Below are positions 1 through 64,000 of a DNA stretch of 64,000 bases, one piece after another. The number at the start of each line of letters is the position of its first letter. The first letter of the stretch is position 1. The stretch lies in IMG/VR virus record IMGVR_UViG_3300026290_000001. One strand, 5' to 3'. The translations under genes were made by a program, and so were the position numbers. This stretch comes from a virus. The notes under the pieces were generated by a model, which worked only from the letters and a program-made list of their open reading frames with translations, was not told the origin of the DNA and searched no databases.

Positions 1-210
1 CATATACAAGTTAATATTGGTATTAATGAGATATGGTTTAATATCTATGAATCGGAAGTATTGATAACTATTGATACAAAAAAGAAAGAAATTTACGTTG
101 ACTGTGAATTATCAAACCATCATTTAACTAGCAGTATGTTATACGAATTATATATGATTACTGAATTATTAGAAACTAAATGGGATGTGTTTGAGGAATT
201 ATTAAAATAG
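1..210 (+). CDS. 3' end of an unidentified CDS (partial, enters from the left edge)
   Basis: Frame 1 is open from base 1 to TAG at 208-210 (..LLETKWDVFEELLK*). No start inside the window and no recognisable motif. Confidence 0.45.
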   Translation, partial: HIQVNIGINEIWFNIYESEVLITIDTKKKEIYVDCELSNHHLTSSMLYELYMITELLETKWDVFEELLK

Positions 211-224
211 AAAGGAAAGGTAAA

Positions 225-896
225 TTGATTAAAGTAGAAAATATAGAAGTGTTCAATTTTCAAGGGGCTTTAAGGGGCATGCGGAATCCTTTAGAATCTT
301 GGGATAAATCAGATAGTTATTGGAATGACACTACTATTGAAAGTGTCAAAGATTTCATCATTGGTGAAAAAGATATGACACTTGCTTTAAAACTTATTAA
401 AGCAGGAAATGAACATGCAAAATTCATGCGTCAAATTTTTGTCTCAATGGATATTACTGCGCCTTTATATTGGTGGAAGGAAGCAGACACATATAAAATT
501 TCTACAGTAGCAAACAGTACATCCACTATGCACAAAATGGGCAGCAGACCATTAATTTATGAAGATTTTTCTTGGGATAAATTCTTTGAAACAAATTTAG
601 GTAATATTACTGATGAATATATCTACAACTCAATTGAAAAATACCGACAGGATACTTTATCTCACTTAAACGAATTGATAGAAATATGGCAGGAACGAAG
701 AGATAAGAAAATATGGCTGGCAATAATTCAAAACTTACCTTCTTCGTTTAATCAAATGAGAACTTGGACTGGTAATTATCAAGTATTAAGAAATATGTAT
801 TTTCAGAGACGTAATCACAAGTTAAAGGAGTGGAAAGATTTTTGTAAGGTGATTGAGGAGTTACCTTATAGTGAATTGATTATAGTGGAAAAATAA
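225..896 (+). CDS. ThyX-fold (flavin-dependent thymidylate synthase family)-like protein, divergent
   Basis: TTG start after AAAGGAAAGG. N-terminal ALRGMRNPLES and C-terminal NYQVLRNMYFQRRNHKLKEWKDF resemble conserved ThyX segments. The canonical RHRxxSxxxxSxR motif is not evident (STVANSTSTMHK in its place). Confidence 0.4.
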   Translation: MIKVENIEVFNFQGALRGMRNPLESWDKSDSYWNDTTIESVKDFIIGEKDMTLALKLIKAGNEHAKFMRQIFVSMDITAPLYWWKEADTYKISTVANSTSTMHKMGSRPLIYEDFSWDKFFETNLGNITDEYIYNSIEKYRQDTLSHLNELIEIWQERRDKKIWLAIIQNLPSSFNQMRTWTGNYQVLRNMYFQRRNHKLKEWKDFCKVIEELPYSELIIVEK

Positions 897-913
897 AAAG
901 AAAGGAAGAATAT

Positions 914-1444
914 ATGAAAATAATAAATATATCGGGCAAGGCGCAACACGGGAAGGACACAACGGCATTAATTTTAAAAAAGAAATTAGAATCAAAAAAT
1001 AAAAAAGTTATAATAACTCACTATGCAGACCTACTCAAATATGAAGCAAAACAATTTTTTAATTGGGACGGAAATAAAGATGAAAAAGGTAGACAAATAC
1101 TTCAGTATATGGGTACTGATGTAATAAGAAAAATAAATCCTGATTATTGGGTTAATTTCATTAAAGAATTTATGTCAATGTTTGAAAATGAATGGGATTA
1201 TGTAATAATTCCTGATTGCAGGTTCCCCAATGAGATTGAAGTGTGGGGCATTGATAATTGGCCTAATGTATCGGTTAGAATTATTAGAGATAATTTTATT
1301 AGTAATCTCACTCCTGAACAATTAAATCATCCATCTGAAACTGCTTTAGATGATTATGAATTTGATTATTACATATTTAATTCTGATGATATAAATTATT
1401 TAAATAAAGAAGTAGATTATTTAGTTGAATGGCTGGAGGTATAA
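914..1444 (+). CDS. deoxynucleoside monophosphate kinase (T4 gp1-like)
   Basis: N-terminal P-loop ISGKAQHGKDTT, followed by LQYMGTDVIR, YVIIPDCRFPNE and HPSETAL. These occur in the same order as in T4 gp1-type dNMP kinases. Confidence 0.75.
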   Translation: MKIINISGKAQHGKDTTALILKKKLESKNKKVIITHYADLLKYEAKQFFNWDGNKDEKGRQILQYMGTDVIRKINPDYWVNFIKEFMSMFENEWDYVIIPDCRFPNEIEVWGIDNWPNVSVRIIRDNFISNLTPEQLNHPSETALDDYEFDYYIFNSDDINYLNKEVDYLVEWLEV

Positions 1445-2002
1445 ATGAAAAGAAAGTTTTTTATTGATTTTGATAATACAATTATAGATACAACCAACGC
1501 TTTCTGCGCAGTTTATAATGAGCTTTATTGCGATCATCCTAATTTTAAAACAGCAGAACCAGATCAAGTTAAGGTTTACAATTTTTCTGACGAATGTCCT
1601 TTAGTTACAAATGTAGAAGAAATTTTTACTCATCCATTATTCTTTCAATTTGCAGAATTTATAAATCACAATACATATGAAACTCTAGAAAAATTAAACA
1701 ATAAATATCAACTTATAGTATGTTCAATAGGTTGGCCTAAAAACTTAGCATACAAGGCACGTTGGTTGGAAGAAAAACTACCTTTTATTAAAGACTATGT
1801 TCTAATCAGTAATCCTACATGCAAAATGAATAAGAGCATTGTAAATATGGAAGGTGCAATATTTTTGGACGATATACCGTCAAACTTATATAGTTCAAAT
1901 GCTGAAAGAAAGATATTATTTGGTAAGAGATATATTTGGAATAAAGAATGGGATGGAGAATGGGTAAGAAGTTGGAGTGAAGTTGAAGGAAGGTTTTTGT
2001 AG
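1445..2002 (+). CDS. HAD-family 5'(3')-deoxyribonucleotidase-like protein
   Basis: HAD motif I FIDFDNTIIDT at the N-terminus and a later FLDDIPSN motif. Size and layout match NT5C-type nucleotidases. Start overlaps the upstream stop (TAAATG). Confidence 0.65.
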   Translation: MKRKFFIDFDNTIIDTTNAFCAVYNELYCDHPNFKTAEPDQVKVYNFSDECPLVTNVEEIFTHPLFFQFAEFINHNTYETLEKLNNKYQLIVCSIGWPKNLAYKARWLEEKLPFIKDYVLISNPTCKMNKSIVNMEGAIFLDDIPSNLYSSNAERKILFGKRYIWNKEWDGEWVRSWSEVEGRFL

Positions 2003-2054
2003 AAGAATTAAAATAGTAATATAAATATATGTTTATATAATAAACATTATTTAA

Positions 2055-2390
2055 GATTTAGTTAAATTTAGTTATAGGACAATCATAGGTGTTCATAAGT
2101 TTATATGGGAAAATGGTGAACCATATAGACCAAATTATTTAAGTGATTTATTTAAAAAGACAGTTACTGATAATAATTTACCACCAATAAGACTGCATGA
2201 TTTAAGACATACATTCGCAAGTGTAGCAAATGAATTAGGAGTTGGATTATATGATATTAGCAAAGCATTAGGTCATAGTCAAATAGGTACTACTAGCGAA
2301 ATATACACACATATGTTTGATAAGACCCATAAGAAAACCATTAGTAAAGTTGCCGATGCCTTTAAAGAAACAGAAAAAAATAAGGAATGA
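2055..2390 (+). pseudogene. C-terminal remnant of a tyrosine recombinase/integrase
   Basis: Open frame with no usable start near its 5' end. It translates to ..IRLHDLRHTFASVANELGVGLYDISKALGHSQIGTTSEIYTHM.., i.e. the HxLRHT box and catalytic-Tyr segment. The N-terminal two thirds of a normal integrase are missing. Confidence 0.7.
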
Positions 2391-2447
2391 TATTTCTACC
2401 ATTCCTTACATTCTTTATACATTTTTTAAAGTTATCCACAGGCTACA

Positions 2448-2511
2448 AATCCCAATATATAGGCATTTGTTTTTCTGAAAATCATGATAAAAACCTTATT
2501 TGGTTCAAATT
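2448..2511. repeat. Repeat A: 16-nt core AATCCCAATATATAGG plus 14-nt arm ATTTGGTTCAAATT
   Basis: The core at 2448-2463 is identical to 5033-5048 (direct). The arm at 2498-2511 is the exact reverse complement of 5065-5078. Lies between the integrase remnant and the holin stop codon. Confidence 0.7.
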
Positions 2512-2512
2512 A

Positions 2513-2872
2513 TTATCTAACTTGTTCTTTCCATGCATTTCCAAATTGCTTTTTCAATGTTTTTAAAGACGATTCAATTAAAATTTGAATTTCACTTTCA
2601 GTTAAAGCAATACCTTTTTTATTCAACATTTCCGATAAAGCAATAAATGCTTCTCTATATTTAGTTTGACCATCAACATCTTTAAAACTCTTTTGAACAT
2701 ATAAAACTGCAAGTCTAGCTAATTCTTGATTAGTCTGAATTTCATGATCAATCTTTTTAAGATTCTCTATACCTAATTTTTTCTTTAAAAGTGCAATTAT
2801 AAAATATGAAAAAATCAATCCTATGATATACATAATATTTAAAAATAATTCACTAATGATTTGATTATCCAT
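2513..2872 (-). CDS. holin, LL-H family-like
   Basis: Single N-terminal TM (IMYIIGLIFSYFIIALL) followed by a helical tail (ARLAVLYVQKSF..GQTKYREAFIALSEML..GIALTESEIQILIES), typical of LL-H holins. It is the last gene of the lysis cassette. Confidence 0.65.
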   Translation of the reverse strand: MDNQIISELFLNIMYIIGLIFSYFIIALLKKKLGIENLKKIDHEIQTNQELARLAVLYVQKSFKDVDGQTKYREAFIALSEMLNKKGIALTESEIQILIESSLKTLKKQFGNAWKEQVR

Positions 2873-2892
2873 ATGTAACCTCCCTCTACCCT

Positions 2893-3609
2893 CTACTTCT
2901 TCAATTCTTTAAGTAAATATTCAACGGCATTATCAATTAAAACAGCACATTCTATTCGTGTAATACTACTATTAGGATCTAAAATCCCATCGCCTTTACC
3001 AGAAAGTATTTTCTTCTCATATAATCTATCTGCACTTTTTGCTCCCCAATGATCTTTAGGCAAGTCTTTAAAATACTTTGACATTTCTTCAATCACCTTA
3101 CCTTTCAACAATTCCTTCTGAACTTCATTTTTAAATTTATCCCATGTCCAACCTAAATGACCTGCTCTTATTAAACGTGGACAATTTTTTCCATTCCAAT
3201 CCCAATGCTGTCTTAATGATTCTACATTTTTATTTTTAGATTTTAATAATTCTGCCACAAGTAAAACTGCATTTTCTAATGTTTTTTGGTAATTCCCACT
3301 TTCACATATTTCAATTCCTATACTACGTCTATTACCAGCACCACTTCCTCCATCTCCTGCGTGCCAAGCATTTTCAAATAAAGGAATACATTCAATTGCT
3401 TGTTTTTCATCAATGGCAATATGATAACCTGTAGAAGATGTATTTGAAGGATTGGTTAAATAATCTCTTTCATTTCTTGCAGTAGATTTTGAATTCCCTG
3501 TGTTGTGAATAGTAATATATTCCCAATCCATTTTATATTTTGGACGTTTATTAGAATTCATAGGAATGTGATCTATTACATAAGGAAAAGGTAAATTAAA
3601 TTTACTCAT
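2893..3609 (-). CDS. endolysin: N-acetylmuramoyl-L-alanine amidase (Amidase_2/PGRP) with C-terminal SLH domain
   Basis: Catalytic domain segments YITIHNTGN, GYHIAIDE, WHAGD and NCP. The C-terminus FKDLPKDHWGAKSADRLYEKKILSGKGDGILDPNSSITRIECAVLI matches the S-layer-homology motif. Confidence 0.85.
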   Translation of the reverse strand: MSKFNLPFPYVIDHIPMNSNKRPKYKMDWEYITIHNTGNSKSTARNERDYLTNPSNTSSTGYHIAIDEKQAIECIPLFENAWHAGDGGSGAGNRRSIGIEICESGNYQKTLENAVLLVAELLKSKNKNVESLRQHWDWNGKNCPRLIRAGHLGWTWDKFKNEVQKELLKGKVIEEMSKYFKDLPKDHWGAKSADRLYEKKILSGKGDGILDPNSSITRIECAVLIDNAVEYLLKELKK

Positions 3610-3873
3610 TTATTTTTCACCACCTTTAACTAATCTCTCAATAAAGTCCGTTCCAGCATATCCAACGGTAATAAAAACTATCATTATCAACTTGCTTGTT
3701 TCAACACCTAGTAAGGCAATAGCAGTTATAGTCCCAATAGCACAACTTACCAATAAACTTATAAATATTTGAGGTAAACTTTTATTGTTATTTACAACCA
3801 TTCGTAAGACTTGACCTGCCATTCCTAAGATTGCACCTAGCAAAATAAATGATTGAACTTCAAAAATATTCAA
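3610..3873 (-). CDS. holin-like small membrane protein
   Basis: 87 aa with three hydrophobic spans and a charged C-terminus (ERLVKGGEK). Its stop abuts the endolysin start, the usual holin-endolysin arrangement. Confidence 0.55.
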   Translation of the reverse strand: MNIFEVQSFILLGAILGMAGQVLRMVVNNNKSLPQIFISLLVSCAIGTITAIALLGVETSKLIMIVFITVGYAGTDFIERLVKGGEK

Positions 3874-3895
3874 TTTACCACCTCAGAATTAAAAA

Positions 3896-4192
3896 TTAAA
3901 TACTAGGAATATTGTCATTATCATCCAAAGTATTTATATCATTTATATTATTACTATAATCAGGTTTATCAGGCCAAGTATTATGTTTACTTAAATTTTC
4001 AAATAATGATTTTACACAATAAATTAATGTCACTCCGATTATTTGAATGACGATTTTTTCTGAAAGATTTTCAGCAATTTGTTCTCTTCCTAGAAAGGCC
4101 AATAAATAAGAAAGATAAACCCAAATTACGCTGTTAATCATTAATAAATAAACTATTCTTTTGCTAAATTCATCTATGTTAAATATTTTCAT
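3896..4192 (-). CDS. small membrane protein in lysis cassette
   Basis: Two hydrophobic spans (IVYLLMINSVIWVYLSYLLAFL and VIQIIGVTLIYCV) and an acidic tail. No family recognised. Confidence 0.4.
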   Translation of the reverse strand: MKIFNIDEFSKRIVYLLMINSVIWVYLSYLLAFLGREQIAENLSEKIVIQIIGVTLIYCVKSLFENLSKHNTWPDKPDYSNNINDINTLDDNDNIPSI

Positions 4193-4203
4193 AACTCACC
4201 TTC

Positions 4204-4428
4204 TCACAAACGTATTTGTTGATGACAACTTGGACAATGTTCAATAGGTGAAGCAGGATAAGTTATTATATAATAAATAACCCATAAAATTACTAATAAC
4301 CAAAACAATGGAGAACGAATAATAGTTGATAATATATTCCAAACTAAAAACAAGATACCTTGAATAAAAGATGTAGTTATATCTGTTATGTTATTAAAAA
4401 ATATATCTACTTTGTTTTTATATTTCAT
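4204..4428 (-). CDS. small membrane protein in lysis cassette
   Basis: 74 aa with two hydrophobic spans and a C-terminal CPSCH motif. No family recognised. Confidence 0.4.
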   Translation of the reverse strand: MKYKNKVDIFFNNITDITTSFIQGILFLVWNILSTIIRSPLFWLLVILWVIYYIITYPASPIEHCPSCHQQIRL

Positions 4429-4435
4429 AATCTAC

Positions 4436-4888
4436 CTACTTTAAAACCATACTTATCACTGCACCAAATCCCATAGACATTGCAATTATAAATAAATTCT
4501 TTAAAATATCTGATAATTTTATTTTATTATCACCACTTACTTCATCAATCTTCTTGCTTAATTTCTCCACACTAACTTCTGTACTGTTCATTCTATTGCT
4601 TAGTACGTCTAATGAATTACTGATCTTCGCTTGATTTTCACTAATTTCAGCAATCAATTTATCTCTTTTAATTCCGTCTTCTCTCTGTAATTTTGTGAGC
4701 AATTGGAGTTCGGACAAAACACTTGTAATATCATATATTTTGTTTGTTTGGCTTTCCAAATCATCTATACGGTGATTTGCCACCTTTATTTTTTCATCAA
4801 CATTCTTAAATACTTCGGCACAAATTTTTGGTTGTTCACATTCTTGATTTATGACCAATTCACAACACCATCCAATCTTTGTATTCAT
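4436..4888 (-). CDS. XhlA-like lysis-associated protein (coiled coil plus C-terminal TM)
   Basis: I place the start at the ATG at 4886-4888, preceded by AGGAGGA; the longer track ORF to 5017 has no RBS. Cys-rich N-terminus, HRIDDLES coiled coil and C-terminal TM FIIAMSMGFGAVISMVL. First gene of the lysis cassette, as xhlA is in PBSX. Confidence 0.55.
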   Translation of the reverse strand: MNTKIGWCCELVINQECEQPKICAEVFKNVDEKIKVANHRIDDLESQTNKIYDITSVLSELQLLTKLQREDGIKRDKLIAEISENQAKISNSLDVLSNRMNSTEVSVEKLSKKIDEVSGDNKIKLSDILKNLFIIAMSMGFGAVISMVLK

Positions 4889-4907
4889 TCCTCCTTTGCG
4901 GTATAAT
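4879..4907 (+). promoter_or_regulatory. sigma-A-type promoter candidate (TTGTAT-17 nt-TATAAT)
   Basis: -35 TTGTAT at 4879-4884, a 17-nt spacer, and -10 TATAAT at 4902-4907. Overlaps the antisense RBS and start of the XhlA-like gene and points away from it. Confidence 0.45.
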
Positions 4908-4913
4908 GGGTAC

Positions 4914-4996
4914 AAGGTAATTAATTTGACCGCAAAATTAATTACCATAACGAATAAGGCAGGATACCTATTTTTATCCTGCCTTATTTTTATTTT
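4914..4996 (+). ncRNA. candidate ~80-nt small RNA, antisense to the leader of the lysis cassette
   Basis: Lies downstream of the 4879-4907 promoter. Perfect 12-bp hairpin GGTAATTAATTT/AAATTAATTACC (4916-4946). Then a 10-11-bp GC-containing hairpin (4956-4985) followed by ATTTTTATTTT on the plus strand, an intrinsic terminator in the plus orientation only. No plus-strand ORF. Confidence 0.4.
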
Positions 4997-5032
4997 ATTA
5001 AATTTAAAAAATCTCAAAAAATCATTTTTAAG

Positions 5033-5097
5033 AATCCCAATATATAGGGATTTCTAAACCCGAAAATTTGAACCAAATTAAAGATTTGTTATGATAC
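5033..5097. repeat. Repeat B: partner of repeat A
   Basis: 5033-5048 equals 2448-2463 (direct). 5065-5078 (AATTTGAACCAAAT) is the reverse complement of 2498-2511, with an imperfect extension to about 5097. Lies 16 nt past the stop of the recombinase gene. Confidence 0.7.
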
Positions 5098-5112
5098 AAA
5101 ATAAAAACATAA

Positions 5113-6117
5113 TTATTGATAGAAATATTGAGTATAACTTTGTTGCTTGTGTTCAAACGTTTGTTTTGCGTAAATGCCCGTAGTTTGAATATCATCATGA
5201 CCTAAAAGTTCTTGTAATACCGACATTGGACAACCGTTATTTAGCATCAAGGTTGCGAAAGTATGTCTGAGCATATGGGGATGAGTTCTCTTGTCAAGCC
5301 CTGCACGTTTACCTATTGCTGCTATTTCTCGTTGAATACCTCGATTGCTTAATCTTCTATATTCCTGCCGTTCTGTTACAAATAATGCTTCACAGTCATC
5401 CTTACGACTTTCAAGATATTTTTTAAGGTAAATTGCAGCTCTAGCAGAATAGAATACAATTCGCTCTTTGTTTCCTTTGCCTAATACCTTAATCGTCCGA
5501 TTTGATTGTCCTATATCATCTTTATTTAGTGCCGATATTTCAGATAATCGACAACCTGTTGAATACATAATTTCAGTTAATGCTTTTTCTCGCAAAGTGA
5601 AACAACTTTCACGGAATAGTTCCAATTCTTCAATTGTTAATGCCTTTGCCATTGCTTTTCCCACTTTATAAGGTTTAATTCTAATCATCGGATTTTCTTC
5701 AATAATCTGTTCCTCACAAAGCCATTCAAAGAAACTGCGAAGTACTGAGCGAATTGTCTCAACAGTACTTTTAGCATTTACTGTTGGGTCGCTTTCCCGA
5801 TCATCCAGATAGTTAATTATGTCCTGCTTGGTTATTTCATTTACTGGTTTTTCTTCGGTTCTATCGGTAAATATTTTAAGATGAAGTCGATAATTATCAA
5901 TAGTTATTGGACTTAATCCTTGCCGTTTTTTATCCTTCAAAAACAGTTTTATGTTTTTCCGCAAATTATAATATTCTGGATCGCTGTTTTGTTTTATAAC
6001 TCTGTATTCATCAAGAATGGAGGCTAATTGATTTTTAGCCTCCATCTTATTCATGCCTTTTTCTATGATTCCATCTACAATTTTAGCATATAGCTCATAA
6101 TTGAGATTAGGGTGCAT
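5113..6117 (-). CDS. tyrosine recombinase (XerC/XerD-like phage integrase family)
   Basis: N-terminal SAM-like core-binding domain (ITIDNYRLHLKIF, TIRSVLRSFFEWL). Catalytic segments TGCRLSEI, HPHMLRHTFAT and LGHDDIQTTGIYA. RBS AAAGGAGG upstream. Confidence 0.9.
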   Translation of the reverse strand: MHPNLNYELYAKIVDGIIEKGMNKMEAKNQLASILDEYRVIKQNSDPEYYNLRKNIKLFLKDKKRQGLSPITIDNYRLHLKIFTDRTEEKPVNEITKQDIINYLDDRESDPTVNAKSTVETIRSVLRSFFEWLCEEQIIEENPMIRIKPYKVGKAMAKALTIEELELFRESCFTLREKALTEIMYSTGCRLSEISALNKDDIGQSNRTIKVLGKGNKERIVFYSARAAIYLKKYLESRKDDCEALFVTERQEYRRLSNRGIQREIAAIGKRAGLDKRTHPHMLRHTFATLMLNNGCPMSVLQELLGHDDIQTTGIYAKQTFEHKQQSYTQYFYQ

Positions 6118-6218
6118 AGAATACCTCCTTTTATTTAGTTGTTACTGAAGGTTCATAGTCTACTGCGAAGTAACTTCTTAATACACATTTGCGAAGTCAG
6201 AAAACTTTTTAACCAATA

Positions 6219-6335
6219 TCAAACAACCCCGACAATTTCTCTAACTTTTTCCCTATACATATTAGGCACAAAATCAATTATAATTCGCCCACTTTCTACT
6301 GCATATACCCACATTCCTAATATAGCTTCACTCAT
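6219..6335 (-). CDS. small hypothetical protein (38 aa)
   Basis: Not in the ORF track (under 60 aa). ATG at 6333-6335 preceded by AAAAGGAG; translates MSEAILGMWVYAVESGRIIIDFVPNMYREKVREIVGVV*. Its position after the fibre genes resembles xkdX-type mini-genes, but the family is not confirmed. Confidence 0.35.
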   Translation of the reverse strand: MSEAILGMWVYAVESGRIIIDFVPNMYREKVREIVGVV

Positions 6336-6385
6336 ATCATTCATCTCCTTTTAGATTAAACAATTCGGTTCTTAACATATCGATT

Positions 6386-6616
6386 TCAGCCATCATCAAA
6401 GTGAGTAGAAGTGCTATTCCTTCTGCATCTTCGTTGAAAGCCAACTTCGATATAGTCATTCTTGTTGAACACTTGCTCATCATATTCCCAACCACTAAAC
6501 CCCTTCATGGCGTCAATATCTTCTTCCTCAATTCGCACTATATTCGTCCGAACATAGACTGTATCAGCATTCACTTCAATGGGCTTAACTGTTTCCTGTG
6601 TCCCTCTTATTCTCAC
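6386..6616 (-). CDS. hypothetical protein downstream of the fibre genes
   Basis: 76 aa with TVYVRTNIVRIEEED..FSGWEYDE, as seen in small post-fibre proteins. The last ~15 residues (RRCRRNSTSTHFDDG) look atypical, so the 3' end may be frameshifted. Confidence 0.4.
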   Translation of the reverse strand: MRIRGTQETVKPIEVNADTVYVRTNIVRIEEEDIDAMKGFSGWEYDEQVFNKNDYIEVGFQRRCRRNSTSTHFDDG

Positions 6617-6691
6617 GCTTTATCACCTCTTTATAGTATTTTCCTTGATAGGCTTCTATTCGACCCATTCGACCAATTACCACTGTTATTA

Positions 6692-7843
6692 TTAAAAATA
6701 CACGAGGCGAGCGCCGATAACCGAATACTTTTCAGACTCCGAATAACCCACATGCAGCCGAAACGCCCCCGCCTTATCCGCAGCCGACCAATCACCACCG
6801 AAACGCGGCAAGCGCGAAACATTCAGAACCGCGGAATCGGGATAATGCGTGCTTTCGCTTCCGTTTGCTGTTTTGACGATAAAACCCGTTTCCGTACCAC
6901 CTTGTATGTCGTCTATGTAACCGACTATATTCGTTGTCGCACCCTGTCCGTAATTTGTATATCCAGAACCAATATCGTTAAAACTTTCATTGCCGATTAG
7001 GATGTTTCGGTCTGCATCACTAAATAATCCGTCAATCCAATAGTAAATATTACCCCAAAAATCTTCTATGCCACAAAATTTTAATTGTTGTTTTCCTGTA
7101 GTTTCACCATAGAACATACCTTTAGCATTTGTAGCACCCGTATTAACTTTGGCACTATTCCCATCGACATAACCTCTGCCTAAAGCAGTTTGCCAATCCC
7201 TACTCTTAAACATCACCGTACCTAAGACTTGCAACATTAAAAGTTGAAAATAAGCCATTTGGTCATAACCACTGCCATTCGCCTGTGCAATAGTTCTAAA
7301 TGCACCGATAGTTTCATAAGCGGTTGTTATTTTTCCGCTTAAACTTCTTAATTTAGAACCGTCAGAATATCCTAAATAAGCTGAAATGTAACACTTGGCT
7401 TTTTCGGTTGTACCCCTCATATGTGCTAAACATTTATACCCACTATCTACCTTTGCATTAGCATATCTTACATACAAGTCAGTCCCAATGGTTTCAAATT
7501 TCCACCAAATCTTAGGAAATTCAATCATTACGTCACCATCTGCACCACTTGTAATGTCTGCATTTGTCCCGTCAATTTTTTTAGTATAATCGTTTGGATT
7601 TAGATAGTATTGCACCACTCCATTTTTAAGTAAACATGGTTTAATCTGATTAAATGGAAACTTGTCTTGCCAACTACCATAAGAAAAATTGCCATTATTT
7701 CCTTGGGCTGGAGTAAAACCTATTGCATTATCTGTATAGGCTAAAGCAGTTTCGGGGTTGCTATTTGTAGTATCAATTTTGATGCCATATATTTTAGGTG
7801 GTGATTTTACTGGTTTTCTTTTCCTAATTAATGCCTCACCCAT
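6692..7843 (-). CDS. receptor-binding protein with C-type-lectin/FGE-like fold and Mtd-like (DGR-target-type) C-terminus
   Basis: FWGNIYYWIDG resembles the GNVWEW motif of FGE/CLec folds. The C-terminus RFGGDWSAADKAGAFRLHVGYSESEKYSVIGARLVYF parallels the Bordetella-phage Mtd variable region (FGGNWNN..NIGARGV). Locally GC-rich and A-poor. Confidence 0.6.
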   Translation of the reverse strand: MGEALIRKRKPVKSPPKIYGIKIDTTNSNPETALAYTDNAIGFTPAQGNNGNFSYGSWQDKFPFNQIKPCLLKNGVVQYYLNPNDYTKKIDGTNADITSGADGDVMIEFPKIWWKFETIGTDLYVRYANAKVDSGYKCLAHMRGTTEKAKCYISAYLGYSDGSKLRSLSGKITTAYETIGAFRTIAQANGSGYDQMAYFQLLMLQVLGTVMFKSRDWQTALGRGYVDGNSAKVNTGATNAKGMFYGETTGKQQLKFCGIEDFWGNIYYWIDGLFSDADRNILIGNESFNDIGSGYTNYGQGATTNIVGYIDDIQGGTETGFIVKTANGSESTHYPDSAVLNVSRLPRFGGDWSAADKAGAFRLHVGYSESEKYSVIGARLVYF

Positions 7844-8686
7844 TTACCTCACCACCTTTAGCTGAATTGGCAAACTAACTTCAGGTTTATCCATCGCATA
7901 TAATGTTATAGAATTATTAGCAGTTGTTACACGATAAATTTTACCCCACTCATTTACTCGTTCTTTATCTGTAGCAAATGTGCCACTCATTACTACGTCA
8001 ACTATAGGATTGTCATTTGACGATATTCCAGTTACCGTTTGCGTTTTCGTATATGGGGCTTCTGTACCTGTCCAAGTAGTATCAAGTGTTGTCGTAAGCG
8101 TAGCGTGATATACGTGTCCTAATTTACTTATTGTCGCACCATCTGCCAGATGGTTAGCAAACTTTTTCCCAACCCCACTAACCAAAGGTCTTTTATCGAC
8201 AATTATATTTACAGTTTTATCCGCATTTGTACTAATAGTACCAATTAATAGACTTCCATCTGTAATTGTTCCATCTATACTACTAGCAAAATTTCCATCA
8301 TTTTTAAGATATATAGTATAGGTTATACTGGCCGATACTGGATTAATAGTAAAAGTTGTATCAGATGTTTTAGTTATAGTATTTATTGTATTTCCACTAA
8401 ATGTTTCACCAGTACCACTAGCAATAACTATACTTAATGTATCTGTACCACTCGTATAAAATGCAGATTTTATTCTAAATGGACTATCCAATTCTAATGA
8501 ATTTAATAAAAATCTCGCATCTTTCCATGTTGCTCCTAAATCTCTAGGATCAGTACCACCTAAAGTAACATTTGCATCATCAGCAACATGGATAATATCT
8601 AAACCACTATATTTATTTCTAATTTCTGCTACTTGCTCATCTGTATGTATAGCAAATACTTTGCTATTTTTAATTACACAAATCAT
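7844..8686 (-). CDS. tail fibre protein (short paralogue)
   Basis: Residues ~70-181 are homologous to residues ~106-219 of the neighbouring 587-aa fibre (..TDTLSI.I.SG.GE.F....NTITKTSDTTF.INPVSAS.TY.IYLKNDGNF..). The C-terminal domain is distinct. Confidence 0.6.
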   Translation of the reverse strand: MICVIKNSKVFAIHTDEQVAEIRNKYSGLDIIHVADDANVTLGGTDPRDLGATWKDARFLLNSLELDSPFRIKSAFYTSGTDTLSIVIASGTGETFSGNTINTITKTSDTTFTINPVSASITYTIYLKNDGNFASSIDGTITDGSLLIGTISTNADKTVNIIVDKRPLVSGVGKKFANHLADGATISKLGHVYHATLTTTLDTTWTGTEAPYTKTQTVTGISSNDNPIVDVVMSGTFATDKERVNEWGKIYRVTTANNSITLYAMDKPEVSLPIQLKVVR

Positions 8687-8705
8687 AAATTTATATCTCC
8701 CTCCT

Positions 8706-10469
8706 TTACACTATTATCCATGAACCTTTATTTCCCTCAGAATTAGGTTCAGGAGAGAAAATAGGACTGCCACTATAATTAGAACAACGTACATATCCAT
8801 TGTTATATGCAAATATATCAATTAAACCTGCATCACCAACATTAGAATTTGAAGCAAATAAAGAACCTTCTTCACAACAATCTATATTGTATTCCACATT
8901 GTTTTTTGCAATAATTCCCGAACTAAATCCTTTTCCACCATTATTAACTGTTAATCCTGATTTATTTCCACAAACACATATATTTTCTGCCATCATACCC
9001 CCACCAGTAGAATCATAAGCACCTTTTTCAGAATTACCATTTGCTATACAATTATTTATATAAATCCCTGCGAAATTGGAACATTCATAACCATTTTCAT
9101 TATTGGAAGATGCTGTATATGGTGCAGTAATACCTGCTCTGTTAGTTACAAAAAAACCAGATTTAAAACCAGATACTCCAACATTTGTACCACAAGTTAT
9201 GCTTGCGCCTGTTGTTGATAATATTCCATAATTAGTACTAGCATTAGAACCAATAATTGCAACATTATTTAATAATCCTAATTCAGAACGGTCAGCAACA
9301 ATACCATTACAATTTGTAAATTTTAACGTTGTAGTTAAAACAACAAAATCTCCACCCGTTAATGCAACAGCAGGGAATGGAGTACCTTGAAAAGTATTTT
9401 TAACCGTTACTACGTTTCCATTTATATTTATAATTTCATACATTCCACGTAAAACTTCATGATTACCTGTGCCTGTAGTATTTTTTATAATAGCATATTG
9501 TCCTACTTGCATACCTACTGCACTAGCAACTGTTATAGGTACAGACCAATTTCCAGCAGTATCAGAAACACTACCTACGTTTGAAACGGTTGTGGCAATA
9601 GGAGTAGCACCAATTATTCTTATATTAGAACCATTAACATGATTTATTTTAAGTTGAGAAGTATGTTCATACATTTCTGTTAATAAAGAAATAGTTACAG
9701 TAGTTGAACTAGTTATACTAGCAGTTTTTATACTATCTAAAGCATTTGGTATTGTAGTAAAATCACATCCAGTAGAGCCAACAGTTATAGTTTTATTGGC
9801 ATCTATAATAGTATCTGTTAAATGTTTAATAAATTCACTACCTACAGCACTAACTAAAGGTCTTTTATCAGTAATTGTATTTATAGATTTATCTGCATTG
9901 GTACTAATTGTTCCTATTAAAATACTTCCATTTGGAATACTACCATTTGTACTTTTATCAAAATTACCATCATTCTTTAAATAAATATTATAGGTCACGC
10001 TAGCACTTACTGGATTAATATTAAAAGTAGTATCAGATGTTTTTGTAATAGTGTTTAAAGTAGTACTATTAAAACTTTCACCTGAACCCGAAGTAATTAT
10101 TATTGATAAAGTATCTGTTACTGAATTATATTCAGCAGATTTTATCTGAAACGGATACCCATATACATCTTCTACATTACTTTTTAAACTATCATGATCA
10201 TATGCTGTAAATAATCTTCCTATTATCGTTCCATTACTCCATGTCTGTGCTGTCCCTTGAAATCCCCTAGTTACACCAACCAAACTACTACCACTTTTAT
10301 CTGTATATAAAATAGTTTCTGCATTATTACCAGTTCCTATAGTAGCAAGATTAGGTGCATTGGGAAAAACTGAAATATCAGTTACGGGGATGGTAGTTGC
10401 AATACTATTTATATCAGAAGAAAGTGTTGTAAGAGGGGAGTTAATTTTAGCATTATACATTGTTTCCAT
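8706..10469 (-). CDS. tail fibre/tailspike with C-terminal parallel beta-helix
   Basis: N-terminus of the widespread prophage-fibre type (ATIGTGNNAETILYTD..VTRGFQGTAQTWSNGT..TAYDH). The C-terminal half consists of Gly/Asn-rich ~22-aa turns (NCNGIVAD, NVAIIGSNAS, GASITCGTNVG, NNCIANGNS), typical of PbH1 beta-helix depolymerases. Confidence 0.7.
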   Translation of the reverse strand: METMYNAKINSPLTTLSSDINSIATTIPVTDISVFPNAPNLATIGTGNNAETILYTDKSGSSLVGVTRGFQGTAQTWSNGTIIGRLFTAYDHDSLKSNVEDVYGYPFQIKSAEYNSVTDTLSIIITSGSGESFNSTTLNTITKTSDTTFNINPVSASVTYNIYLKNDGNFDKSTNGSIPNGSILIGTISTNADKSINTITDKRPLVSAVGSEFIKHLTDTIIDANKTITVGSTGCDFTTIPNALDSIKTASITSSTTVTISLLTEMYEHTSQLKINHVNGSNIRIIGATPIATTVSNVGSVSDTAGNWSVPITVASAVGMQVGQYAIIKNTTGTGNHEVLRGMYEIININGNVVTVKNTFQGTPFPAVALTGGDFVVLTTTLKFTNCNGIVADRSELGLLNNVAIIGSNASTNYGILSTTGASITCGTNVGVSGFKSGFFVTNRAGITAPYTASSNNENGYECSNFAGIYINNCIANGNSEKGAYDSTGGGMMAENICVCGNKSGLTVNNGGKGFSSGIIAKNNVEYNIDCCEEGSLFASNSNVGDAGLIDIFAYNNGYVRCSNYSGSPIFSPEPNSEGNKGSWIIV

Positions 10470-11687
10470 TTACTCTATCACCCCTTCATAATTAACCTTC
10501 CAAACATCATTAACTTTGCCATAGATGCCAATGATAGGTTTCCATTTTCCATTAATTTTTACATAAACATTATTAATATTTTTCCAATTACCATTTACTT
10601 TATAAATCAGCGCAGTATTGTAAACTGAAATATCATTAATATTTAATAATAAATTATCATTAGCATTGGTTTCTACAAATACATTTGTAGTTTCATGTAT
10701 ATTTATATTTAAACTATCATTAGAATTAATATCAACATTTTTGTGAATATAACTTTCATTAATAGACAATCTAATTGAATCAGTTATATTATTAGATGCA
10801 GTTAAATTATTTACATTATCCGTTGAAGAAATATTTAATGTATCACTAACATTTGGCAAGGCAGTAACATTTGCATTGTCAGCACAATAAATATTAATAG
10901 CATCATTTTTATTAAACTCATTAATAGTTAAATCTATGCCATTAATATCTAAATTTTCAGATGTGCTAATATCTACCAATATATTTTTGGTTTCATTTAC
11001 ACCTATATTTAAATTATCACCAGTATTTATATTAGTAATTAATTGACTTTCTTCGGTAATATCTAAATATAAATTGTTTTCAATATCCTTGGATAATACT
11101 AATAAAGAATCTTCTTGTAGATTGATATCTAAAGAATCTTCTAGGTTTAAAGAAATATATGATGATTCATCTATTGTTAAATTAATATCATCTTCTACTT
11201 CAATGTTTTTATCTAAATTATTAGTTTCACTTAATGATAAATCAAGATCGTCATAAGTTTTTATATTGTAAGCATCAGGAGAATCCCATATAGATAATTC
11301 TTGTATATTTATAGACAAAGAATCATTAACATTTATATTTACATTTAATGATTGCGAATCACTTACAGTTAAGTTAAGTGCATCTTGAAGTGTATTAGTT
11401 ACTTCTAAATCCGAAACATCATTTAGTGTAATTATAGGCGGGTCAGTACCTGAAGCATTTACAAGCCTTTCACTTTCCTCTACAGATGTAATAATTAAAT
11501 TGTCAGAAACACTAAAAGTCCAAATTTTATTACTTTCTTCAGTTATAGTTATTGTTAATTCATCATGTACATTTATTTCTATAACTGCTGATTCTGTAAT
11601 ATTTAGTGTTAATTCATCCGAAGAGGAAGATGATATATCGTTTAATGTGTTGAAAGATGTTTGGTTAAAACGTCCTTGATTAAACAA
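10470..11687 (-). CDS. repetitive acidic fibre-like structural protein
   Basis: About 25 iterations of an 11-12-aa unit of the form D-x-L-x-I-x-I-x-E-x-S (DELTITITEES, DSLSINIQELS, DSLDINLQEDS, DSLNINIHETT). The C-terminus has a triple NGxWK motif. Confidence 0.5.
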   Translation of the reverse strand: MFNQGRFNQTSFNTLNDISSSSSDELTLNITESAVIEINVHDELTITITEESNKIWTFSVSDNLIITSVEESERLVNASGTDPPIITLNDVSDLEVTNTLQDALNLTVSDSQSLNVNINVNDSLSINIQELSIWDSPDAYNIKTYDDLDLSLSETNNLDKNIEVEDDINLTIDESSYISLNLEDSLDINLQEDSLLVLSKDIENNLYLDITEESQLITNINTGDNLNIGVNETKNILVDISTSENLDINGIDLTINEFNKNDAINIYCADNANVTALPNVSDTLNISSTDNVNNLTASNNITDSIRLSINESYIHKNVDINSNDSLNINIHETTNVFVETNANDNLLLNINDISVYNTALIYKVNGNWKNINNVYVKINGKWKPIIGIYGKVNDVWKVNYEGVIE

Positions 11688-11747
11688 TAAATATCACCTC
11701 CTCATTAATTAAAAATAGGACTATATATAATTTTTATATTAATAATA

Positions 11748-12128
11748 TTAACTAATATTAATTGTAAGTGTTACGGTAAGAAGCCAGTTTCCACCGGATT
11801 TTGTGCCTAAATTTTCCACCTTCCTATTCAACATAACTCCTCCACTAGAAGCATTAAAAACTCCCCATTCCTGCCATGCAAAATTAGCATCAGTAGTTCC
11901 AAAACTAGATTTAAATACTAACTGATTATTAGTTCTTGTAGGGAAAGTGGCTTCCATGCCCTTTCTTACTTTGTTAGAACTTGCTTGTAAATCAATCTGT
12001 GAAGCTGCAAAAGCAGTAGTAGAATCACCGACTCCGATATGCGAATTTGTCGAATTAAAGAATACGGGTGAATCATCATTAATTATACAAGCTGCTATAA
12101 AATCTCTACCACTATTTGTTAATGCCAT
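11748..12128 (-). CDS. conserved phage tail-associated protein (function unknown)
   Basis: 126 aa with the pattern MALTNSGRDFIA..IGVGDSTTAF..Q.DLQA..NKVRK..ANFAWQEWGVFN..GGVMLNR, recalled from prophage fibre clusters. No named family assigned. Confidence 0.45.
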   Translation of the reverse strand: MALTNSGRDFIAACIINDDSPVFFNSTNSHIGVGDSTTAFAASQIDLQASSNKVRKGMEATFPTRTNNQLVFKSSFGTTDANFAWQEWGVFNASSGGVMLNRKVENLGTKSGGNWLLTVTLTINIS

Positions 12129-12192
12129 TTTTATAATTCCTCCTTAAATTTATATTTGTAAAATAATAAATAATTTAATAAATATTTAAATA

Positions 12193-12372
12193 TTAAATAT
12201 TAAAACCCATATCTTTTAAATTATCTTCTGATGCCATAAAATCATCTTCAGATATAATAACTTCAATGGGTTTTACCAAACCTTTATCAATTTGTTCCTG
12301 TGTTGCCCAATCAGGATATTTTTCTAATCTGAGCGTTGCTTTCATGCTAATTCCCATTTTTTCATTATTCAT
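12193..12372 (-). CDS. small hypothetical protein (59 aa)
   Basis: Not in the ORF track. ATG at 12370-12372 downstream of AAGGAGG; translates MNNEKMGISMKATLRLEKYPDWATQEQIDKGLVKPIEVIISEDDFMASEDNLKDMGFNI*. Confidence 0.4.
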   Translation of the reverse strand: MNNEKMGISMKATLRLEKYPDWATQEQIDKGLVKPIEVIISEDDFMASEDNLKDMGFNI

Positions 12373-12435
12373 AAAATCTAATAATTACCTCCTTATTTTT
12401 CTAGTATATTTATATTAATAAAATAATTAATATCT

Positions 12436-12942
12436 TTATTCTTGATAGACGAACCAAATGTCCCCATCCTCACCGTCTTCATTACTAGGTTGTACAGTAG
12501 AAAATATAAAATGGTGTGCAGAAGTTTGTATTATATCTTCAAGTGTTTCTTTAATATCATAAGAACCACTACCATTAGATTGAAAACTACTATAAATCCT
12601 ACTTGCGGGTATATAAACTCCACCACTACCATAAAAAGAAAATTGTAATATACTTCCACTTACATCAGGATGAAAATAAACGTATCCATATACATAATCT
12701 ACTTTATATGTACCAATTTTACTTTCTGTGTCTAATGTAGGAAAACCATCAACAATTTCATACCACTGGTAAGTTTCCAATCCAAAATTACCCATGACCT
12801 GAACTTTATTTTGCCTATGCGGAATTTCTGATAATATTACTAATCCATTTATTATTTTTTTATATTCACTTAATGAAACTAAAGGTTGCTCATTATTACC
12901 TCTTCGTATTGAAATAAAAGGATCATAAAAAATTTGATTCAA
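12436..12942 (-). CDS. tail/baseplate-associated protein
   Basis: TTG start after GGAGGTG. 168 aa with YKVDYVYGYVYFHPDVSG, resembling N-terminal anchor domains of fibre/baseplate proteins. Call rests mainly on position. Confidence 0.45.
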   Translation of the reverse strand: MNQIFYDPFISIRRGNNEQPLVSLSEYKKIINGLVILSEIPHRQNKVQVMGNFGLETYQWYEIVDGFPTLDTESKIGTYKVDYVYGYVYFHPDVSGSILQFSFYGSGGVYIPASRIYSSFQSNGSGSYDIKETLEDIIQTSAHHFIFSTVQPSNEDGEDGDIWFVYQE

Positions 12943-13104
12943 AATTTATCACCTCCAACCTAATTTTTCAAAAAATAGAAAAATCAAAAATGTTCAAAAA
13001 TTTATCTTCTGTTTTCTCTTGTTTTCTTCCATTTACTCTGTTTTTCAAGCACAAAATTTGAATAAAAGGAATATTTTATTGTTGAGCCAAGAACACTCGT
13101 GACT

Positions 13105-14397
13105 TCAGTCATGAGATGAATTGGCTCTGTTCTGTTCATATATAATCCATGATTTTCTTGCATTAATTCTTTGCATGTTAGATATTTTCGGTGTCTTCAT
13201 ACCTCTGGGTGCATTACTAAAATCTATTTTTTCACCATCTATACCCATAAGAATGGCATAACCCGTAGACATTCTACCTTTAATAAAATATTCATTACCT
13301 ATATACCTTACTTTATCAAACTTCCTAAATCCTTCTATTTTACCTGTAGGTATCTTCTGATGACTTCTTACTCCTTTTGCCTGTTGGTAATCGCCTTTAG
13401 GGATACACTTTTTTAATACAGCTTTTTCAGTTTTAAAGCTTACATCAATTAACCCTATATCTTCAATATTATTTAAACAGGCAATAGCTACAGCATCGTA
13501 GTAATGCTCTTTTGGTAATCCCATTAGCTGTCTATGTTCTTTGGTAATAAATCCAAAGGTTTCTTTTGCATTTGGTAGCTGTCTTAATAATTGTTGTCTT
13601 ATACTATTCATCTGTGTTGTGTGTTTTAATTGTCCTTTAATTTTACCATTCTTCTTTAATTTAATTCCTCCTTTGTGCAAACTATTATGACAAGTTTTAC
13701 AAAGTGTAATTAAATTTTCTGCATCATCTGAGCCACCATTTTTTCTAAAAACTATATGATGTACCTCTAATCTGCTGTCTTTACTTTTTCCTTTGCAATA
13801 CTGGCAAATATATTTATCTCTACTTAATACATAAGCTTTAGTATTAGCAAATCCATAATTAGTTCCTTTTTGATAAAGCCATTTATTACTTAATACTGCT
13901 GGATTTTTTAAAGCATGTGGGTCAAATGTTGCTGTTTCTATTATTATATTTGTAATGGGCATTATTGATTTTGCAAAATCAATTTCTTTTAAGTGTGAAT
14001 TAATTTTACTTGTCATTGTAGGAGAAAATCTATCTTTTTTAATGCTGTTTTTCCTATTATTAAATCTAGGTTCCCTATATCTAGTTTTCCTATTCCTTCT
14101 AGTTCTCCTATATTTAGCTCTTTTGTCCATTTTGTCAGATATATCATTTCTAATTTCTACTTCTGATATATAATACACTTCATTTTCGTCATTTGCTACT
14201 GCACTTCCTATTTTACTACTACCAGTATCAATTCCTAAAGTTAAATCTTGTGTATAGTCTGTAGCATGATATAGTAATTTAATTGTAAATGGAGTTCTTC
14301 TTATGCATTTTGCTTTACCATCTTTTAACAATAATCTTGCTATTGCTGGTTTACAAGGCATTAAAGGACTCCCATCTTCATTAATTACATAAACCAT
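13105..14397 (-). CDS. iscB: IscB RNA-guided endonuclease (PLMP-RuvC-bridge helix-HNH-RuvC)
   Basis: Domains in order: PLMP (SPLMPCKPAIARLLLKDGKA), RuvC-I (LGIDTGSSKIG), Arg-rich bridge helix (RAKYRRTRRNRKTRYREPRFNNRK) and RuvC-II (IIIETATFD). Then HNH (CQYCKG..EVHHIVFRKNGGSDDAENLITLCKTCHNSLH), RuvC-III (EHYYDAVAIA) and a C-terminal beta domain (FDKVRYIGNEYFIKGRMSTGY). Confidence 0.9.
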   Translation of the reverse strand: MVYVINEDGSPLMPCKPAIARLLLKDGKAKCIRRTPFTIKLLYHATDYTQDLTLGIDTGSSKIGSAVANDENEVYYISEVEIRNDISDKMDKRAKYRRTRRNRKTRYREPRFNNRKNSIKKDRFSPTMTSKINSHLKEIDFAKSIMPITNIIIETATFDPHALKNPAVLSNKWLYQKGTNYGFANTKAYVLSRDKYICQYCKGKSKDSRLEVHHIVFRKNGGSDDAENLITLCKTCHNSLHKGGIKLKKNGKIKGQLKHTTQMNSIRQQLLRQLPNAKETFGFITKEHRQLMGLPKEHYYDAVAIACLNNIEDIGLIDVSFKTEKAVLKKCIPKGDYQQAKGVRSHQKIPTGKIEGFRKFDKVRYIGNEYFIKGRMSTGYAILMGIDGEKIDFSNAPRGMKTPKISNMQRINARKSWIIYEQNRANSSHD

Positions 14398-14681
14398 AAA
14401 ATCAAATCCTTTCGGATAAATACTCTGCTTAAAAGCAGGTTATGCGTATCTATATACTATTACCATATATAGAATTCGTCCTCATCTCGACAATGATAAA
14501 ATAGCTTATATGTATATCACACCGAGCCTTACCCTCCAACTCTACTTAGTGATATACGATAGAGCAATGGTCTGATGCGTCAACCAAAGGTATCATAACT
14601 ATTCTATCGTAGTATAAATTTCTCTATACTAAGTCTGGTGAACTTAGACTTTAGAAGCCTCCGACTTTAGTCGGGGGTAGT
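14398..14681 (-). ncRNA. candidate IscB omega-RNA scaffold
   Basis: Non-coding and visibly GC-richer than its surroundings, directly upstream of iscB. Minus-strand helices: CCCCCGAC/GUCGGAGG, AAGUCU/AGACUU, long-range CUACGAUAGA/UCUAUCGUA, CUGCU/AGCAG, and AUCC-GAAA-GGAU just before the start codon. Confidence 0.6.
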
Positions 14682-14927
14682 TCACTCTATTTCAGGATTG
14701 ATAGATAAATCATCTTTGCTTGTACTATTTACATTAGATAAATTATCTTCATTGGACAAATCATCATTAATAATTTGACTTAATTCGTCTATTTTAGAAC
14801 TTAATTTGATAATCTCTATCTGATACATATTATTTTGTAAACATAAAGTGACTACATCTAAGGGCAAATTACTATTGTTTATTAACTCTGCCAGTTTAAT
14901 ATTAAAATCACTTATAATAAAAATCAC
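14682..14927 (-). CDS. hypothetical protein
   Basis: 81-aa acidic ORF in the minus-strand tail array. Its TGA stop (14682-14684) directly abuts the omega-RNA-like region. Confidence 0.4.
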   Translation of the reverse strand: MIFIISDFNIKLAELINNSNLPLDVVTLCLQNNMYQIEIIKLSSKIDELSQIINDDLSNEDNLSNVNSTSKDDLSINPEIE

Positions 14928-14984
14928 TTCCTTTATATTATTTTTTTATCTTATTATATTGTTATTTTTTATCTTACTATCTTG

Positions 14985-15305
14985 CTATATTGTTATCTGC
15001 GCTTTTATTTCAATCCTACAAGTGTTATTAAAAATATCTTTGTTAATATTTATTACTTTTCCATCTAATAATCTATTTATCTCATTTTCGTATTTATCAA
15101 TAAAAACCACATCGATTTTATTATCTAGATTTAATTCTAAAAAACTACAAACATCTGAACTTTTATTTGTTGGGATTTGCCCTATAAATCTGTGATAATA
15201 AATATTTTCCATTTCATGATAATAAACATCTAAAGTTCCTTGTTGAAAATCGTCTGAATAGATATGGTTGTCTAGGCAATTAAATTTTATTTTTAATTTC
15301 ATCAC
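14985..15305 (-). CDS. hypothetical protein
   Basis: 106-aa ORF in the co-directional tail array. No motif recognised. Confidence 0.4.
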   Translation of the reverse strand: MMKLKIKFNCLDNHIYSDDFQQGTLDVYYHEMENIYYHRFIGQIPTNKSSDVCSFLELNLDNKIDVVFIDKYENEINRLLDGKVININKDIFNNTCRIEIKAQITI

Positions 15306-15335
15306 CTTCTTTCAAGTTTATTTATTTTTATATTG

Positions 15336-16262
15336 TTATTGAACTCCGTTTAATTTATCTTCAAGTGTTATAAAATATGAACCATACACTATATCACCTG
15401 GAATCCTATCTGTAATCCCTGTTGAATTCATATTTCCTATTGCTGTTCTTGCAATATTAAATTTCAAAGCAGTTAATGTTTTATTGCTAGATGAAACTTT
15501 TGCATTAGTTATATGATAAGATGTTCCACCTACTGTTACATATTCAGTTAAACCTTTGTAATTCCTAAACTCTACTATTTTATCAACAAACGAATTCCAT
15601 CGATCCCATGTCAAAGTTGTTACTGCACCATGATTATTGAAAGCATTTCTTTCTGCTGTAGTCCAAGACCAATTAGTAGGACGAGATTTTGAAGTAGTTA
15701 AATAAGTATAACCAGACCAATCCGAAACCTCATAATTATAATTACGATCCCTTGCTCTACATCTAAATCCATATTGTGTATTTGGTTGTAAATTATTAAA
15801 TGTGTCTGAAGGAGAATATGGTGAAGCAGTAATTCCATTAGTGCATTGAATATCATAAACATTAGCATTAGATACATTAGAATAGTTTATAGTAATTGAA
15901 TTAGAAGATATTGATGAACTAATATAATATGGTGTAGACAATTTTGATCTTGCTGTAGTTACATATATTGTATCTATTAAATACCAAGTTCCGTTCCATT
16001 TTCCAGATACTGAAACTTTATATTCAGTATTAGGTGTTAATTTTTGATATAAAGGAGGACTAGGCATTGAATTATAAATATCGTGCCATGTATTATAAGT
16101 AGAATTGGTTGATGTCCAATTATTCCAATATACATACTCTTGTGTACTTGACTTTACAAGCACAATCTCAAATCCACCATAATCTTTTGCAGGATATGTT
16201 AATTCAGTAACATTGATTCGCATAGAATTGGAAGTTACATTATTGGCATATATTCTAGCCAT
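15336..16262 (-). CDS. tail protein with two fibronectin type III-like domains
   Basis: Two FN3 signatures (LTPNTEYKVSVSGKW..YVTT and LQPNTQYGFRCRARD..WSGYTYLTT). Confidence 0.55.
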   Translation of the reverse strand: MARIYANNVTSNSMRINVTELTYPAKDYGGFEIVLVKSSTQEYVYWNNWTSTNSTYNTWHDIYNSMPSPPLYQKLTPNTEYKVSVSGKWNGTWYLIDTIYVTTARSKLSTPYYISSSISSNSITINYSNVSNANVYDIQCTNGITASPYSPSDTFNNLQPNTQYGFRCRARDRNYNYEVSDWSGYTYLTTSKSRPTNWSWTTAERNAFNNHGAVTTLTWDRWNSFVDKIVEFRNYKGLTEYVTVGGTSYHITNAKVSSSNKTLTALKFNIARTAIGNMNSTGITDRIPGDIVYGSYFITLEDKLNGVQ

Positions 16263-16345
16263 AAAATCACCTAAATTTCTTTATAATTGAATAAATTATT
16301 TAAAAAAGAATAATAATAATTAATAAGCAAAATAGTTAAATAGTA

Positions 16346-16374
16346 TTGTAAAAAATTAGATAATATGATAGTAT
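16346..16374 (+). promoter_or_regulatory. sigma-A-type promoter with extended -10 for the plus-strand moron
   Basis: TTGTAA (16346-16351), a 17-nt spacer, then TG-n-TAGTAT (-10 at 16369-16374). The 14-mer AATATGATAGTATA (16362-16375) is identical to 62502-62515. Confidence 0.5.
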
Positions 16375-16391
16375 AAATATATATTATTAAA

Positions 16392-16991
16392 ATGAAAGGA
16401 TGTATAATAATGAAAATTAAAAACTTATCTTATCTGTTTATTGGTTTGCTAGTTGGGTGTTTATTTCCCATTCAATCTTTATTTGCCGAACAACCTATTA
16501 CATTAATTATCAATGGTAAAACAATTACTAATGCTTCACCACAAATAGTTTCAGATAGAACGTATGTACCTTTGAGGGTAATATCCGAAGAATTAGGTGC
16601 AACAGTTGAATGGGACGGAGTAAATAGGGTAGTTAGGGTTAATAGTGGGGATGGACAAAAAATTGAAAAGATTAATCAAAATCAAACTCAAAACAATAAT
16701 GATAATAGTAATGTGGAGAGCAACCCTAGAGATAATATCAATTATATTAGTAGTGATGATATGGAAAAATATTACGAAAGAGATACAAATAAAGGTTTTG
16801 TAAAAAATCGTTGGGTAGATGGTAAATATTTTATTGACTATGATAGAAAAATTACACGTTTTGAAGATTATGAATATTATTATGATAGAGAAAGAGATAT
16901 ATTTTATTGGGCAGATTATAAGGCAATTTTAATCTTTGGAGAAACAATAAAAGATTATCCTAAATATAAATTTAACCAAATACAGCAGTAG
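16392..16991 (+). CDS. secreted lipoprotein with copper-amine-oxidase-N-terminal-like (stalk) domain; moron
   Basis: Only plus-strand gene in the tail module. Signal peptide with lipobox LLVGC (the likely start is the second ATG at 16410). Domain motif ITLIINGKTI..PQIVSDRTYVPLRVISEELGATVEWD. Has its own promoter and overlaps the convergent tail gene by 20 nt. Confidence 0.7.
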   Translation: MKGCIIMKIKNLSYLFIGLLVGCLFPIQSLFAEQPITLIINGKTITNASPQIVSDRTYVPLRVISEELGATVEWDGVNRVVRVNSGDGQKIEKINQNQTQNNNDNSNVESNPRDNINYISSDDMEKYYERDTNKGFVKNRWVDGKYFIDYDRKITRFEDYEYYYDRERDIFYWADYKAILIFGETIKDYPKYKFNQIQQ

Positions 16992-19845
16992 AAGAAATAG
17001 CATCTCCTTCAACTAAAACTCTTTTTGCTCCATACCAACTACTACCAACATAAACTTCATCACCTAATAAAACTTGATTAGCACTTATTTGTAAATGTGG
17101 ATAAGTAGAACCACCTGCTGAAATAATAACATTATGACCAGAAGTAGTGTACATTAAAATTTCTTTATTACTACTATTTTTTCCACCTATTTGCAAAGAA
17201 TTAAATGCAGTAAAATCTCCAGCAGTTATTTGATTAGCATATATTTTACCAGTAATAACATAATCTTTTCCTAATTGTGTAGTTAAGGCAGTATTAGTAA
17301 CATAGTTTGCTAAATCACCAGAATATACTAAATCTGTTGGTTTATCTATCACTTTGCCCCATGCTATATAAGCATTCGGACCCATTTGAATATTGTCACC
17401 AACAATTAACTCATTAACTTTTAGTTTATTTGCACCAACACTACCATTGGACAAATAATTACCATTGATTTTATTTAAAGAATCCAATACATTAGTACCT
17501 GCAATTTTTAAACTCGAACAATCTATATTACCTTGAATATCTGCTGATGTTGCCACTAAGTGACCTGAAAGGGAAACCCTGAAGGGTGCATAATTATAGT
17601 TACTACTACCTAAATATATTCCATTCGTGTCGGCTTTAAATATGGCATTACCCGATCCTATCTGCATATGTCCTTTTAATATTAAATTACCATCAATGTC
17701 AGCATATAATTTTTTGTTCCATTGAGAACCTTCATATTTTTCAATAGTGAATCCATCTGTTGCGTTAGATATGGAACGTACTTTATTGTCTGAACGGGTA
17801 ATTGTTAGTCCATCTGTTATATCTATTTTTACACCATTATAGAGTTTATTTTCTAAGAGTACTCCTTCTGCTAATTCTGAAACTGGTAATCCACCATCCG
17901 TTATTTGTAGGGAAAGACCTGAAATTTTTACTCCCGTTTCATTGACGGTGAAGAATTTTTTACCTTCGTTGTTTGATGCGTCTATTATGAGGTTTTGACC
18001 AATTAATAAAGTACCTAAAATTCTTTCTGCTACAATCCGATCTGGCAAAATCGCAGTATGAAATGTATTACCTCCATCTTGGGTAAGAGTAATTACACCA
18101 TGCATCATACGAATAAATTTATCAGAATCGTTCGGATCTATAATACTGATGCCTCTTCTATCAGTAATTACCGTCTCATTACCACAAGCAATTACTGCTT
18201 GTTTAGTAGCATCCCATGCATTATTTATAATTTTCTGTACTTCATTATTAGCATTTTCACCCAATGACCATTTATATTTTTCCATATCAACAGTAGTAGA
18301 TGTGCTCACTGCTTGATTTATTCTCTTTAAAAACAAATCATAATCACGATTAATATTTTCAATATTACTAATTACAAGATTGACACTATTTTCTTCAAAA
18401 TCAAAATCCATTTCAATAATTTTTGCCATAATGCTAATATCAAAAGTTTCATGGTCAATTCTAACCAAATCACCTAAAATCAATTTACCTTTATCTAATT
18501 GACAATCTTCATCTAAATATTGATCAATATTTATCGAATCTATCTCTATTAATATTTGTGGTGTATTTATTTTTACAAACTGTTCTTTACCCCAAGATAA
18601 TAATTCTTTAGCATCAAAGATGTATTGATTTTCAACAGTTTTTACAACTATATAATCAGTAAGTTCAAATAATTCAGATTGAGTAAAATTACTTTCCATA
18701 CGCAATGTGTCACCAAGAGAAATTATATTAGATTGTACAGAATTTATTTGTGATTGTTTATTACTAATTTCAGTGTTTTTATTATTTATTTCATTTTGTT
18801 TGGCAGATTGTTGTGCTAATAAATCATAAGCACTTTGACCCTTAGATTGTGCCAAATCTATATTGTCTTGAATTATTATTAATTCAGATTGTAGTGTAAT
18901 TAATTGACTATTTAAAATTATTAGTTCTGCTTCATATGTTTCTAATTGAGATAAATAACCTTGATATATACCATCATTATCTTGTAATTTTTTATTATAA
19001 GCCAATAAAGCATGACATAATTCATTGGACATATAATGACTACTTTGAATTACATTGCCTTGCTCATCTTCTGTATATGGATAAAGAAAATATCCAAAGT
19101 TATCTAAATAGTCAGTACCAGTTATATTGTATTCATTTATACTTAATCCCGATTTGCCATAAATTTTTAAACGAGTGCAAAAATCTGAATCATCCAAAGA
19201 TTGATTTAGTGATTTCAAATAGATACCATAATTAAAATTTAAACCAGTGTAGTTTCCGATTTGGTCTAATTTATAAAAACTTATCTTTTTATTTTCAGTA
19301 TCCCATTTAATAATTGCACTAAATGTTTCTGAAACTGTAAATATTGCATCTAGTACCGTAGCAGAAGTAATTTCTAACATGCGAAATTTAGTGTCGAACT
19401 CTGAATTCACGTACCCCAAAGACCATGTAGTTTCCTTTAACAAATCGGTCATTATTTGTGATAATGTTTTGGATTCAACTTTATATCCTCTAATTAAATT
19501 ATCTTTTAATTTAAAGGGGAGAGAAAAACATTCCACTTGAAACGAATCTATATCTTCACCCATATTTTGAATTGGTTTTTGTATAATAAACCATTCAATT
19601 TTATTATTATATTCAAATTTTATTAGGTATTTATAACGAATCATATTAAGATGTTTGTTATAAACTAATTCGTTCTCTATTTCAATATATAAAGGAAGAT
19701 CAAACGATAATTCTGAAATATTACCAAGTTTACAGTTATATTGTATATTAAATGCCTGATTAGATAAATCTGCAATAATATTTCTATCAGGTTTTGTAAG
19801 ATATAGTTTTGGTTTTTGTAGTAAGTCTATTATAAATATCACCAC
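16972..19845 (-). CDS. tail-associated minor structural protein (prophage tail endopeptidase / Tal-like)
   Basis: 957 aa immediately after Dit. The N-terminal region is of the phage minor-structural-protein type, followed by a central coiled coil (LETYEAELIILNSQLITLQSELIIIQDNI) and a C-terminal beta-rich domain. Confidence 0.7.
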   Translation of the reverse strand: MVIFIIDLLQKPKLYLTKPDRNIIADLSNQAFNIQYNCKLGNISELSFDLPLYIEIENELVYNKHLNMIRYKYLIKFEYNNKIEWFIIQKPIQNMGEDIDSFQVECFSLPFKLKDNLIRGYKVESKTLSQIMTDLLKETTWSLGYVNSEFDTKFRMLEITSATVLDAIFTVSETFSAIIKWDTENKKISFYKLDQIGNYTGLNFNYGIYLKSLNQSLDDSDFCTRLKIYGKSGLSINEYNITGTDYLDNFGYFLYPYTEDEQGNVIQSSHYMSNELCHALLAYNKKLQDNDGIYQGYLSQLETYEAELIILNSQLITLQSELIIIQDNIDLAQSKGQSAYDLLAQQSAKQNEINNKNTEISNKQSQINSVQSNIISLGDTLRMESNFTQSELFELTDYIVVKTVENQYIFDAKELLSWGKEQFVKINTPQILIEIDSINIDQYLDEDCQLDKGKLILGDLVRIDHETFDISIMAKIIEMDFDFEENSVNLVISNIENINRDYDLFLKRINQAVSTSTTVDMEKYKWSLGENANNEVQKIINNAWDATKQAVIACGNETVITDRRGISIIDPNDSDKFIRMMHGVITLTQDGGNTFHTAILPDRIVAERILGTLLIGQNLIIDASNNEGKKFFTVNETGVKISGLSLQITDGGLPVSELAEGVLLENKLYNGVKIDITDGLTITRSDNKVRSISNATDGFTIEKYEGSQWNKKLYADIDGNLILKGHMQIGSGNAIFKADTNGIYLGSSNYNYAPFRVSLSGHLVATSADIQGNIDCSSLKIAGTNVLDSLNKINGNYLSNGSVGANKLKVNELIVGDNIQMGPNAYIAWGKVIDKPTDLVYSGDLANYVTNTALTTQLGKDYVITGKIYANQITAGDFTAFNSLQIGGKNSSNKEILMYTTSGHNVIISAGGSTYPHLQISANQVLLGDEVYVGSSWYGAKRVLVEGDAISSTAVFG

Positions 19846-19864
19846 CTTTCTAAATAATTAAATA

Positions 19865-20638
19865 CTAATAAAATCTGAATTCATATTTCATGTCCAAAAA
19901 ACACTTGCCATCAACCTTTAGTCTATTTTTACCATAAGGCAAACTCATATAATAATTATTTATAAGTTTGTCATATCTATAAATAGGTGGAGGTGTGCTT
20001 TCTAACGAACTTTCTATATTTCTTCTCTTACAATCGATTTGTACAATTTCATTATCTTCTAATTCTGAAAATCCAAATTCTTTACCGTTAGATAAATTTA
20101 AAATAGATACTTTACCTTTTTCTAGTTTTTTAATTGTTATTATAGGTAAAACATCCACATCTCCTAAATTATTAAATACAAAATGATTAGTACTTTCTTT
20201 GCTAAAATCATAAGATTCTAAATAGATATGCGAATGTGCATAAGAACTCTTACATCTAAATTGACAAGTTATATAACCTTGATTTATACCATTATGAGAT
20301 ATTTGTGGATCAGAAATTAAAATACAATAATAAATTTTATCAGGATTTTCCGAAAAACGCATTTTAGCATAATATGGTTTTCTTAACCATCGTTTAACCC
20401 TTTGTAAAGATTCTTCCGTCCATCCCTTTTTAAAAGCAAAAACTAAATCCAGTATTAAAGGTTTTGGTTTAACTTCTTGAAAATAAGGTTCATTTCTACC
20501 ACGTATTTCAGTTTCAATTATTTCTACTTCTGCTACAAAAGGTTCTTCTGTCATTCCAGAAGAAAGATTACAATTTATAATATCGTAATCATATGAATAT
20601 TCATTATCAAATTCAAAATACGCAGAATCTTTTATCAT
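19865..20638 (-). CDS. distal tail protein (Dit-like)
   Basis: 257 aa directly downstream of the tape measure and upstream of the Tal-like gene, the canonical siphovirus order TMP-Dit-Tal. Confidence 0.65.
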   Translation of the reverse strand: MIKDSAYFEFDNEYSYDYDIINCNLSSGMTEEPFVAEVEIIETEIRGRNEPYFQEVKPKPLILDLVFAFKKGWTEESLQRVKRWLRKPYYAKMRFSENPDKIYYCILISDPQISHNGINQGYITCQFRCKSSYAHSHIYLESYDFSKESTNHFVFNNLGDVDVLPIITIKKLEKGKVSILNLSNGKEFGFSELEDNEIVQIDCKRRNIESSLESTPPPIYRYDKLINNYYMSLPYGKNRLKVDGKCFLDMKYEFRFY

Positions 20639-20652
20639 TGCTGTTCACCACC

Positions 20653-20688
20653 TTAAAACAAAACAGAAGGGGAGTAGATACCCCTTCT
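20653..20688 (-). terminator. intrinsic terminator between tape measure and Dit
   Basis: Minus strand reads TAGAAGGGGTATCTACTCCCCTTCTGTTTTGTTTT: an 8-bp GC-rich stem overlapping the TMP stop codon, followed by a U-run. Confidence 0.7.
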
Positions 20689-23600
20689 ATTTACCAAGTT
20701 TACTCATTCCATTATTTATCCGTTTAAAGAAACCATCAACACCTTTTTCTGTGTTTTCTACTTTATCTATATGAACATTCATATTATAAGTTACGTTACC
20801 TCCACCAGCAAACTGTAATTGTGGAGTTGCATTGGCAATTAATTTTTGCATATTAGGAATTAGATATCTTTCAATATTTTTTGGTGGAATTAAAATTTCA
20901 TTTGTTAGTGCTTTGATTATATGTTCATTGGCACTGGTATTGAAAAATTTATTAAATTTATCAACAAAACCAAATGATTTATCTCCGACTATACCACCTT
21001 CATGATATATCCTAATTTGTCTTTTCTTTTCATCCCATTCTACTTGATGACCTAATGCTTCTGCAACTTCCCTGATAGAAAGATATGTTGTTCCGTCAAC
21101 ATTTTTAGCTGGTTTAAATCTCTTTCCACCAATTATAATTGTCTGGTTTTGTCCATAACCTTCCCAATCAGCAGATGCTCCTAAAAGTGATGCAAGAAGT
21201 CTAGATTGCATAATTGCTCTATTATTGACAAGTTCAAAAGAACCAGAATCCAATACTGCCATAGGTTGTCTACCAGATGTGTTAGAACTAGGATTAGTAC
21301 TTTCCAAAGAGGGAATAGACATATTCGCACTATTTGCACTTTCTAATAATGCTAATGCCTGTTCCATTTTTGTAATTAAATTAGCACTAATACTATTACC
21401 AATAAACTCTAAATTGCCATTTACAAAAGTTTTAAATTCTGCAAAAGCTGATTTAACTTTATCAATATTACCATTTATAATATCAGAACGAATTTGGGCA
21501 AACTTTTGTTCGTCATTAATTAAATCGTCATAGTGTTTTTCGGTTTCTCTTTTAATTCTATCCAACCTATCTTTTTCTAAGTTAAGTTTAGTATCTTCTG
21601 CTTTTTTCTTTGCATCAATATCTTTTTTATAAGCATCTAATTGGTCTTTAAGATTTTCTTTACGTAAATCAATTGAATGGTCATGTTGATATTCATTAAT
21701 TTCATCCTCTTGTTCTGCCAATTGTTTTATTAATTCTGCTTTTTTTGCTTTTGCTTCAAAAGAATCATCTAATGATAAAACGTCAATATTTTTTTGAGTT
21801 TCTAATATTGCTTTTTGTTTCTTTTCCAATTCACGATTATAATCATGCTCATTTTCTTCTCTATCTAGTGCTTTGATTCGTGCATTGATGTAATCTTCAA
21901 ATTGTTTTAATTCATCATCAAGATTATCAGTTGCTTGTTTATGACGTTTTTCTTCTGCTTTCATTTGTTCATCTATGGCATCTAATGCAACTTGTTTTTG
22001 TTTTTCATAGATATTTTTATAGATAGAGATGATTTCGTCTGCTATGGATGCTAGTTGTTGTTTGATAGAGAATTGGAGATTGATATATTCTTGCTTTAGT
22101 TGTTTTAAAGTATTTATCAATTCTTGTTTTTGGTCAGCATTGTATCTATCACTTGCTAATTCCTGTTGAACTAATGCTATTTTATTTCTTAAAATATTAA
22201 CACTTTCAATATTAATTTGATTTTCTCGTTCTAATAATGCAATATATTCAGCAGACCCTTTTTCTAATAAAGACATTTCATTTCTAAGGTTTTCTTTTTC
22301 TTGAGTTAAATCAGATAGTTTAATATCTTCAATTGATAAATTAATTTTAAATTCAGCAAAACTCAAATCTCTTATTTCATCATCTATACCTTGAATTTCT
22401 TTTTTAAGACCTTCTGCACTATCTTTGAGTTTTTTAAAATCTTCAATCGCTTTTGCAATTTTTTCATTCTTTATATCAACTTCAATTGTATCTGTTGAAC
22501 CAGACATTATTTTGTTAAAGTCAGATTCAGACAACCCTTTTCCAATATAAGACCGTAGATTCTGTTCTGCTTGTTTTAGACTTGAATCAAAAGTGTTATT
22601 TATATCTAAAAGCAGGTTTTGTTTTTTTTGTAATAAAAGTATCATTTGGTCATATATTTCTGTTTTTTGTTCAAAAGAAGTTACATCGTCAAGTTGATCT
22701 TTAAAAGTTTCTATTTCTCTGTTAATTGCTTCGAGTGCTTCTTTCCAAACTTCAAAGGTTTTGGTAAAGGATTTGGAGGATTTAGAGGAAGAACCATATC
22801 TATCTAAAGAACTAGATACATTAAGATTTTTAAACTTAGATGCCATATCTCTAGTGGCTTTTTGAAATTCAGCATAATCTTTAAGCATCTGGTTTGTTTT
22901 AGAATCAACAGCTAAAGCACTACCGCTTTCAATACGTCTAAAATCACCCATACTCGAAGGATTTACTAATAGCGTACCTGCATTAAAAGCATCAAAATAT
23001 TTCGCCCATTCAGAACCTAATTTGCTTATTAATTGCAATTCAATTGCTTCTCTTGCTTGAGCTAAATTTGCCCATTGAGTTACATTATTGCCATATAATT
23101 TTGATAAATGATTAAATAATTCAGCATGGTTATTTTTAACACTGTTATAGAAATTAATATCTTGTTCTTTAGTTTTTATAAAGGCATCATAAATTGCATT
23201 TTGGTAATCTTCTGTGTCTTTGACAAGTTGTTGTCTTAATTTGGACTCATCTTCAAGTAGAGGAATATAATCTTGATAATCAGATATTATTTTTTCTATT
23301 GAAGATTGAGTAAGACCTTTGTCAGATAATTCATCAAGAAAACCTTTTAGGTCTTTTATTTTAGATACATTGTCTTTGTAAGTGGTTTGAAAATCGGAGA
23401 GAGCTTTTTCATATTGATTTAAAGTATTAATCGCATTTTTTGAATCAATAGTAGAAGGATATAGTGATGCAAAATTAATAGCAAATTCTTTTAAATCGGG
23501 ATTACCTTTAGTTAATGTATTAATTAAATTAGTTATTTCCTTAGATGTTTTTGATAATCCATCTCTATTTTTCTTAGAATCATCGCCACTATTAATAGCA

Positions 23601-26600
23601 GAAGTTAATTTATTATATTGTTCAATTAAAGAATCTAAATCAGAATTAGCAACTTTAGTAGCAAAATCACTTAATGCTTGTTGTTGAGTTTCTATATCTT
23701 CGGGTTGTAAAGCAAGTGATTTAGCAAATTCGGAAACAACTAATTTGGCAGAATCAGACATTTCCTTACCATTAGATTCTAAAGTTTTAATGGTTTCTTG
23801 CGCTTCGTATTCTAAATATTTTTGTTTGTTTTTAGAAAGATTATATATTTCTTCTTGTTGTCTTTGATATATATCTTTCCAATCTTCTAATTTTCTGAGG
23901 TTATACCATTCAGTTCCTTTATTATTATCAATCATTAATTGATATTCTTCTATACGTTTTTCTGCGGTGTCTCTGAGGTTAATTGCTTTTTTAATTTCTT
24001 TATTAGTTTGTTTATCTGATGCTTTAACTTTAAATTCTAATAATTCCTGTTCTTTTTTTAATTCTTCATCTAAAGCCAAAATTCTTAGTTTAATTACTTC
24101 TATAGAATCAGAATAAGCTTCTCCTTCAAGATTAATACCAGTAGCAGATACACCATATTTATCAACAAGTTCTTTTTGAATTTCTAATAATCGTTTCTTT
24201 TCTTCGGTAGTTGCGGTAAGATTTTTCTCTTTATCTTTAAGAGTTTCATATTCAGAAGTTAATTCTTTTAACCCCTCTTTTTGTTGTTTTAAATTTTGTA
24301 TTTGATTTTGACTTGTTTCTATTTGTTTTTGTTGTTCTTCTCTATGTTTTTTAGTAGCATTAGTGAGTCCATAAATAGCAACCATTGCAGTTGTTGCAAC
24401 AACTGCCAATAATCCTAATGGATTTGTTGCCATCGTTGCTTTTAAAAAATTCATTGCAGCAGTAAGTCCTTGTGTTGTTGTCAATAATGCTAAAAGGGAA
24501 ATATTGGCAGCATTAGTAGTAGTAATGAATGCGATCATTGCTTTTATACTAGAAGTAATAGCAGTTCCTTTCCAAATTAAAAAAGCCGTAGTTAAAAGTG
24601 CTACAACAACTTCTGCATTTCCAAGAACTTCAACTAAAGTTGTCATAGCAATTACAAAACCTTTAATTACGTCAGAATTTAATGCTTCTTGCCATTTCCC
24701 CATTACTGTGTTTTTGAATTGTGCAGATTTTGCCTCAATTGATTCCATATACTTTTCGTTTTCAATTAAAGCAGAATTTGTCGAATTTAAGGCAGTAGTT
24801 AGAGAGTCCTGCATATCCTTGTAATTAGTCATCATAGCCATTACTATGTTTCCTTGTCTTTTTCCTGCGACAAGTTCCGACATATTAGCCCTCTGTACGT
24901 CTGTAAGTTTTTCCCAAACTAAGGCTAATTCTAACATAATGTCATAGGTGGATTTAAAGGTATTTTCATCTTTGCGAATTTGAATACCAATATTTTTAAA
25001 TGATTCTTCAAGTTTAGGAAGATATTCTAAAACATCTTCACCATCTTCGGATACACCTCTAAGTCTCATTGAAATTGTTTTGAGGGCTGTTCCTACGGTT
25101 GCTGGGTCTTGTACCACTGCGTTAGCAGCAGTTATCAATGCAACTGCTTCTTCCATTGTATTGCCAGCAGAATATAATGAAGCAGCAGATCTACGCATAG
25201 CTTCACCAATACCTGCACTTGAAATTGCAAAATTATTTCCAACTTCATTATAAATATCTACAATTTTCTGTATATTTCTACCTTCTTCATCTACTGCAAC
25301 ACCAAAACCTTTTACTGCTGAAATAATTGCTAGACTAGCTTCTTCTACTCCAATATCACCTACATTAGAATATAATAATGCTTGTTTTGCTAATTGAGCA
25401 GATTGTTCAAGGGAATAACCCAAACGGGCAAACTCTGTCGTACTATTAATAACTTCCACACTAGTTTTTGCCAAATTTCGACCTATAGCATTTGCCTCAA
25501 GTGAAAATTTATTTAATGTTTCTCTAGTTTCGTCAGTAACTTTATTCAAATTTGTGAGAGCAGTATCTATGTCGATGATACTTTGAATACCATTTTTTAC
25601 TGCTGTTATTGTTTTGATTATTACATCACCGATGAGCAACCAACTAGCGAATTTCTTGCCCGCTTCAAGTAAACTTTGTCCAAAAAGTCCAGTATATTTA
25701 TTAGCATCTTGAATTTCTTTCTTATAAATACTTGTGGTAGTAGAAATTTCTCTAAGTTTAGAATTGGCTTCTGCCATATTCTTACTGAAATTTTTATTAG
25801 TTGGATCAAAACCACGTATTTGAGATTCAAGAGTATTTAAAGCACTTAAATTATCACCAACAATAAACTTTCCATCTACACCTCTCATGCCCCTGATTCT
25901 ATTTAATAAATCTTGTTGAGCAAGAGATTGTTTATGTATTTCACTTGTTAACTTTTGCTGTTGAATAATATCTTTATCAATATTTTTTGCTTTTATTGTA
26001 CCAACATTCCGTAATGTTTGTTCTCTAATTTTTTCAAGTTGAATTAATTTTTCAGCTTCTATTCCTTCTATTTTGGTTTTTTCACCAATGTCAATTTTTC
26101 TTCTAATAATATTATTATATTGACCTTGATGATAGGTTATTTGTTTAGTTAATTCTTTTGCCTGTTCTGTATCTTTATTTCCTAAACTATGATAATCTTG
26201 TCTTAATTTATTTAATTGTGTTAAATGCTGTTTGGCTTCATTAAAATTTTTATTTTGTGTATTTTTAATAGTTTCTAAATTAGTTTTTTCAAGATTATCA
26301 TAATAATCTGCCATTTTAACCAGTTCATCTGGTTTCTTTGTCATATCACCTACAGTTTCTTTAACTCTCTGTGACCAATATTTGGACTGTTCTTTATTTA
26401 ATTTTTCTAACTCTGTACGTTGTTTTTTATAATTAATAGTAGTTTCTGTTACTTTTTTATATACTTCGTCTGTTCCTGCTTTTAAATGTTCAATTTGTTT
26501 TACACTCTCACCATTTGCTTTTGTCCACTCTTTAGTTCTTTCAGTAATTTTTGCTTCAGCATTTTCAATTTGTACATATTTTTCTTTATACTTGTCTAAA

Positions 26601-26731
26601 CCCTTACTATCAACATCAATTTTTATTTTAGGATTAACTCGTTGTTCAATATCTTTTTTTACTTTATTTAGTTCTGATTCTGATGCTCTATCTAATAACG
26701 TTTTTATTCGGATTACAATATCATCTGCCAC
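20687..26731 (-). CDS. tail tape measure protein (2014 aa)
   Basis: Long coiled coils and a TP901-type core (NEVGNNFAISSAGIGEAMRRSAASLYSAG). Central hydrophobic helices. The C-terminus carries a copper-amine-oxidase-N-like motif (IIIGGKRFKPAKNVDGTTYLSIREVAEALGHQVEWD). Confidence 0.95.
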   Translation of the reverse strand: MADDIVIRIKTLLDRASESELNKVKKDIEQRVNPKIKIDVDSKGLDKYKEKYVQIENAEAKITERTKEWTKANGESVKQIEHLKAGTDEVYKKVTETTINYKKQRTELEKLNKEQSKYWSQRVKETVGDMTKKPDELVKMADYYDNLEKTNLETIKNTQNKNFNEAKQHLTQLNKLRQDYHSLGNKDTEQAKELTKQITYHQGQYNNIIRRKIDIGEKTKIEGIEAEKLIQLEKIREQTLRNVGTIKAKNIDKDIIQQQKLTSEIHKQSLAQQDLLNRIRGMRGVDGKFIVGDNLSALNTLESQIRGFDPTNKNFSKNMAEANSKLREISTTTSIYKKEIQDANKYTGLFGQSLLEAGKKFASWLLIGDVIIKTITAVKNGIQSIIDIDTALTNLNKVTDETRETLNKFSLEANAIGRNLAKTSVEVINSTTEFARLGYSLEQSAQLAKQALLYSNVGDIGVEEASLAIISAVKGFGVAVDEEGRNIQKIVDIYNEVGNNFAISSAGIGEAMRRSAASLYSAGNTMEEAVALITAANAVVQDPATVGTALKTISMRLRGVSEDGEDVLEYLPKLEESFKNIGIQIRKDENTFKSTYDIMLELALVWEKLTDVQRANMSELVAGKRQGNIVMAMMTNYKDMQDSLTTALNSTNSALIENEKYMESIEAKSAQFKNTVMGKWQEALNSDVIKGFVIAMTTLVEVLGNAEVVVALLTTAFLIWKGTAITSSIKAMIAFITTTNAANISLLALLTTTQGLTAAMNFLKATMATNPLGLLAVVATTAMVAIYGLTNATKKHREEQQKQIETSQNQIQNLKQQKEGLKELTSEYETLKDKEKNLTATTEEKKRLLEIQKELVDKYGVSATGINLEGEAYSDSIEVIKLRILALDEELKKEQELLEFKVKASDKQTNKEIKKAINLRDTAEKRIEEYQLMIDNNKGTEWYNLRKLEDWKDIYQRQQEEIYNLSKNKQKYLEYEAQETIKTLESNGKEMSDSAKLVVSEFAKSLALQPEDIETQQQALSDFATKVANSDLDSLIEQYNKLTSAINSGDDSKKNRDGLSKTSKEITNLINTLTKGNPDLKEFAINFASLYPSTIDSKNAINTLNQYEKALSDFQTTYKDNVSKIKDLKGFLDELSDKGLTQSSIEKIISDYQDYIPLLEDESKLRQQLVKDTEDYQNAIYDAFIKTKEQDINFYNSVKNNHAELFNHLSKLYGNNVTQWANLAQAREAIELQLISKLGSEWAKYFDAFNAGTLLVNPSSMGDFRRIESGSALAVDSKTNQMLKDYAEFQKATRDMASKFKNLNVSSSLDRYGSSSKSSKSFTKTFEVWKEALEAINREIETFKDQLDDVTSFEQKTEIYDQMILLLQKKQNLLLDINNTFDSSLKQAEQNLRSYIGKGLSESDFNKIMSGSTDTIEVDIKNEKIAKAIEDFKKLKDSAEGLKKEIQGIDDEIRDLSFAEFKINLSIEDIKLSDLTQEKENLRNEMSLLEKGSAEYIALLERENQINIESVNILRNKIALVQQELASDRYNADQKQELINTLKQLKQEYINLQFSIKQQLASIADEIISIYKNIYEKQKQVALDAIDEQMKAEEKRHKQATDNLDDELKQFEDYINARIKALDREENEHDYNRELEKKQKAILETQKNIDVLSLDDSFEAKAKKAELIKQLAEQEDEINEYQHDHSIDLRKENLKDQLDAYKKDIDAKKKAEDTKLNLEKDRLDRIKRETEKHYDDLINDEQKFAQIRSDIINGNIDKVKSAFAEFKTFVNGNLEFIGNSISANLITKMEQALALLESANSANMSIPSLESTNPSSNTSGRQPMAVLDSGSFELVNNRAIMQSRLLASLLGASADWEGYGQNQTIIIGGKRFKPAKNVDGTTYLSIREVAEALGHQVEWDEKKRQIRIYHEGGIVGDKSFGFVDKFNKFFNTSANEHIIKALTNEILIPPKNIERYLIPNMQKLIANATPQLQFAGGGNVTYNMNVHIDKVENTEKGVDGFFKRINNGMSKLGK

Positions 26732-26767
26732 ATATATCCACTCCTTTCTTTACAAATTTAAAAATAG

Positions 26768-26804
26768 GCAACAAAAAAGAAGTGGATATAATAATCTCAC
26801 TTCT
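26768..26804 (-). terminator. intrinsic terminator upstream of the tape measure gene
   Basis: Minus strand reads AGAAGTGAGATTATTATATCCACTTCTTTTTTGT: a 7-bp stem followed by a U-run. Confidence 0.55.
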
Positions 26805-26845
26805 AAAAATTCAAACTATTAAAATTATTAAATTTTAAATTATAT

Positions 26846-27082
26846 CTAAGTAATCATTCCATGAAACAATCCACCAACCTTAACTTTTCTACCATCTTTC
26901 AATTTAATATACACAATCTTACAGCACATTCTATATCGCAACATACTCTGAGCATATGATCTAGGTGGAGGTGGAGCTAGATATGATTCTTTCCAATGCT
27001 TGTATTCATATTCAATAATTTCATCTTTGTATTTTTCAACTAATTGATTTAATGCTTGTTTATTAGTTTTGTCTGTAGGCAT
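26846..27082 (-). CDS. hypothetical protein
   Basis: Start placed at the ATG at 27080-27082, preceded by AAGGAAGTGATTATT. Translates MPTDKTNKQALNQL.. with a PPPPR stretch. No family recognised. Confidence 0.4.
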   Translation of the reverse strand: MPTDKTNKQALNQLVEKYKDEIIEYEYKHWKESYLAPPPPRSYAQSMLRYRMCCKIVYIKLKDGRKVKVGGLFHGMIT

Positions 27083-27163
27083 AATAATCACTTCCTTTTG
27101 ATTGTATGATTATATTATATGCGAAAAGGGGAGTGAAAATTAAGATAAAATGAAGTTTCTATC

Positions 27164-28201
27164 TTACAAATCACTTAAAGATTTATTTTCTACTTGTTTA
27201 ATCCCATCTTCATCAAAATACTTACCTAATTCCTCATCTATCTCAGTGTCATTATATAATGACACCATATTCGTACTCTCCCAGCCAACTACATCTTTAA
27301 TTACATCTGCTGGAATATTTGCTTGGCAAAGTGCGGTTGTAAAATAATGTCTATTTGAATGCCAATACCAATCTATACCTAAAATATTAGAAAAAGTTAT
27401 TGCCCAAGAATTTAATAAAGATATAGTGCCTGGTTTCCATACACTATTTCTTTTATTCCAAAATAACTCTTCCCCTTCAATGCCTAATTCTTCACGTTGC
27501 TTCATCCATAAATCAAAATAAGGTTTAAATTTAGAAACCAAGATATACCTATAAATCATTTTACCCTTAGAACTTCTACCCTTTGTTTTTATCTTTTCAG
27601 GAGTTTTATATAAAGCACCGTATTTAATATTTTCTTCTGTAAAATGACTTACTTTAAACCTTAATAATTCTGCCTTTCTTGATCCACTACTTACTGCCAA
27701 TGCAACTGCACATGCTTGTTGATATTTGCCTTTTTCAACTAAATAATTAAGCAATTCGTCAACTTGTTCATCTGCAAGGACAGTTTTATCCCTAACATTT
27801 ACTTTTACTGGTGCAGGGATTTTATTAACTATATTGCGAAAATTAGGGTGAATGTCATCTAGCATTGCCTCTATATAATTAGACATACTACTAATTGCTG
27901 ACTTCAATCTTCTTACTCTATTAGGACTAAGATTTTGTGTATTCACAAGCCAATTCTGATATTTTAAAATATCACGTTTAGTAAAATCTATAAAAAATTT
28001 ATTATCATTATATTGTAAATTCCATACCCAACAAATTTCAATATCATTTTCATAACCTTTTATAGTGGCATGAGACATATCTTTCCCTCTGCAATAATCT
28101 AAAAATTCATTAAGTAAATCTTTATTTTCTTTTGAAACTCGTTTCCACAATTCAGGAGTTACAATTGTATGTTGTTCGGTTTTCCTTGCGATTATAATCA
28201 C
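27164..28201 (-). CDS. tyrosine recombinase embedded in the tail module
   Basis: Catalytic segments SSGSRKAELL, WHSNRHYFTT and GWESTNMVSLY, plus a core-binding-like N-terminus (ATIKGYENDIEICWVW). The start is non-canonical: the GTG lies inside the SD-like AAGGAAGTG, and ATC occupies the position where the sibling leader has ATG. Confidence 0.8.
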   Translation of the reverse strand: MIIIARKTEQHTIVTPELWKRVSKENKDLLNEFLDYCRGKDMSHATIKGYENDIEICWVWNLQYNDNKFFIDFTKRDILKYQNWLVNTQNLSPNRVRRLKSAISSMSNYIEAMLDDIHPNFRNIVNKIPAPVKVNVRDKTVLADEQVDELLNYLVEKGKYQQACAVALAVSSGSRKAELLRFKVSHFTEENIKYGALYKTPEKIKTKGRSSKGKMIYRYILVSKFKPYFDLWMKQREELGIEGEELFWNKRNSVWKPGTISLLNSWAITFSNILGIDWYWHSNRHYFTTALCQANIPADVIKDVVGWESTNMVSLYNDTEIDEELGKYFDEDGIKQVENKSLSDL

Positions 28202-28263
28202 TTCCTTATGTTCTATATAATAAAATAGGGCAAGGGATAGATAAAAACATCTACCACTTACCC

Positions 28264-28776
28264 TTACACAACATCTATACCTCTAGTTTTTAAAGCACTT
28301 TTCATCGTTTGAACATGTAACCCTTTACTTCCAATTTCTTCTCGTGTATTCTTAATAAATGGTCTTGGTTTGCTCCAAGGATCATTCCCATATCCAAATT
28401 CTATATTATGTGCCAAACTTTCACCTAAATCAACACCACCATATCCACCATGATTGTATGCAAATGAATGATTAAAATCGGCATTATCAACAACTTCAAG
28501 TACTCCATCTTCAATTAAATGAGAATTCATTTGTCCTGTATCCCCAAGACCGAGTGAACCTTCAATAAAACCTCTACGTTTATACATAACTGGATTAGGA
28601 TATTTATCATAAACATCTGTTTTTACATGATCTGAAATTTTATCTTTAACCATTTCAGACATTTCTTTTTGAAGTGAAGAATTAACTTGTTGTGTAATAT
28701 ACTGCTCAAGTTGTTTTAAACTACTAAAGCTTTTACCCAATTTCCTCACCTTCACTTTGATTGCCATTTGCAACAT
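28264..28776 (-). CDS. HK97 gp10-like tail-component protein (tentative)
   Basis: MAIKVKVRKLGKSFSSLKQLEQ.. N-terminus and a later KPRPFIKNT resemble the gp10 family. The true start may be the ATG at 28765-28767. Confidence 0.4.
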   Translation of the reverse strand: MLQMAIKVKVRKLGKSFSSLKQLEQYITQQVNSSLQKEMSEMVKDKISDHVKTDVYDKYPNPVMYKRRGFIEGSLGLGDTGQMNSHLIEDGVLEVVDNADFNHSFAYNHGGYGGVDLGESLAHNIEFGYGNDPWSKPRPFIKNTREEIGSKGLHVQTMKSALKTRGIDVV

Positions 28777-29296
28777 TCCACATATCCTTCAACATAGGTA
28801 ATTTATCCCAATCTAATTTATTTATATCTTTTACTAAACTTTTACTGAGACTTTTTATTTGCTTATCTGTGGGGAGTTTTTCAACCACTTTATCTAATTT
28901 ACTTGCCAATATTCCCTCAATACTATTATTTAACTTTATAATCTGAGTAAGTTCACAATCCACCAAATCCAATATAAATTCAACTTCAGTTATTGGTATT
29001 TGATTTAAAATCCTTTCTATCCCCACATTCTCACAAAGATAATCATAATCTTCAATAAGATTTTCTGAGAACTCGATATTAGTGTAATTCACCAATAATG
29101 AAACATCACTGGTTAATTTTTTATAAAAGTAATCTATTTTGCTTAAACCATTAATTTCATCTAAGACAATACAACTATCTATAATTTTATTTACTATTAA
29201 ATTTTTTTCTATAATGGATAAATACTGTTTAACTTCAAGCAGATCATCTACGAATTTACCTGCTTCAATTTGTTCTTTTATTTCTTGAACTAACAT
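28733..29296 (-). CDS. acidic hypothetical protein
   Basis: Start placed at the ATG at 29294-29296 after GGAGG (MLVQEIKEQIEAGKF..). Acidic and helical. A chaperone-like role is possible but unsupported. Confidence 0.35.
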   Translation of the reverse strand: MLVQEIKEQIEAGKFVDDLLEVKQYLSIIEKNLIVNKIIDSCIVLDEINGLSKIDYFYKKLTSDVSLLVNYTNIEFSENLIEDYDYLCENVGIERILNQIPITEVEFILDLVDCELTQIIKLNNSIEGILASKLDKVVEKLPTDKQIKSLSKSLVKDINKLDWDKLPMLKDMWNVANGNQSEGEEIG

Positions 29297-29321
29297 ATTA
29301 AATACCTCCAATATATTTATT

Positions 29322-29768
29322 TTAATAATATATAAAAATCTCTGTGCGAGGCCACTCTTTGTCATAGCCACATTTCAAAGTTAAACTTGTTAAATGTAAA
29401 GAATCATCATCAATTATTAATCCTGATTCAGCAATACCGTCTAAAATAAATTTAGGGACAGTATTGTCACAATCTTTACGGATTTTGGTTTTGAAGTAAC
29501 TAACAAATGTCATTTCACACTGTTCTATTTTTTTATTTGTAAGTTTGTTTTCTTCTACAAACCAGATTATGAAATCTTTCCATTTTTGTTTTAAATCATT
29601 CATTTGAGGACGTTTCATTATCATCCATTTATTGATAGATGGATGAGTAGGTTTATCAATAGGAATTTTTTTACGTTTTGGATATTTAGCAAAATAATAT
29701 TTATTGTATTTTTCTAAAACATTATTATCTATAATTAGTTTTATTTCTGAAATAATAAATTCCTCCAA
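29322..29768 (-). CDS. RusA-like Holliday-junction resolvase (tentative)
   Basis: KPTHPSINKWM parallels the RusA PPSxNxYY segment. RKDCDNTVPKFILDGIAESGLIIDDDSL parallels [27 protein letters not shown] of E. coli RusA. Confidence 0.5.
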   Translation of the reverse strand: MEEFIISEIKLIIDNNVLEKYNKYYFAKYPKRKKIPIDKPTHPSINKWMIMKRPQMNDLKQKWKDFIIWFVEENKLTNKKIEQCEMTFVSYFKTKIRKDCDNTVPKFILDGIAESGLIIDDDSLHLTSLTLKCGYDKEWPRTEIFIYY

Positions 29769-29830
29769 ACAAAAAGAGAGATTATTTATAATTTCTAACC
29801 CCTCTTTATATATTAATTTATATTGTTGTT

Positions 29831-30793
29831 TTAAAACACCACATAACTCACACCACTACCAACAATTGCATCTTCACTACCACCAGCAAACGGTACTGGT
29901 TCACTTAAAATATCTAATGGGAAACCTGCTTGATAAGTACCAACCACAAATAATGCTGCTAATTCAGGGGTATTATTAATTATACTTTCTACATTACCTG
30001 GCATTATCTGGTCTGGATCGCCATCAACATTAGTAGGAGAAGTAATTGTTAATAAATTATTAGCAAAACCAACAGTCCCTTGTTGACTTATTCCCGTACC
30101 AGCAACTAATATCACCGAATAATCATTTCCACTTACACCTGCTGTTTTACAATTAATTACCATAGAACCACCTGTTGAACCTGTTACAGTTACACTTGCT
30201 GGAATGGCAAGTTGAGTATCAGCAAATCCTATAGTATCACCAATGGAAGATGTTATTGTTCTTATATATTCAGTGTTATCTACACTGAATTTTATTGTTT
30301 TTGTGTTAAGCGAATCTAATTCAAAATTTTTAGTTGAATCTATTAATGTTGAAGTTGTTCCTATAGAAGTAGATGTACCATGAAGAAGTGCAGTTTGAAT
30401 GGGAGTAGTTATGGTTGCGTTTAGATTAGTAGGGATATTGGTTATTAAACTTGCTCCTACATCAACTACACGACCTGTAATTTTTAATGTTCCTCCACTA
30501 ACGGCAGATACTCGACATCTTACTCCTGCAAAATGTGCTAAATCTATGACGAAAACCTGATTGGCATTACCTGTGACAGATGTAGCAATTGTTAATTCTG
30601 GTAATTTAACAGCAGGAATAGGAAACCAATTAGGTGTAGATGAACCATCACAACCTTCAAAATGTACAGTATAATTAGCCGAACTAATAATATAAACCGC
30701 CATTTGATTGTTTCTACCTGTTTTAAAAGTTACTCCATTACCTGTAGTTGTTACATTATCTTGGAAAATCCAAGAGTTTGTTTGTACGTTCAT
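29831..30793 (-). CDS. structural protein, unknown role
   Basis: 320 aa, Thr/Gly/Val-rich and beta-type in composition. Preceded by a strong RBS (AAAGGAGGC) and the 150-nt CA-rich leader. Confidence 0.45.
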   Translation of the reverse strand: MNVQTNSWIFQDNVTTTGNGVTFKTGRNNQMAVYIISSANYTVHFEGCDGSSTPNWFPIPAVKLPELTIATSVTGNANQVFVIDLAHFAGVRCRVSAVSGGTLKITGRVVDVGASLITNIPTNLNATITTPIQTALLHGTSTSIGTTSTLIDSTKNFELDSLNTKTIKFSVDNTEYIRTITSSIGDTIGFADTQLAIPASVTVTGSTGGSMVINCKTAGVSGNDYSVILVAGTGISQQGTVGFANNLLTITSPTNVDGDPDQIMPGNVESIINNTPELAALFVVGTYQAGFPLDILSEPVPFAGGSEDAIVGSGVSYVVF

Positions 30794-30806
30794 TTTATTT
30801 GCCTCC

Positions 30807-30956
30807 TTTTGATTTATGGATTTATGTTGTTTTGAGTGGTTGGTTGATTGATTGGTTAGTTAGTTGGTTGATTTGATTGGTTGAATGATAGTTGATTTGA
30901 TTTGATTTGATTGTTATTTGAGTGATAGTTGAAAGGTTAATAAAATAGGGTAGATA
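30807..30956 (-). other. 150-nt leader with no G on the transcribed (minus) strand
   Basis: By direct reading, no C on the plus strand from 30807 to 30956. The minus-strand RNA is CAA/CCAA/AUCAA-rich and includes a tandem AAATC run. Confidence 0.6.
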
Positions 30957-30976
30957 CTGTAGGAATGTATCTACCC
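30939..30976 (-). terminator. intrinsic terminator after gene 30983-31273
   Basis: Perfect 9-bp stem GGGTAGATA/TATCTACCC (30948-30976) followed on the minus strand by UAUUUUAUU. Confidence 0.6.
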
Positions 30977-30982
30977 ATGTGA

Positions 30983-31273
30983 TTATTTTTGTGGAATAAT
31001 TTTGTCAAATGTTTTCATTGTTTCTTTTATTGTTTCTTTTACCATTTCCTTTTCTTCTGAAAAATCTACATCAACCCAATCGCAATTTTGGGGAGAAAAA
31101 AGCATTTGAATATACCAGATATCCGAGTCTTTAACATGTTCCATATAATTACCATCTGTAAAATAAAAACCTTTTTTATCTTTACCTATGGTGTAGATTC
31201 TATCCATATAAAGACCAGGGGGTGGGGCGGCAGGACAAGTATAAGTTAATTTAACTTCATTGTATTTCATCAT
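30983..31273 (-). CDS. hypothetical protein
   Basis: 96-aa ORF downstream of the putative major tail gene. No motif recognised. Confidence 0.4.
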   Translation of the reverse strand: MMKYNEVKLTYTCPAAPPPGLYMDRIYTIGKDKKGFYFTDGNYMEHVKDSDIWYIQMLFSPQNCDWVDVDFSEEKEMVKETIKETMKTFDKIIPQK

Positions 31274-31339
31274 TTCGGAATCACCTCTTTTAAATTATAG
31301 GAGATTATGTAAAGACATAACCTCCTATAAAAACTATAA

Positions 31340-32095
31340 TTAAACTTCTACATAATGCATCATATCACCAGTTGAATCAGCGAGAATATCCCATTCAATC
31401 GATAATCTTGCTACGTTATCTGCGTCCATAGTAAGAGATACATTAGATTTTGGCTTAACATTTAATAATTGATACTGTACAAATGTATCAACCTGATTTG
31501 TTCCACGAACAGCACTATCAGCATAAATAGTATAACCACCAGGGAAACTTACATTATCAACGGTAAATGTATTATGAGTTCCTTCTAACATATAATAACA
31601 TACTACTTTTCCTGCGGTTGAAAATGTAGTCGGATTAAAAGTTAAGGCTTTATCTGTTATAGAATACTTATCTTCAGCACTTGCTGGAGTTCCTGCTGTT
31701 TGTTCAGCGTCATGGGTAATACCATCACTATTTAATTTAAAAATAACTAGACTACCAGCTTTGGGAAGTTCAGTTAATGATGCACCTCCACCACCGGCTT
31801 GAACATTTAAAACTTCACGTTTTGCTACAGGCATAGTTTTATTAGACATAGTTGTTCCGAAGAGCAAAGATAACCATTTAAGTTCAAAAACTTCCATCTC
31901 TGTCTTAAATGTACCCTCTCTCTGTTTATCCCATCTAATAGCTTTTGTAGTCTTATTGTAAGCATAAACGGAATCAGCAGTAAAATCTATTGAACTTGTT
32001 TTGGCGTAATCAGCATAAAGAACTGGTTTTAATCCACCACCAGCAACTTGTTCATATACATGAAGATTGGCCGCATCTTTAATACCATATAGCAT
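31340..32095 (-). CDS. major tail protein (tentative)
   Basis: 251 aa with beta-rich composition. Followed by a 14-bp stabilising hairpin (about 31295-31330) and positioned between the neck genes and the tape measure region. Confidence 0.5.
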   Translation of the reverse strand: MLYGIKDAANLHVYEQVAGGGLKPVLYADYAKTSSIDFTADSVYAYNKTTKAIRWDKQREGTFKTEMEVFELKWLSLLFGTTMSNKTMPVAKREVLNVQAGGGGASLTELPKAGSLVIFKLNSDGITHDAEQTAGTPASAEDKYSITDKALTFNPTTFSTAGKVVCYYMLEGTHNTFTVDNVSFPGGYTIYADSAVRGTNQVDTFVQYQLLNVKPKSNVSLTMDADNVARLSIEWDILADSTGDMMHYVEV

Positions 32096-32165
32096 ATTAT
32101 AAATTCCTCCTTTAATTATTTTTGTTTAATAAAAAGAGTAGATAATAGAAATCCAATCCTTACAT

Positions 32166-32885
32166 CTATTCTTTATATTGATAATTTAACTTTAATAAAT
32201 CAGTCCAATGTTTATTTTCAATTAATGATTTTTCACCACTAACTAAATAGATTCTAAAATGATCATTATAAGTACTAATTCCCATTATCGAACTATAGCA
32301 ATTTATTATTCTCCAAATAGTCCACTTTTTTATTTCTTCAATCGGAATATAACTTCTCCCACCAAACTCACAATAGTTTATTATATCTTCTAATTTAACC
32401 TCATTATTTTTAGCATTTCTACGTCTACCTTCTTGAAGTTTTTCCCATATATCTCTTTGTCTATCATTTTTAAATACAGGTTTTTTCTCTTTTACTGGTC
32501 TTTCCCTACCACATATTTTTAATATAATCTCGGCAAATTCATCAAAATTATTTTTATTCAATCTACCTTTAAACCCATCAAAAAAAATACCTTGTTCATC
32601 AACATCGAATTTATTCTTACAGAAAAACTCTAAAGATAAAAATAAGAAACTTACAACATCCTGTGAACTACACAATAAATCAAAAGTGTTTAATCCTTCT
32701 TTTTCTTCCTCTGTTATCTCATCATCAAATAAACTATCAACTGTTATATAATAGGGAAGTAGTAACTTCTCAAATTCTTCAAGACGATAATCTAATATTT
32801 CTTCAAAACTTGGTTGATAAATCATACAAATATCATAAAAAGGAATTGGTTTCTGTAATTTAAGATAAAGATTTAAATTTTCCAT
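32166..32885 (-). CDS. hypothetical protein
   Basis: 239-aa ORF in the neck/tail array. No motif recognised. Confidence 0.4.
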   Translation of the reverse strand: MENLNLYLKLQKPIPFYDICMIYQPSFEEILDYRLEEFEKLLLPYYITVDSLFDDEITEEEKEGLNTFDLLCSSQDVVSFLFLSLEFFCKNKFDVDEQGIFFDGFKGRLNKNNFDEFAEIILKICGRERPVKEKKPVFKNDRQRDIWEKLQEGRRRNAKNNEVKLEDIINYCEFGGRSYIPIEEIKKWTIWRIINCYSSIMGISTYNDHFRIYLVSGEKSLIENKHWTDLLKLNYQYKE

Positions 32886-32899
32886 ATTCTCACTTACTT

Positions 32900-33376
32900 T
32901 TATTGAAATTCCGTAGACCTGTACCCAATATATGCACCTGAATAATAATCATTTACAGAAAAATCTGCCATATCATAAAATTCTAATTTCCCTAAACCAA
33001 TATCTCTTGAATAATTCATTAATTCATCAATCTGATTTATTAAGAAATCATACCTTAAAAAACCATGATCTGTTTTAATCAAAGAATTATGAGAAATCAC
33101 GTAAAAATAAATAGATCCATTTTTATAAGACATACCTTTTGCTCTATAATTAAAAGATGTTGTTATGAATGTTTTAGGTGTTGTTTCAATAGTGGGTATG
33201 TACTTGTATGGATATATATTTTCGTAAATTAAACTACTGGCATCGAAATCTTCTGGTAAAGGTATATCTAAAAAATTAGATTCATTATTAACCAAGCATT
33301 TTACAATTTCTTGATCTTCAATTAATTTTGAAAGAATAATATATTTATTTGTACTAAGTTCAGCAAATCGTCCCAT
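32900..33376 (-). CDS. hypothetical protein (neck/tail-completion position)
   Basis: 158-aa ORF. Call rests on position only. Confidence 0.35.
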   Translation of the reverse strand: MGRFAELSTNKYIILSKLIEDQEIVKCLVNNESNFLDIPLPEDFDASSLIYENIYPYKYIPTIETTPKTFITTSFNYRAKGMSYKNGSIYFYVISHNSLIKTDHGFLRYDFLINQIDELMNYSRDIGLGKLEFYDMADFSVNDYYSGAYIGYRSTEFQ

Positions 33377-33393
33377 TAGATACCCCCCTTTAC

Positions 33394-34566
33394 CTAAAAT
33401 AAATTCCTTATCATAATTCTAAATGCTGGTGTTACAAGACTTCCGCTTTCATTCCTTGCAAAAAGCTTTACATATCCAATAGTACTTCCAGCAGTTATCA
33501 CACAACTATCAGTATCATAACTTGATATAGTTGCTAAATTTGTATTACTCACACCATCATCACTTTTTAGATAAAATAGCATATCTCCAGGCACAATAAT
33601 TCCATTATCACGAACAATACAATTATAATTAGATGATTTACCTTTTATAATTGAATCACTTCCAATAATTTCTGCTGTAATATTGTGTTGGACTTCTTCA
33701 ACCACGGTTACGGTAATACTATCACTTACCCCATTGGCACTTGCAGTTATTGTACAACCACCTGTTTTTATAGCAGTTACCAAACCTGTACTGCTAACTG
33801 TGCAAATTCCTTCGTTTGAACTGATATAGGATAGGGCAGGGGAGGGAGATAATAAAAATTCATTATCATATACATTTACATTAAGTTGAAGGGTATCACC
33901 ATCTTGAAGATTTATGGTTGATCCGTTAAGGATTTCTATAGTGTAAGTGTGAGTTATAACTTCTTCAATGCAATATTCCATTTTTAATACTATTAGACCA
34001 GGCATGACTAAACGATTTATATCAATAACTCTATAATTATCATTTGATATAGAAAATACTTCGCCACGTTCAATCAAAGAAGTTATATTATCATTTTTAA
34101 TATAAACAATAATACTTGACTCAGGTATTGTTAAATATTTATTACTGTTATATCCCATTGAATATAAACGAACATTACCATCTATTACAACGGGATAATT
34201 ATATACAGTATTGTTTTTGTTTAAAGTTATATTTTGTGATGATAAATAAACTGTCCCAAATTCATAAACTGGATTAGTATCATCTATTCCAATGCACAAC
34301 CATGTTTTATTATCAAAAACAATTTTGTCCCCAACACTGATACTATCACCAGGTTTCATTAATACTTTTTTAATAAAATAATCATCAGTATCAATTACTT
34401 GTATGTCAGTTGTAAATATTGAATCATTAAAATATGCTGAACGATAGGATGGATTACTACTAAAATCTTTTGTTATAGAATTTTTCATATAATCAATTTG
34501 CCTATCGTTTATAGTATAACCATTGATTTTCAATTTTCGTTCATATAAATCCCAATTTGTAGTCAA
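33394..34566 (-). CDS. structural protein with Big_2 (bacterial Ig-like) domain
   Basis: ICTVSSTGLVTAIKTGGCTITASANGVSDSITVTV is a typical Big_2 signature. Confidence 0.55.
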   Translation of the reverse strand: MTTNWDLYERKLKINGYTINDRQIDYMKNSITKDFSSNPSYRSAYFNDSIFTTDIQVIDTDDYFIKKVLMKPGDSISVGDKIVFDNKTWLCIGIDDTNPVYEFGTVYLSSQNITLNKNNTVYNYPVVIDGNVRLYSMGYNSNKYLTIPESSIIVYIKNDNITSLIERGEVFSISNDNYRVIDINRLVMPGLIVLKMEYCIEEVITHTYTIEILNGSTINLQDGDTLQLNVNVYDNEFLLSPSPALSYISSNEGICTVSSTGLVTAIKTGGCTITASANGVSDSITVTVVEEVQHNITAEIIGSDSIIKGKSSNYNCIVRDNGIIVPGDMLFYLKSDDGVSNTNLATISSYDTDSCVITAGSTIGYVKLFARNESGSLVTPAFRIMIRNLF

Positions 34567-34590
34567 TAATCCACCCCCTTTTCATTTATT

Positions 34591-35124
34591 TTAATAAGCC
34601 TCAGGAATAAACTTTTTCCAAACAACTGTCGATTCAGAACCTTCTTTTTCACACCAGTAGTAATGTGGTGAAGCATAAACTACCACATTTCTCAACATAC
34701 TTGGAGTACCTAAAGAACCACTGGATAGTTTTTCTACATCATCTCCCCAAGATGCATTAGTGCAGTCTTCCGCAACTGCAACATCATTTCCGTCAGTACC
34801 TATAGTTTTATATTCAACCACAACAGTATCATCTTCTTTAGATGCTACAGCAGTTACTAATACAGAATTAGCATTTATAGCTTTTGCCAATTCTTCAACT
34901 GCCTTATCTGCTGTTAAAGTTTCTCCTAAAACAACTGCAATGTTTCCTTCTTGAGCATTCTCAGCAGCAACAACAAATTCATAAATTTCCGTTCCTCCGA
35001 TAGTAACTGTTTCTGCTACTACGGGAATTCCTTTAAAAGTAAGAGTAGCAGTAGCCTTGTGTGGATTTGTTGGGTGTTCTTCGCTAAACCATTTCTCCTG
35101 CAATTGCAAAGTTCCATATGCCAA
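34591..35124 (-). CDS. hypothetical structural protein
   Basis: 177 aa, Ala/Val/Glu-rich, in the head-tail region. No family recognised. Confidence 0.4.
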   Translation of the reverse strand: MAYGTLQLQEKWFSEEHPTNPHKATATLTFKGIPVVAETVTIGGTEIYEFVVAAENAQEGNIAVVLGETLTADKAVEELAKAINANSVLVTAVASKEDDTVVVEYKTIGTDGNDVAVAEDCTNASWGDDVEKLSSGSLGTPSMLRNVVVYASPHYYWCEKEGSESTVVWKKFIPEAY

Positions 35125-35149
35125 AATTAATTACCTCCTTTTCTTTATA

Positions 35150-35190
35150 AATAAAAAGGAGAGGGAAGGTTATTATCCTTCAAATTCTCC
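35150..35190 (-). terminator. intrinsic terminator (copy 1 of a repeated terminator module)
   Basis: Minus strand reads GGAGAATTTGAAGGATAATAACCTTCCCTCTCCTTTTTATTT. About 35 nt are nearly identical to 39369-39406. Confidence 0.6.
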
Positions 35191-35193
35191 TAG

Positions 35194-35514
35194 CTAGTTA
35201 TATTTATTTATCAATTTCTTAATAATATTAATACTCTTAAATACTTCTCGTTTTATCTCACTATGAGAATATTGATTTTCAGACAACGCTTGCAATGTTG
35301 CTATTAAAGATAAAAAACTAGCATCTTTTTTTAACTTCAAAATCAAATCCTTACTGCCCGTCAACTCAAGAATAAGACTATCCAAATATGATTTTAAAGT
35401 TTCTGGTTCTGACTCACTTATTGGAAGGATTTTGTACACACGACCAATCAAGAAATTCAGATAATTTAGAAAGAATTCATTGTCAATAATATTATCAATA
35501 TGTACTTTAACCAT
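35194..35514 (-). CDS. hypothetical protein
   Basis: 106-aa ORF whose start overlaps the upstream stop (ATGA). No motif recognised. Confidence 0.4.
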   Translation of the reverse strand: MVKVHIDNIIDNEFFLNYLNFLIGRVYKILPISESEPETLKSYLDSLILELTGSKDLILKLKKDASFLSLIATLQALSENQYSHSEIKREVFKSINIIKKLINKYN

Positions 35515-35969
35515 TATGAATCACCATAGGTATATAAAGTATAATCTACTATCATCCTTGAAATCTCTTTATCTAGTTCTTGTGCTAAAACCGTAAGTCT
35601 CAATAAATGTTCTGCCTGGGACGTTAATTTGAAATCCTTCGTTGTCATCCTTTGTTGCAATAATTCAAGATTATAAATCTTATCATTCAACCAATATTTT
35701 CTCATTATTGTAGCAAGAATTAATTTTTCTTCTTCTGTAAGAGTTTCATTAAATTTACCTTCAATTGCTTCTCCAGTTTCACTTTCATCTTCACTAACTG
35801 GTTCAACCCTATCATTTAAATCTTTCTCACATGCTTTAAACCTTGTTATTGCCTTTAATAGTAATCCGTGTAAAATATCATCTCTTTCAGATTCCGTAAA
35901 ATCTAAAAGAGAATCATCTTTTATATCACTAAGAAACATATTATATATTTCAGAATATAGTGAGGACAT
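35514..35969 (-). CDS. hypothetical protein (head-tail joining position)
   Basis: 151-aa acidic ORF downstream of the capsid genes. Call rests on position only. Confidence 0.3.
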   Translation of the reverse strand: MSSLYSEIYNMFLSDIKDDSLLDFTESERDDILHGLLLKAITRFKACEKDLNDRVEPVSEDESETGEAIEGKFNETLTEEEKLILATIMRKYWLNDKIYNLELLQQRMTTKDFKLTSQAEHLLRLTVLAQELDKEISRMIVDYTLYTYGDS

Positions 35970-35983
35970 TATCTTTGCCCCCT

Positions 35984-36706
35984 TTATTTAATGTTGATAA
36001 AATTGTCAACAGGTTTACCTTCAGGTTGTAAAAGAATATCCAATTCAATACCCATTGATTCTTCGATATAATTCTTTATTTTAATAGAATCCAATTCACC
36101 ACTTTTAATCATTTTTGCCGCTTGTTCGACCACTGAATTCTTATATCCACTAGGTAATTTATCAAACTTTTTCTTAAATGAATTAAAATCAAGTCTTAAA
36201 ATATCAGATACATTATTCAATCCAAGAATTTCTTCATAATGTTTGAAAATGTTTGCATATTTCAAAATTTCAATTTCATCATCTTCTATTACTCTAATCC
36301 AAGGCTCTCGTATAAATCTTGAGTCAGTATTTTTAAGATCAATAAATTCACCAAGTTCTATATTATTTGTATCTCCAGGGTTTTCCCAAACAATTTTATA
36401 ACCAATTTTACGTTTGGATTTATAAATCAATCTACCACTGGATATATTTTTTAAGCAAATCATACGATTAAGATCTGGTTTCCAAGGTTCTTCTTTTGGT
36501 TGGATATTTTTTTTAGATGTTTGAGAAGGTTTAGATTCAAGTTGGGAAGTATCGGTATTCAATTCTAAACTTTTTTTAATTCCTTCTACCTGTTCATCAT
36601 CTAGTTTAGTCATGTGACTTTTTACTTCATATCCTAAATCTTGTGCTGTTTCAATAATCTTTTTATTCTCAATATCTAGTTCCTTTGCCAATTCAAATAC
36701 TTTCAT
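35984..36706 (-). CDS. protein with IF2-N/Rho-N-like N-terminal helical motif
   Basis: Likely start at the ATG at 36704-36706. MKVFELAKELDIENKKIIETAQDLGYEVKSHMTKLDDEQ resembles the IF2 N-terminal (vyELAKEL..lG..vks) motif. Function in the virion is unknown. Confidence 0.4.
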   Translation of the reverse strand: MKVFELAKELDIENKKIIETAQDLGYEVKSHMTKLDDEQVEGIKKSLELNTDTSQLESKPSQTSKKNIQPKEEPWKPDLNRMICLKNISSGRLIYKSKRKIGYKIVWENPGDTNNIELGEFIDLKNTDSRFIREPWIRVIEDDEIEILKYANIFKHYEEILGLNNVSDILRLDFNSFKKKFDKLPSGYKNSVVEQAAKMIKSGELDSIKIKNYIEESMGIELDILLQPEGKPVDNFINIK

Positions 36707-36734
36707 ATTAAAATTTACTCCTCTCATTCTTTGC

Positions 36735-36761
36735 AATTAAAAAGAGGGGATTAACCCCTCT
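36735..36761 (-). terminator. intrinsic terminator after the major capsid gene
   Basis: Minus strand reads AGAGGGGTTAATCCCCTCTTTTTAA: a 7-bp GC-rich stem followed by a U-run. Confidence 0.75.
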
Positions 36762-36802
36762 AAATAATTACTATAAAATTATATTGATAATTTATAATTT
36801 AA

Positions 36803-37801
36803 TTAGTCAGATATTTGATATCTGCCATAAAGGTCAGTAATTACAATACCAGTACCGTACCGAGTAGCTGCAAAGTAATCTTGGGTCAAATCTTGGTTGG
36901 CAAGTGCATCACCACTGATAATTCTCATTTCACCTTCGGTTACAAATTTTACAGGTTTTGCATCAACGGATACTATATAAAGATCACTTTCAGAAAGTTT
37001 GAAATTATATGTACCAACGGTGTGAACCTGTTTGATTCTCATCATAGGAGTACCATTAAAGTTACCATAATAACCCATTTTGTACATATCATCTTTTGCA
37101 GCATCAGCTATAATAGCAGTAGTTACTTTCCGTAGTGCTTTTCTAGTTCCTGCAATCATGGCAGATTTGCCAGTGGCGGCTTCAACGTGTTCAATTACAT
37201 CAAGTAAATCTTCTTCATCAAAAGAACCATTGTCGGTGAATCCAGCAGGTAAACCAGAGAAAGCACCAGTGAAAGCGGTGTAAATATCATCGTTAATTTT
37301 CAGTTTGAAAGCCTTATCTAATGCTTCAAGCATTTCGTTAAAGTCTACACGTCCGGCGAGTAAACGAGAAAGATGTTCGTATATTTTGATGCCTTTCCAA
37401 GAGGTGGTGATAGAAACATTAGTTCCAACATCTAAACGCTGTCTACGTAGAGATTGAGTTCCATCGGCAATTTCTGAAATTACCAACATGGTGCGGTCTG
37501 GCGCATAGAAACTATTCTGATCACCAAGGGCAAGGTTCTTATATTCCACAAAATTTTCAAAGAAATTATCATCAGGAAGTCCTTCAAGGACAGTGTTTTG
37601 AAGAATCTCTTCTAATATTTCAAACATTGCTACGCCATTTCTACGGAATGATTTATAATCCAATTTGGTAGAACCACCATTGAGTTCTATAAAATGTTGG
37701 CGCAATGCCTCTGTTGCATCGGATTTACTAAATTTATCATGTGAAAATTTATTTTTATAAATATCTTTCGCTAATTTTACCAAAGTTTTATTATCTTCCA
37801 T
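36803..37801 (-). CDS. major capsid protein
   Basis: 332 aa with a strong RBS (AAAGGAGGAA) and its own terminator. Lies downstream of the portal and scaffold-like genes. Sequence style (..GTQSLRRQRLDVG..TAFTGAF..AMIAGTRKAL..) fits HK97-fold capsid proteins. Confidence 0.75.
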   Translation of the reverse strand: MEDNKTLVKLAKDIYKNKFSHDKFSKSDATEALRQHFIELNGGSTKLDYKSFRRNGVAMFEILEEILQNTVLEGLPDDNFFENFVEYKNLALGDQNSFYAPDRTMLVISEIADGTQSLRRQRLDVGTNVSITTSWKGIKIYEHLSRLLAGRVDFNEMLEALDKAFKLKINDDIYTAFTGAFSGLPAGFTDNGSFDEEDLLDVIEHVEAATGKSAMIAGTRKALRKVTTAIIADAAKDDMYKMGYYGNFNGTPMMRIKQVHTVGTYNFKLSESDLYIVSVDAKPVKFVTEGEMRIISGDALANQDLTQDYFAATRYGTGIVITDLYGRYQISD

Positions 37802-37838
37802 TTAATTTATTCCTCCTTTATTTATATTAATAGATTAA

Positions 37839-38369
37839 TTATCTAACACTAATCATCTCTACCACATTAAGATACTTCGAACCATTGTAGATTTCTCTTG
37901 CAATGATTTTTCCATAGAAAACTTCACTCTTAGCAATGTTGGCTACTTCTGCCCACTTAACACCTGTGGCGTCAGGAGCAACATAGGAATTAACTGCGGG
38001 GATGCCACTACCACTGCTAATCGGAGTAATGCAATCATCGCTGATACTAAAAGTGTCACCAACTTCAAGAGGTATTAGAGTAATATTCGCACCTGCGGCA
38101 TTTTGAAACTTGTCTAATGCCTGACCAGATTTCGTTGATTCATCATAGATGATTTCTGGACTGGCTACAAGGTAACAATTAGGAGTAGTTTCACCCCCAG
38201 GTGCCACACACTTCCAGAGTTCTCTTTCTCCCGTAATTAGGGAATGCAATTTTACGATACATCCATTGTCAATAGCAGTAGGATCAGCACCTACATAGTA
38301 CCGTCCACTCTTGATATTACCTGCTTTAGTAGCCTTGATTGCGTCTGTTCTTACGATTCCGTATGCCAT
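37839..38369 (-). CDS. head protein (scaffold or decoration candidate)
   Basis: 176-aa ORF immediately upstream of the capsid gene. No family recognised. Confidence 0.35.
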   Translation of the reverse strand: MAYGIVRTDAIKATKAGNIKSGRYYVGADPTAIDNGCIVKLHSLITGERELWKCVAPGGETTPNCYLVASPEIIYDESTKSGQALDKFQNAAGANITLIPLEVGDTFSISDDCITPISSGSGIPAVNSYVAPDATGVKWAEVANIAKSEVFYGKIIAREIYNGSKYLNVVEMISVR

Positions 38370-38385
38370 ATTATAAATTCCTCCT

Positions 38386-39336
38386 TTAAATTTTTAGTTC
38401 ATTTTTTAAAATTTCCTCAATATTATCAAATTCCCAATAGGGAATACGAAGCAAAATTATATTATGCTTTTTACAATATTCATTTTTTAGTTCATCATGA
38501 ATTTGTAAAGTTTCAAACTCCTTCTTGGTCATCATACCTTTAACCCATTCATAATGTTGTTTCCCGTCATATTCAATCAACATTCTTAATTGGGTTTTTT
38601 CTTTGTCCCAAAATACAGGAACATCAAATTTAAGTAAACCTCCTCCAACGCCCTTTAAATCATCAAAAGTATATTGGGTGTGATGTGGAATATCATATTT
38701 TGTAAGTAAAATATCTAATTGTTTCTCTCCTTTAGATTCTGCACACTGGGAACAACCTCTATTATTGCAACTTCTACTGAATATTTTTGCTTTCCATTCA
38801 TACCCACATTCTAAACATTTCCACCAAGCGTACTTATTACAACCATAAGTTATATCATAGGGAGTTAAATCGCCATTTTTGGTAGGATGCCACTCTAAGG
38901 TTAGGTCTGGTCTTTTAGTAGCGAGACAGTTTGATAATGTTACTTGCGCCCCTACGCAAACACCACATCCATTACCACTATAAATACCACTCCAATCAGC
39001 TAGAAAAATTTCTCCACAATCTTCTTTTAAACATCTCCATTGCATTTTAGTTTTTGCATTGCTATAATTTGTACTTATTAACTCAAAAGGTTTATTATTT
39101 AATACACACCAATTTTTCATATTTTGAATTGTGTATGGATTAGAAACATCAAATTTCATTGGATTGCTTCTTAAAAATACCGATATACTTTGAAAATAAT
39201 AATAACTATCCATATCTTTAAATGTTAATTTTGAAAGCGCATTCTTATATTTCAAATCAATCAAAATATAACCTTTTGCTAATAAAGTTTCCTTCACTAA
39301 CTCATAAGTCCATTTAGTACCACTTGTATAACCCAT
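38386..39336 (-). CDS. free-standing endonuclease-like protein (zinc ribbons plus Vsr/DUF559-type PD-(D/E)xK C-terminus)
   Basis: Start placed at the ATG at 39334-39336 after GAGGAGG. Treble-clef repeats (WRCLKEDCGEIF, LEWHPTKNGDLTP..WWKCLECGYEWKA..CSQC). The C-terminus FDVPVF..MLIEYDGKQHY resembles the D..(I/V)E.DG..H endonuclease core. It interrupts the scaffold-capsid gene order. Confidence 0.55.
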   Translation of the reverse strand: MGYTSGTKWTYELVKETLLAKGYILIDLKYKNALSKLTFKDMDSYYYFQSISVFLRSNPMKFDVSNPYTIQNMKNWCVLNNKPFELISTNYSNAKTKMQWRCLKEDCGEIFLADWSGIYSGNGCGVCVGAQVTLSNCLATKRPDLTLEWHPTKNGDLTPYDITYGCNKYAWWKCLECGYEWKAKIFSRSCNNRGCSQCAESKGEKQLDILLTKYDIPHHTQYTFDDLKGVGGGLLKFDVPVFWDKEKTQLRMLIEYDGKQHYEWVKGMMTKKEFETLQIHDELKNEYCKKHNIILLRIPYWEFDNIEEILKNELKI

Positions 39337-39361
39337 AAATTCCTCCTCATCCTTGTTTACA

Positions 39362-39406
39362 AACAAAAATAAGGAGAGGGAAGGTTTTTATCCTTCAAAT
39401 CTCCTT
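39362..39406 (-). terminator. intrinsic terminator (copy 2 of the repeated terminator module)
   Basis: Minus strand reads AAGGAGATTTGAAGGATAAAAACCTTCCCTCTCCTTATTTTTG, nearly identical to the module at 35150-35190. Confidence 0.6.
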
Positions 39407-39483
39407 TTATATAAAGAGGTAGTGGGAACATACCCCACCAGGAGTAACCTCCAAATCTTAATTTCTTTTAATTTTTACTCTAC

Positions 39484-40950
39484 TTACTCTTTCTTCGAAT
39501 ACTTCTCTAAAAATTCATCAACTTTACTATGATTCTCTTCAATCTTCTTACTAAAATCCAACTTCACTTTATCATTTTTATTTTTCTCTTTTGGTTTTGA
39601 AAAATTATTAGCACTCTGAATACCTAAAATCATATAACACTCTTTTTCCAAATCTTTAATTTTAAATTCAGATGCGGTTTCTTTCAATTTTTCATATTCA
39701 GGAATACCTTGAAGTTTATCATCGAATCGAGAGAAAAGATTTTGTTCGGATTCTTTGCGTTCTTCGGCAAATTTTATTGCCTGATATTCACGCAGAGCAA
39801 TTACTTCTTCTTCTAGAGCAGAATAATTGTTTCTCATAATATCAATTGCTTCTTTTTCTTCTTTTGTAAGTCTATATTGGAAAAGTTCAATTCTTTCTCC
39901 CACAAAAGATACAACATCTTCTTCCTTTTTATATCCTTGACGATATATTTTTGTACCTTCCCAATTTTCATATTCAAAACGATCATCATAAACCTGATCA
40001 ATAAAATACCATTCATTATCTTCATCTTCCACGGGAGATAATAATTGATATAAAGCATATCTTATCTCTGAATGCGAAAGTTCAAAAGATTTGATGAATT
40101 TTTCTGGTTCGTTATTATCATCGTTTTCTGAATCTAAATCATTGGTAGAATACAATTCTTTTAATTTCTCCTCGATTTCCTCAAATTGCATCTCTTCTAT
40201 ATTAAAAGGTAATTCTTCTAAAGTTACCTTATATTCAGAAAGCAAAGCAATTATCTTTTCATCCACATTACTACCTCCTTTTTCAGTTTTATCTATATCA
40301 TAATTAGAAAGAGTATTTTTTAACTCTTCCATCATTAAGATAAACTTTTGTTTTGTATATTCTTCAAATGTTCCAGTAGTACCCAAAGCATTTTCCATAC
40401 CAGTACCAGAATCTTTATTTAAAAATGTAATACCTTGATATCTATAATCAGTTATATTAAACACCTTATCTTTTGCATTAAAAGTATATCCATCAATAAT
40501 AATTTCCATAGATAATTTTATATTTTCATCTCTTTCAATTATATCTTCTGCATAATTTGAGTACTCACGCCAAATATATGCATCCACAAAAACATAATTT
40601 TTGCCATTAAATTCTTTTATTTCATGATTACAATTTTCTGGCACAAGCCCAATTGGGGTTTCCTGAAATATTACTTTATATTCTCCTTCTTTTATCTTGT
40701 TGGGTTCTAAAGTCATATCATGGCCACCAAATTGAGGTTGTCCATCTTCATCAAAAATTACATTTGCAAGAATTGGAATGTTTTTTATAGAATCTTTTGC
40801 ATTTTCCATATCTGACACTATAAAATTACTCTTATTTGGGTTCACGCCATCATGACACACCCTTAATCGCATTTTTATAAATTTTTCAGAATCAAAAGAT
40901 TCATCCACTTCATATGTGGTAGCAAGTGAAAGATGTTGCAATTCATTCAA
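39484..40950 (-). CDS. scaffolding / capsid-maturation candidate
   Basis: 488 aa downstream of the portal. The C-terminal half is acidic and coiled-coil (EELPFNIEEMQFEEIEEKLKELY..), as in scaffold proteins. The N-terminal domain is unassigned. Confidence 0.4.
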   Translation of the reverse strand: MNELQHLSLATTYEVDESFDSEKFIKMRLRVCHDGVNPNKSNFIVSDMENAKDSIKNIPILANVIFDEDGQPQFGGHDMTLEPNKIKEGEYKVIFQETPIGLVPENCNHEIKEFNGKNYVFVDAYIWREYSNYAEDIIERDENIKLSMEIIIDGYTFNAKDKVFNITDYRYQGITFLNKDSGTGMENALGTTGTFEEYTKQKFILMMEELKNTLSNYDIDKTEKGGSNVDEKIIALLSEYKVTLEELPFNIEEMQFEEIEEKLKELYSTNDLDSENDDNNEPEKFIKSFELSHSEIRYALYQLLSPVEDEDNEWYFIDQVYDDRFEYENWEGTKIYRQGYKKEEDVVSFVGERIELFQYRLTKEEKEAIDIMRNNYSALEEEVIALREYQAIKFAEERKESEQNLFSRFDDKLQGIPEYEKLKETASEFKIKDLEKECYMILGIQSANNFSKPKEKNKNDKVKLDFSKKIEENHSKVDEFLEKYSKKE

Positions 40951-40969
40951 TACTTAATCACCACCTTTA

Positions 40970-41146
40970 CTAAAAAATCATTTTATTACTAAAAATAAAT
41001 TGCTTCTTATCTAGTTGATTGAAATCAAATGATATAGAAGAAGAATTCTCAAAAATAAATAAACTATCGGTAGAAACCAATAGTTTAAATCCATTTTGCA
41101 ACAATTTATTTTTTAGTTCTTGATTAAAACAGTGAATAAACTTCAC
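40970..41146 (-). CDS. small hypothetical protein (58 aa, GTG start)
   Basis: Not in the ORF track. GTG at 41144-41146 lies 9 nt after AAGGAGG; translates VKFIHCFNQELKNKLLQNGFKLLVSTDSLFIFENSSSISFDFNQLDKKQFIFSNKMIF*. Confidence 0.35.
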   Translation of the reverse strand: MKFIHCFNQELKNKLLQNGFKLLVSTDSLFIFENSSSISFDFNQLDKKQFIFSNKMIF

Positions 41147-41181
41147 ATTAGGATACCTCCTTCTTTAAATTAAATATTTAA

Positions 41182-42708
41182 TTATGTCCTATTATCAGGA
41201 TTATTACTATCAACCACCTGACCTGCTTCTGTTGATCCTTCTATATTATCCCCCTTACTTTTTGCCCCACCTTTATTAGAATCCTGATAAGCTGATTTAA
41301 GTGGCACAAATTTATCCGTAATTTTCATCACATCATTTTCAAGTAGTATCGAATTCATCACATCAGAAGGAGATAGTCCCAAAGACGCACAATAATGACG
41401 TTTTACTGGAAGTCCAACTGTACTTGCTTCTCTATACATAGTTGCTAATTCATTTTTGTTATATCTTGTAATGTCCAAGAAAGTAACCTTGAAATTTATT
41501 TTTTTATTTTCATCTTTCAATCTGCGATTTATCCATCTCTCAAATTGCCGTAATAATTGAAATACAGTTGCTTCATCACTCATAATGGCTTTGTTCAAGG
41601 CGGCACCAGATGCTTTATCACTATTAAAAATAAGTTTTGGTACACCAGCCGAATTATAAATTGAATTCTCTGCCAAACTTACTCCATCTAACTCTCTTTC
41701 ACTTTTATTAAGTTTAATGGATTCTACGGAATCAAAAGGGGATAATGCGATTCCGATTTGATTAGGTAAATTACTACCCATAAGCTGATAGTACTCTTTG
41801 GCAATATCTAAACTTAAGGCGAAATTATTGGCAGAATCATCACTTTTGTTATATGGAATCTTAGCAATAAGTAGTAAATAGTTTTCTAATTCAGTTTTAG
41901 ACATCTGAATATCCTTATACTCATAAAGTGAATAAATATCTTCAAATATTCCCGCCAAAGGTGGTATAGAATAATCGGTGTTAGATATTTTAATGCAAAT
42001 AGTTTTACTAGAATCTAACTCTTGCCATTTCATATTCTTTCTATCTTTTTTATAAATTTCATATTTTTCTCTAAATTCAGGAGCATACCTTTCTAAATCT
42101 TTTGGATAGGTGTCAAAATAATTGAACGAAAAACTGTAATTGTAGCACCCATCCTCAATACTACTTATAGCACAATAATCAGGGTTTAATAAATCAAAAA
42201 AGAAAGAATTTTTAGTTGAATAAATATACCCATACGCAACATCATCTATAAATGCCCTATATGTTAATTTTGAAAATTCATGTTTAATATTCATTGTTTC
42301 TAATAAATTTAATGTTGTTATATATTTTTTTTCTATTGTTGTAATTAAATCTTTAGTAATTTCATAATCAGTTTGGTTATATATATCTACCACATAATCA
42401 AAAGTTAACATTGTGGAAAAATAATCAATTAATCTTCTATAATGAGAAGAACTATCTAACAAAAACCTTGATAAATCTCTTAGTTTCTTTTCATATTTAT
42501 GAGGATTTGCTAACCATGCAATTACATCATTTTTTGAAAATGTTTTATTAAAAGTAGAATTTGGTTGAGTATTATTTAAATCTTTTTTTATGTATTTTGC
42601 AAACTCAGCAAAATGAAGCATCATACGTTGAAACTGCATATCTTCTTTACTTAATGGTACATCGGTTTTAATAATTTCTTCTTTAATATCTGTTTTAGTA
42701 TCTGTCAA
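41182..42708 (-). CDS. portal protein
   Basis: 508 aa immediately downstream of the large terminase. Size and position are canonical, but no signature was checked. Confidence 0.65.
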   Translation of the reverse strand: MTDTKTDIKEEIIKTDVPLSKEDMQFQRMMLHFAEFAKYIKKDLNNTQPNSTFNKTFSKNDVIAWLANPHKYEKKLRDLSRFLLDSSSHYRRLIDYFSTMLTFDYVVDIYNQTDYEITKDLITTIEKKYITTLNLLETMNIKHEFSKLTYRAFIDDVAYGYIYSTKNSFFFDLLNPDYCAISSIEDGCYNYSFSFNYFDTYPKDLERYAPEFREKYEIYKKDRKNMKWQELDSSKTICIKISNTDYSIPPLAGIFEDIYSLYEYKDIQMSKTELENYLLLIAKIPYNKSDDSANNFALSLDIAKEYYQLMGSNLPNQIGIALSPFDSVESIKLNKSERELDGVSLAENSIYNSAGVPKLIFNSDKASGAALNKAIMSDEATVFQLLRQFERWINRRLKDENKKINFKVTFLDITRYNKNELATMYREASTVGLPVKRHYCASLGLSPSDVMNSILLENDVMKITDKFVPLKSAYQDSNKGGAKSKGDNIEGSTEAGQVVDSNNPDNRT

Positions 42709-42795
42709 TAAAATTACACCACCTTTCTATGTGAAATTTATATTTATGTTTATTGATTTGTTATTTATATAATTAATTATATTTTTATTTTGTTA

Positions 42796-44670
42796 TTATC
42801 GTTTGCGAATTTGGGGTTTTTTAAATTGAAATAATTCTTGGACATTAATATCGTTGTTGGTTTTTCTTTGTGTAATATGTTTTCTTCTTAATTGTTGCAA
42901 ATACCATGCTAACATGGCAATGCAATATGCACGGTCATCGTGCATGATTCTTTCTTTATCAGGTGGAAGATTATATCTATATCCACCATTAGGACTATCA
43001 AATCTATAAATATTTACCAATTCTTCTTTTGCCAAATCAATATTTTTTAATGCTAATTCTTCATCAAAAGATAATTTATGTATTTTTTGACTAGATTGAA
43101 TATCTTTCTTTTTATTTTTATTATCATCTTCATATTCTACTTCCTGATTCTCAAATAAAGAAATATATCCCTTCATATCATACTCTTCTGTAAATGATAT
43201 TAAATCTAATCCCAACATTTCAACTAATGCATCAAACATTTCATTTTTATATTTTTTAGGACTCATTAATTTTAATTTATCTACTGCATTTGGAAATTTA
43301 GTAATATAATCAGCAGATTCTATTTTATCAATCAACCCTTTATGTGGATTGCCTTGTTGATCAATCCAATCCTCCATAAGATAGTCTGCAATATTTACGC
43401 CAGCACCGCCAGCACCCGAATCAATGAGAATTGCTTCAATATTTTCATAATCAGCACATTGTTTTCCATTGTAATCTAAAATCATTTGTTTTAAATATGC
43501 AATTTGTTCTGGTGTTCTCATTGGTGTTTTTTTCTTCTTACCAATGTCTACAAAACTAACACCATTGCAAATTCTCATTTTATATCCAACTTGTTCATCA
43601 AAATAAATTTCACCAACTAAAGATACCGAATTATCATAACTCCTAGCAGGATCATATCCTATCACAAACTTACTATTATCAGTGTTATATAAAATAGGAG
43701 GTCTAACTTCACTATTTCTAATTATAACTGATCTTTTAATTGCCTGATTTTCTCCGCCTTCATTAGAAAATTTATTATAATACTCTCTTAAGGCTTTAAT
43801 TTTATTCTTTTTCATAGCATCTTCTACAACTTCTTTTTTCAACAAAGATGGGTAAACCTTACCATTATAAGTAGAATTAAATACAATTTCTACATTTATA
43901 TCTGCAACAAAATAATTTTTATTACCTAAAAACATCTCTTTGGCATAATCTCTATATACCTTGTAAAAATATGTGTCCGTACCAGATGCTGAAGATGCAA
44001 ATATTGCTTGGTTAGGAAACTCTTTAGGTAATAAATCTAAGTTTATATCTCCACCTAATTTAAAGTTACTATCTTGTGTAATAAAGGGTAGGGAAGTAAT
44101 AAACAATTCTTCTGGTGCAAAACCACTTTCATCATAAATATTTAAATTACTTCTTTTACTTCTATTATGATCAAAAGCACCATTTAGTGAATTTAAAGCA
44201 CTTCCATTATAAAGTTTATATTGAAATGAAGAAGGATTATGTGTAAATCCATCAGTATCAGACCTACTTTTAACTGTTTCATTATAAAAAACATCTGTTA
44301 ATCCAGTAAAAGAAGCAATTTCTCTTTTTGCTATTTTTTCTATTTTCATAAATGCTTCTTGTGCTTGACTACCAACTCCACTCATTACATATGCTTGAAA
44401 ATTAGATATTAAATTAGTCTTTGCCATTGCAAAAGGTGCAATCATTGTAGTTTTACCACTACCCCTACTCTGACACCATACACAAAAAGGAGTTGTCCAA
44501 CTCATCATAAAAACATACTTTTGACTATCTAAAAAATCAATTCCATAGAAACGTTCACAAAAACGAATGGGGTATTGCCTCCCCCATTGTACAATTTGTA
44601 CTAAACGCATATATCCTTCTAATTTTCTTTGAGACATTTCTTGTTTTGTTTTTTGAATAATATATTCCAT
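42796..44670 (-). CDS. terminase large subunit
   Basis: Walker A CQSRGSGKTT and Walker B LNIYDESGF. C-terminal nuclease-type segments GYDPARS and LIDSGAGGAG. Confidence 0.9.
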   Translation of the reverse strand: MEYIIQKTKQEMSQRKLEGYMRLVQIVQWGRQYPIRFCERFYGIDFLDSQKYVFMMSWTTPFCVWCQSRGSGKTTMIAPFAMAKTNLISNFQAYVMSGVGSQAQEAFMKIEKIAKREIASFTGLTDVFYNETVKSRSDTDGFTHNPSSFQYKLYNGSALNSLNGAFDHNRSKRSNLNIYDESGFAPEELFITSLPFITQDSNFKLGGDINLDLLPKEFPNQAIFASSASGTDTYFYKVYRDYAKEMFLGNKNYFVADINVEIVFNSTYNGKVYPSLLKKEVVEDAMKKNKIKALREYYNKFSNEGGENQAIKRSVIIRNSEVRPPILYNTDNSKFVIGYDPARSYDNSVSLVGEIYFDEQVGYKMRICNGVSFVDIGKKKKTPMRTPEQIAYLKQMILDYNGKQCADYENIEAILIDSGAGGAGVNIADYLMEDWIDQQGNPHKGLIDKIESADYITKFPNAVDKLKLMSPKKYKNEMFDALVEMLGLDLISFTEEYDMKGYISLFENQEVEYEDDNKNKKKDIQSSQKIHKLSFDEELALKNIDLAKEELVNIYRFDSPNGGYRYNLPPDKERIMHDDRAYCIAMLAWYLQQLRRKHITQRKTNNDINVQELFQFKKPQIRKR

Positions 44671-44678
44671 TAATTATT

Positions 44679-45833
44679 TCACACCTTTAAATCACCTTCA
44701 TAATTATATATTTTTGTTTTTAATAATCTATTTTCTTCTTCTAATTTATCATTAGACTCGGTAAGATTTAAAATCATTTCACGTTGCTTAGTAATCATTT
44801 CAGTATAATCATTTTCGTCAAATATTAATTGTTCAATAATACTTTTATTGCTTATATCAGCAACTTGCTTTATACCCTTGCAAGTTTCTATATCAAATAA
44901 ATTAACTTCTGAACCTGGTATTTTTTTTTCATGCAAATCTTTAATTATTCCTGATAATGTACCTGCTCCTTTTGATTTATTAGTTGCATGATTTACTGAT
45001 ATACCATTATCTTTAGCCAATGCTAATAATGAACGATACATCTTATCTTTTGCTTCAAATAATGATTTAACTCCACCTACAGAATTTGCAACATTATTAA
45101 CATCTGCTGTCATAATTGCTAACGCTTGATTAATTTTATCTATTTGATTAAAACTTTTAACTATTTCTATGACGGTTGGCAGTTTGAACGAATCCTCAAG
45201 TGTGCTTTCGTCAAGAAAATCAACTAAAGTATTATAAAGATATTTTTTATCCATAGGGTTTTCATTCTCAAATGGATCATAACCAACCATACGAATTACA
45301 TCTTCTTTATTTCTTTTATCCAACTCATTAGTATCTAAATCAATTTCCGTTTGAAATATATTTGGATCAACATTTGTATCTAATGGTACAGATTCAGAAA
45401 ATGTTTTTGATTTCCATTGTGGTAAACTATTAATTTTTTGAAAGTAGATTTGAGCTATATTACTATTACTGTTACTTGCTTGTTGTTCAGCAGTTAAATA
45501 TACCGATGAATCAAAATAATAATCTAATAATCTACATAAAAAATATAATGCCACTTTACAATCATCATGTTTTTCAACAAGATAAGCATATAAATCAATT
45601 ACACATTGTTTACAAATGACTGTACGTTGGTTATTCCCCTTTAATATTATAGAATTTGACAAATAGTAGTTTCTTTCTTGCTCTTTTTCTTCTCCACAAC
45701 AAACGCATTTAAACATAATTTTTTCTTTTTTTTCTTGTGGTACTTTTTTAGTACCAGATTTTACTTTAGGAATAAGTACCACTCCTTTTATCCTTTGATC
45801 TAAAATAAATTTTCCCAATTCAATACACAACAA
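44679..45833 (-). CDS. zinc-ribbon protein upstream of terminase (small-terminase candidate)
   Basis: CVCCGEEK..CKQC zinc ribbon and a C-terminal coiled coil. The call rests on position only and the start is uncertain (TTG at 45833 or ATG at 45716). Confidence 0.3.
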   Translation of the reverse strand: MLCIELGKFILDQRIKGVVLIPKVKSGTKKVPQEKKEKIMFKCVCCGEEKEQERNYYLSNSIILKGNNQRTVICKQCVIDLYAYLVEKHDDCKVALYFLCRLLDYYFDSSVYLTAEQQASNSNSNIAQIYFQKINSLPQWKSKTFSESVPLDTNVDPNIFQTEIDLDTNELDKRNKEDVIRMVGYDPFENENPMDKKYLYNTLVDFLDESTLEDSFKLPTVIEIVKSFNQIDKINQALAIMTADVNNVANSVGGVKSLFEAKDKMYRSLLALAKDNGISVNHATNKSKGAGTLSGIIKDLHEKKIPGSEVNLFDIETCKGIKQVADISNKSIIEQLIFDENDYTEMITKQREMILNLTESNDKLEEENRLLKTKIYNYEGDLKV

Positions 45834-45897
45834 AACACTTTCAAAATCCCAATAGAGTAGGGAAGTGAAAGTGTTTAATGTAAATTGAATTATTTAT

Positions 45898-46206
45898 TTA
45901 ATTATCTTCCAAACTTTCTATTACAATATGATCTACCATCGTCTCAAAGAAAGATTCAAGAACGTCATGTACGCACCCAGGGCATATTTGACCATCGGCA
46001 AGTTCATAAATCATTTCAACATATCTATCTATGGTACAATTCACACAATCACAACCATCGTCTTCATCATCATAATCACTAAAATTCAATTCTTCAAACA
46101 TTTCATCAAAATCATTTTCACTACATGGTTCATCATTAATAGCATACCTAGAACCTACAAATTCTCCTGTACGATCATCATAATATTCGTCAATACTTAA
46201 TTTCAT
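45898..46206 (-). CDS. acidic Cys-containing hypothetical protein
   Basis: 102 aa, very acidic, with CDCVNC and CPGC pairs. No family recognised. Confidence 0.4.
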   Translation of the reverse strand: MKLSIDEYYDDRTGEFVGSRYAINDEPCSENDFDEMFEELNFSDYDDEDDGCDCVNCTIDRYVEMIYELADGQICPGCVHDVLESFFETMVDHIVIESLEDN

Positions 46207-46258
46207 AAATTAATCTCCTTTAATTCATTTATATTTATTTTAATAATTTAATTAAAAT

Positions 46259-47227
46259 TTAAATTGGTATCAACATCAACTTAGTTTTATCATAAATTAA
46301 TTCACCATTGTCATTCTGACACACATATATAAATCCTTGCTGTTGTGGTACAGTTAATAATCCATCGGTATAATCCATTGCTTCTGTTTCACAACAACAA
46401 CCTTGTTCATACATATATATATCACCTTGAATATAAGAACCAAGTTTATGAGTGTGGGCTAATATAATTGAATCAAAATCCCTATCAATCCTAAAAAAAT
46501 AATCAATAGCTTTTTCAGTAGTTTTTAACATTCCATTTGAAGATGTTCTAGGATGTGCAAACCATGTTTTCCCTATTTTACATTTCCAATCTTTTGTATA
46601 TTCAATATCAATATCAAAAACATTTTTAATAGGTTCATACCAAATTTCTGTTTTTTGCCTTTTATCATAATTTTTAAAACCATTATCAATAATCATATCT
46701 AAAGAAGTATCAGGCATTAATTGAAGTAAATCATCGTGTATTTTATCACTAAAATATTTTTGTAATCTCAATTCATGATTCCCATAATTTAAAATCACTT
46801 TCTTTGGTTTTAAATATTCAATTAAATCAATTATGTATTGCCTAGTTTCAATCATTTCTTCAACAAAATTAACTCTATATTTTTTACTAAATTTACTAAT
46901 TGATTGACAATCAGATATGTCTCCATTTAACTGTAAAACGTCAACTTTATTTATATATTCTCTAAAAGTTTTTACTGGAAGTTGAAATGGAACGTGAGTG
47001 TCAGATATTGATAAAATTCTAGTAGCAACACCATTGCTTTTAAGATAGTTGTCATACTCAATTAAACCATAAGCAGTTTTTCTTAAATGATCTGCACTAC
47101 AATCTAACTTTAATAAATCAACAATTTCTTGCCATTCAATATCATATTTTTCTATAAGTTTTAATTTGCATAATCTTAATTTCCATTCAAAACCCGATTC
47201 TGAATCTTTCTTATTTAAAAATTCCAT
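46259..47227 (-). CDS. calcineurin-like metallophosphoesterase
   Basis: Motifs in order: SISDTHVP, LNGDISD, NYGNHE and ILAHTHK. Confidence 0.8.
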   Translation of the reverse strand: MEFLNKKDSESGFEWKLRLCKLKLIEKYDIEWQEIVDLLKLDCSADHLRKTAYGLIEYDNYLKSNGVATRILSISDTHVPFQLPVKTFREYINKVDVLQLNGDISDCQSISKFSKKYRVNFVEEMIETRQYIIDLIEYLKPKKVILNYGNHELRLQKYFSDKIHDDLLQLMPDTSLDMIIDNGFKNYDKRQKTEIWYEPIKNVFDIDIEYTKDWKCKIGKTWFAHPRTSSNGMLKTTEKAIDYFFRIDRDFDSIILAHTHKLGSYIQGDIYMYEQGCCCETEAMDYTDGLLTVPQQQGFIYVCQNDNGELIYDKTKLMLIPI

Positions 47228-47255
47228 AAGACCTCCTTTAATTCAAAGGTTAATT

Positions 47256-47331
47256 TGGAGCCGAGTATAGGATTTGAACCCATAATCTGTTGTTTACAAG
47301 ACAACTGCCTTATCAATTTGGCTAACCCGGC
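47256..47331 (-). tRNA. tRNA-Thr (anticodon UGU), CCA encoded
   Basis: Minus strand folds by hand as GCCGGGT-TA-GCCA..AGGC-A-GTTGT-CTTGTAA-ACAAC-AGATT-ATGGG-TTCAAAT-CCTAT-ACTCGGC-TCCA. It has a 7-bp acceptor stem, a TTCAAAT T-loop and an anticodon loop with U33 followed by UGU. Confidence 0.85.
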
Positions 47332-47533
47332 AAATTAGAAAGTTGGTATCTGCCTAACTTAATAGGTCAAATCCCACTTTCTTTGTTATTAATATTAATT
47401 CAGTCGGCGTAAAGCCTTTATAATAAAATTCAAACTTTAGTAGATTGGCACTCGCTATATCTCTTCAAAGAGCATAATTTTAATAGTTTGATAGCTGTCC
47501 ATTCTACCCTCAAAGTTTAAATTTATTAATATA

Positions 47534-47920
47534 TTATTCTTTTTCAATCAAAATCTTTTTCTTTTCAGGTCTATCTAAAATTAAAGTAATAAAAGTTAAA
47601 CCATTTTTACTTTTAACTTTTATTTTTTCAATCTCATTCATAATACTATCAGCAATGGGTAATTCAAAATATGTGTCATAAGTATATCCTTCAACCTCAG
47701 TTGAACCACTTACTTTCAGGCCAAAGTTTGTTTCTTCAACCTTTACATCACTAGGATCAATACCAATCGTTTTACAAACACACATATAGGTTTTATCGTC
47801 TTTTTTGCTCCAGTATGTAGGAAGCATGTCCTTCACAATTGAATTAAAAACTAATTTTCTAGGCTTTCCAAAACCTAAAGTAAATAAATCCTCAAAAACA
47901 TCATCAAAAATCCTACTCAT
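47534..47920 (-). CDS. Hsp20/alpha-crystallin-like small heat-shock protein
   Basis: Layout P.Y..kkDDKTYMCVCKTIGIDPSDVKVEE..LKVSG....Y...FELP..I....I.VKSKNGLTFITL matches the ACD beta-sandwich pattern. Confidence 0.55.
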   Translation of the reverse strand: MSRIFDDVFEDLFTLGFGKPRKLVFNSIVKDMLPTYWSKKDDKTYMCVCKTIGIDPSDVKVEETNFGLKVSGSTEVEGYTYDTYFELPIADSIMNEIEKIKVKSKNGLTFITLILDRPEKKKILIEKE

Positions 47921-48017
47921 AAAAATTCCTCCTTAAAATAATTTTAAAAAATATTGATAAAGTGGAATACCACATTTATCCTAAAAAATAAATAATAAAA
48001 TAATTTTAATTTTTATA

Positions 48018-48227
48018 TTAATAACCTAAAAAATATTCCTCCTCATCTATTTTAAATTCTTCTCCATTTTTAATTGCTAAATATTTTTTAAATTTAAACT
48101 CATCCACATATTTCTTTTTTCGCTTGCTTTTCTTTTTTACACTTGTAGTTACCCAATTTTTATTTGTTTCTTTAAGGATACCTAAATCTATCATTTCCTG
48201 AAATTGTGCTTTTGTTATTTGGATCAA
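48018..48227 (-). CDS. hypothetical protein
   Basis: 69-aa lysine-rich ORF followed by a hairpin and U-run (about 47955-47995). Confidence 0.4.
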   Translation of the reverse strand: MIQITKAQFQEMIDLGILKETNKNWVTTSVKKKSKRKKKYVDEFKFKKYLAIKNGEEFKIDEEEYFLGY

Positions 48228-48380
48228 AGTTAATCTATAACTCCTTTATTATTTATTGTAATAAAAAATAAAAACTAATAAACATATCGACCAAATATTT
48301 ATTAGCAATATTTATATTGATACTATATTCATTACATACAAATACTTATTTTTTTAAATAGTGTTGATATATTGGGATTG

Positions 48381-49202
48381 TTAAGGATTTTCTATTACTT
48401 TAGCAGGTCTATATTTATCTTTATAATTATGCCATGCTTTTCTCTGCCATTCTAATTGTTTTTCCCTCCAACAACTCCTACAAAATTTTCTTCTATTAGA
48501 TGTTGCTTTTATTAATTTTCCACATTCATTACAATTAATAATTTTTGGATTACCATTATACAAATCAAAGTAATATCCAATATTATCAAAGGTAGTTATT
48601 TCAAAAACTACTATTCCATTTTCCTTGATATTATTCATAAATATAAGATGAATTTTCCCCTTCATTCTAACATCAACCAATCCTAAAATCTCTAATTCAT
48701 TAATTATGGCATTTATTTTATACTCATTATTAGATATTTTAGACACTTCTAATATCTCATTATATGTATTTTGATTACCACTTATATAATTATATTTTAA
48801 AACATTTCCGTATTTTAATTTATGTATTTCTTTATATATCTTCATTTCTACTAACAAAACAAACAGAATTTTTTTATAATTATACTCTATATCTAAATTA
48901 TTAATGTATTCAATTTCTTCGTTTGTTATAGGAATACTATCAATAATTATTAAAGGGTTATCTTTTCTACCTCCTTTTTTGAGTGCAGTATTAATTTGTT
49001 TGAAATATAAAACATCATTGAAATTAACTATATACTTCTTGCAAAATTCATATAATTTTTCTTTTCGTTGTTTAGGTTTTATGCCAAGTTTTTTCCAATA
49101 TTTAACTAACAAAACCAATTCATAATTATGACGTTCAGTTAAAAATCCATGTTGTTCAATTTGTTTTGCATATTCTTCTTCATTGTATTTTTCTTGAATC
49201 AA
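48381..49202 (-). CDS. hypothetical protein with C-terminal zinc ribbon
   Basis: CNECGKLIKATSNRRKFCRSCW at the C-terminus. Lies directly downstream of the RNA polymerase gene (4-nt overlap). Confidence 0.4.
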   Translation of the reverse strand: MIQEKYNEEEYAKQIEQHGFLTERHNYELVLLVKYWKKLGIKPKQRKEKLYEFCKKYIVNFNDVLYFKQINTALKKGGRKDNPLIIIDSIPITNEEIEYINNLDIEYNYKKILFVLLVEMKIYKEIHKLKYGNVLKYNYISGNQNTYNEILEVSKISNNEYKINAIINELEILGLVDVRMKGKIHLIFMNNIKENGIVVFEITTFDNIGYYFDLYNGNPKIINCNECGKLIKATSNRRKFCRSCWREKQLEWQRKAWHNYKDKYRPAKVIENP

Positions 49203-52003
49203 ATAATCACTTCTTCCAACTTGTACTTTTTATTCAAGTAAACAATACCCCCTTCTTTATTAGGCATGGGAAAAAATATAGATTCTTTTGTGTTTGATTT
49301 AATATTTGAAAAAATATACTTACCAAAGGAATTCCATAAAATATCTTTGTTTGAACTTTTATATTCACAATAAAATATTTCAACTAAATAATTAGTTAAT
49401 TCATATGCGTATGAACATATTTCAAACATTCTACTTTTAAAGTCATCATAAATATTATTTACAATACGATCAGATTCTTCATCAAATTGCTCTTTGTTGG
49501 CATTTTGATTAATACCCATAGTATTCAAGTCTTTTAATTCTTTCATAAATTTTTTATACTCATTTAATACTTTCTGATAGGTTTCTTGATTTTTAGGAAT
49601 ATCATTTTTCATATATAATTTATACAAATCACCTATTTTACTTGTTTTTAATTTACTTTTAATATCAAAATCAACATTTTCAATATGTTTACACAATAAA
49701 TTCATTACACTGTCACTATCAATTACTGGTAAAAATCTATAATATGCATCCACAAAAGACTGTTCTTTTTCATTACAATTTTCCTTAATTAATAGTTCAT
49801 TTAATGTTAATCCAAATTTTTGCTGACTAGACAAATCGTTACTTTTGACATATTTTTTATATTTATTATAGGTATTTTTATAAAGATGAATAAAAAAATA
49901 TGGATGTTTATCCAATAATATTTTATTTAAAAATTCCTTTTCTTTTTTAACTTTTTCATCATCATCTTTATAAATTTTTTGCCTTTCAATCCAAATCTTA
50001 GGAATGCCCTTAACTTTTTTACCTATTTTTGCTTTATCAATTTGAGCAGATTGAAGTTTCGTACACATTTTTAATCTATTTATCAATGTTTGATATTCCA
50101 AACTTTCTTTATTAAAAAGAGGGAGTAAGGCATAAGCACTTGTACTTTTATTTGTTATAGAGCCTATAGTGGAACCAAAGGCGAAAAGATCAGCTTTATA
50201 TAAATCTTCTTCTGTAAATACCATAGATATAGATTTAGGTGCATCATAAACCACTGGCAACTCATCTTGAAATATTGAATTTAATATTGTTTGATCAGAA
50301 GTAGTTGCAATAATATCAAAATCCCAATCACTTCCAGCCCAATTAAGAGTTTCATAACCATGTATATTTACTATTACTCCACCATCATCACAATACTTAT
50401 ACCATTTATTTAATTTATCATGATTAATTAAATTTAATTTCAAATGTTCTGATTTATAAGTAAGTGGTGCTCTCATTGAATCTACGATACAAACATTTTT
50501 TTTATTCCAATAATTACAATAATACTCTTTTTCTTTAAGCAATCCAGTAACCTTTTGCCCGCAAATATGTTGCATCATAGCATAGGGATCACTTACTAAA
50601 ACCTGAAAATTTCCATCTAAAATAATTTCACCAAGACAACCTCTTTTTATGATATTGTTAGTATATTTATAAACTTTATCTCTGATATATTTATCATTTT
50701 TTAATTCATGATTAACTATCAAACTTTTTAACCAATAATTATTACTATACTTTAAAAAATATTGAATACTTTCTTGAGTTATATTTTCTCCTAATAAAAA
50801 TAATAACGTATAATATATATTATCAAAATTGACCCCAGTAACCCAATCAACAAAAGGAGTACAAATCTTCTTAATATCTTTTTGGTTTAAATCCAAAGTC
50901 TGTAAAAATTGATAATTCATTTTTAATATATCATTAGGTTTTTTAGGAGAAGTTAAACTAACACCCCATTTTAAATCATTCATCTCGCAATTATGTATAT
51001 ATTCTTCTAAACTACCAAACGCATTCCAAAGTTTAAATTGACTTTCCGATACAACCACATCGATATCCCTTAAATCAACCTGTATTGGATTATTATTGTC
51101 TTTGTATATAGTATTTATTATATAATTACCATGATTTTCATTTTCACAATATTCATCTATATCAAATACGCAGAGCATCCCTTTCAGAAAATTCTGCCTG
51201 ACACAAAATTGACCAGGAATATAATCTAATCCTAATTCTTCTGCCCATTCTTTAGCTTTACTTGGTTTAATCAACCCTTGACCATCAAACCTATTAAAAC
51301 TCAACTCTACTTCTTTAATTACAATATCATCATCTTTATTTTCTTCTGTTTCAGTTACAAAATTAACATTAACTTTTTGCTTAATTTCATAATCAGGCAC
51401 TACACAAAATTTAGGCGTACTTACTATTTTTGTAGATGAACCCGACAATCCTTTATATGCATTGTATTTAGAAGGGCATAGGGGTATATTTTTATCTCTA
51501 TTATTATCTAAAATTTCATTAAGTTGATTTAAAATTTTCTCGTTGCAAAATACCACTGTTGAAACTCTGGATTGACTGGCAGATGATGATAATCTAAAAT
51601 ACCGTTCAGAATTTAATAATAATCCATTTTTAAATAAATAATTATAATGTGAGTTATGTTCCATTACTATAGTTATGTACTCAGGAATAAAAAGCATATC
51701 TAAAATATTATTTTGTAATTCTATTATTCTACTTGAGTTTTCCTTTGAATATATTTGTTTTTTTAACCTATCTCTTTCTTTATACCATTGTTCAAGTTGT
51801 ATATAATTAATTTCTTTACCAGTTATTTTTCTAATACTTCTAAGAATTTGATTGTCTGATAAAGCAATTAACTCACCATTTTGTTTAGCTTGTTGTGGAG
51901 TTAATTGTATATCATACCCATATTCTTTAAGCCTAGATGATTTAAATTTCATAGTATATAATTGTCTATTTATCAATATTTTTTGCCTCCAATAAATCTT
52001 CAT
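49199..52003 (-). CDS. single-subunit two-barrel RNA polymerase, YonO / cellular-RdRP-like
   Basis: GQFCVRQNFLKGMLCVFD parallels the RdRP Q.R...aKGml.vD barrel motif. VDSMRAPLTYKSEH parallels v.RnP.lhpgD. NWAGSDWDFDIIATT supplies a DxDxD metal-binding loop (coding 50315-50329). The start is uncertain (ATG at 52003, TTG at 51979 or ATG at 51952). Confidence 0.75.
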   Translation of the reverse strand: MKIYWRQKILINRQLYTMKFKSSRLKEYGYDIQLTPQQAKQNGELIALSDNQILRSIRKITGKEINYIQLEQWYKERDRLKKQIYSKENSSRIIELQNNILDMLFIPEYITIVMEHNSHYNYLFKNGLLLNSERYFRLSSSASQSRVSTVVFCNEKILNQLNEILDNNRDKNIPLCPSKYNAYKGLSGSSTKIVSTPKFCVVPDYEIKQKVNVNFVTETEENKDDDIVIKEVELSFNRFDGQGLIKPSKAKEWAEELGLDYIPGQFCVRQNFLKGMLCVFDIDEYCENENHGNYIINTIYKDNNNPIQVDLRDIDVVVSESQFKLWNAFGSLEEYIHNCEMNDLKWGVSLTSPKKPNDILKMNYQFLQTLDLNQKDIKKICTPFVDWVTGVNFDNIYYTLLFLLGENITQESIQYFLKYSNNYWLKSLIVNHELKNDKYIRDKVYKYTNNIIKRGCLGEIILDGNFQVLVSDPYAMMQHICGQKVTGLLKEKEYYCNYWNKKNVCIVDSMRAPLTYKSEHLKLNLINHDKLNKWYKYCDDGGVIVNIHGYETLNWAGSDWDFDIIATTSDQTILNSIFQDELPVVYDAPKSISMVFTEEDLYKADLFAFGSTIGSITNKSTSAYALLPLFNKESLEYQTLINRLKMCTKLQSAQIDKAKIGKKVKGIPKIWIERQKIYKDDDEKVKKEKEFLNKILLDKHPYFFIHLYKNTYNKYKKYVKSNDLSSQQKFGLTLNELLIKENCNEKEQSFVDAYYRFLPVIDSDSVMNLLCKHIENVDFDIKSKLKTSKIGDLYKLYMKNDIPKNQETYQKVLNEYKKFMKELKDLNTMGINQNANKEQFDEESDRIVNNIYDDFKSRMFEICSYAYELTNYLVEIFYCEYKSSNKDILWNSFGKYIFSNIKSNTKESIFFPMPNKEGGIVYLNKKYKLEEVII

Positions 52004-53210
52004 ACTCTAAAAAATTAAGTCCTAATTCTTTAAAATCATTCATTACATTATATTTATAATTACGTACTTTATAATGTGAATACAATAAAGAACCACTTCT
52101 ACTTTCTCGAATTCGTTTTCTAGGCATCATTAAAATATATCTATTTGCACCTTTTGATTCAACAAATTTTAATTCCTTTAATATCAATTTTGCAAGATTA
52201 AGAATATTATCAGGATAATTATTAACCATTTTAAATCTAATATTATCAAGTTTATGATCATCTTCTAAAAATAATAGATAAATAGGTTTATTATTAAATC
52301 GAGATAGTTCTTGCTTTAATTTATTTAATTCTAATTTTCTTTCTTCTTTATGTTTTTGGAATTGTTTAAAATATGATTCTTCATTTTTTCTAATAGTTTC
52401 TTGTCTTTTTAACTCTTTTTCCTTCTTTTTATCAGAATATTGTTTATTTTTATTAAATACTTCTTCTGAAAGTAAAAAATTATTATTTTTAAAAATGAGT
52501 CCATTAATATCAATAATATATTTCTTAATATCTTTATCAAAAGATATTAATTTATTATGCAACAAATGTCTTTTCTCGTTATCATAATATTTACCATTTG
52601 CAATTTTAAATCTAAAATCACTTAAGCCCAATATATTCAAATGAGTATAATTAAACATAAATAATTTGTACATTGGATCAAAATAAAAACCTGTAAATTG
52701 TTCTATTGCTTTATCTCTAAACCTATTTCCTATTTCTGCTTTTTCAATATATTTATCCGTCCCTAAAATCCAAATATCATTTATATCTGCTAATTTATAT
52801 AATTCATGTCTTTCTAAACATTCTGTTGCTATTGGACTACATTGAAATTCGAAAACAAATCTTTTATCACCTATTTCAAAATACAAATCAGGTCTTTGCC
52901 TAGTTTCTGGTATATATGATTCTAACTTTATATTTGATAAACCATCTTGCTTTAACAACCAATTATAAAGCATTATTTTACCTTTAATATGTTCGTCTGT
53001 TTCAGGTTCATAATAAATACCTTCACAATTAATATTTTTTTCTTTATGTCTAAAATATGGATAAACTATTTCTCCGTGACAATACTCATAAAAATTACCA
53101 CAATCGGGACAAAGTAATCTATTTTCTTCAGACCATTTTTTTAGAATAAATTTATCATATTTACCATCAAAACAATTAATAATTGTATTACCAATCTTAC
53201 AAGTTAACAA
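51966..53210 (-). CDS. CoiA-like nuclease-family protein
   Basis: LLCPDCGNFYEYCHGEIVYPYFRHK..ETDEHIKGKIMLYNWL..LESYIPETRQRPDLYF..FVFEFQCSPI..ERHELY..DIWILG follows the CoiA pattern (CP.C..HF.H..ES.EH...K..E..qRPD..iE.Q.S..eR...Y...Wil). Confidence 0.7.
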   Translation of the reverse strand: MLTCKIGNTIINCFDGKYDKFILKKWSEENRLLCPDCGNFYEYCHGEIVYPYFRHKEKNINCEGIYYEPETDEHIKGKIMLYNWLLKQDGLSNIKLESYIPETRQRPDLYFEIGDKRFVFEFQCSPIATECLERHELYKLADINDIWILGTDKYIEKAEIGNRFRDKAIEQFTGFYFDPMYKLFMFNYTHLNILGLSDFRFKIANGKYYDNEKRHLLHNKLISFDKDIKKYIIDINGLIFKNNNFLLSEEVFNKNKQYSDKKKEKELKRQETIRKNEESYFKQFQKHKEERKLELNKLKQELSRFNNKPIYLLFLEDDHKLDNIRFKMVNNYPDNILNLAKLILKELKFVESKGANRYILMMPRKRIRESRSGSLLYSHYKVRNYKYNVMNDFKELGLNFLEYEDLLEAKNIDK

Positions 53211-53226
53211 TAAAATTATTCCTCCT

Positions 53227-53466
53227 TTAAACAGACAATATAAAAGCTAAAAAACAAAATGCGATAATGCCAATCACTATATTTGCAGTTGTATTTGCAA
53301 CCGGATCAATAGTATTATTATTATTTTGCTTTACACTTGAATTTAAATAAAAATTACTATTCCTTTTTGCATTTCTCTTTTTTCTATCATTCTCTCTTAA
53401 TGCATAAGTAACTCCTCTTGCTATTGACCTATTTAAAACTCCATAATTTCTGGGTCTCATCATCAT
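53227..53466 (-). CDS. tail-anchored small membrane protein
   Basis: Basic N-terminus and a single C-terminal TM (IVIGIIAFCFLAFILSV). Confidence 0.4.
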   Translation of the reverse strand: MMMRPRNYGVLNRSIARGVTYALRENDRKKRNAKRNSNFYLNSSVKQNNNNTIDPVANTTANIVIGIIAFCFLAFILSV

Positions 53467-53486
53467 AATTTTTATTCCAACCTTCC

Positions 53487-53702
53487 TTAATTAATACCCA
53501 CAATATCATCCATATCCTGTGCCAACTCACTATAATATTCTTTCTTACATTCCCAATCACACCAAGGTGTTTCTGATCCTTCAGGTAATTGTTTAGAACA
53601 TTTCCAACAGTATTTAAACAATTTTTCCTTAACTTTAAATCTACCGAAACTAGTATTATTAATACCATTATTATATTTATCTTTTATTTCTCTCATTTCC
53701 AT
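53487..53702 (-). CDS. small zinc-finger protein
   Basis: CWKCSKQLPEGSETPWCDWEC. Preferred over the overlapping ORF at 53429-53668. Confidence 0.4.
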   Translation of the reverse strand: MEMREIKDKYNNGINNTSFGRFKVKEKLFKYCWKCSKQLPEGSETPWCDWECKKEYYSELAQDMDDIVGIN

Positions 53703-53997
53703 ATTTCCTTCTCTTTCTAATTACTATTTGCAATACCTCATCTGTATTATTAAACAACAATAAATCTAAATTATTGCCACATACAAAATTAGATACAATT
53801 CCATCTTTGTCTACTTTTTTCATAACCGCCCCATCTTCCTCAAAAAGCAAACTGCTCCCTTTAATTATTTTTATGTATGCTTGTTCTTTTGCCATATATA
53901 TACCATCTAATAAATTTGAAATATTAATTATACCTGTCTCATCTTCCAATTCAAATTCTGCATTATCGTTATAAATTAACTGACCGTATAATATCAT
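53677..53997 (-). CDS. hypothetical protein
   Basis: 106-aa ORF preceded by RBS GGAGG. No motif recognised. Confidence 0.4.
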   Translation of the reverse strand: MILYGQLIYNDNAEFELEDETGIINISNLLDGIYMAKEQAYIKIIKGSSLLFEEDGAVMKKVDKDGIVSNFVCGNNLDLLLFNNTDEVLQIVIRKRRKYGNERNKR

Positions 53998-54102
53998 ATA
54001 TAAACCTCCAATTTTTTATTTAATTCTCAGCCTACATTCTTAAACTTTAAATCTTACCTAACCCCCCTAAATTTTTATACACATTTTTACTATACTTACT
54101 GT

Positions 54103-54188
54103 AGAATTTCACTCTAAATTCAACGTGAATATGTTTTATGAAGTTCTATATGGTTAGAGTAGCAAAAGCGTTTTTAGAGTGAAATTCT
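54103..54188. repeat. perfect 16-bp inverted repeat with 54-nt spacer
   Basis: AGAATTTCACTCTAAA (54103-54118) pairs with TTTAGAGTGAAATTCT (54173-54188). The right arm overlaps the methyltransferase stop codon. Confidence 0.8.
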
Positions 54189-55014
54189 ATTGATTAGATA
54201 GTAATTTTTCTTTATGTTCCCTTACACGTTTAATTGCTAAATTAAAATATTGATCATGTGGTTCACTCAGACTCCATTCAAAACCTATGTAATTTCTTTC
54301 AGTATTTAAACAAGCTATCGCTGTTGTGCCTGAACCTATGCAATTATCTAAGACTAAATCTCCTTCATTTGTATATGTTTTAATTAGATATTCAAATAAT
54401 TTTACTGGTTTTTGAGTGGGGTGTGGTAATTTTTCTTTAGAATTTGAATTAACTATAGGATTATATATTACAGTTGATGGATTTTTTAATTTTGCATTGT
54501 ACACATCATAACTTCTTCCAGCATAATCTGTATTAAAAACAATTTCATTATCTTTTCTTTTTGAGATAGAACTTCTAAAATTAATATTATTATTTTCTTG
54601 CATTTGTTTCATTCTTTCGCTTTTACGTTCTATCATTTGTCTATTATATGTATATTTATTTTTTGCAAATATTAATATATTTTCATGATATTTTAAATGT
54701 CTATATTTTGCATTTGCAAAATTACTCGCTCTATCTTTTTCCCATATTAGTTCTTCTTTAAACCAATCAATATTACTACAAATTAATTTGCTTGTAAATG
54801 GTTGACTTGCTGTTAATACTATAGCACCATTATCTTTTATAATTCTTTTATACTGTTCCCAAAGTTTATCAAAAGAAATTAAACTATCCCATTTTGCTAT
54901 TGTAGTTCCATAAGGTAGATCACATAAAATCATATCTATACTTTTATCAGGTAATAAACACATACCATTTTCACCAATACAATCTTCGTTATAAATAGTA
55001 TTTAATTTAATCAA
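54187..55014 (-). CDS. DNA methyltransferase (beta-class N6A/N4C type), orphan
   Basis: Motif IV CDLPYGTT comes first, then HPTQKPVKL and motif I DNCIGSGTTAIAC. No adjacent restriction gene. Confidence 0.85.
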   Translation of the reverse strand: MIKLNTIYNEDCIGENGMCLLPDKSIDMILCDLPYGTTIAKWDSLISFDKLWEQYKRIIKDNGAIVLTASQPFTSKLICSNIDWFKEELIWEKDRASNFANAKYRHLKYHENILIFAKNKYTYNRQMIERKSERMKQMQENNNINFRSSISKRKDNEIVFNTDYAGRSYDVYNAKLKNPSTVIYNPIVNSNSKEKLPHPTQKPVKLFEYLIKTYTNEGDLVLDNCIGSGTTAIACLNTERNYIGFEWSLSEPHDQYFNLAIKRVREHKEKLLSNQ

Positions 55015-55089
55015 TTATGTATTATTCCTCCTATATTTATATTACTAAAATAATACTACGACTCAAAATTAAAAAATTATTTCTTACTC

Positions 55090-55413
55090 TTAATCTTTTT
55101 TCTCTTTCTTTTCCTTAGATTTTTTTGCCTTTTGTAATCTTTCTCCCATTTCTTTCTTTTGAGCCTCAGTTAACTTTTTCTTTTTGGTTGGTGCTCTAAA
55201 TGAAATCAACTTCTTATCACAAACAAATTCTTTTCCCACTAATTCATTATCTTCATCAAATTGATCACTAACATGCTGATATGATTCAGGATACTGTTTA
55301 CAAAGTTTATCCAGTTTGTTTAAATCTGCACGAATAAAAGTTATTATTTGTGCTTTTTTAGAATCTTCATCAATCCCTACGCAAGTATAACGCTCCATTT
55401 TTTCTAATGCCAT
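55090..55413 (-). CDS. hypothetical lysine-rich protein
   Basis: 107 aa with a basic C-terminal tail (KKKKLTEAQKKEMGERLQKAKKSKEKKEKKD). Confidence 0.4.
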   Translation of the reverse strand: MALEKMERYTCVGIDEDSKKAQIITFIRADLNKLDKLCKQYPESYQHVSDQFDEDNELVGKEFVCDKKLISFRAPTKKKKLTEAQKKEMGERLQKAKKSKEKKEKKD

Positions 55414-55454
55414 ATGTATAAATTCCTTCTTTCATTTTTATATTAATAAAATAA

Positions 55455-56204
55455 TTAAAATTCCACTAATCTATTTTTCGCTATTTCACAATATTTTTCT
55501 TCTAATTCAATTCCAATACATTTACGTTTAAGATTTCGTGCCGCCAATAAAGTTGTTCCTGAACCACAGGTAAAATCTAAAATAAGATCGTTTTCATTTG
55601 TGTATGTATTAATTAAATATTCCATTAATTCTAATGGTTTTTGTGTAGGATGAAATAAATTATTATTTGGATTTGCAAAATTTAATATATTTTTAGGATA
55701 ACCTTTAGCATTACTATTTCCAAAATGCTTTTCTTTCCCAAAAGTATATTCTCCATCCACTTTATTTTCTCTACTTGGTCTATTATTATTAAATTCTCCA
55801 TAAATTAACCCTTGCGGATTATAAATGCATTGATTTTTATAAAAAACTAAAACATCTTCTATTGCTCTCATTGGTTGTTTTTTAGCATTTAAATGACCAC
55901 TTGGTTTAGTTTTTATCCATTTCCAATCATATTTATATTCTTTAATATTACTAATTCTTAAAAAACTACTAAAAGGTTCTCCTCCAAACAATAATGTAGG
56001 TGTTGTATTTTTTGTTAATTTATGTAATCTATCCCACATGTCATTAAATTTGATAATTTCATCCCATTTACATTTAGTAGTACCGTATGGTGGGTCAGTA
56101 ATTATTGCATCAAATTTAATACCTTTCTCAATAATCTTATCCATTACCTCTAAACAATCACCTTGAAATAATCTTATGTATTCGTCTTTATAGTATAATT
56201 TCAA
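55455..56204 (-). CDS. DNA methyltransferase (beta-class), tandem paralogue 1
   Basis: ITDPPYGTT, HPTQKPLEL and LDFTCGSGTTLLAA. TTG start. The N-terminal ~48 aa and C-terminal ~66 aa are near-identical to the gene at 56249-57034, while the centre differs. Confidence 0.9.
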   Translation of the reverse strand: MKLYYKDEYIRLFQGDCLEVMDKIIEKGIKFDAIITDPPYGTTKCKWDEIIKFNDMWDRLHKLTKNTTPTLLFGGEPFSSFLRISNIKEYKYDWKWIKTKPSGHLNAKKQPMRAIEDVLVFYKNQCIYNPQGLIYGEFNNNRPSRENKVDGEYTFGKEKHFGNSNAKGYPKNILNFANPNNNLFHPTQKPLELMEYLINTYTNENDLILDFTCGSGTTLLAARNLKRKCIGIELEEKYCEIAKNRLVEF

Positions 56205-56248
56205 TTTATGTAAATATATCTCCTTTCATTTTTATATTAATAAAATAA

Positions 56249-57034
56249 TTAAAATTCCACTAATCTATTTTTCGCTATTTCACAATATTTTTCTTCTAAT
56301 TCAATTCCAATACATTTACGTTTAAGATTTCTTGCCGCTAACAATGTTGTCCCTGAACCACAGGTAAAATCTAAAATAAGTTCGTTTTCTTTTGTGTATG
56401 TATTAATAAGGTATTCTAATAGTTCAATTGGTTTTTGAGTCGGATGTAATTTTTTCCCTGACATACTAGCGTTGCTTAAAGTATAAATACTTGTTGGATG
56501 TCTATCTTTATATTCTTTATGCCCCAAGTCTTTTATGGTATGTCCTTCTCTTAATGTGCTATTTCTTGAACCATAAAATGTTTTATTAACTTTTTTTATA
56601 TCATCTCGTTTTGTTTTTTGAGGATAATAATTCATTTCATTACCTTTTGAGAAAACTGCTTTTGCTTTACTAAAAATTAAAATATTTTCATGTACTCTAC
56701 CTACTTGAAAATTCATCATTTGAAAATTAGATGGTTTTACTTTATCCCAAATAATTTCATATCTAAATAGTTGAGGATTACTCATAATTAAAGCACTCGT
56801 AAAAGGTTGAGAACCATTCAATACTATTGCACCTTTATCTTTGATTAATTGAGTAATTTTATCCCACATCTTATCAAAAGGAATTATCGTGTCCCATTTA
56901 CATGCTGTAGTACCATAAGGTGGATCAGTTATTATCGCATCAAATTCAATACCTTTCTCAATCAATTTATCCATCACTTCTAAACAGTCACCTTGAAACA
57001 ATCTTATGTATTCATCTTTATAGTATAATTTCAT
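56249..57034 (-). CDS. DNA methyltransferase (beta-class), tandem paralogue 2
   Basis: ITDPPYGTT, HPTQKPIEL and LDFTCGSGTTLLAA. The last 43 aa are identical to paralogue 1. Confidence 0.9.
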   Translation of the reverse strand: MKLYYKDEYIRLFQGDCLEVMDKLIEKGIEFDAIITDPPYGTTACKWDTIIPFDKMWDKITQLIKDKGAIVLNGSQPFTSALIMSNPQLFRYEIIWDKVKPSNFQMMNFQVGRVHENILIFSKAKAVFSKGNEMNYYPQKTKRDDIKKVNKTFYGSRNSTLREGHTIKDLGHKEYKDRHPTSIYTLSNASMSGKKLHPTQKPIELLEYLINTYTKENELILDFTCGSGTTLLAARNLKRKCIGIELEEKYCEIAKNRLVEF

Positions 57035-57107
57035 TTATGTAAAAATTTCACTTCCTTTTTATATTTATATTTATAAAATAATAAAATCCTAAAATCTAAT
57101 AAATAAA

Positions 57108-57293
57108 TTATATATATCTCCTACTATCACGTTTTCCCAACTTGTCAAATAATCCACATAGTTTTAAATACCTAACCCCCTCTCTTGTTAGTTTATTATT
57201 TAAAATTAAATAGGTTTTTGGTTTGGGTGTAGTGTTAGTGTTTATTGTATTTATCATATAGTTATTCCTTTCTATATTTTGATGTTTTGTCAC
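57108..57293 (-). CDS. hypothetical protein
   Basis: 61-aa ORF with weak support. Confidence 0.3.
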   Translation of the reverse strand: MTKHQNIERNNYMINTINTNTTPKPKTYLILNNKLTREGVRYLKLCGLFDKLGKRDSRRYI

Positions 57294-57377
57294 TTGGTTA
57301 TTTAGTTACTTAATTACTTGTATTTATTATAGCAGGGAAGAGGTGAAAAATCAAGGGTATTTATATTAAGAATTTAA

Positions 57378-58139
57378 TTAATTTTGATTATTATTTTTTT
57401 GTGTTTCACTTCTTTGTAAATTAGATTGAATTTTATCAGTGTAGACCAAACCTTGTACTTCTACCTCGCATTTAACTTGGTTATTAAAATTCTTTTTGTC
57501 GTCATATAGACCAATAAAAGTAGTGCAATAATGCTTTTCTTTTGTCCAAAAATCATTATTGTACCTAATTAAATGCAATTCATCTTGAAGTATTTTATTA
57601 TATCGTTGGATGGTACGGGAATCAGTCACCAATTGTTTTAATTTTCCTTGTGTTAAATATCCAAAATTGTTTTGAGTATTAGTTGCTCTTCTACAGGCAA
57701 TGAAATATCTTATCAAACTAAATTTTCCCAAATTGGAACTGCTCAAATATTCAAATATACTATCTATCTCTTTATTTTTAATAATCAAATAATCATTAGC
57801 AGGGGTAGGTGGCAATTCAACATAAAAAAGAAAATTTTTATTAATAATATCATCTGTAGAAATAATATTATAACGTAAATCATAAAAATTAATTATTATT
57901 TTTTTATCTTTCAAAGAAGATAGTACATTTATTAATGTTTTTACAATTCGTTTGTTAGAATTACTATTTATATACATATAATCACAAAGCATTTCTATAT
58001 TACATAAACTAATTGAATGATAATATATATAATTTCTATATAATAAAATAAGTACTGTTAATTCTTCGTTAGATATATTTAAGTCATCATACCATTTATT
58101 AGGTATTATAATAGTTGACTCTTGTAAATTGCTATTCAT
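57378..58139 (-). CDS. hypothetical protein
   Basis: 253-aa ORF in the early/middle region. No motif recognised. Confidence 0.4.
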   Translation of the reverse strand: MNSNLQESTIIIPNKWYDDLNISNEELTVLILLYRNYIYYHSISLCNIEMLCDYMYINSNSNKRIVKTLINVLSSLKDKKIIINFYDLRYNIISTDDIINKNFLFYVELPPTPANDYLIIKNKEIDSIFEYLSSSNLGKFSLIRYFIACRRATNTQNNFGYLTQGKLKQLVTDSRTIQRYNKILQDELHLIRYNNDFWTKEKHYCTTFIGLYDDKKNFNNQVKCEVEVQGLVYTDKIQSNLQRSETQKNNNQN

Positions 58140-58156
58140 ATAGTATAAAATCTCCT

Positions 58157-58351
58157 TTAATAGTTTTTATATTTTTCTTTAAGTAAAAGAAGATCACTAA
58201 CTGCATTATTAAATGCTGTAGTTTCAACAAATGAATATTTAATGATTTCTTTTCGAGAATTATTATCAATTTCATTAAATTTATAATATCTAAATCCTAA
58301 AAATGAAAGTGCTTCGGCCAGATATTTTTTATGTATTACCCGATAAGTCAT
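58157..58351 (-). CDS. hypothetical protein
   Basis: 64-aa ORF preceded by RBS AAAGGAG. It is the first gene downstream of the operator cluster. Confidence 0.4.
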   Translation of the reverse strand: MTYRVIHKKYLAEALSFLGFRYYKFNEIDNNSRKEIIKYSFVETTAFNNAVSDLLLLKEKYKNY

Positions 58352-58392
58352 GTTTTGCAGATACTCCTTTATTGTTAAAATTTTTATTGCAT

Positions 58393-58480
58393 CACCATTT
58401 TGGTGTCAAAATCTTAGGTTTGAATGTAAAGTAACACCATTTTGGTGATGCAATACGCAGAAAGTAACACCAAAAAGGTG
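58393..58480 (-). promoter_or_regulatory. three CACC-N5-GGTG operator-like palindromes overlapping a TTGACA -35
   Basis: CACCATTTTGGTG at 58393-58405 and 58435-58447, and CACCAAAAAGGTG at 58468-58480. Centres are 42 and 33 bp apart. On the minus strand, TTGACA (58404-58409), 17 nt, then TAAAAA overlaps site 1. Confidence 0.5.
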
Positions 58481-58602
58481 ACAAGAACACAGTGAATATA
58501 TTATTAAATAGTATATATTATTAAATTAATTATAAATTAATATTTTTTGCTTACGCAATAACCAAATTGTTTTATGTATATATTTATATTAATGAAATAA
58601 TA

Positions 58603-59526
58603 CTAAGGAATAATACCGTATTGTTCATATAAATGTTTTTGCGGAGCAAATTCACCGAAATATTTCTTTTCTGCTTCTAGTCTTGCTTTGATTGCATCAT
58701 CTTTATTTATAAATGAACCCAAATATATTTGTTGTTTATTACATGTTATTTTAGCAACCCATTTATTATTTTGATTAAAAGAAACACCAATAAGTCCAGA
58801 AAATTTAGATACTTCTTTATTCATTCCATTTTGACTTTTAGTTGCAATTCTTAAAAATTCTTTTCTATTATCATTTACATTATGGAATATATGATCAACT
58901 TCTACTTTTTTATCATCTAAACAATTCATTACAAATCTATGCATAAAGACAATACGAGTTTCGTTTAAGTGTGTTATTAAATATCCATCTTTATCAGTAA
59001 ACCAATAATAATTTTTTATTTTATGATAATCTTCTAAATCAAAATAAAATTCTTCTCCTTTTAAAGTGTATCCAATTCCGTATTCTCCAGATAAATCATA
59101 TGTATTATATTTTTTATTAGTTTTACTTACTATTTCTTTTTGTAAACAACCGCAAGATTTAGTTTTATTTGCTCTTAATCTATTACCTGAAACTAATATT
59201 AAACTATTTTCTCCTCCGCAATCACATTGACACCACCATTGAATTTCTTTAAAACCACTTGGAGAAATATAATCTTCTCCTCGTTTTAAAACTGTCAATC
59301 TTTCAAATTTTTGTCCTGTTAAATCTTGAAAATATTTAGATGTACAACCACATGATTGAGTATTGCCTGATTTTAAATTACCTCCTTTAACAATAATTTC
59401 TTTTCCATCACAATCACATTTACATAACCATTGAGTAGAACCTTGTACATTGTTTTCTGCTCTTTCTATCACTGTTAATTTACCAAACTTTTGTCCAATT
59501 AAATTTTTAACTTTACCTTTAGGCAA
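58603..59526 (-). CDS. HNH homing endonuclease with AP2 DNA-binding domain
   Basis: Two N-terminal GQKF(G/E)(K/R)LTV..CxCDC modules. HNH_3 core VEVDHIFHNVNDNRKEFLRIATKSQN. AP2-like GVSFNQNNKWVAKITCNKQQIYLGSF..DDAIKARLEAE. TTG start after GAAGGAGG. Confidence 0.85.
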   Translation of the reverse strand: MPKGKVKNLIGQKFGKLTVIERAENNVQGSTQWLCKCDCDGKEIIVKGGNLKSGNTQSCGCTSKYFQDLTGQKFERLTVLKRGEDYISPSGFKEIQWWCQCDCGGENSLILVSGNRLRANKTKSCGCLQKEIVSKTNKKYNTYDLSGEYGIGYTLKGEEFYFDLEDYHKIKNYYWFTDKDGYLITHLNETRIVFMHRFVMNCLDDKKVEVDHIFHNVNDNRKEFLRIATKSQNGMNKEVSKFSGLIGVSFNQNNKWVAKITCNKQQIYLGSFINKDDAIKARLEAEKKYFGEFAPQKHLYEQYGIIP

Positions 59527-59644
59527 TAGTAAACCTCCTTCAAATATATAATATATTTATATTAATAAATTAATTTTATATTTTCATATTTTCATATTTT
59601 CATAATTATCACCTCGCAATCTATATAATTAATAGTATTATAAT

Positions 59645-59693
59645 ATAAAAATAAAAATACGTCAATACTATAATTTAATTAGTTTGACGTATT
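59645..59693 (-). terminator. intrinsic terminator after the recombinase gene
   Basis: 10-bp inverted repeat AATACGTCAA/TTGACGTATT (59656-59693) followed on the minus strand by TTTATTTTTAT. Confidence 0.55.
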
Positions 59694-59713
59694 AATTTAT
59701 AATTTGTTCCATA

Positions 59714-60592
59714 TTAAATAGCACAATTATTCATACTTTTTCTTATATCATCTTGTGAAGGATGTAAATATATTTGAGTAGTAGAAAGCGAACCATGACC
59801 AAGTATCTGCTGAAGAGCCTTGAGATTCCCACCATTTTCTAAAAAATTAGTAGCAAATACATGTCTTAATGAATGACAAGTTATTACATTACTATGTTTG
59901 TTAAATATTCTTTCAACACTACTACTTTCTAATTTTTCACTTTTGTTGCTTAAAAATAAATATTTACTTCCTAATACATTATAAGCATACTTATAATTCT
60001 TTCTATCATCAATCGCTTTTTTAATAATCTCAATAGCAGTTTCATTCAATGGTATTATTCTTTGCTTACTTCCCTTACCAATAACTTTAAGATTCTTTCT
60101 TTTAAAATTAATATCATCCAACTCAATATTTAATGCTTCAGATATTCTTAAGCCAGTATTCAGAAGTAAAGCAACTATATAATAATTCCTATCACATTCA
60201 TTCTTCCTTATTCTTTCCATAAATTTTATTGCTTCAGATTTAGTAATACTAGTTGGAGATGTTAATTGTTTTTGTATGCGTATATAATCCTGTCCCAATA
60301 TCACCAAACTATCCTGATACCCCATCTTAACCAAAAATTCATTATAACTTTTCAAAGCACTTAACCTTCTATTTATTGTCTTAGCATCAACATTTCTTTC
60401 TTTAAGTAAATATTCCTTATACTCCGCAATCTGATCTCTACTAATAATCTGGGGTTCAATTCCAAAATACTCAAAAAACAAACCAATATCATGAGAATAA
60501 GATTTTATTGTATTGATAGATTTACCTTGTTCTACTAGGTGGTTGATGTATTCGGTTAAATAATTTTCATTTGCAACGAGATTCATATTCAT
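59714..60592 (-). CDS. tyrosine recombinase (XerC/XerD-like)
   Basis: Core-binding N-terminus (SINTIKSYSHDIGLFFEYF). Catalytic segments TGLRISEAL, HSLRHVFAT and LGHGSLSTTQIYLH. Confidence 0.9.
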   Translation of the reverse strand: MNMNLVANENYLTEYINHLVEQGKSINTIKSYSHDIGLFFEYFGIEPQIISRDQIAEYKEYLLKERNVDAKTINRRLSALKSYNEFLVKMGYQDSLVILGQDYIRIQKQLTSPTSITKSEAIKFMERIRKNECDRNYYIVALLLNTGLRISEALNIELDDINFKRKNLKVIGKGSKQRIIPLNETAIEIIKKAIDDRKNYKYAYNVLGSKYLFLSNKSEKLESSSVERIFNKHSNVITCHSLRHVFATNFLENGGNLKALQQILGHGSLSTTQIYLHPSQDDIRKSMNNCAI

Positions 60593-60826
60593 AATTTATC
60601 TCTCCTTTAGATTAATAATATAATTTAATATAAGTATATGCTTTGGTTAAATTAATCATACAATATAATTTAAATTATTGCAAGTAAAATATAAAAATAA
60701 ATATAAATATTTTATTTCAATGAATAATATCCTTTCTATTGGTTAATTTATATGAAACAAGTTTCTTATGTAGTGGGTTGGGATAAACCCAATCGCAAGG
60801 AGAACACAGGTTTTATAATATTCATA

Positions 60827-61060
60827 TTAACAGATTTTGCTAGGTTCAATAGTTTGACGGTAATCAGAGAGATAAACGACTTTAGGATGGTTAATACGTT
60901 GCCATTTAAGTTGTTCTTCTCTGATCCGTCTTTTTTCTTCTATTTTAATGTTCTTGTTGTATTGCTTTATTTCTTTTCTAAATCTCTTATCTCTTTCAGC
61001 AACAATTTGAAAGTAAATCCAGGTAATTATTAGAATACCTATTCCAATTAAAATTTTCAT
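60827..61060 (-). CDS. small membrane-anchored basic protein
   Basis: N-terminal TM ILIGIGILIITWIYFQIV followed by a Lys/Arg/Glu-rich helix. RBS AAAGGAAG. Preferred over the antisense ORF at 60752-61033. Confidence 0.45.
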   Translation of the reverse strand: MKILIGIGILIITWIYFQIVAERDKRFRKEIKQYNKNIKIEEKRRIREEQLKWQRINHPKVVYLSDYRQTIEPSKIC

Positions 61061-61262
61061 TTACATCTTCCTTTCTTAAATTTTGCTCCAATCATTATCA
61101 TAATGTTTATATCCTTGTGGTTTATTTAGTAATGCTTCTTTTATAGTTGCATGTTCAGAGATAATTTTTCACTTTCAGTTTCCTATACATAACCGTTTTC
61201 ATTGATGATAAAGTTATACCAAGGTACTAATAATGCTATTGGCATTGCAACTCTCCTTAATA

Positions 61263-61424
61263 TCATTTCCATTCATTAACATCTCCTTTATGATTTGATC
61301 TATATGGATTGTTTGAATTTCTGGAGTAAGGATTTGTGTGGGTGAACCACCATTGTTGAATGTAGAAAGAAAAATAGGATATCGTTTCTTGTGGATTAAT
61401 ACCTATCCAGTCTAGAAAAAACAT
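61263..61424 (-). CDS. small hypothetical protein (53 aa), first gene of the leftward operon
   Basis: Not in the ORF track. ATG at 61422-61424 lies 8 nt after AAGGAGG; translates MFFLDWIGINPQETISYFSFYIQQWWFTHTNPYSRNSNNPYRSNHKGDVNEWK*. Confidence 0.4.
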   Translation of the reverse strand: MFFLDWIGINPQETISYFSFYIQQWWFTHTNPYSRNSNNPYRSNHKGDVNEWK

Positions 61425-61440
61425 TGTAGGTAAACCTCCT

Positions 61441-62100
61441 TTCTATGTGGAAATGTGTGTAGAAATATATATGGAATTTATATAGTTAAATGTGTTATTT
61501 GATTGATTAATAATATGATTTATTTTTAGATTTTAGAAATGGTAAGTTGTGGATTGTAGGATGGGTTATAAATATGTTTTTAAAGCAAATTTAATTATTT
61601 AGTTTATTTGTAGTCGGGAAGGTATGTGGAACAGGAAGGAATAATTGAGCAGAAAGTAGAATGAATATTGATATATTGGGAGTTTAGATAGTTTTTAGGC
61701 ATGAATTTTGTGTTAATTTTGATTATTGGAAGATTGATACAGAAGGTTGATTTTTTGTTGTCGGGGAAATTGAGATGAAGTGGTGAATTTTTAGGGTGGT
61801 TTTTTATTGAGTTTATAAAGGAATTTGAGTGTAGAAATGGTGATTAGGTGGGAGGTAAGGGGTAAGGGTAGGGAGAGAGGAAATAGGGTGGTTTTAGAGT
61901 GGATTTTGTTGGAGTTTTGTTATAAAGATTGTGGGATTTTTGTTTTTGGGAGTGGGAGGATATTGGGAGAATGTAGATGGGATGGATGTAGGTGAGATGG
62001 ATGGTTTGACGAGTGAGAGACGATGTGAATTTTGGTGGTTTTAGGGATATTTTATGTTGTCGGTATGGAATTTTTGTTTATGTGTGGAATAGATGTGATA
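61441..62100. other. 660-bp cytosine-depleted (plus strand) non-coding tract
   Basis: Hand count finds 11 C in 660 nt, and none from 61763 to 62009 (247 nt). G-rich, with the G4 motif GGGaggtaaGGGGtaaGGGtaGGG at 61850-61873. No ORF on either strand. Confidence 0.8.
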
Positions 62101-62101
62101 G

Positions 62102-62115
62102 CGAACATATGTTCG
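62102..62115. promoter_or_regulatory. LexA (Cheo/SOS) box, perfect consensus
   Basis: CGAACATATGTTCG, the 14-bp palindromic consensus of Gram-positive LexA/DinR operators. Confidence 0.7.
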
Positions 62116-62283
62116 ATTAAAGTGACCGGAAATTTGTAAACTGGGGGTGGTATGGGTAGGTATATATAATACTGATATAATAATAGCACATGACAGGCTA
62201 TAACTCCCGGTATAATGGCATTAGCAAGCTATCTGATAATGCAATATAATGTATGATTATATTGTATTGGGTGAATTGGATCG

Positions 62284-62337
62284 GGGAAATAGCAGGGAAA
62301 ATAAGTGGGAAATAACCTGGGAAGCTGGTAGGGAAAT
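62284..62337 (+). repeat. iteron-like array: five GGGAA(A/G) repeats at 11-12-bp spacing
   Basis: Repeats start at 62284, 62295, 62307, 62319 and 62331 (GGGAAAT, GGGAAAA, GGGAAAT, GGGAAG, GGGAAAT). Further single copies lie at 61764 and 62440. Confidence 0.65.
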
Positions 62338-62426
62338 GACTGATCAGGAAGCATCAAAAAAACTGGTAGTATCGGTAATGAAAATAGTAAAGATAATAAG
62401 TTGTCGTGGAAATCGTTTTTAATAAC

Positions 62427-62440
62427 AGAACAGATGTTCG
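62427..62440. promoter_or_regulatory. LexA (Cheo/SOS) box, one mismatch
   Basis: AGAACAGATGTTCG has the GAAC-N4-GTTC core. It lies 46 nt upstream of the -35 of the rightward promoter. Confidence 0.55.
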
Positions 62441-62485
62441 GGAAATGATTATAAATTAATAAAATAAAAATAATTATAAAAATAC

Positions 62486-62514
62486 TTGCATCTATGTTGG
62501 CAATATGATAGTAT
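62486..62514 (+). promoter_or_regulatory. sigma-A-type promoter with extended -10 for the rightward operon
   Basis: TTGCAT (62486-62491), a 17-nt spacer, then TG-n-TAGTAT (-10 at 62509-62514). Shares the 14-mer AATATGATAGTATA with the moron promoter. Confidence 0.5.
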
Positions 62515-62600
62515 AGTATATAGATATGATCTTTGATAATAGCATAGTAACCTTAGTTTGCCTTACGCAAGCTATCTTTACAAGAAAGGAGGTGGCACGA

Positions 62601-62726
62601 ATGATAATGACTGAAAAAATGAACATAGAAATTGAAAACATTGAAAACATTTTAGCTGATAATGAACTATCCGATACAGAAAAAATCAAGCTTATTGAAC
62701 AGACTATAAAAGCAATAAGAAGGTAA
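62601..62726 (+). CDS. 41-aa helical peptide, copy 1
   Basis: ATG at 62601 lies 8 nt after AGGAGGTG; translates MIMTEKMNIEIENIENILADNELSDTEKIKLIEQTIKAIRR*. The longer track ORF starting at 62526 lacks an RBS. Confidence 0.5.
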   Translation: MIMTEKMNIEIENIENILADNELSDTEKIKLIEQTIKAIRR

Positions 62727-62751
62727 TACCTTAAATAAAAATAGGAAGGAG

Positions 62752-62940
62752 GTGAAAAAAATGAAATTATCAAAAATTGATAACAACGGCATAACCTTAT
62801 ATCTAACAATCATAAACGGCATTAACATGCTAACCGGAAACCCTGCTAAAGCTCTAAAATTTGAAACAGCTAAAGCAGCAAACAATTATAAAAACAATCT
62901 CACTCATCCAAACTTGCAGGGATTACAAGTAAGTCTATAA
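62752..62940 (+). CDS. hypothetical protein
   Basis: 62 aa with RBS GGAAGGAGGTG. Sits between the two copies of the 41-aa peptide gene. Confidence 0.5.
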   Translation: MKKMKLSKIDNNGITLYLTIINGINMLTGNPAKALKFETAKAANNYKNNLTHPNLQGLQVSL

Positions 62941-62979
62941 AACCGAGATTTTATCTTAACAGGAAAAGAGGTGAAAAAA

Positions 62980-63105
62980 ATGATAATGACTGAAAAAATG
63001 AACATAGAAATTGAAAACATTGAAAACATTTTAGCTGATAATGAATTAACAGATAGTGAAAAAATCCAGTATATTGAACAGACTATAAAAGCAATAAGGA
63101 GGTAA
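62980..63105 (+). CDS. 41-aa helical peptide, copy 2
   Basis: Not in the ORF track. ATG at 62980 after AAGAGGTG; translates MIMTEKMNIEIENIENILADNELTDSEKIQYIEQTIKAIRR*. It differs from copy 1 at 4 residues. Confidence 0.5.
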   Translation: MIMTEKMNIEIENIENILADNELTDSEKIQYIEQTIKAIRR

Positions 63106-63199
63106 TACCTTTTACCCGATAGCACTCACACCATAACAGAGTGCTATTCGTAAAGGGTATTAAAAACCCTAAAAATAAAATTAGAAGGGAATTGATAAA

Positions 63200-63670
63200 A
63201 TGGCAAAGCAAATAACGAGTGAATTAGAGGGTAAATGGTATAAAATTCCAGATTATAAAATAATGTTAGTGCGAGATAGCAATATAACAGCCGACAAAAA
63301 AAGAATATCTCATCCTAATGATGTTGTCAATGTATTCCAAACATATTTAGAAGGTTTAGACAGAGAACATTTTTGCATTGCTATGCTAGATAGAAAAAAT
63401 AATATTTTAGGTATTAATACGGTATCAATAGGTAGTATAAGTGCAAGTATAGTTCACCCGCGCGAAGTTTTTAAACCAGCTATTATAATTGGTGCATCAA
63501 GTATTATCCTTTGTCATAATCACCCAAGTGGTGATACAATGCCAAGCAATGAAGATATAACAATAACAAGAAAATTAGTAGAAGGCGGAAAACTACTAAA
63601 TATTGAAATACTTGATCATGTTATTATTGGCGATAATTATTACAGTATGAAGGAAAAAGGAATTATTTAA
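63200..63670 (+). CDS. radC: RadC-like JAB/MPN-domain protein
   Basis: HNHPSGDTMPSNEDITITRKL is the RadC (UPF0758) JAMM-like signature, and LDHVIIG occurs near the C-terminus. Confidence 0.85.
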   Translation: MAKQITSELEGKWYKIPDYKIMLVRDSNITADKKRISHPNDVVNVFQTYLEGLDREHFCIAMLDRKNNILGINTVSIGSISASIVHPREVFKPAIIIGASSIILCHNHPSGDTMPSNEDITITRKLVEGGKLLNIEILDHVIIGDNYYSMKEKGII

Positions 63671-63778
63671 TAACAATAAAATACTAGCAGGAAATAAAAT
63701 CCTGCTACATGGTATAACAGCAATGCTATATCATGTAAGAGGATTTTAAAAAAAACATTAAGGAGGTGAATAATAACA

Positions 63779-63979
63779 ATGAGTAGAAAAACCTATATTG
63801 ATAATAACGGATTTTTGCGGTATGAAGATACATGTAAGATAGTACCAAACCAACCAGACAACAAACTAGCATTAAACGAAATGTATAATATTTTTGGTAA
63901 CAGCAGTAAGAACCAACCAGAATTATCCATAGACGAAATGAATTATCTTGAAGGTAGATGTATTAAAGACTTTAATTAA
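63779..63979 (+). CDS. hypothetical protein
   Basis: 66 aa with RBS AAGGAGGTG. No motif recognised. Confidence 0.45.
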   Translation: MSRKTYIDNNGFLRYEDTCKIVPNQPDNKLALNEMYNIFGNSSKNQPELSIDEMNYLEGRCIKDFN

Positions 63980-64000
63980 TACCTTGTTAAAGTGCATTAG

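What the first reader, a model, noticed from the sequence alone, without database searches (positions are those of the whole stretch)
11733..59566. Exact 11-mer ATTAATATAAA recurs seven times, always on the minus strand in short intergenic spacers
Seen in sequence:
- The plus-strand string TTTATATTAAT occurs exactly at 11733, 12409, 37821, 55437, 56231, 58583 and 59556.
- All seven copies are intergenic and in the same orientation.
- Six copies lie 20-46 nt upstream of a minus-strand start codon. The genes served include the major capsid gene, a fibre gene, two methyltransferases and the HNH gene.
- One-mismatch versions occur before other genes, for example near 55040, 57070, 12150, 46230, 42745 and 48325.
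- The conservation extends to roughly ATTATTTTATTAATATAAA on the minus strand, and this often begins at the upstream gene's stop codon.
- My rough estimate for a specific A/T-only 11-mer in this composition is about one chance occurrence per strand.

Inference: this is a phage-specific cis element. It could be the promoter of the YonO-like RNAP, or a middle/late promoter. In some spacers it sits only 3 nt from the Shine-Dalgarno sequence, which would give almost leaderless transcripts. An RNA-processing or re-initiation signal is therefore the alternative.
Basis: partly seen in the sequence, partly recalled or inferred. Interest (0 to 1): 0.6.

Follow-up and report, generated by a model that had tools for sequence, protein, structure and literature searches.

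The report
Repeated AT-rich phage promoter-like motif
A roughly 22-base AT-only sequence (core AATATAAA) recurs about 15 times just upstream of genes in this SPbeta-like Clostridial phage, always pointing with the gene, and is most likely a phage-specific promoter lacking a -35 box; which RNA polymerase reads it is unresolved.

Summary
TTTATATTAAT occurs 8 times, not 7; the missed copy is at 48012. All copies share one orientation and none lies inside a coding body. About 0.2 copies are expected from intergenic composition. Two copies (55437, 56231) sit in a 244-nt duplication, so 7 are independent.

A matrix built from these copies finds about 15 sites on the gene strand. The consensus is tTtaaTTAttTTATTAATATAAAtAT.

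The motif is not a sigma-A promoter:
- It has no -35 box and no TG extension.
- TATAAA is enriched but TATAAT is not.
- Canonical TTGACA-17-TATAAT promoters exist elsewhere in the window.

The core AATATAAA is the top non-Shine-Dalgarno word upstream of genes across this phage clade. Relatives show 13 matrix hits on the gene strand and 0 on the other. The same method finds TTGACA/TATAAT in Staphylococcus phage K, finds no strong AATATAAA enrichment in phiC2, and no TATAAA at all in BUCT082.

In the capsid spacer the 11-mer is conserved (0.92) well above its flanks (0.73).

My best reading is a phage-specific promoter without a -35 box (about 0.5). Assigning it to the YonO-like RNAP is plausible but unsupported. 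SPbeta and BUCT082 lack the motif, while phages with RNAPs only 27-29% identical keep it before the capsid gene.

The parts
59556..59566 (-). Exact 11-mer ATTAATATAAA, 29 nt upstream of the HNH gene start. It lies about 70 nt downstream of a canonical TTGACG-17-TATAAT.
58583..58593 (-). Exact 11-mer, just after the HNH stop codon and 231 nt upstream of the next ORF. It lies upstream of an operator-bearing sigma-A-like promoter.
56231..56241 (-). Exact 11-mer, 26 nt upstream of methyltransferase gene 55455-56204. It lies inside the 244-nt duplication.
55437..55447 (-). Exact 11-mer, 23 nt upstream of the 107-aa ORF 55090-55413. It is the duplicate of the 56231 copy.
48012..48022 (-). It overlaps the stop codon of ORF 48018-48227 and lies 91 nt upstream of ORF 47534-47920. 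Its position corresponds to where the SPbeta late operon starts, downstream of the RNAP operon.
37821..37831 (-). Exact 11-mer, 19 nt upstream of the major capsid gene and 4 nt from GGAGG. It is conserved in orthologous spacers of relatives.
12409..12419 (-). Exact 11-mer, 36 nt upstream of ORF 12193-12372.
11733..11743 (-). Exact 11-mer, 45 nt upstream of ORF 10470-11687.
60606..60616 (-). Variant ATTAATCTAAA (18 bits) that abuts the SD of tyrosine-recombinase-like ORF 59714-60592. This is the weakest accepted site.
57360..57370 (-). Variant CTTAATATAAA (21-22 bits). It ends 5 nt before the -35 of a sigma-A-like TTGATT-17-TGcTATAAT.
57064..57074 (-). Variant ATAAATATAAA (27 bits) upstream of methyltransferase gene 56249-57034.
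55036..55046 (-). Variant AGTAATATAAA (24 bits), 4 nt from the SD of methyltransferase gene 54187-55014.
46234..46244 (-). Variant ATTAAAATAAA (25 bits), overlapped by ATAAATATAAA at 46228-46238, upstream of ORF 45898-46206.
29316..29326 (-). Variant ATTAAAATAAA (20 bits) upstream of the ATG at about 29290, the likely true start of ORF 28733-29290. An identical site is present in the Clostridium sp. MAG relative L270.
12149..12159 (-). Variant ACAAATATAAA (20 bits) upstream of ORF 11748-12128.
48311..48321 (-). Weak variant ATCAATATAAA (9 bits on the full matrix) upstream of ORF 48018-48227. Relative L127 carries AGTAATATAAAtat at the corresponding place.
2015..2025 (+). The only good plus-strand copy, AGTAATATAAA (16 bits). 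It follows the last plus-strand gene and precedes an AT hairpin. A second plus-oriented copy lies upstream of a plus-strand gene just left of the window (L189 9126-9153).
49199..52003 (-). YonO-like single-chain two-barrel RNAP gene, the candidate reader of the motif. No motif copy lies upstream of its operon (53997 down to 48018).
48381..49202 (-). 273-aa ORF whose start overlaps the RNAP stop by 4 nt and which co-occurs with the RNAP in relatives. The model shows a winged-helix-like fold plus a C-terminal four-cysteine cluster. It is a speculative DNA-binding partner of the RNAP.
59637..59665 (-). Canonical sigma-A-type promoter TTGACG-17-TATAAT. It serves as a contrast class showing what host-type promoters look like in this phage.
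58380..58480 (-). TTGACA-18-AAAAAT overlapped by CACCAAAATGGTG palindromes. This is an operator-controlled early promoter and is distinct from the motif.

Best explanation
The motif is a phage-specific promoter class that lacks a -35 box.

**Anatomy.** An asymmetric AT-only element of about 22 bp (TTA-N2-TTATTAATATAAA-N-AT, clade-wide core AATATAAA) sits in the spacer between one gene's stop codon and the next gene's Shine-Dalgarno sequence (SD). It always points with the gene.

**Proposed action.** It directs transcription to start within a few nucleotides of its 3' end. The resulting mRNAs carry the SD at or very near their 5' end. In Firmicutes a 5'-proximal SD is known to stabilise mRNA (from my own knowledge: the cryIIIA STAB-SD and the SP82 5' stabiliser).

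**Distribution.** It gives individual genes or small gene groups their own start point. Examples are the capsid gene, the tail and fibre region, three DNA methyltransferases, the HNH gene and the first late genes. The RNAP operon and the operator-controlled early promoter use ordinary sigma-A-type signals instead.

**Shown.**
- The enrichment, the strand lock and the length of the motif.
- The absence of a -35 box and of a TG extension.
- Conservation above flanks in relatives, and clade specificity.

**Inferred.**
- That it is a promoter at all.
- Where transcription starts.
- Which enzyme reads it.

**My split of the 0.5.**
For: **Non-random and intergenic.**
- 8 exact copies against about 0.2 expected in intergenic DNA, with 0 in 52.9 kb of coding sequence.
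- A matrix built from the 7 independent copies finds 7 further gene-strand sites above 12 bits, against 0.44 in composition-preserving shuffles.

**Directional.**
- The window has 15 gene-strand sites at 17 bits or more. The best plus-strand hit follows plus-strand genes.
- In the plus-strand gene block left of the window the copy is plus-oriented.
- In 393 kb of relatives there are 13 hits above 15 bits on the gene strand and 0 opposite.
- AATATAA occurs 36 times against 9 for its reverse complement in L270.

**Not a host-type promoter.**
- The best -35 match averages 2.5-2.9 of 6, against a background of 2.6. No site has a TG extension.
- TATAAA is enriched and TATAAT is not.
- Canonical TTGAC(G/A/T)-17/18-TATAAT-like promoters occur separately at 59665-59637, 58409-58380 and 57354-57326, and in relatives.

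**Method control.**
- The same k-mer test on Staphylococcus phage K returns TTGACA and CTATAAT as its top words, with TATAAA at expectation.
- phiC2 shows only weak AATATAAA enrichment, 5 against 1.9.

**Purifying selection.**
- In 15 capsid-upstream spacers the 11-mer columns have a majority fraction of 0.92 and the SD 0.97. Adjacent coding sequence and the SD-to-ATG spacer both score 0.73.
- L156/L158 keep ttttATTAATATAAA although everything upstream differs.

**Clade-wide core with phage-specific flanks.**
- L166 carries about 10 copies of (G/C)TAAAATATAAAA in 21 kb.

**Consistent with a phage-RNAP regulon.**
- There is no copy upstream of the RNAP operon.
- A copy at 48012 sits where the SPbeta late operon starts (PMC5467207).

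**Precedent.**
- The two single-chain two-barrel RNAPs of P23-45 each use a conserved repeated motif, one of them AT-rich (PMC10770324).

**No sigma factor found.**
- No sigma-like domain appeared in the window ORFs scanned, which were most of them.
Against: - No transcript 5' ends are available, so promoter function is purely inferred.
- In many sites TATAAA ends 0-5 nt from GGAGG. The start point must therefore lie within or just after the motif. That geometry is unproven for any candidate enzyme.
- In several relatives a motif copy lies right after the capsid stop codon and 3-10 nt before a GC hairpin with a T run. This is an odd place for a promoter unless the polymerase ignores hairpin terminators or the hairpin acts as a 5' stabiliser.

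**Against the YonO-like RNAP specifically.**
- In SPbeta YonO uses a single start site. The primers used to map it bracket a 190-nt stretch that is not AT-rich and has no matrix hit.
- BUCT082 (RNAP 55% identical) has 0 TATAAA in 25 gene-upstream regions.
- L129 (RNAP 89% identical) lacks the motif in the spacer orthologous to 55437.
- L156 and L167 (RNAP 27-29% identical) keep the motif before the capsid gene.
- Overall, motif presence tracks the AT-rich Clostridial host clade at least as well as it tracks RNAP similarity.
Confidence: 0.5

Rival explanations
1. The motif acts at the RNA level. It would be an endonucleolytic processing site, or a protein-binding or stability site, in long polycistronic late transcripts. 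Cleavage within AUUAAUAUAAA would release mRNAs whose 5' end lies just before the SD.
For: - TATAAA ends 0-5 nt from the SD in about a third of clade sites.
- Spacers often consist of nothing but stop codon, motif and SD.
- In SPbeta the whole late region is one YonO transcript (PMC5467207), so internal 5' ends could come from processing.
- Motif copies flank the capsid gene on both sides in several relatives.
- The strict same-strand orientation fits an RNA element just as well as a promoter.
Against: - About 22 nt of linear, structure-less AT-only conservation is long for a ribonuclease site. Known sequence-specific sites such as MazF or T4 RegB span 3-7 nt (my own knowledge).
- Exact copies at 48012 and 58583 are 91 and 231 nt from any start codon.
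- One copy sits directly upstream of a sigma-A-like -35 box.
- No Rfam family covers any site at gathering threshold.
Confidence: 0.2
2. The motif is an ordinary host sigma-A promoter read in another register. TAATAT would be the -10 hexamer, with A at -11 and T at -7, and AAA would be the discriminator. Its weakness from lacking a -35 box would be offset by the AT-rich upstream tract or by a phage activator. A Mor/HTH-like 199-aa protein is encoded just left of the window.
For: - Nearly all variants keep nAnnnT in that register: TAATAT, AAATAT, TAAAAT, CAATAT, TAATCT.
- The last base of TATAAA flips to T in close relatives L131, L135, L137 and L270.
- With this register the start falls 0-1 nt before (A)GGAGG at 37821, 55036 and 12149 (read from the sequences).
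- Motif presence follows the Clostridial host clade more than RNAP identity.
- There is a weak Mor-family hit at L189 3052-3651, E = 7e-4, below Pfam's cut-off.
Against: - There is no -35 box and no TG extension at any site.
- The AAA is as conserved as the putative hexamer. Sigma-A does not require that.
- TATAAT is not enriched.
- Relatives with TATAAAGGAGG would start inside the SD.
- By homology with SPbeta, the late structural genes should depend on the phage RNAP.
Confidence: 0.25
3. The motif is an operator for a phage repressor or regulator. The analogue would be the SPbeta repeated element (SPBRE), which is bound by the tyrosine-recombinase-like master repressor MrpR.
For: - SPbeta has a 15-bp repeat at about 10 intergenic sites bound by MrpR (PMC10516654).
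- The window encodes three tyrosine-recombinase-family ORFs.
- The centre of the motif holds an 8-bp palindrome, TATTAATA.
Against: - SPBRE sits at early promoters, including yonP. The present motif precedes the capsid, tail and fibre genes and is absent upstream of the RNAP operon.
- The conserved half is the asymmetric AATATAAA, and variants break the palindrome.
- Strict orientation is not expected of an operator.
- The SPbeta yonP promoter region gives no matrix hit.
- The window already has a separate, classical operator/promoter at 58380-58480.
Confidence: 0.05
4. The motif is a recombination linker or mobile regulatory cassette. The conserved spacer sequence would mainly serve as a homology patch for shuffling gene cassettes, as with the promoter-stem-loop cassettes of T4-type phages. 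This reading can coexist with promoter function.
For: - A 244-nt duplication joins methyltransferase 3' ends plus the motif.
- Motif-flanked accessory genes include three methyltransferases and the HNH gene.
- Mosaic breakpoints lie next to the motif in the capsid spacers of L133 and L156.
- Motif copies lie on both sides of the capsid gene in L136-L138.
Against: - 11-25 bp is short for efficient homologous exchange.
- Orientation and fixed proximity to the SD point to an expression function.
- Conservation of the same site across relatives with 68-98% capsid identity indicates selection on the sequence itself.
Confidence: 0.1
5. The motif is a compositional by-product: AT-rich spacers plus TAA stop codons plus the A-rich extended SD (AAAGGAGG).
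For: - The final AAA merges with the extended SD in some sites.
- A-rich words are generally commoner on the sense strand upstream of genes.
- Weak AATATAAA excess also appears in phiC2 and c-st, 5 against 1.9 in each.
Against: - Enrichment survives intergenic-only Markov models up to order 4 and per-spacer or 100-nt-block dinucleotide shuffles.
- The conserved block extends 15 nt or more upstream of the AAA.
- Two exact copies are far from any SD.
Confidence: 0.03

Closest known systems
Promoters of phage-encoded non-canonical two-barrel RNAPs. Examples: the AT-rich motif of P23-45 gp96 and the GC-rich motif of gp64 (PMC10770324); the phiKZ/AR9 non-virion RNAP promoters (my own knowledge).
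   Same: - A strongly conserved, multi-copy, oriented intergenic motif without a -35 box.
- AT-rich and lying close to the presumed start point.
- Found in a phage that encodes its own two-barrel RNAP.
   Different: - No start sites have been mapped here.
- No motif/RNAP co-variation has been shown.
- The only mapped YonO start (SPbeta) is single and lies in a region that is not AT-rich.
T4 late promoters (TATAAATA, read by gp55/gp33/gp45 with the host core enzyme; my own knowledge)
   Same: - No -35 box.
- A TATAAA core. By eye from the listing, 10 of the 16 sites read TATAAATA and 5 read TATAAAAA.
- Many copies, each in front of individual late genes including the capsid gene.
   Different: - Conservation here extends about 12 nt further upstream.
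- No gp55-like or other sigma-like protein was found in the ORFs scanned.
- The distance to the SD is too short for a -10 element at -13 to -6.
T7-type single-subunit RNAP promoters (about 23 bp, with TATA just before +1; my own knowledge)
   Same: - Similar length of about 22 bp and high conservation.
- A TATA element at the 3' end.
- A copy directly upstream of the major capsid gene.
   Different: The RNAP here belongs to the YonO/two-barrel family, which is unrelated to T7 RNAP. The resemblance is one of layout only.
SPBRE/MrpR operator system of SPbeta (PMC10516654)
   Same: A repeated intergenic element in an SPbeta-like phage that also encodes tyrosine-recombinase-like proteins.
   Different: - SPBRE marks early promoters. 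This motif marks late and accessory genes.
- This motif is asymmetric and strand-locked.
- There is no sequence resemblance to the SPBRE-containing yonP region.
Promoter-early stem-loop (PeSL) cassettes of T4-type phages (my own knowledge)
   Same: - A repeated promoter-like sequence, sometimes followed by a stem-loop.
- It flanks variable accessory genes and duplications.
   Different: - PeSLs carry sigma-70 early promoters.
- Here there is no -35 box.
- A stem-loop follows only the copies downstream of the capsid gene.

Membership tests
Sigma-70/sigma-A promoter | -35 hexamer (TTGACA-like) 16-18 bp upstream of the -10 hexamer | tested here: not met
   The best -35 match averages 2.5-2.9 of 6 in both possible registers, against a background of 2.6.
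Sigma-70/sigma-A promoter | -10 hexamer TATAAT with near-invariant T at the last position, or a TGn extension when the -35 box is absent | tested here: not met
   - 15 of 16 sites listed have A at the last position of TATAAA, and no site has TGn.
- TATAAT is not enriched upstream of genes, 4 observed against 6.2 expected.
- The alternative register TAATAT keeps A-11 and T-7, so this test is not fully decisive.
Sigma-70/sigma-A promoter | Transcription starts 6-8 nt after the -10 hexamer and still leaves a usable SD | tested here: inconclusive
   - With TATAAA as the -10 hexamer, the start falls inside the SD at many sites.
- With TAATAT as the -10 hexamer, it falls 0-1 nt before the SD in the window. 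It falls inside the SD in relatives with TATAAAGGAGG.
T4-type late promoter | TATAAATA element without a -35 box | tested here: inconclusive
   10 of 16 listed sites read TATAAATA and 5 read TATAAAAA. The -35 box is absent.
T4-type late promoter | Phage-encoded gp55-type sigma factor, with gp33 and a sliding clamp | tested here: not met
   No sigma-like domain was found in the Pfam, PHROGs or NCBIfam scans of the window ORFs tested, which were most of them. The 43 kb of the phage outside the window was only partly scanned.
Promoter of a phage-encoded two-barrel single-chain RNAP (YonO / P23-45 type) | The phage encodes such an RNAP | tested here: met
   ORF 49199-52003 is 55% identical to the BUCT082 protein and 24% to SPbeta YonO. 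Homologues carry PF05183.
Promoter of a phage-encoded two-barrel single-chain RNAP (YonO / P23-45 type) | Conserved multi-copy motif immediately upstream of mapped primary 5' ends | not testable with these tools
   The motif is conserved and multi-copy. No transcript data exist for this uncultured phage.
Promoter of a phage-encoded two-barrel single-chain RNAP (YonO / P23-45 type) | The motif co-occurs or co-varies with the RNAP lineage among relatives | tested here: inconclusive
   - Relatives with RNAP 61-89% identical carry the AATATAA[AT] core.
- BUCT082 (55%) and SPbeta have none.
- Phages with RNAP 27-29% identical keep the capsid copy.
SPBRE/MrpR-type operator | Located at early, repressor-controlled promoters | tested here: not met
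   Sites precede the capsid, tail, fibre and methyltransferase genes. None lies upstream of the RNAP operon, and a separate operator/promoter exists at 58380-58480.
SPBRE/MrpR-type operator | Bound by a tyrosine-recombinase-like repressor | not testable with these tools
   Three such ORFs exist in the window. Binding cannot be tested here.
Known structured RNA family (Rfam) | Match to a covariance model at gathering score | tested here: not met
   The only Rfam matches in the window are HEARO (14475-14685) and a tRNA. No match covers any motif site.

The most novel reading that the evidence does not exclude
The motif is the promoter of the YonO-type single-chain two-barrel RNAP in this Clostridial SPbeta-like clade. 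It would be recognised with the help of p273, the 273-aa protein whose gene overlaps the RNAP stop codon and which has a winged-helix-like fold and a four-cysteine cluster. Initiation would occur inside or just after TATAAA.

If true, this would be the first promoter consensus for the YonO family. It would also be the first candidate initiation factor for that family. Both have been open questions since YonO was described in 2017.
Probability: 0.2. Interest if true: 0.75.

Novelty: new member of a known kind. Interest (0 to 1): 0.5.

Why it matters
Phage-specific promoters are a familiar kind of element, so the motif as such is not a surprise. The context is what makes it useful.

- The 2017 paper that described YonO left open what promoter it recognises and whether it needs a factor (PMC5467207). 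I found no later paper in the searchable library that answers this.
- This phage clade offers about 15 near-identical candidate sites per genome.
- It also offers a conserved candidate DNA-binding partner (p273) next to the RNAP gene.
- Together these make the question directly testable in vitro: RNAP, with or without p273, on a 30-bp template.
- If the host polymerase reads the motif instead, it defines a late-promoter class without a -35 box in Clostridial phages. Such a class would help annotate transcription units in metagenomic phage genomes and help build expression tools for AT-rich Firmicutes.

Tried and rejected
- **Megablast of 10 kb against GenBank phages.** No match.
- **RNAP as a single query against GTDB genomes.** Nothing found.
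- **Motif matrix on the SPbeta yonO-yonK region and on 26 kb of BUCT082.** No hits.
- **Locating the SPbeta PYonO start site.**
  - The published primers place it 285-478 nt downstream of yonN.
  - I could not convert genome position 2225998 to record coordinates. The exact start is therefore unknown, and I saw only a non-AT-rich sequence there.
  - SPbeta and BUCT082 are 95% identical across this region, so no footprinting was possible.
- **Search for a phage sigma factor or gp55-like protein.** None was found in the ORFs scanned.
- **ORF 47534-47920 as a possible transcription factor.** I considered it because it is unusually conserved. I rejected it because the sequence reads like an alpha-crystallin small heat-shock protein (by eye only).
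- **Generic sigma-70 pattern scan.** It shows no excess over shuffles in this AT-rich DNA. It was useful only for the few 10-11 of 12 matches.
- **Translation-enhancer or 16S-complement idea.** Only the AAA next to GGAGG can pair with the rRNA 3' end. Two exact copies are far from any SD.
- **Methyltransferase target-site idea.** Rejected because the motif is exclusively intergenic and asymmetric.

Full report
**Observation**

The plus-strand string TTTATATTAAT occurs 8 times, not 7. The extra copy is at 48012. All copies share one orientation.
- Whole-window dinucleotide shuffles expect 1.28 copies.
- In the ~5.1 kb of intergenic DNA, Markov models of order 0-4 and 2000 per-spacer dinucleotide shuffles expect 0.14-0.54 per strand.
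- Observed counts are 8 forward, 0 reverse, and 0 in 52.9 kb of coding sequence.
- Copies 55437 and 56231 lie in a 244-nt, 91% identical duplication of two methyltransferase 3' ends plus the spacer. This leaves 7 independent copies.
- Distances to the next start codon are 45, 36, 19, 91, 23, 26, 231 and 29 nt.

**Extent of the motif**

Iterating a position matrix from the exact copies gives 16 minus-strand sites. The consensus is tTtaaTTAttTTATTAATATAAAtAT.
- Fifteen sites score at least 17 bits; the 16th (4984-5011) scores 13.8 on the re-derived matrix. The next best hit scores 10.9 or less.
- A matrix built only from the 7 independent copies finds 7 further minus-strand sites above 12 bits. 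Shuffles that preserve local composition give 0.44.
- The best plus-strand site (2003-2030, 16 bits) follows the plus-strand gene block.
- In the plus-strand replication and nucleotide-metabolism block left of the window, the one good copy is plus-oriented and upstream of a gene.
- Orientation therefore follows the direction of transcription.

**Genomic context**

The window matches IMG/VR contigs 3300009671_000358 and 3300009647_000134 exactly in the two genes used as queries and in the overlap checked. It is an SPbeta-like phage. Its features include:
- terminase, portal and a PF27364-family capsid protein;
- a YonJ-like phosphoesterase and a tRNA-Thr;
- three N6/N4 methyltransferases, an HNH protein and a CoiA-like protein;
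- a YonO-like RNAP at 49199-52003, which is 55% identical to the Bacillus phage BUCT082 protein and 24% to SPbeta YonO.

MAG bins place relatives in Clostridium sp., Tissierellaceae and other Clostridia.

Motif copies precede:
- the recombinase-like gene, the HNH gene and all three methyltransferases;
- a 107-aa ORF;
- the first genes after the RNAP operon;
- the capsid gene, a gene ahead of the tape-measure region, and three consecutive genes at 10.4-12.4 kb.

No copy precedes the RNAP operon (53997 down to 48018).

**Why it is not a host-type promoter**

- No -35 hexamer appears in either possible register, and no site has a TG extension.
- Upstream of the window's genes, AATATAAA occurs 10 times against 1.0 expected. 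TATAAT occurs 4 times against 6.2 expected.
- Canonical promoters exist separately:
  - TTGACG-17-TATAAT at 59665-59637;
  - TTGATT-17-TGcTATAAT at 57354-57326;
  - TTGACA-18-AAAAAT at 58409-58380, overlapped by CACCAAAATGGTG palindromes.
- Relatives also carry TTGACT-17-TATAAT in their early regions.
- As a control, the same k-mer procedure on Staphylococcus phage K returns TTGACA and CTATAAT as top words, with TATAAA at expectation.
- Clostridioides phage phiC2, which has no YonO-like RNAP, shows AATATAAA only 5 times against 1.9 expected. Phage c-st gives the same numbers.

**Relatives**

- Across 380 non-redundant gene-upstream regions from the window and about 60 related loci, AATATAA is the strongest over-represented 7-mer that is not part of a Shine-Dalgarno sequence (SD). 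It occurs 64 times against 20.5 expected.
- In the relatives alone it occurs 63 times, against 7 for its reverse complement.
- Matrix hits above 15 bits across 393 kb of relatives number 13 on the gene strand and 0 opposite.
- The flanks are phage-specific. L166 has about 10 spacers in 21 kb reading (G/C)TAAAATATAAAA. L186 and L187 (RNAP 61% identical) mix ATATAAT and ATATAAA.
- In the capsid-upstream spacer, relatives with 79-98% capsid identity keep ATTAATATAA[AT], apart from one-base variants in L131 and L161. L156 and L158 (68%) also keep it although everything upstream differs.
- Column conservation in that spacer is 0.92 for the 11-mer and 0.97 for the SD. It is 0.73 for the flanking coding sequence and 0.73 for the SD-to-ATG spacer.
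- The 29316 site is identical in the Clostridium MAG contig L270.

**Geometry**

- The hexamer TATAAA ends 0-5 nt from the SD core in about a third of clade sites. In the window the distance is 4 nt at 37821 and 55036.
- A sigma-type -10 reading of TATAAA would place the start inside the SD.
- The start must therefore lie in or just after the motif. This is the layout of T7-type and other non-sigma promoters (my own knowledge).
- Alternatively TAATAT is the -10 hexamer, and mRNAs begin right at the SD.
- A 5'-proximal strong SD is a known mRNA stabiliser in Bacillus (my own knowledge: the cryIIIA STAB-SD and the SP82 leader). Such short leaders are therefore plausible.
- An unexplained feature: in L135-L139, L145, L147, L150, L166, L175 and L270 a motif copy sits just after the capsid stop codon and 3-10 nt before a GC hairpin with a T run.
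- YonO lacks the flap domain that hairpin-dependent termination requires (PMC5467207). A phage RNAP might therefore read through, leaving the hairpin at the 5' end of the transcript. This is inference.

**Which polymerase?**

For the YonO-like RNAP:
- SPbeta late genes depend on YonO.
- The RNAP operon itself lacks the motif.
- The copy at 48012 sits where the SPbeta late operon begins.
- P23-45 shows that single-chain two-barrel RNAPs use conserved repeated motifs.
- The 273-aa ORF (p273) overlaps the RNAP stop codon by 4 nt and co-occurs with the RNAP in all relatives examined.
  - Its model has a mean pLDDT of 87.
  - It has four invariant C-terminal cysteines.

Against the YonO-like RNAP:
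- YonO in SPbeta uses one start site. The published primers bracket a stretch that is not AT-rich and has no matrix hit.
- BUCT082 has no TATAAA in 25 gene-upstream regions.
- L129 (RNAP 89% identical) lacks the motif in one orthologous spacer.
- L156 and L167 (RNAP 27-29% identical) keep the capsid copy.

The enzyme is therefore unresolved. Host RNAP with a phage activator remains a live option, and a weak Mor/HTH-like hit lies left of the window.

**Other readings**

- RNA processing fits the SD proximity and the SPbeta single-operon precedent. It fits poorly with a 22-nt unstructured conserved block and with copies far from any start codon.
- An SPBRE/MrpR-type operator (PMC10516654) is unlikely. 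SPBRE marks early promoters, whereas this motif marks late and accessory genes and is asymmetric.
- A role as a recombination patch may coexist with promoter function.
- Pure composition is excluded.

**Verdict**

This is a real, clade-specific, strand-locked expression signal. It is most likely a phage-specific promoter without a -35 box (0.5).

Noticed in passing
window 13105-14685 (-): A HEARO RNA (Rfam RF02033, 121.7 bits) at 14475-14685 lies next to a 430-aa RRXRR + HNH (IscB-like) ORF at 13105-14397. Together they look like an OMEGA/IscB-type element inserted in the tail-fibre region of the phage.
   Followed up: partly
[not shown]
   Followed up: partly
window 58380-58480 (-): Three CACC(A/T)5GGTG palindromes overlap a TTGACA-18-AAAAAT promoter upstream of the small ORF 58157-58351. 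The same boxes occur in relative L128. This looks like a classical repressor-controlled early promoter.
   Followed up: partly
window 59714-60592, 27164-28201, 5113-6117 (-): One phage window holds three tyrosine-recombinase-family ORFs, one of them in the middle of the tail gene region. The SPbeta master repressor MrpR is a recombinase-like protein, so one of these could be a regulator rather than an integrase.
   Followed up: no
window 55413-55656 and 56207-56450: A 244-nt direct duplication (91% identity) covers the 3' ends of two paralogous N6/N4 methyltransferase genes plus the downstream spacer. The IMG/VR contig 3300009671_000358 ends at about window position 56307, inside this repeat, so the repeat may have broken that assembly.
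   Followed up: partly
L001 (SPbeta) 3154-4834 and L002 (BUCT082) 7244-8961: The BUCT082 RNAP is only 25% identical to SPbeta YonO. Yet the 1.5-kb non-coding yonN-yonK region that contains the mapped YonO start site is 95% identical between the two phages. Two very different YonO-family enzymes therefore sit next to the same late leader.
   Followed up: partly
window 47534-47920 (-): A 128-aa ORF reads like an alpha-crystallin small heat-shock protein, judged by eye with no family hit. It is 76-77% identical in L147 and L173, whose capsids are only 44-71% identical to the window's. That is unusually strong conservation for this phage group.
   Followed up: no
relatives L135-L139, L145, L147, L150, L166, L175, L270, downstream of the capsid gene; window 36743-36800: A motif copy (AATATAA[AT]) sits directly after the capsid stop codon and 3-10 nt (16 nt in the window) before a GC-rich hairpin with a T run. 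None of my models fully explains this arrangement.
   Followed up: partly
L189 3052-3651 (+), about 6 kb left of the window: A 199-aa ORF has a weak C-terminal Mor/HTH match (E = 7e-4, below Pfam's cut-off). It lies in the replication and nucleotide-metabolism block alongside a RecD-like helicase, NrdD/NrdG and dUTPase. It is a possible late-gene activator.
   Followed up: no
window 47256-47331 (-): A phage-borne tRNA-Thr (anticodon TGT) lies between the first late ORF and the YonJ-like phosphoesterase gene.
   Followed up: no

Follow-up and report, generated by a model that had tools for sequence, protein, structure and literature searches.

The 64,000-nucleotide window that we analyzed, which is part of a roughly 135-kb, SPbeta-like phage, carries an ISC-type insertion sequence of the IS200/IS605 family that comprises only an omegaRNA gene and iscB. 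The IscB open reading frame is bona fide and intact, and the 16 nt that flank the omegaRNA and are predicted to supply its guide recur, uninterrupted, in related phages that lack the element. Taken as a whole, the evidence makes it likely that this is a non-autonomous ISC element whose IscB-omegaRNA cuts empty alleles and whose insertion depends on TnpA acting in trans. Its role is most likely selfish retention or homing through the cutting of empty alleles. Coordinates of the element, its parts, and the adjoining phage genes are compiled in Table 1.

Table 1. Features of the IscB element and of the phage genes on either side (positions are those of the window).
Feature	Position	Strand	Details
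Downstream 168-aa phage gene (YomF_N-like)	12436..12942	-	137 bp past LE
Insertion-site motif and inferred target-adjacent motif	13075..13079	+	TTTAT 5' of LE; ATAAA in iscB sense, 3' of target
Whole non-autonomous IscB element (ISC; IS200/IS605 family)	13080..14685	-	1606 bp; ends from empty-site alleles
Transposon left end (LE)	13080..13127	+	Subterminal hairpin 13084-13127, overlaps iscB stop codon
iscB coding sequence	13105..14397	-	430 aa; all catalytic residues present; profile, PDB, and homolog evidence
omegaRNA scaffold	14398..14685	-	Rfam HEARO 14475-14685; conserved helices reach about 14415
Transposon right end (RE)	14657..14685	+	Hairpin CCTCCGACTTTAGTCGGGGG (14657-14678), then TAGTTCAC to cleavage point; DNA fold
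Upstream 81-aa phage gene	14682..14927	-	Stop TGA (14682-14684) from the element's first bases, GTGA
Guide-encoding flank	14686..14701	-	16 nt 5' of omegaRNA scaffold, TCAATCCTGAAATAGA; last bases of 81-aa gene

Residues 2–178 of the encoded protein matched the whole Pfam RRXRR model (1–174 of 174; 2.2e-54), a domain that contains the PLMP motif, RuvC-I, the Arg-rich bridge helix, and RuvC-II, and residues 198–242 matched Pfam HNH (3.6e-14), which is inserted in RuvC and followed by RuvC-III. The protein scored 351.4 bits against the NCBIfam equivalog guided_IscB (NF040563; cutoff 175 bits), matched OgeuIscB and other IscB chains in the PDB at about 1e-43 (phmmer), and matched PHROG families 119 and 2214 at 4e-52 and 2e-40, respectively. 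In the phmmer alignments to PDB chains, D57 (GIDTG) and E154 (IIIETA) fall on the catalytic Asp and Glu of OgeuIscB, H213/H214 (HNH) on their IscB counterparts, and H298/D301 (HYYDAV) on the OgeuIscB motif HYLDA. These residues, as well as C198, C201, N228, C233, C236, and H237, are invariant among 39 homologs. The order of the PLMP, RuvC, bridge-helix, and HNH parts and the complete set of catalytic residues that an earlier note had read from the letters of the sequence are thus borne out, both by profile searches and by alignment to characterized IscB proteins. Values of dN/dS between this iscB and its relatives (0.08–0.23) indicate that the gene is under purifying selection.

The C-terminal region (residues 310–430), where the TAM-interacting domain of an IscB would be expected, is conserved across IscB family homologs; when searched alone against the PDB, these 120 residues gave no meaningful sequence match. 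The region is beta-rich in an AlphaFold2 model built from 39 close homologs, which is poor (mean pLDDT 51.6), and the top Foldseek matches of this low-confidence model, which were all IscB, IsrB, or Cas9, support family identity only. Other identities and contexts were rejected. Type II CRISPR-Cas9 would not fit a locus with no repeat array within several kb and a protein of only 430 aa, the match to NCBIfam Cas9d was 36 bits relative to a cutoff of 375, and PADLOC returned generic HNH matches only, with no defense-system context.

The structured region that had been pointed out upstream of the open reading frame is the full-length cognate omegaRNA (HEARO), encoded on the same strand. It matches Rfam RF02033 at 14685–14475(-) over the entire model (1–211 of 211) with 121.7 bits (E = 1.2e-24; gathering score 83 bits), and 28 of its 85 predicted pairs are maintained by compensatory changes in a five-sequence alignment. 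The sequence that precedes the conserved GTGAACTACC is different in each copy of the family. With a guide length of 16 nt, as taken from published IscB work, the guide sequence matches within the window only its own site. A promoter and terminator scan yielded 29 promoter-like sites where 30.9 were expected, none of which stands out above chance.

The ends of the element were defined by three metagenomic phage relatives (L037, L038, and L115), which have precise empty sites and flanks that are 84–98% identical to the window. In these metagenome contigs, ...CCTGAAATAGA is fused straight to ATAAAATATTCC..., a seamless junction from which it follows that the element has no target-site duplication. 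The boundaries carry an ambiguity of 1 nt, such that 13081–14686 is equally possible, and nucleotide similarity to other copies of the element (L003, L005, and L117) is bounded by 14686/14687 and 13071/13072. Presence/absence polymorphism of the kind that had been anticipated in the earlier note is therefore found among related phages, although the empty alleles could be either ancestral or excision products.

Both ends carry subterminal hairpins with a common GACTTYAGTC core, and terminal inverted repeats are lacking. The hairpin that had been proposed to straddle the iscB stop codon is real (DNA fold of -11.5 kcal/mol) and represents the subterminal hairpin of the left end. It recurs, each time with ATAAA next, in 11 related sequences that represent 10 distinct loci. 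The right end is located on the omegaRNA side of iscB, as in the elements described by Meers et al. (2023). TTTAT (ATAAA in the sense of iscB) was found next to the LE at each of the 13 distinct family junctions that were inspected and is also given for related ISGst elements (Meers et al., 2023). ATAAA is kept in the empty alleles, straight after the guide match. In L037 and L115, this match is perfect over the 16 nt, and in L115 it spans 50 nt; the target variant of L038, CTAGTCCTGAAACAGT, has five mismatches to the guide in 16 nt. In the occupied allele of the window, the guide match is followed by GTGAAC, not ATAAA. The predicted target site is thus intact in alleles without the element (L037 and L115) and disrupted in the occupied allele.

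The insertion lies on the stop codon of the 81-aa gene in the distal tail module, immediately 3' of TTTAT. This gene ends in GAA TAA in empty alleles versus GAG TGA in occupied alleles, both of which encode ...PEIE*, and its product is unchanged because the GTGA of the element takes the place of A-TAA. The stop codon thus falls inside the element rather than merely abutting it, as had been thought. The placement between two tail genes described in the earlier note stands, but the label 'tail' comes only from position and from precomputed YomF_N and YOMG_N matches; Pfam and PHROG scans of the immediate neighbor genes gave no functional label. The downstream 168-aa gene is 92–98% identical in relatives without the element. 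The element is co-oriented with the upstream 81-aa gene, which agrees with a reported co-orientation bias (Meers et al., 2023), and transcription could pass from this gene directly into the guide and scaffold. Takeover of a stop codon was rejected as a general rule, since only the window, L117, and probably L003 show it, whereas seven other copies do not. In-frame A-TAA stop codons account for 7 of the 846 ATAAA sites within the window.

The same element, with 95.7% nucleotide identity, occupies another phage locus in L117, where its guide also differs, and therefore has been transposed and not only vertically inherited. The exact IscB protein is encoded on 14 contigs from several samples, and two loci with the exact protein that were retrieved from different samples both have the element at this site. 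Among 50,697 GenBank phage records, megablast with 11700–16300 detected no match, and thus no sequenced close relative of the phage. The matches in IMG/VR were confined to one contig of the same phage, near-identical at 99.97%, and to tail-protein relatives of at most 36% identity. The GC content of the element is 31.3% compared to 27–28% in its flanks and 30.7–31.7% for the element in other phage contigs. Because this composition is similar elsewhere and the flanks of the empty alleles are as close to the window as noted above, GC content is uninformative on age, and the long residence that had been read from AT-richness is not sustained.

Consistent with what had been reported for the window, no tnpA was detected in it, either by tblastn with the TnpA sequences of IS608 and IS200 (best E 0.64) or as a Y1_Tnp match among 48 other open reading frames. 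The element is therefore non-autonomous, as are about 98% of iscB loci (Meers et al., 2023). Relatives of the element at 72–80% identity encode Y1 tnpA, which overlaps or directly follows iscB in L004, L006, and L008 and is located about 90 bp downstream of iscB in L118. The iscB of L008 is frameshifted.

By analogy with characterized IscB systems, IscB would bind an omegaRNA whose 5' guide is the flanking 16 nt, and the complex would cut DNA in which ATAAA comes after the guide sequence, as it does in the uninterrupted (empty) allele. Protection of the occupied allele would come from GTGAAC, which stands after the target in place of the motif. Repair of the break from an occupied copy would restore the element after TnpA-mediated excision, and in a cell with both occupied and empty phage genomes, repair may copy the element into the empty genome, or that genome may be destroyed. 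The original insertion would have required a Y1 TnpA in trans, such as is encoded by relatives of the element. Homing from phage to phage by the IscB element is plausible from the alleles compared here. More tentatively, we suggest that the element could act as a TnpA-independent, RNA-guided gene drive between SPbeta-like phages, in which the empty allele would be cut upon co-infection or infection of a lysogen and the element copied in. Under such a drive, the conserved GTGA terminus of the family would mimic the displaced A-TAA, and this mimicry would enable the element to reside on stop codons in gene-dense phage genomes with proteins unchanged and with transcription from the host gene.

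Co-conversion tracts are a signature of homing, and all occupied copies that were retrieved represent one haplotype. Such uniformity is compatible with the element being a passive passenger, in which intact IscB only re-installs the element after excision by TnpA in the same genome, and neither competition nor gene flow among phages would be affected. This reading is possible but somewhat doubtful. Donor-site restoration is the only role of IscB that has been shown experimentally (Meers et al., 2023), and relatives with tnpA occur in similar phage contigs. However, a window without tnpA offers no excision that would need repair, even though purifying selection acts on the gene; in addition, matching empty alleles circulate among related phages, and on plasmids TnpB reportedly spreads without TnpA (Mears et al., 2025, as cited in PMC13565253).

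The target is present only in relatives without the insertion, and this would also be expected if the phage had domesticated IscB as a weapon that destroys co-infecting or resident relatives without the insertion, with the element itself copied rarely, if at all. An intron-encoded nuclease that acts in phage-phage competition, as described by Birkholz (2024), provides a precedent, and L038, with its mismatched target, resembles an escape allele. Nevertheless, we consider a weapon improbable: the differences in L038 fit the general divergence of its flank, for which the figure is 84%, and the intact transposon ends and hairpins, together with other sites in other phages, are typical of a mobile element and not of a fixed phage gene. 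Less likely still, and highly improbable, is an inactive or decaying relic or a non-cutting, RNA-guided regulator like the TnpB-derived TldR. While the iscB of one relative is frameshifted, the RuvC and HNH catalytic residues are all present and invariant here, the omegaRNA is of full length, dN/dS is low, and the guide matches its own insertion site only.

Under the preferred reading, a non-autonomous ISC element that is predicted to cut empty alleles, this locus adds a well-documented case from nature to a kind of element that is already known. IscB/HEARO borne by viruses has already been published, with over 16% of HEARO/IscB-encoding fragments classed as viral or prophage (Goltsman et al., 2022; PMC9755519). 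The element described here is likewise encoded by a virus; the account of viral fragments in that report is one of association and does not appear to extend to insertion-site, empty-allele, or guide-target analysis. OMEGA RNA-guided homing has been shown for the restoration of chromosomal donor sites (Meers et al., 2023), and RNA-guided homing by TnpB has been shown on plasmids (Mears et al., 2025, as cited in PMC13565253). Transfer between co-infecting phages so far appears as a theoretical line only, in a table of that review (PMC13565253). The locus constitutes a concrete natural test case: both IscB and omegaRNA are intact, the ends are exactly defined, a target-adjacent motif is predicted, and related phages carry alleles that are occupied, empty with a perfect match, or, in one phage, mismatched. 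In addition, this IscB, which is compact at 430 aa and has an AT-rich motif, is a candidate enzyme for editing. Apart from its value as a test case and for editing, the finding agrees with current knowledge.

OgeuIscB (PDB 7UTN and 7XHT) and other IscB OMEGA nucleases share with this protein the order of domains (PLMP/RRXRR, split RuvC, bridge helix, and HNH insert), the same catalytic residues, and a HEARO-type omegaRNA directly upstream with a 5' guide. In contrast, OgeuIscB comprises 496 aa rather than 430, and the C-terminal 120 residues of the protein studied here lack a detectable counterpart among PDB sequences. The motif of OgeuIscB is NWRRNA, whereas that of the present element, which resides in a phage, is inferred to be ATAAA. 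Parallels are also found in Geobacillus stearothermophilus, whose ISGst IscB/TnpB elements (Meers et al., 2023) likewise have a right end that delimits the omegaRNA and an AT-rich motif on the 5' side of the left end (TTTAT/TTCAT in ISGst and TTTAT here). In both cases, non-autonomous copies depend on TnpA in trans and share the orientation of the upstream gene, and the guide is directed at the donor joint. The ISGst elements reside in multiple copies in the chromosome of one genome, whereas the element here is a single copy in a phage, and their empty allele was made in the laboratory, whereas here it occurs in other natural phage genomes. Phage homing endonucleases, both free-standing and intron-encoded (T4 Seg/Mob and I-TevI), and the plasmid TnpB gene drive described by Mears et al. 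(2025) resemble the element in the predicted cutting of a nuclease-free allele, and the former also in the location of the nuclease gene between conserved phage genes. Unlike in phage homing endonucleases, target recognition here would rely on an RNA guide whose sequence follows automatically from the site of insertion, and the element has transposon ends and can reach new sites.

Several independent tests identify the 430-aa ORF, already read as IscB in the earlier note, as IscB. Pfam, NCBIfam and PDB matches agree on this assignment: RRXRR (residues 2-178, 2.2e-54) and HNH (residues 198-242, 3.6e-14) matches were detected in Pfam, the NCBIfam equivalog 'RNA-guided endonuclease IscB' scored 351 bits (cutoff of 175), and the top solved structures were IscB chains (~1e-43). 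D57, E154, H213/H214 and H298/D301 align with the catalytic positions of OgeuIscB in the PDB alignments, and the IscB catalytic residues and zinc-binding cysteines were all invariant among 39 homologues. Of the full IscB domain order claimed from sequence, the RRXRR and HNH domains and the catalytic residues were recovered; the C-terminal domain was not confirmed. A CRISPR context was also considered and rejected, with no array found near iscB. Comparison of iscB with its relatives yielded dN/dS values of 0.08-0.23. The argument that the AT content of the ORF reflects long residence fails on base composition.

The structured region that had been noted upstream of iscB is, as judged from sequence, the cognate omegaRNA of IscB. 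It matches the full Rfam HEARO model (121.7 bits; gathering score of 83), and in an alignment with its counterparts from four relatives, 28 of 85 predicted pairs are maintained via two-sided changes, with conserved helices extending nearly to the iscB start codon. The conserved scaffold begins exactly at GTGAACTACC, and all sequence 5' of this point varies among copies. L004, a contig with a related element, has an extra GTGAACTACC scaffold start at position 648, placed 430 nt ahead of the genuine start of its omegaRNA (1078), which may be a solo right end or an omegaRNA remnant.

Coordinates of features in the window and flank identities of the empty alleles
Feature	Window position	Strand	Observation
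iscB ORF, 430 aa	13105-14397	-	presence confirmed
HEARO (omegaRNA) match	14685-14475	-	full model
Predicted guide	14686-14701	-	16 nt
81-aa gene	14682-14927	-	upstream of element
168-aa gene	12436-12942	-	downstream of element
Tandem repeat, 23 nt	14933-14998		2.9 copies
199-aa ORF	16392-16991	+	Cu_amine_oxidN1 domain
Tape measure gene, 2014 aa	20687-26731	-	C-terminal Cu_amine_oxidN1 domain
tRNA-Thr gene	47256-47331	-	anticodon TGT
L037 empty allele			flank identity to window 88% upstream, 97.6% downstream
L038 empty allele			flank identity to window 84% upstream, 97.6% downstream
L115 empty allele			flank identity to window 96.4% upstream, 95.6% downstream

Empty sites in related phages, for which the earlier note had proposed a search, define the ends of the element. 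They were found by scanning metagenomes for the 168-aa protein encoded downstream and by looking for exact copies of the 81-aa protein encoded upstream. Three phage relatives (L037, L038, and L115) carry precise alleles without the element. In L037 and L115, ...CCTGAAATAGA is directly joined to ATAAAATATTCC..., and the junction in L038 is identical, but with ...CCTGAAACAGT ahead of ATAAAATATTCC. The two junction sequences are separated in the window by 1606 bp (13080-14685, one ambiguous A), with no duplication. Among IscB relatives on other viral contigs (72-90% identity), DNA similarity is confined to window positions 14687-13071. In a fourth relative, L039, a different small gene occupies the slot: 227 bp of unrelated sequence (L039 808-1033, corresponding to window 12957-14993) stands in place of the 81-aa gene as well as the slot, and this site varies even where no IscB element is involved.

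The 16-nt predicted guide, TCAATCCTGAAATAGA, lies directly 5' of the scaffold and forms the end of the 81-aa gene; its length is taken from published IscB work. It is unchanged in L037 and L115, with ATAAA after it in both, and in L115 the identity extends over 50 nt, whereas 5 of 16 positions differ in L038. In the occupied allele the 16-nt match is followed by GTGAAC, and this allele therefore lacks the motif; no guide match was found elsewhere in the window. If it behaves like the IscB systems already characterised, the ribonucleoprotein is predicted to cleave the L037 and L115 empty alleles while sparing its own genome, and would probably spare L038.

Such cleavage would permit homing, which a 2026 review (PMC13565253) describes, for co-infecting phages, as a theoretical possibility; the same review reports that TnpA-independent spread has been demonstrated for TnpB on plasmids. 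The exact IscB protein occurs on 14 contigs from several samples, and both loci retrieved, from different samples, share the insertion site. The retrieved stretches, 7.3 and 6.2 kb surrounding the element, derive from metagenome contigs of 135-138 kb and match the window at 100% identity, and IMG/VR contig UViG_3300009671_000358 is 99.97% identical to it. Since only one occupied haplotype is represented, homing and a single transposition followed by clonal spread fit these data equally well.

Several features mark the element as a transposon. It recurs in the phage-like contig L117 (95.7% nucleotide identity over 1620 bp), at an unrelated locus and with a different 5' flank. Subterminal hairpins occur at both ends and have a GACTTYAGTC core in common, and ATAAA (in the iscB sense; TTTAT 5' of the left end) is present at all 13 distinct left-end junctions found. 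This layout of ends and motif is the same as in ISGst elements, in which the right end bounds the omegaRNA and TTTAT/TTCAT 5' of the left end is recognised by TnpA and nuclease alike (Meers et al.).

No tnpA was found within the 64-kb window, in agreement with the earlier note. Among contigs with related elements, a Y1 transposase gene overlaps or closely follows iscB in L004, L006, L008, and L118 (~90 bp downstream in the latter). In L003, a tnpA-tnpB element lies 1.7 kb downstream of the IscB element (3363-5273; a Y1 tnpA gene and a 496-aa TnpB-like gene, phrog_506), and might supply TnpA in trans. L007 (9399-9434) and L008 (262-297) each contain the left-end hairpin of the window on its own, with TTTAT in front of it and in the orientation opposite to that contig's iscB. 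These solo hairpins are probably parts of different IS605-like elements that have the end, and hence the TnpA, in common with the window element. The iscB of the tnpA-bearing L008 is frameshifted near residue 345 (~7000-7270), which points to a pseudogene or to a mistake in the assembly.

Insertion has left the product of the 81-aa gene intact. The gene ends in GAA TAA in the empty allele and in GAG TGA in the occupied allele, both encoding ...PEIE*; GTGA (window 14682-14685) substitutes for A-TAA, so that the conserved first bases of the element take over the stop codon while the last amino acid is kept. The same is seen in L117 (2010-2013), where a 396-aa ORF ends in CAG TGA vs an expected empty-site CAA TAA, and probably in L003 (79-82). 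Seven other copies show no takeover and are all intergenic; where flanks were checked (L119, L121, L007, and L004), the element lies just downstream of a co-oriented gene. Of the 846 ATAAA motifs across the window, only 7 form such stop codons; at two or three of ten copies, insertions of this kind therefore look enriched, albeit in a small sample.

The kind of element is already known, and the window locus is an unusually well-resolved example. IscB with its omegaRNA is an established RNA-guided nuclease that re-installs excised IS200/IS605 elements (Meers et al.), Goltsman et al. (PMC9755519) place >16% of HEARO/IscB-bearing fragments in viral or prophage sequence, IscB-like families are present in PHROGs, and 34 GenBank phage records match the protein by tblastn (~30 over most of its length); together these indicate that the locus is not a new kind. 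More than 7500 proteins match the IscB at E<=1e-30, and >120 protein clusters are >=70% identical to it. Inspected copies have phage-like neighbours (terminase, tape measure, helicase, methyltransferase, RecA/RecU, dUTPase/YopX, Toprim, and HNH homing endonucleases). Among species-representative genomes, the closest matches were a 1-kb MAG contig (89% identity) and a Clostridiaceae MAG (65%).

The placement of the insertion among tail genes holds for the region, where genes for a tape measure protein, Dit, and a 957-aa Tal-like protein lie upstream of the element. Functional scans assigned nothing to the two directly flanking genes, for which 'tail module' is therefore positional; precomputed hits for the immediate neighbours are to YomF_N and YOMG_N (SPbeta-like). 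The tandem repeat occupies the intergenic region that immediately precedes the 81-aa gene. The 199-aa ORF lies antisense within the tail module. A Pfam sweep of window ORFs outside 8.7-27 kb, listing domains without their individual ORFs, recovered three tyrosine recombinases, three N6/N4 DNA methylases, RadC, a CoiA-like nuclease domain, a DUF4379 zinc-finger protein, an amidase, and a holin. The window also encodes a phage tRNA-Thr.

Follow-up and report, generated by a model that had tools for sequence, protein, structure and literature searches.

We analyzed a 64,000-nt stretch of viral DNA (IMG/VR record IMGVR_UViG_3300026290_000001; hereafter, the window), which carries an iscB gene and a structured region upstream of it, in the tail module of a phage contig of roughly 100 kb. 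The window is essentially the same as a second IMG/VR record, IMGVR_UViG_3300009671_000358 (a single mismatch over 9,290 bp), and a megablast of positions 11700-16300 against the INPHARED phages gave no match. The genes and features of the locus are listed below, with positions counted from the first letter of the window.

12436..12942, minus strand: downstream 168-aa gene, matching phrog_11315; its homologues in contigs L034-L041 carry a precomputed PF27067 YomF_N annotation
13075..13079, plus strand: predicted TAM, TTTAT, immediately 5' of the left end of the element (ATAAA after the element in 5/5 insertions)
13080..14685: whole non-autonomous IS200/IS605-type (ISC) element, 1,606 bp (empty-site alignment, BLAST breakpoints)
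13084..13127, plus strand: left-end subterminal imperfect hairpin, overlapping the last iscB codons (DNA fold -11.5 kcal/mol, z = -3.47)
13105..14397, minus strand: iscB, 430 aa, apparently intact (Pfam, phmmer, dN/dS)
14398..14474, minus strand: predicted omega-RNA 3' extension past the Rfam model (two hairpins, then the iscB ribosome-binding region)
14475..14685, minus strand: predicted omega-RNA scaffold core (HEARO, RF02033; cmscan match and covariation in 27 homologues)
14638..14685, plus strand: right-end subterminal hairpin (DNA fold -10.8 kcal/mol, z = -3.11)
14682..14927, minus strand: 81-aa tail-module ORF hosting the insertion (homologues of 77-82 aa in the same gene order without IscB)
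14686..14701, minus strand: predicted 16-nt guide, 5'-UCAAUCCUGAAAUAGA-3', just outside the element, covering the last five codons plus two bases of the 81-aa ORF
16972-19845, minus strand: Tal-like protein
19865-20638, minus strand: Dit
20687-26731, minus strand: tape measure

The element runs in the direction of the late genes around it, in line with the reported tendency of IscB elements to point the same way as the gene upstream, an arrangement that lets read-through transcription capture the guide (Meers et al., bioRxiv 10.1101/2023.03.14.532601). The distance from the 81-aa ORF to the 168-aa gene is about 131 bp in related contigs that lack the element versus 1,739 bp in the window. An earlier reading of the letters alone (hereafter, the sequence-only reading) had called the 81-aa ORF a tail gene. 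That label is right as to its place in the tail module, but the ORF has no family match, so the label is positional only. Elsewhere in the window, two tyrosine-recombinase (Phage_integrase) ORFs occur at 27164-28201 and 5113-6117 (both minus strand), one of them directly upstream of the tape-measure gene in the structural region, an unusual location for an integrase. On the opposite strand within the minus-strand tail module, a 199-aa ORF (16392-16991, plus strand) resembles a moron-type insertion; its N-terminus is hydrophobic, and it has a Cu_amine_oxidN1 domain (1.4e-14). A tRNA-Thr gene (anticodon TGT) is found at 47256-47331 (minus strand).

Pfam searches of the 430-aa ORF found RRXRR (PF14239, 2.2e-54) and HNH (PF01844, 3.6e-14) domains, and phmmer aligned the protein to the OgeuIscB structures 7utn and 7xht (E about 1e-42) with the motifs in register: the PLMP N-terminus, GIDTG (D57), IIIETATF (E154), VHHIV (H213/H214), and HYYDA (H298/D301). 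We take D57, E154, and H298/D301 to make up the split RuvC site and H213/H214 to belong to the HNH site. The predicted protein appears to have the domain layout of an IscB, with a PLMP/RRXRR N-terminus, a split RuvC domain with an inserted HNH domain, and the catalytic residues in place. Comparison with four phage-borne relatives gave dN/dS values of 0.10-0.23, indicating that IscB is under purifying selection. The window holds no second IscB copy.

A gap of exactly 284 bp (14398-14681) separates the start codon of iscB (14397) from the stop codon of the ORF upstream (14684-14682). As the sequence-only reading had noticed, it contains no real ORF (only three trivial ones of 20-29 aa) and is richer in GC than its flanks, with values of 0.36-0.385 over 14400-14699 compared to 0.19-0.30 in the flanks and 0.287 in the whole window. 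The RNA running from 14701 to 14398 (minus strand, 304 nt) has a predicted folding energy of -83.4 kcal/mol versus -65.7 +/- 5.3 kcal/mol for dinucleotide shuffles (z = -3.34), with 0 of 100 shuffles folding as well. An Rfam scan of the whole window at the gathering threshold yielded two matches, HEARO (RF02033) and one tRNA. The HEARO match, at 14685..14475 (minus strand), spans model positions 1-211 of 211 without truncation and scores 121.7 bits (cmscan, E = 1.2e-24) against a gathering score of 83; from the end of this scaffold to the ATG of iscB, on the same strand, is 77 nt. The sequence-only reading had proposed that the region upstream of iscB is its omega-RNA and had named a covariance model as a check, and the end-to-end match directly upstream of an intact iscB bears the proposal out. 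Experiments have identified HEARO as the guide RNA of IscB (Meers et al. 2023, bioRxiv 10.1101/2023.03.14.532601; 2026 review). We propose, with a probability of about 0.88, that the structured stretch 14701..14398 (minus strand) encodes the HEARO/omega-RNA of a small phage-borne IscB element.

Compensatory substitutions in homologous loci, which had been named as a further check, are present among 27 distinct phage-borne homologues that were aligned with MAFFT and not fitted to structure. The structure scored was the HEARO fold mapped from the cmscan alignment of the window together with three 3' hairpins. Overall, 80.4% of cells were paired, a figure somewhat favored by this mapping, versus 32-43% when the partners were slid by 1-3 columns. 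Changes on both sides were seen in 52 of 83 pairs, and 0 of 500 shuffles reached the observed covariation. The predicted HEARO consensus structure and two extra 3' hairpins are thus strongly backed by covariation. All five complementary segments that the sequence-only reading had listed are present, but comparative support exists for only two. One is CCCCCGAC/GUCGGAGG, which corresponds to HEARO helix 2 (80% of cells paired, 3/6 pairs covarying), and the other is the hairpin CUGCU-UUUA-AGCAG at 14438..14425 (minus strand; 88% paired, 4/5 pairs covarying). The second 3' hairpin, at 14473..14449 (minus strand) with the loop UGGUAAUAG (UGGUAAYAG), keeps a stem of 5-8 bp and differing sequence in 26 of the 27 homologues.

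Two of the remaining pairings were rejected, as covariation was absent and shuffles did as well: AAGUCU/AGACUU (33% paired) and the long-range helix CUACGAUAGA/UCUAUCGUA (68.5% paired, 0/10 pairs covarying). The latter competes with the strongly covarying helix GAUAGAAUAG/CUAUUUUAUC (8/11 pairs), which the minimum-energy fold also chose over it. The last, AUCC-GAAA-GGAU just before the AUG, overlaps the iscB ribosome-binding site and proved poorly conserved, being paired in only 44% of cells. The 7-nt core of the long-range helix, ACGAUAG/CUAUCGU (about 14608..14602 with 14560..14554, minus strand), is near-invariant in the 27 sequences and is uninformative on pairing for that reason; it overlaps the covarying helix and could represent an alternative conformer or a tertiary contact. 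The CUGCU-UUUA-AGCAG hairpin was flagged as terminator-like, and the sequence 3' of it, GAGUAUUUAU, is conserved across the clade; this hairpin could mark the omega-RNA 3' end or act as an attenuator of read-through into iscB.

The two covarying 3' hairpins beyond the Rfam model agree with the remark of Meers et al. (bioRxiv 10.1101/2023.03.14.532601) that RF02033 lacks downstream structural elements. They also set the present clade apart from OgeuIscB-omega-RNA (PDB 7UTN, 7XHT), to which they are additional, and the present protein is shorter (430 aa versus about 496 aa). The two systems are alike in having the scaffold upstream of iscB on the same strand and the guide 5' at the transposon boundary. 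The TAM of OgeuIscB is given as NWRRNA, a pattern that ATAAAA at the present locus would fit on paper.

The limits of the element were established from related phage contigs in which the site is empty. The empty site reads ...TCAATCCTGAAATAGA^ATAAAATATT..., also written ...GAAATAGA^ATAAAATATT..., where the caret marks the junction, and the two alleles compare as follows.

Empty allele: ...TCTATCAATCCTGAAATAGA^ATAAAATATTCC...
Window allele: ...CCTGAAATAGA^GTGAAC...(element)...GGCTCAACA^ATAAAATATTCC...

The occupied allele is longer than the empty one by exactly 1,606 bp. BLAST alignments with contigs L041, L037, L038, and L034, whose flanks are 85-98% identical, break at 14686 and 13080; because of a shared A the position is ambiguous by 1 nt, such that 13081-14686 fits the element limits equally well. 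The insertion is precise and has neither a target-site duplication nor terminal inverted repeats, as in elements of the IS200/IS605 type (ISC). Similarity among IscB loci begins abruptly at GTGAAC (14685), with unrelated sequences upstream, which indicates that the guide derives from flanking phage DNA. Together with the empty-site breakpoint at 14686, this agrees with the earlier expectation of an omega-RNA guide at the transposon-end boundary.

Both ends of the element have subterminal hairpins. The left-end hairpin is conserved in L155, L002, L004, and L042, and the right-end hairpin corresponds in DNA to the stems that open the omega-RNA, with the transposon-encoded motif TTCAC (14681-14685) at its tip. 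In five of five independent insertions (the window, L155, L042, L002, and L004) ATAAA follows the element end and the sequences diverge beyond it, pointing to a TAM of TTTAT, or ATAAA directly 3' of the target in the omega-RNA sense. A first estimate from L002 and L004 had placed the left-end boundary after ...ATAAAA; the empty site and the five junctions showed it to be wrong, the shared ATAAA being the TAM outside the element. The motif TTCAC and the TAM TTTAT differ at positions 3 and 5, which is the pattern described for Geobacillus stearothermophilus elements, where IscB uses TTCAT (Meers et al., bioRxiv 10.1101/2023.03.14.532601). The element resembles ISGst5/GstIscB of that species (Meers et al. 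2023) in further respects: it is of the IS200/IS605 type, its omega-RNA is bounded by the right end, it has a pentanucleotide TAM 5' of the left end, and it follows the orientation of the upstream gene. It differs in its TAM, TTTAT (as in ISGst2/TnpB2), and in being carried by a phage genome instead of a bacterial chromosome.

A tblastn search of the 64-kb window found no tnpA encoding a Y1 (HUH) TnpA, making the element non-autonomous, and its present mobility would depend on a transposase supplied in trans. Two relatives, L007 and L005, have tnpA after iscB. Because tnpA is absent from most IscB elements, which count as non-autonomous members (2026 review), the lack of TnpA does not bar membership of the IS200/IS605 type. 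As far as the sequence can tell, all testable defining features of HEARO/omega-RNA and of ISC elements are present except a tnpA within the element.

The guide was predicted at 14701..14686 (minus strand), with the scaffold starting at 14685 and a length of 16 nt borrowed from known IscB systems. The sequence-only reading had put it near 14680-14705, over the stop-codon region of the 81-aa ORF. It was right about the overlap with phage DNA but not about the exact interval or the stop codon: the present stop (14684-14682) sits in the first scaffold bases, inside the element, and the native TAA is part of the TAM. Its suggestion that the natural target is the uninterrupted junction held up well, as related phages carry that junction. 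In six contigs (L037-L041 and L167) the guide matches the empty allele at 16 of 16 positions and is followed by ATAAA, and in the occupied junction GTGAA stands in place of the TAM. Diverged alleles also retain ATAAA: L034 (337-357) has two guide mismatches, at TAM-proximal positions 1 and 4, and L035/L036 (268-288) have five. The substitutions in these alleles may simply be background divergence, or they may let the phages evade IscB. Five mismatches are also present in L030-33. When viral and metagenome collections were scanned for both kinds of junction, the occupied one turned up in this contig only, and one further empty allele, L167, was added. The window itself contains only a 3-mismatch site as a second guide target, at chance frequency. 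Unrelated viral and metagenome contigs (L161/L162/L165, L163, L164/L166, and L168) contain perfect 21-nt matches to the guide joined to the TAM or to GTGAA; these are chance sites and would count as potential off-targets.

The insertion lies inside the last codon of the 81-aa gene, where the native CCT GAA ATA GA^A TAA has become CCT GAA ATA GA^G TGA in the window. The first four bases of the element, GTGA, rebuild the Glu codon and the stop, which leaves the 81-aa protein as it was; its ending, ...PEIE, is shared by P0001 and P0002, the products of empty alleles. The native TAA stop lies within the TAM in the empty allele. We considered whether the element had cut short a longer gene, as two frames continue without a stop for 24-34 codons beyond the junction, and used a reconstructed 115-aa query. 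This was rejected: the homologues are 77-82 aa long and the empty alleles end ...GAA TAA at that point.

We infer RNA expression, cleavage, and homing at this locus by analogy with known systems. The element inserted next to TTTAT, two bases into the last sense codon of the 81-aa gene, and in this scheme read-through transcription from the phage operon would yield the guide and scaffold. IscB would bind the omega-RNA and cut DNA carrying 5'-TCAATCCTGAAATAGA-ATAAA-3', that is, the empty site, either after excision or in a co-infecting relative without the element, and recombinational repair from an occupied copy would then restore or spread the element. The occupied site should be immune because its TAM is replaced by GTGAA. 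GstIscB, with the TAM TTCAT, cleaves donor joints and drives homing (Meers et al., bioRxiv 10.1101/2023.03.14.532601), and the cleavage of empty donor joints to restore the element, the role proposed for it, is the role we envisage here. The arrangement also recalls phage homing endonucleases (T4 Seg/Mob, and intron endonucleases in co-infection competition), in which a nuclease gene is wedged between conserved phage genes, its product recognizes the site where that is left uninterrupted in related phages, and both forms of the site are found in nature. Unlike in those systems, the target here would be read by an RNA guide and a 5-nt TAM instead of by a protein, and the element has transposon ends and, with TnpA, could move to unrelated sites.

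The element could instead be an inert passenger, neutral and recently inserted, with an IscB and an omega-RNA that are neither expressed nor active, and it would have been kept only because the 81-aa gene is undamaged. Several observations would fit this. The insertion left the host protein as it was, and tnpA is absent from the window. A scan for an omega-RNA promoter found promoter-like sites at chance level (26 versus 25.1 expected), so that the source of transcription in our scheme is assumed. The occupied allele was seen in one contig versus six empty alleles with a perfect target, and there is thus no sign of efficient drive. The purifying selection on iscB across phage-borne copies (dN/dS 0.10-0.23), together with an intact ORF that has kept its catalytic motifs, argues against inertness, as do the retention of every covarying helix in the omega-RNA and an operon-matching orientation typical of retained IscB elements. 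On balance we consider the passenger explanation unlikely.

Much less probable is a purely cis-acting leader, a 5' UTR without guide function that would control how well the HNH-nuclease mRNA is translated or how stable it is, as HEARO was originally viewed before 2021. The RNA does lie immediately upstream of the ORF, with the terminator-like hairpin at 14438..14425 and a possible ribosome-binding-site hairpin beside the start codon, but the latter is the poorly conserved one (44% paired), the RNA has its 5' edge right at the transposon end, and the 16 nt next to it, together with the TAM, exactly match the empty site; the experimental demonstration of HEARO as the IscB guide RNA weighs against it as well. 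A secondary regulatory role of the omega-RNA beside its guide function is possible. A self-splicing intron or IStron with a homing HNH endonuclease, in which the structured RNA would be a ribozyme and the spliced junction would read GAAATAGA-ATAAAATA, would account for a precise, scarless insertion in a phage structural operon and for the HNH-containing ORF, but is scarcely credible given that only HEARO and a tRNA, and no intron family, reach the Rfam threshold in the window, that the protein is a RuvC+HNH IscB and not a stand-alone HNH protein, that the element brings its own stop codon and so does not need splicing, and that it has IS200/IS605-type hairpins at both ends along with TAM and transposon-encoded motifs.

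Returning to the guide-RNA reading, we raise tentatively, as a somewhat doubtful extension of it, that the element may serve both as an RNA-guided homing drive and as an interference weapon between co-infecting phages, cutting relatives with the empty allele (TCAATCCTGAAATAGA-ATAAA). If so, such relatives would either acquire the occupied allele together with tail-module markers flanking it or be destroyed, and the alleles with TAM-proximal mismatches (L034, with two; L035/36, with five) would be escape variants. 'Transposon non-restorative homing' into co-infecting phages is a category in a 2026 review, and the literature searched yielded no demonstration of homing of IscB elements between co-infecting phages.

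Related elements occur in other contigs. HEARO was found upstream of IscB in five related viral loci, and a scan of 20 loci in Bacillota and other genomes gave 16 further HEARO matches, 15 of them upstream of an IscB match. A single 17-nt HEARO core motif was present in 51 IMG/VR contigs, with about 40 true HEARO RNAs, many of them in contigs 50-200 kb long; phages therefore seem to carry IscB elements commonly, and these usually go unannotated. HEARO RNAs have been listed in Staphylococcus Silviavirus (PMC13346280), likewise phages infecting Bacillota, but there only as Rfam annotations, with no boundaries, guide, target, or empty allele.

Several of the related loci depart from the full arrangement. 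In L121, L112, L146, and L148 there is possibly no iscB start after the RNA. L155 (975-1314; IMGVR_UViG_3300027711_000254) holds a miniature derivative of about 340 bp, in which a near-identical omega-RNA is joined directly to the left-end hairpin, iscB having been deleted between GTTTATGT and GAACAGAAC. It occupies a different site, with the guide AAAACAAATTGAATAT and the TAM ATAAA, and looks like a stand-alone omega-RNA, or PATE-like element, that needs IscB in trans. Four loci, L118, L127, L139, and L160 (IMG/VR sample 3300045988 and others), share a common flank and a normal omega-RNA 5' half; past a TTTAA motif, about 170 nt into the HEARO match, they pass into unrelated sequence and lack both iscB and the 3' half of the scaffold. 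These are disrupted or recombined omega-RNAs. L042, a 1,005-bp contig of a Tetragenococcus sp. MAG (JBFLGC010000103.1), contains the 3' portion of an iscB with 89% identity, together with the left end and TAM seen here; it may give a hint of host range or be a binned phage fragment.

The families to which the RNA and the protein belong, like the transposon architecture and the homing model, were established already, and the locus adds an instance and not a principle. The way the terminal GTGA rebuilds the interrupted codon and stop means that such an element can sit in an essential structural operon at no cost. With an occupied allele, six perfect empty alleles, diverged alleles, and a miniature derivative elsewhere, one phage lineage provides an unusually complete natural example, and the locus is a ready test system for homing of, or competition through, OMEGA nucleases between phages.
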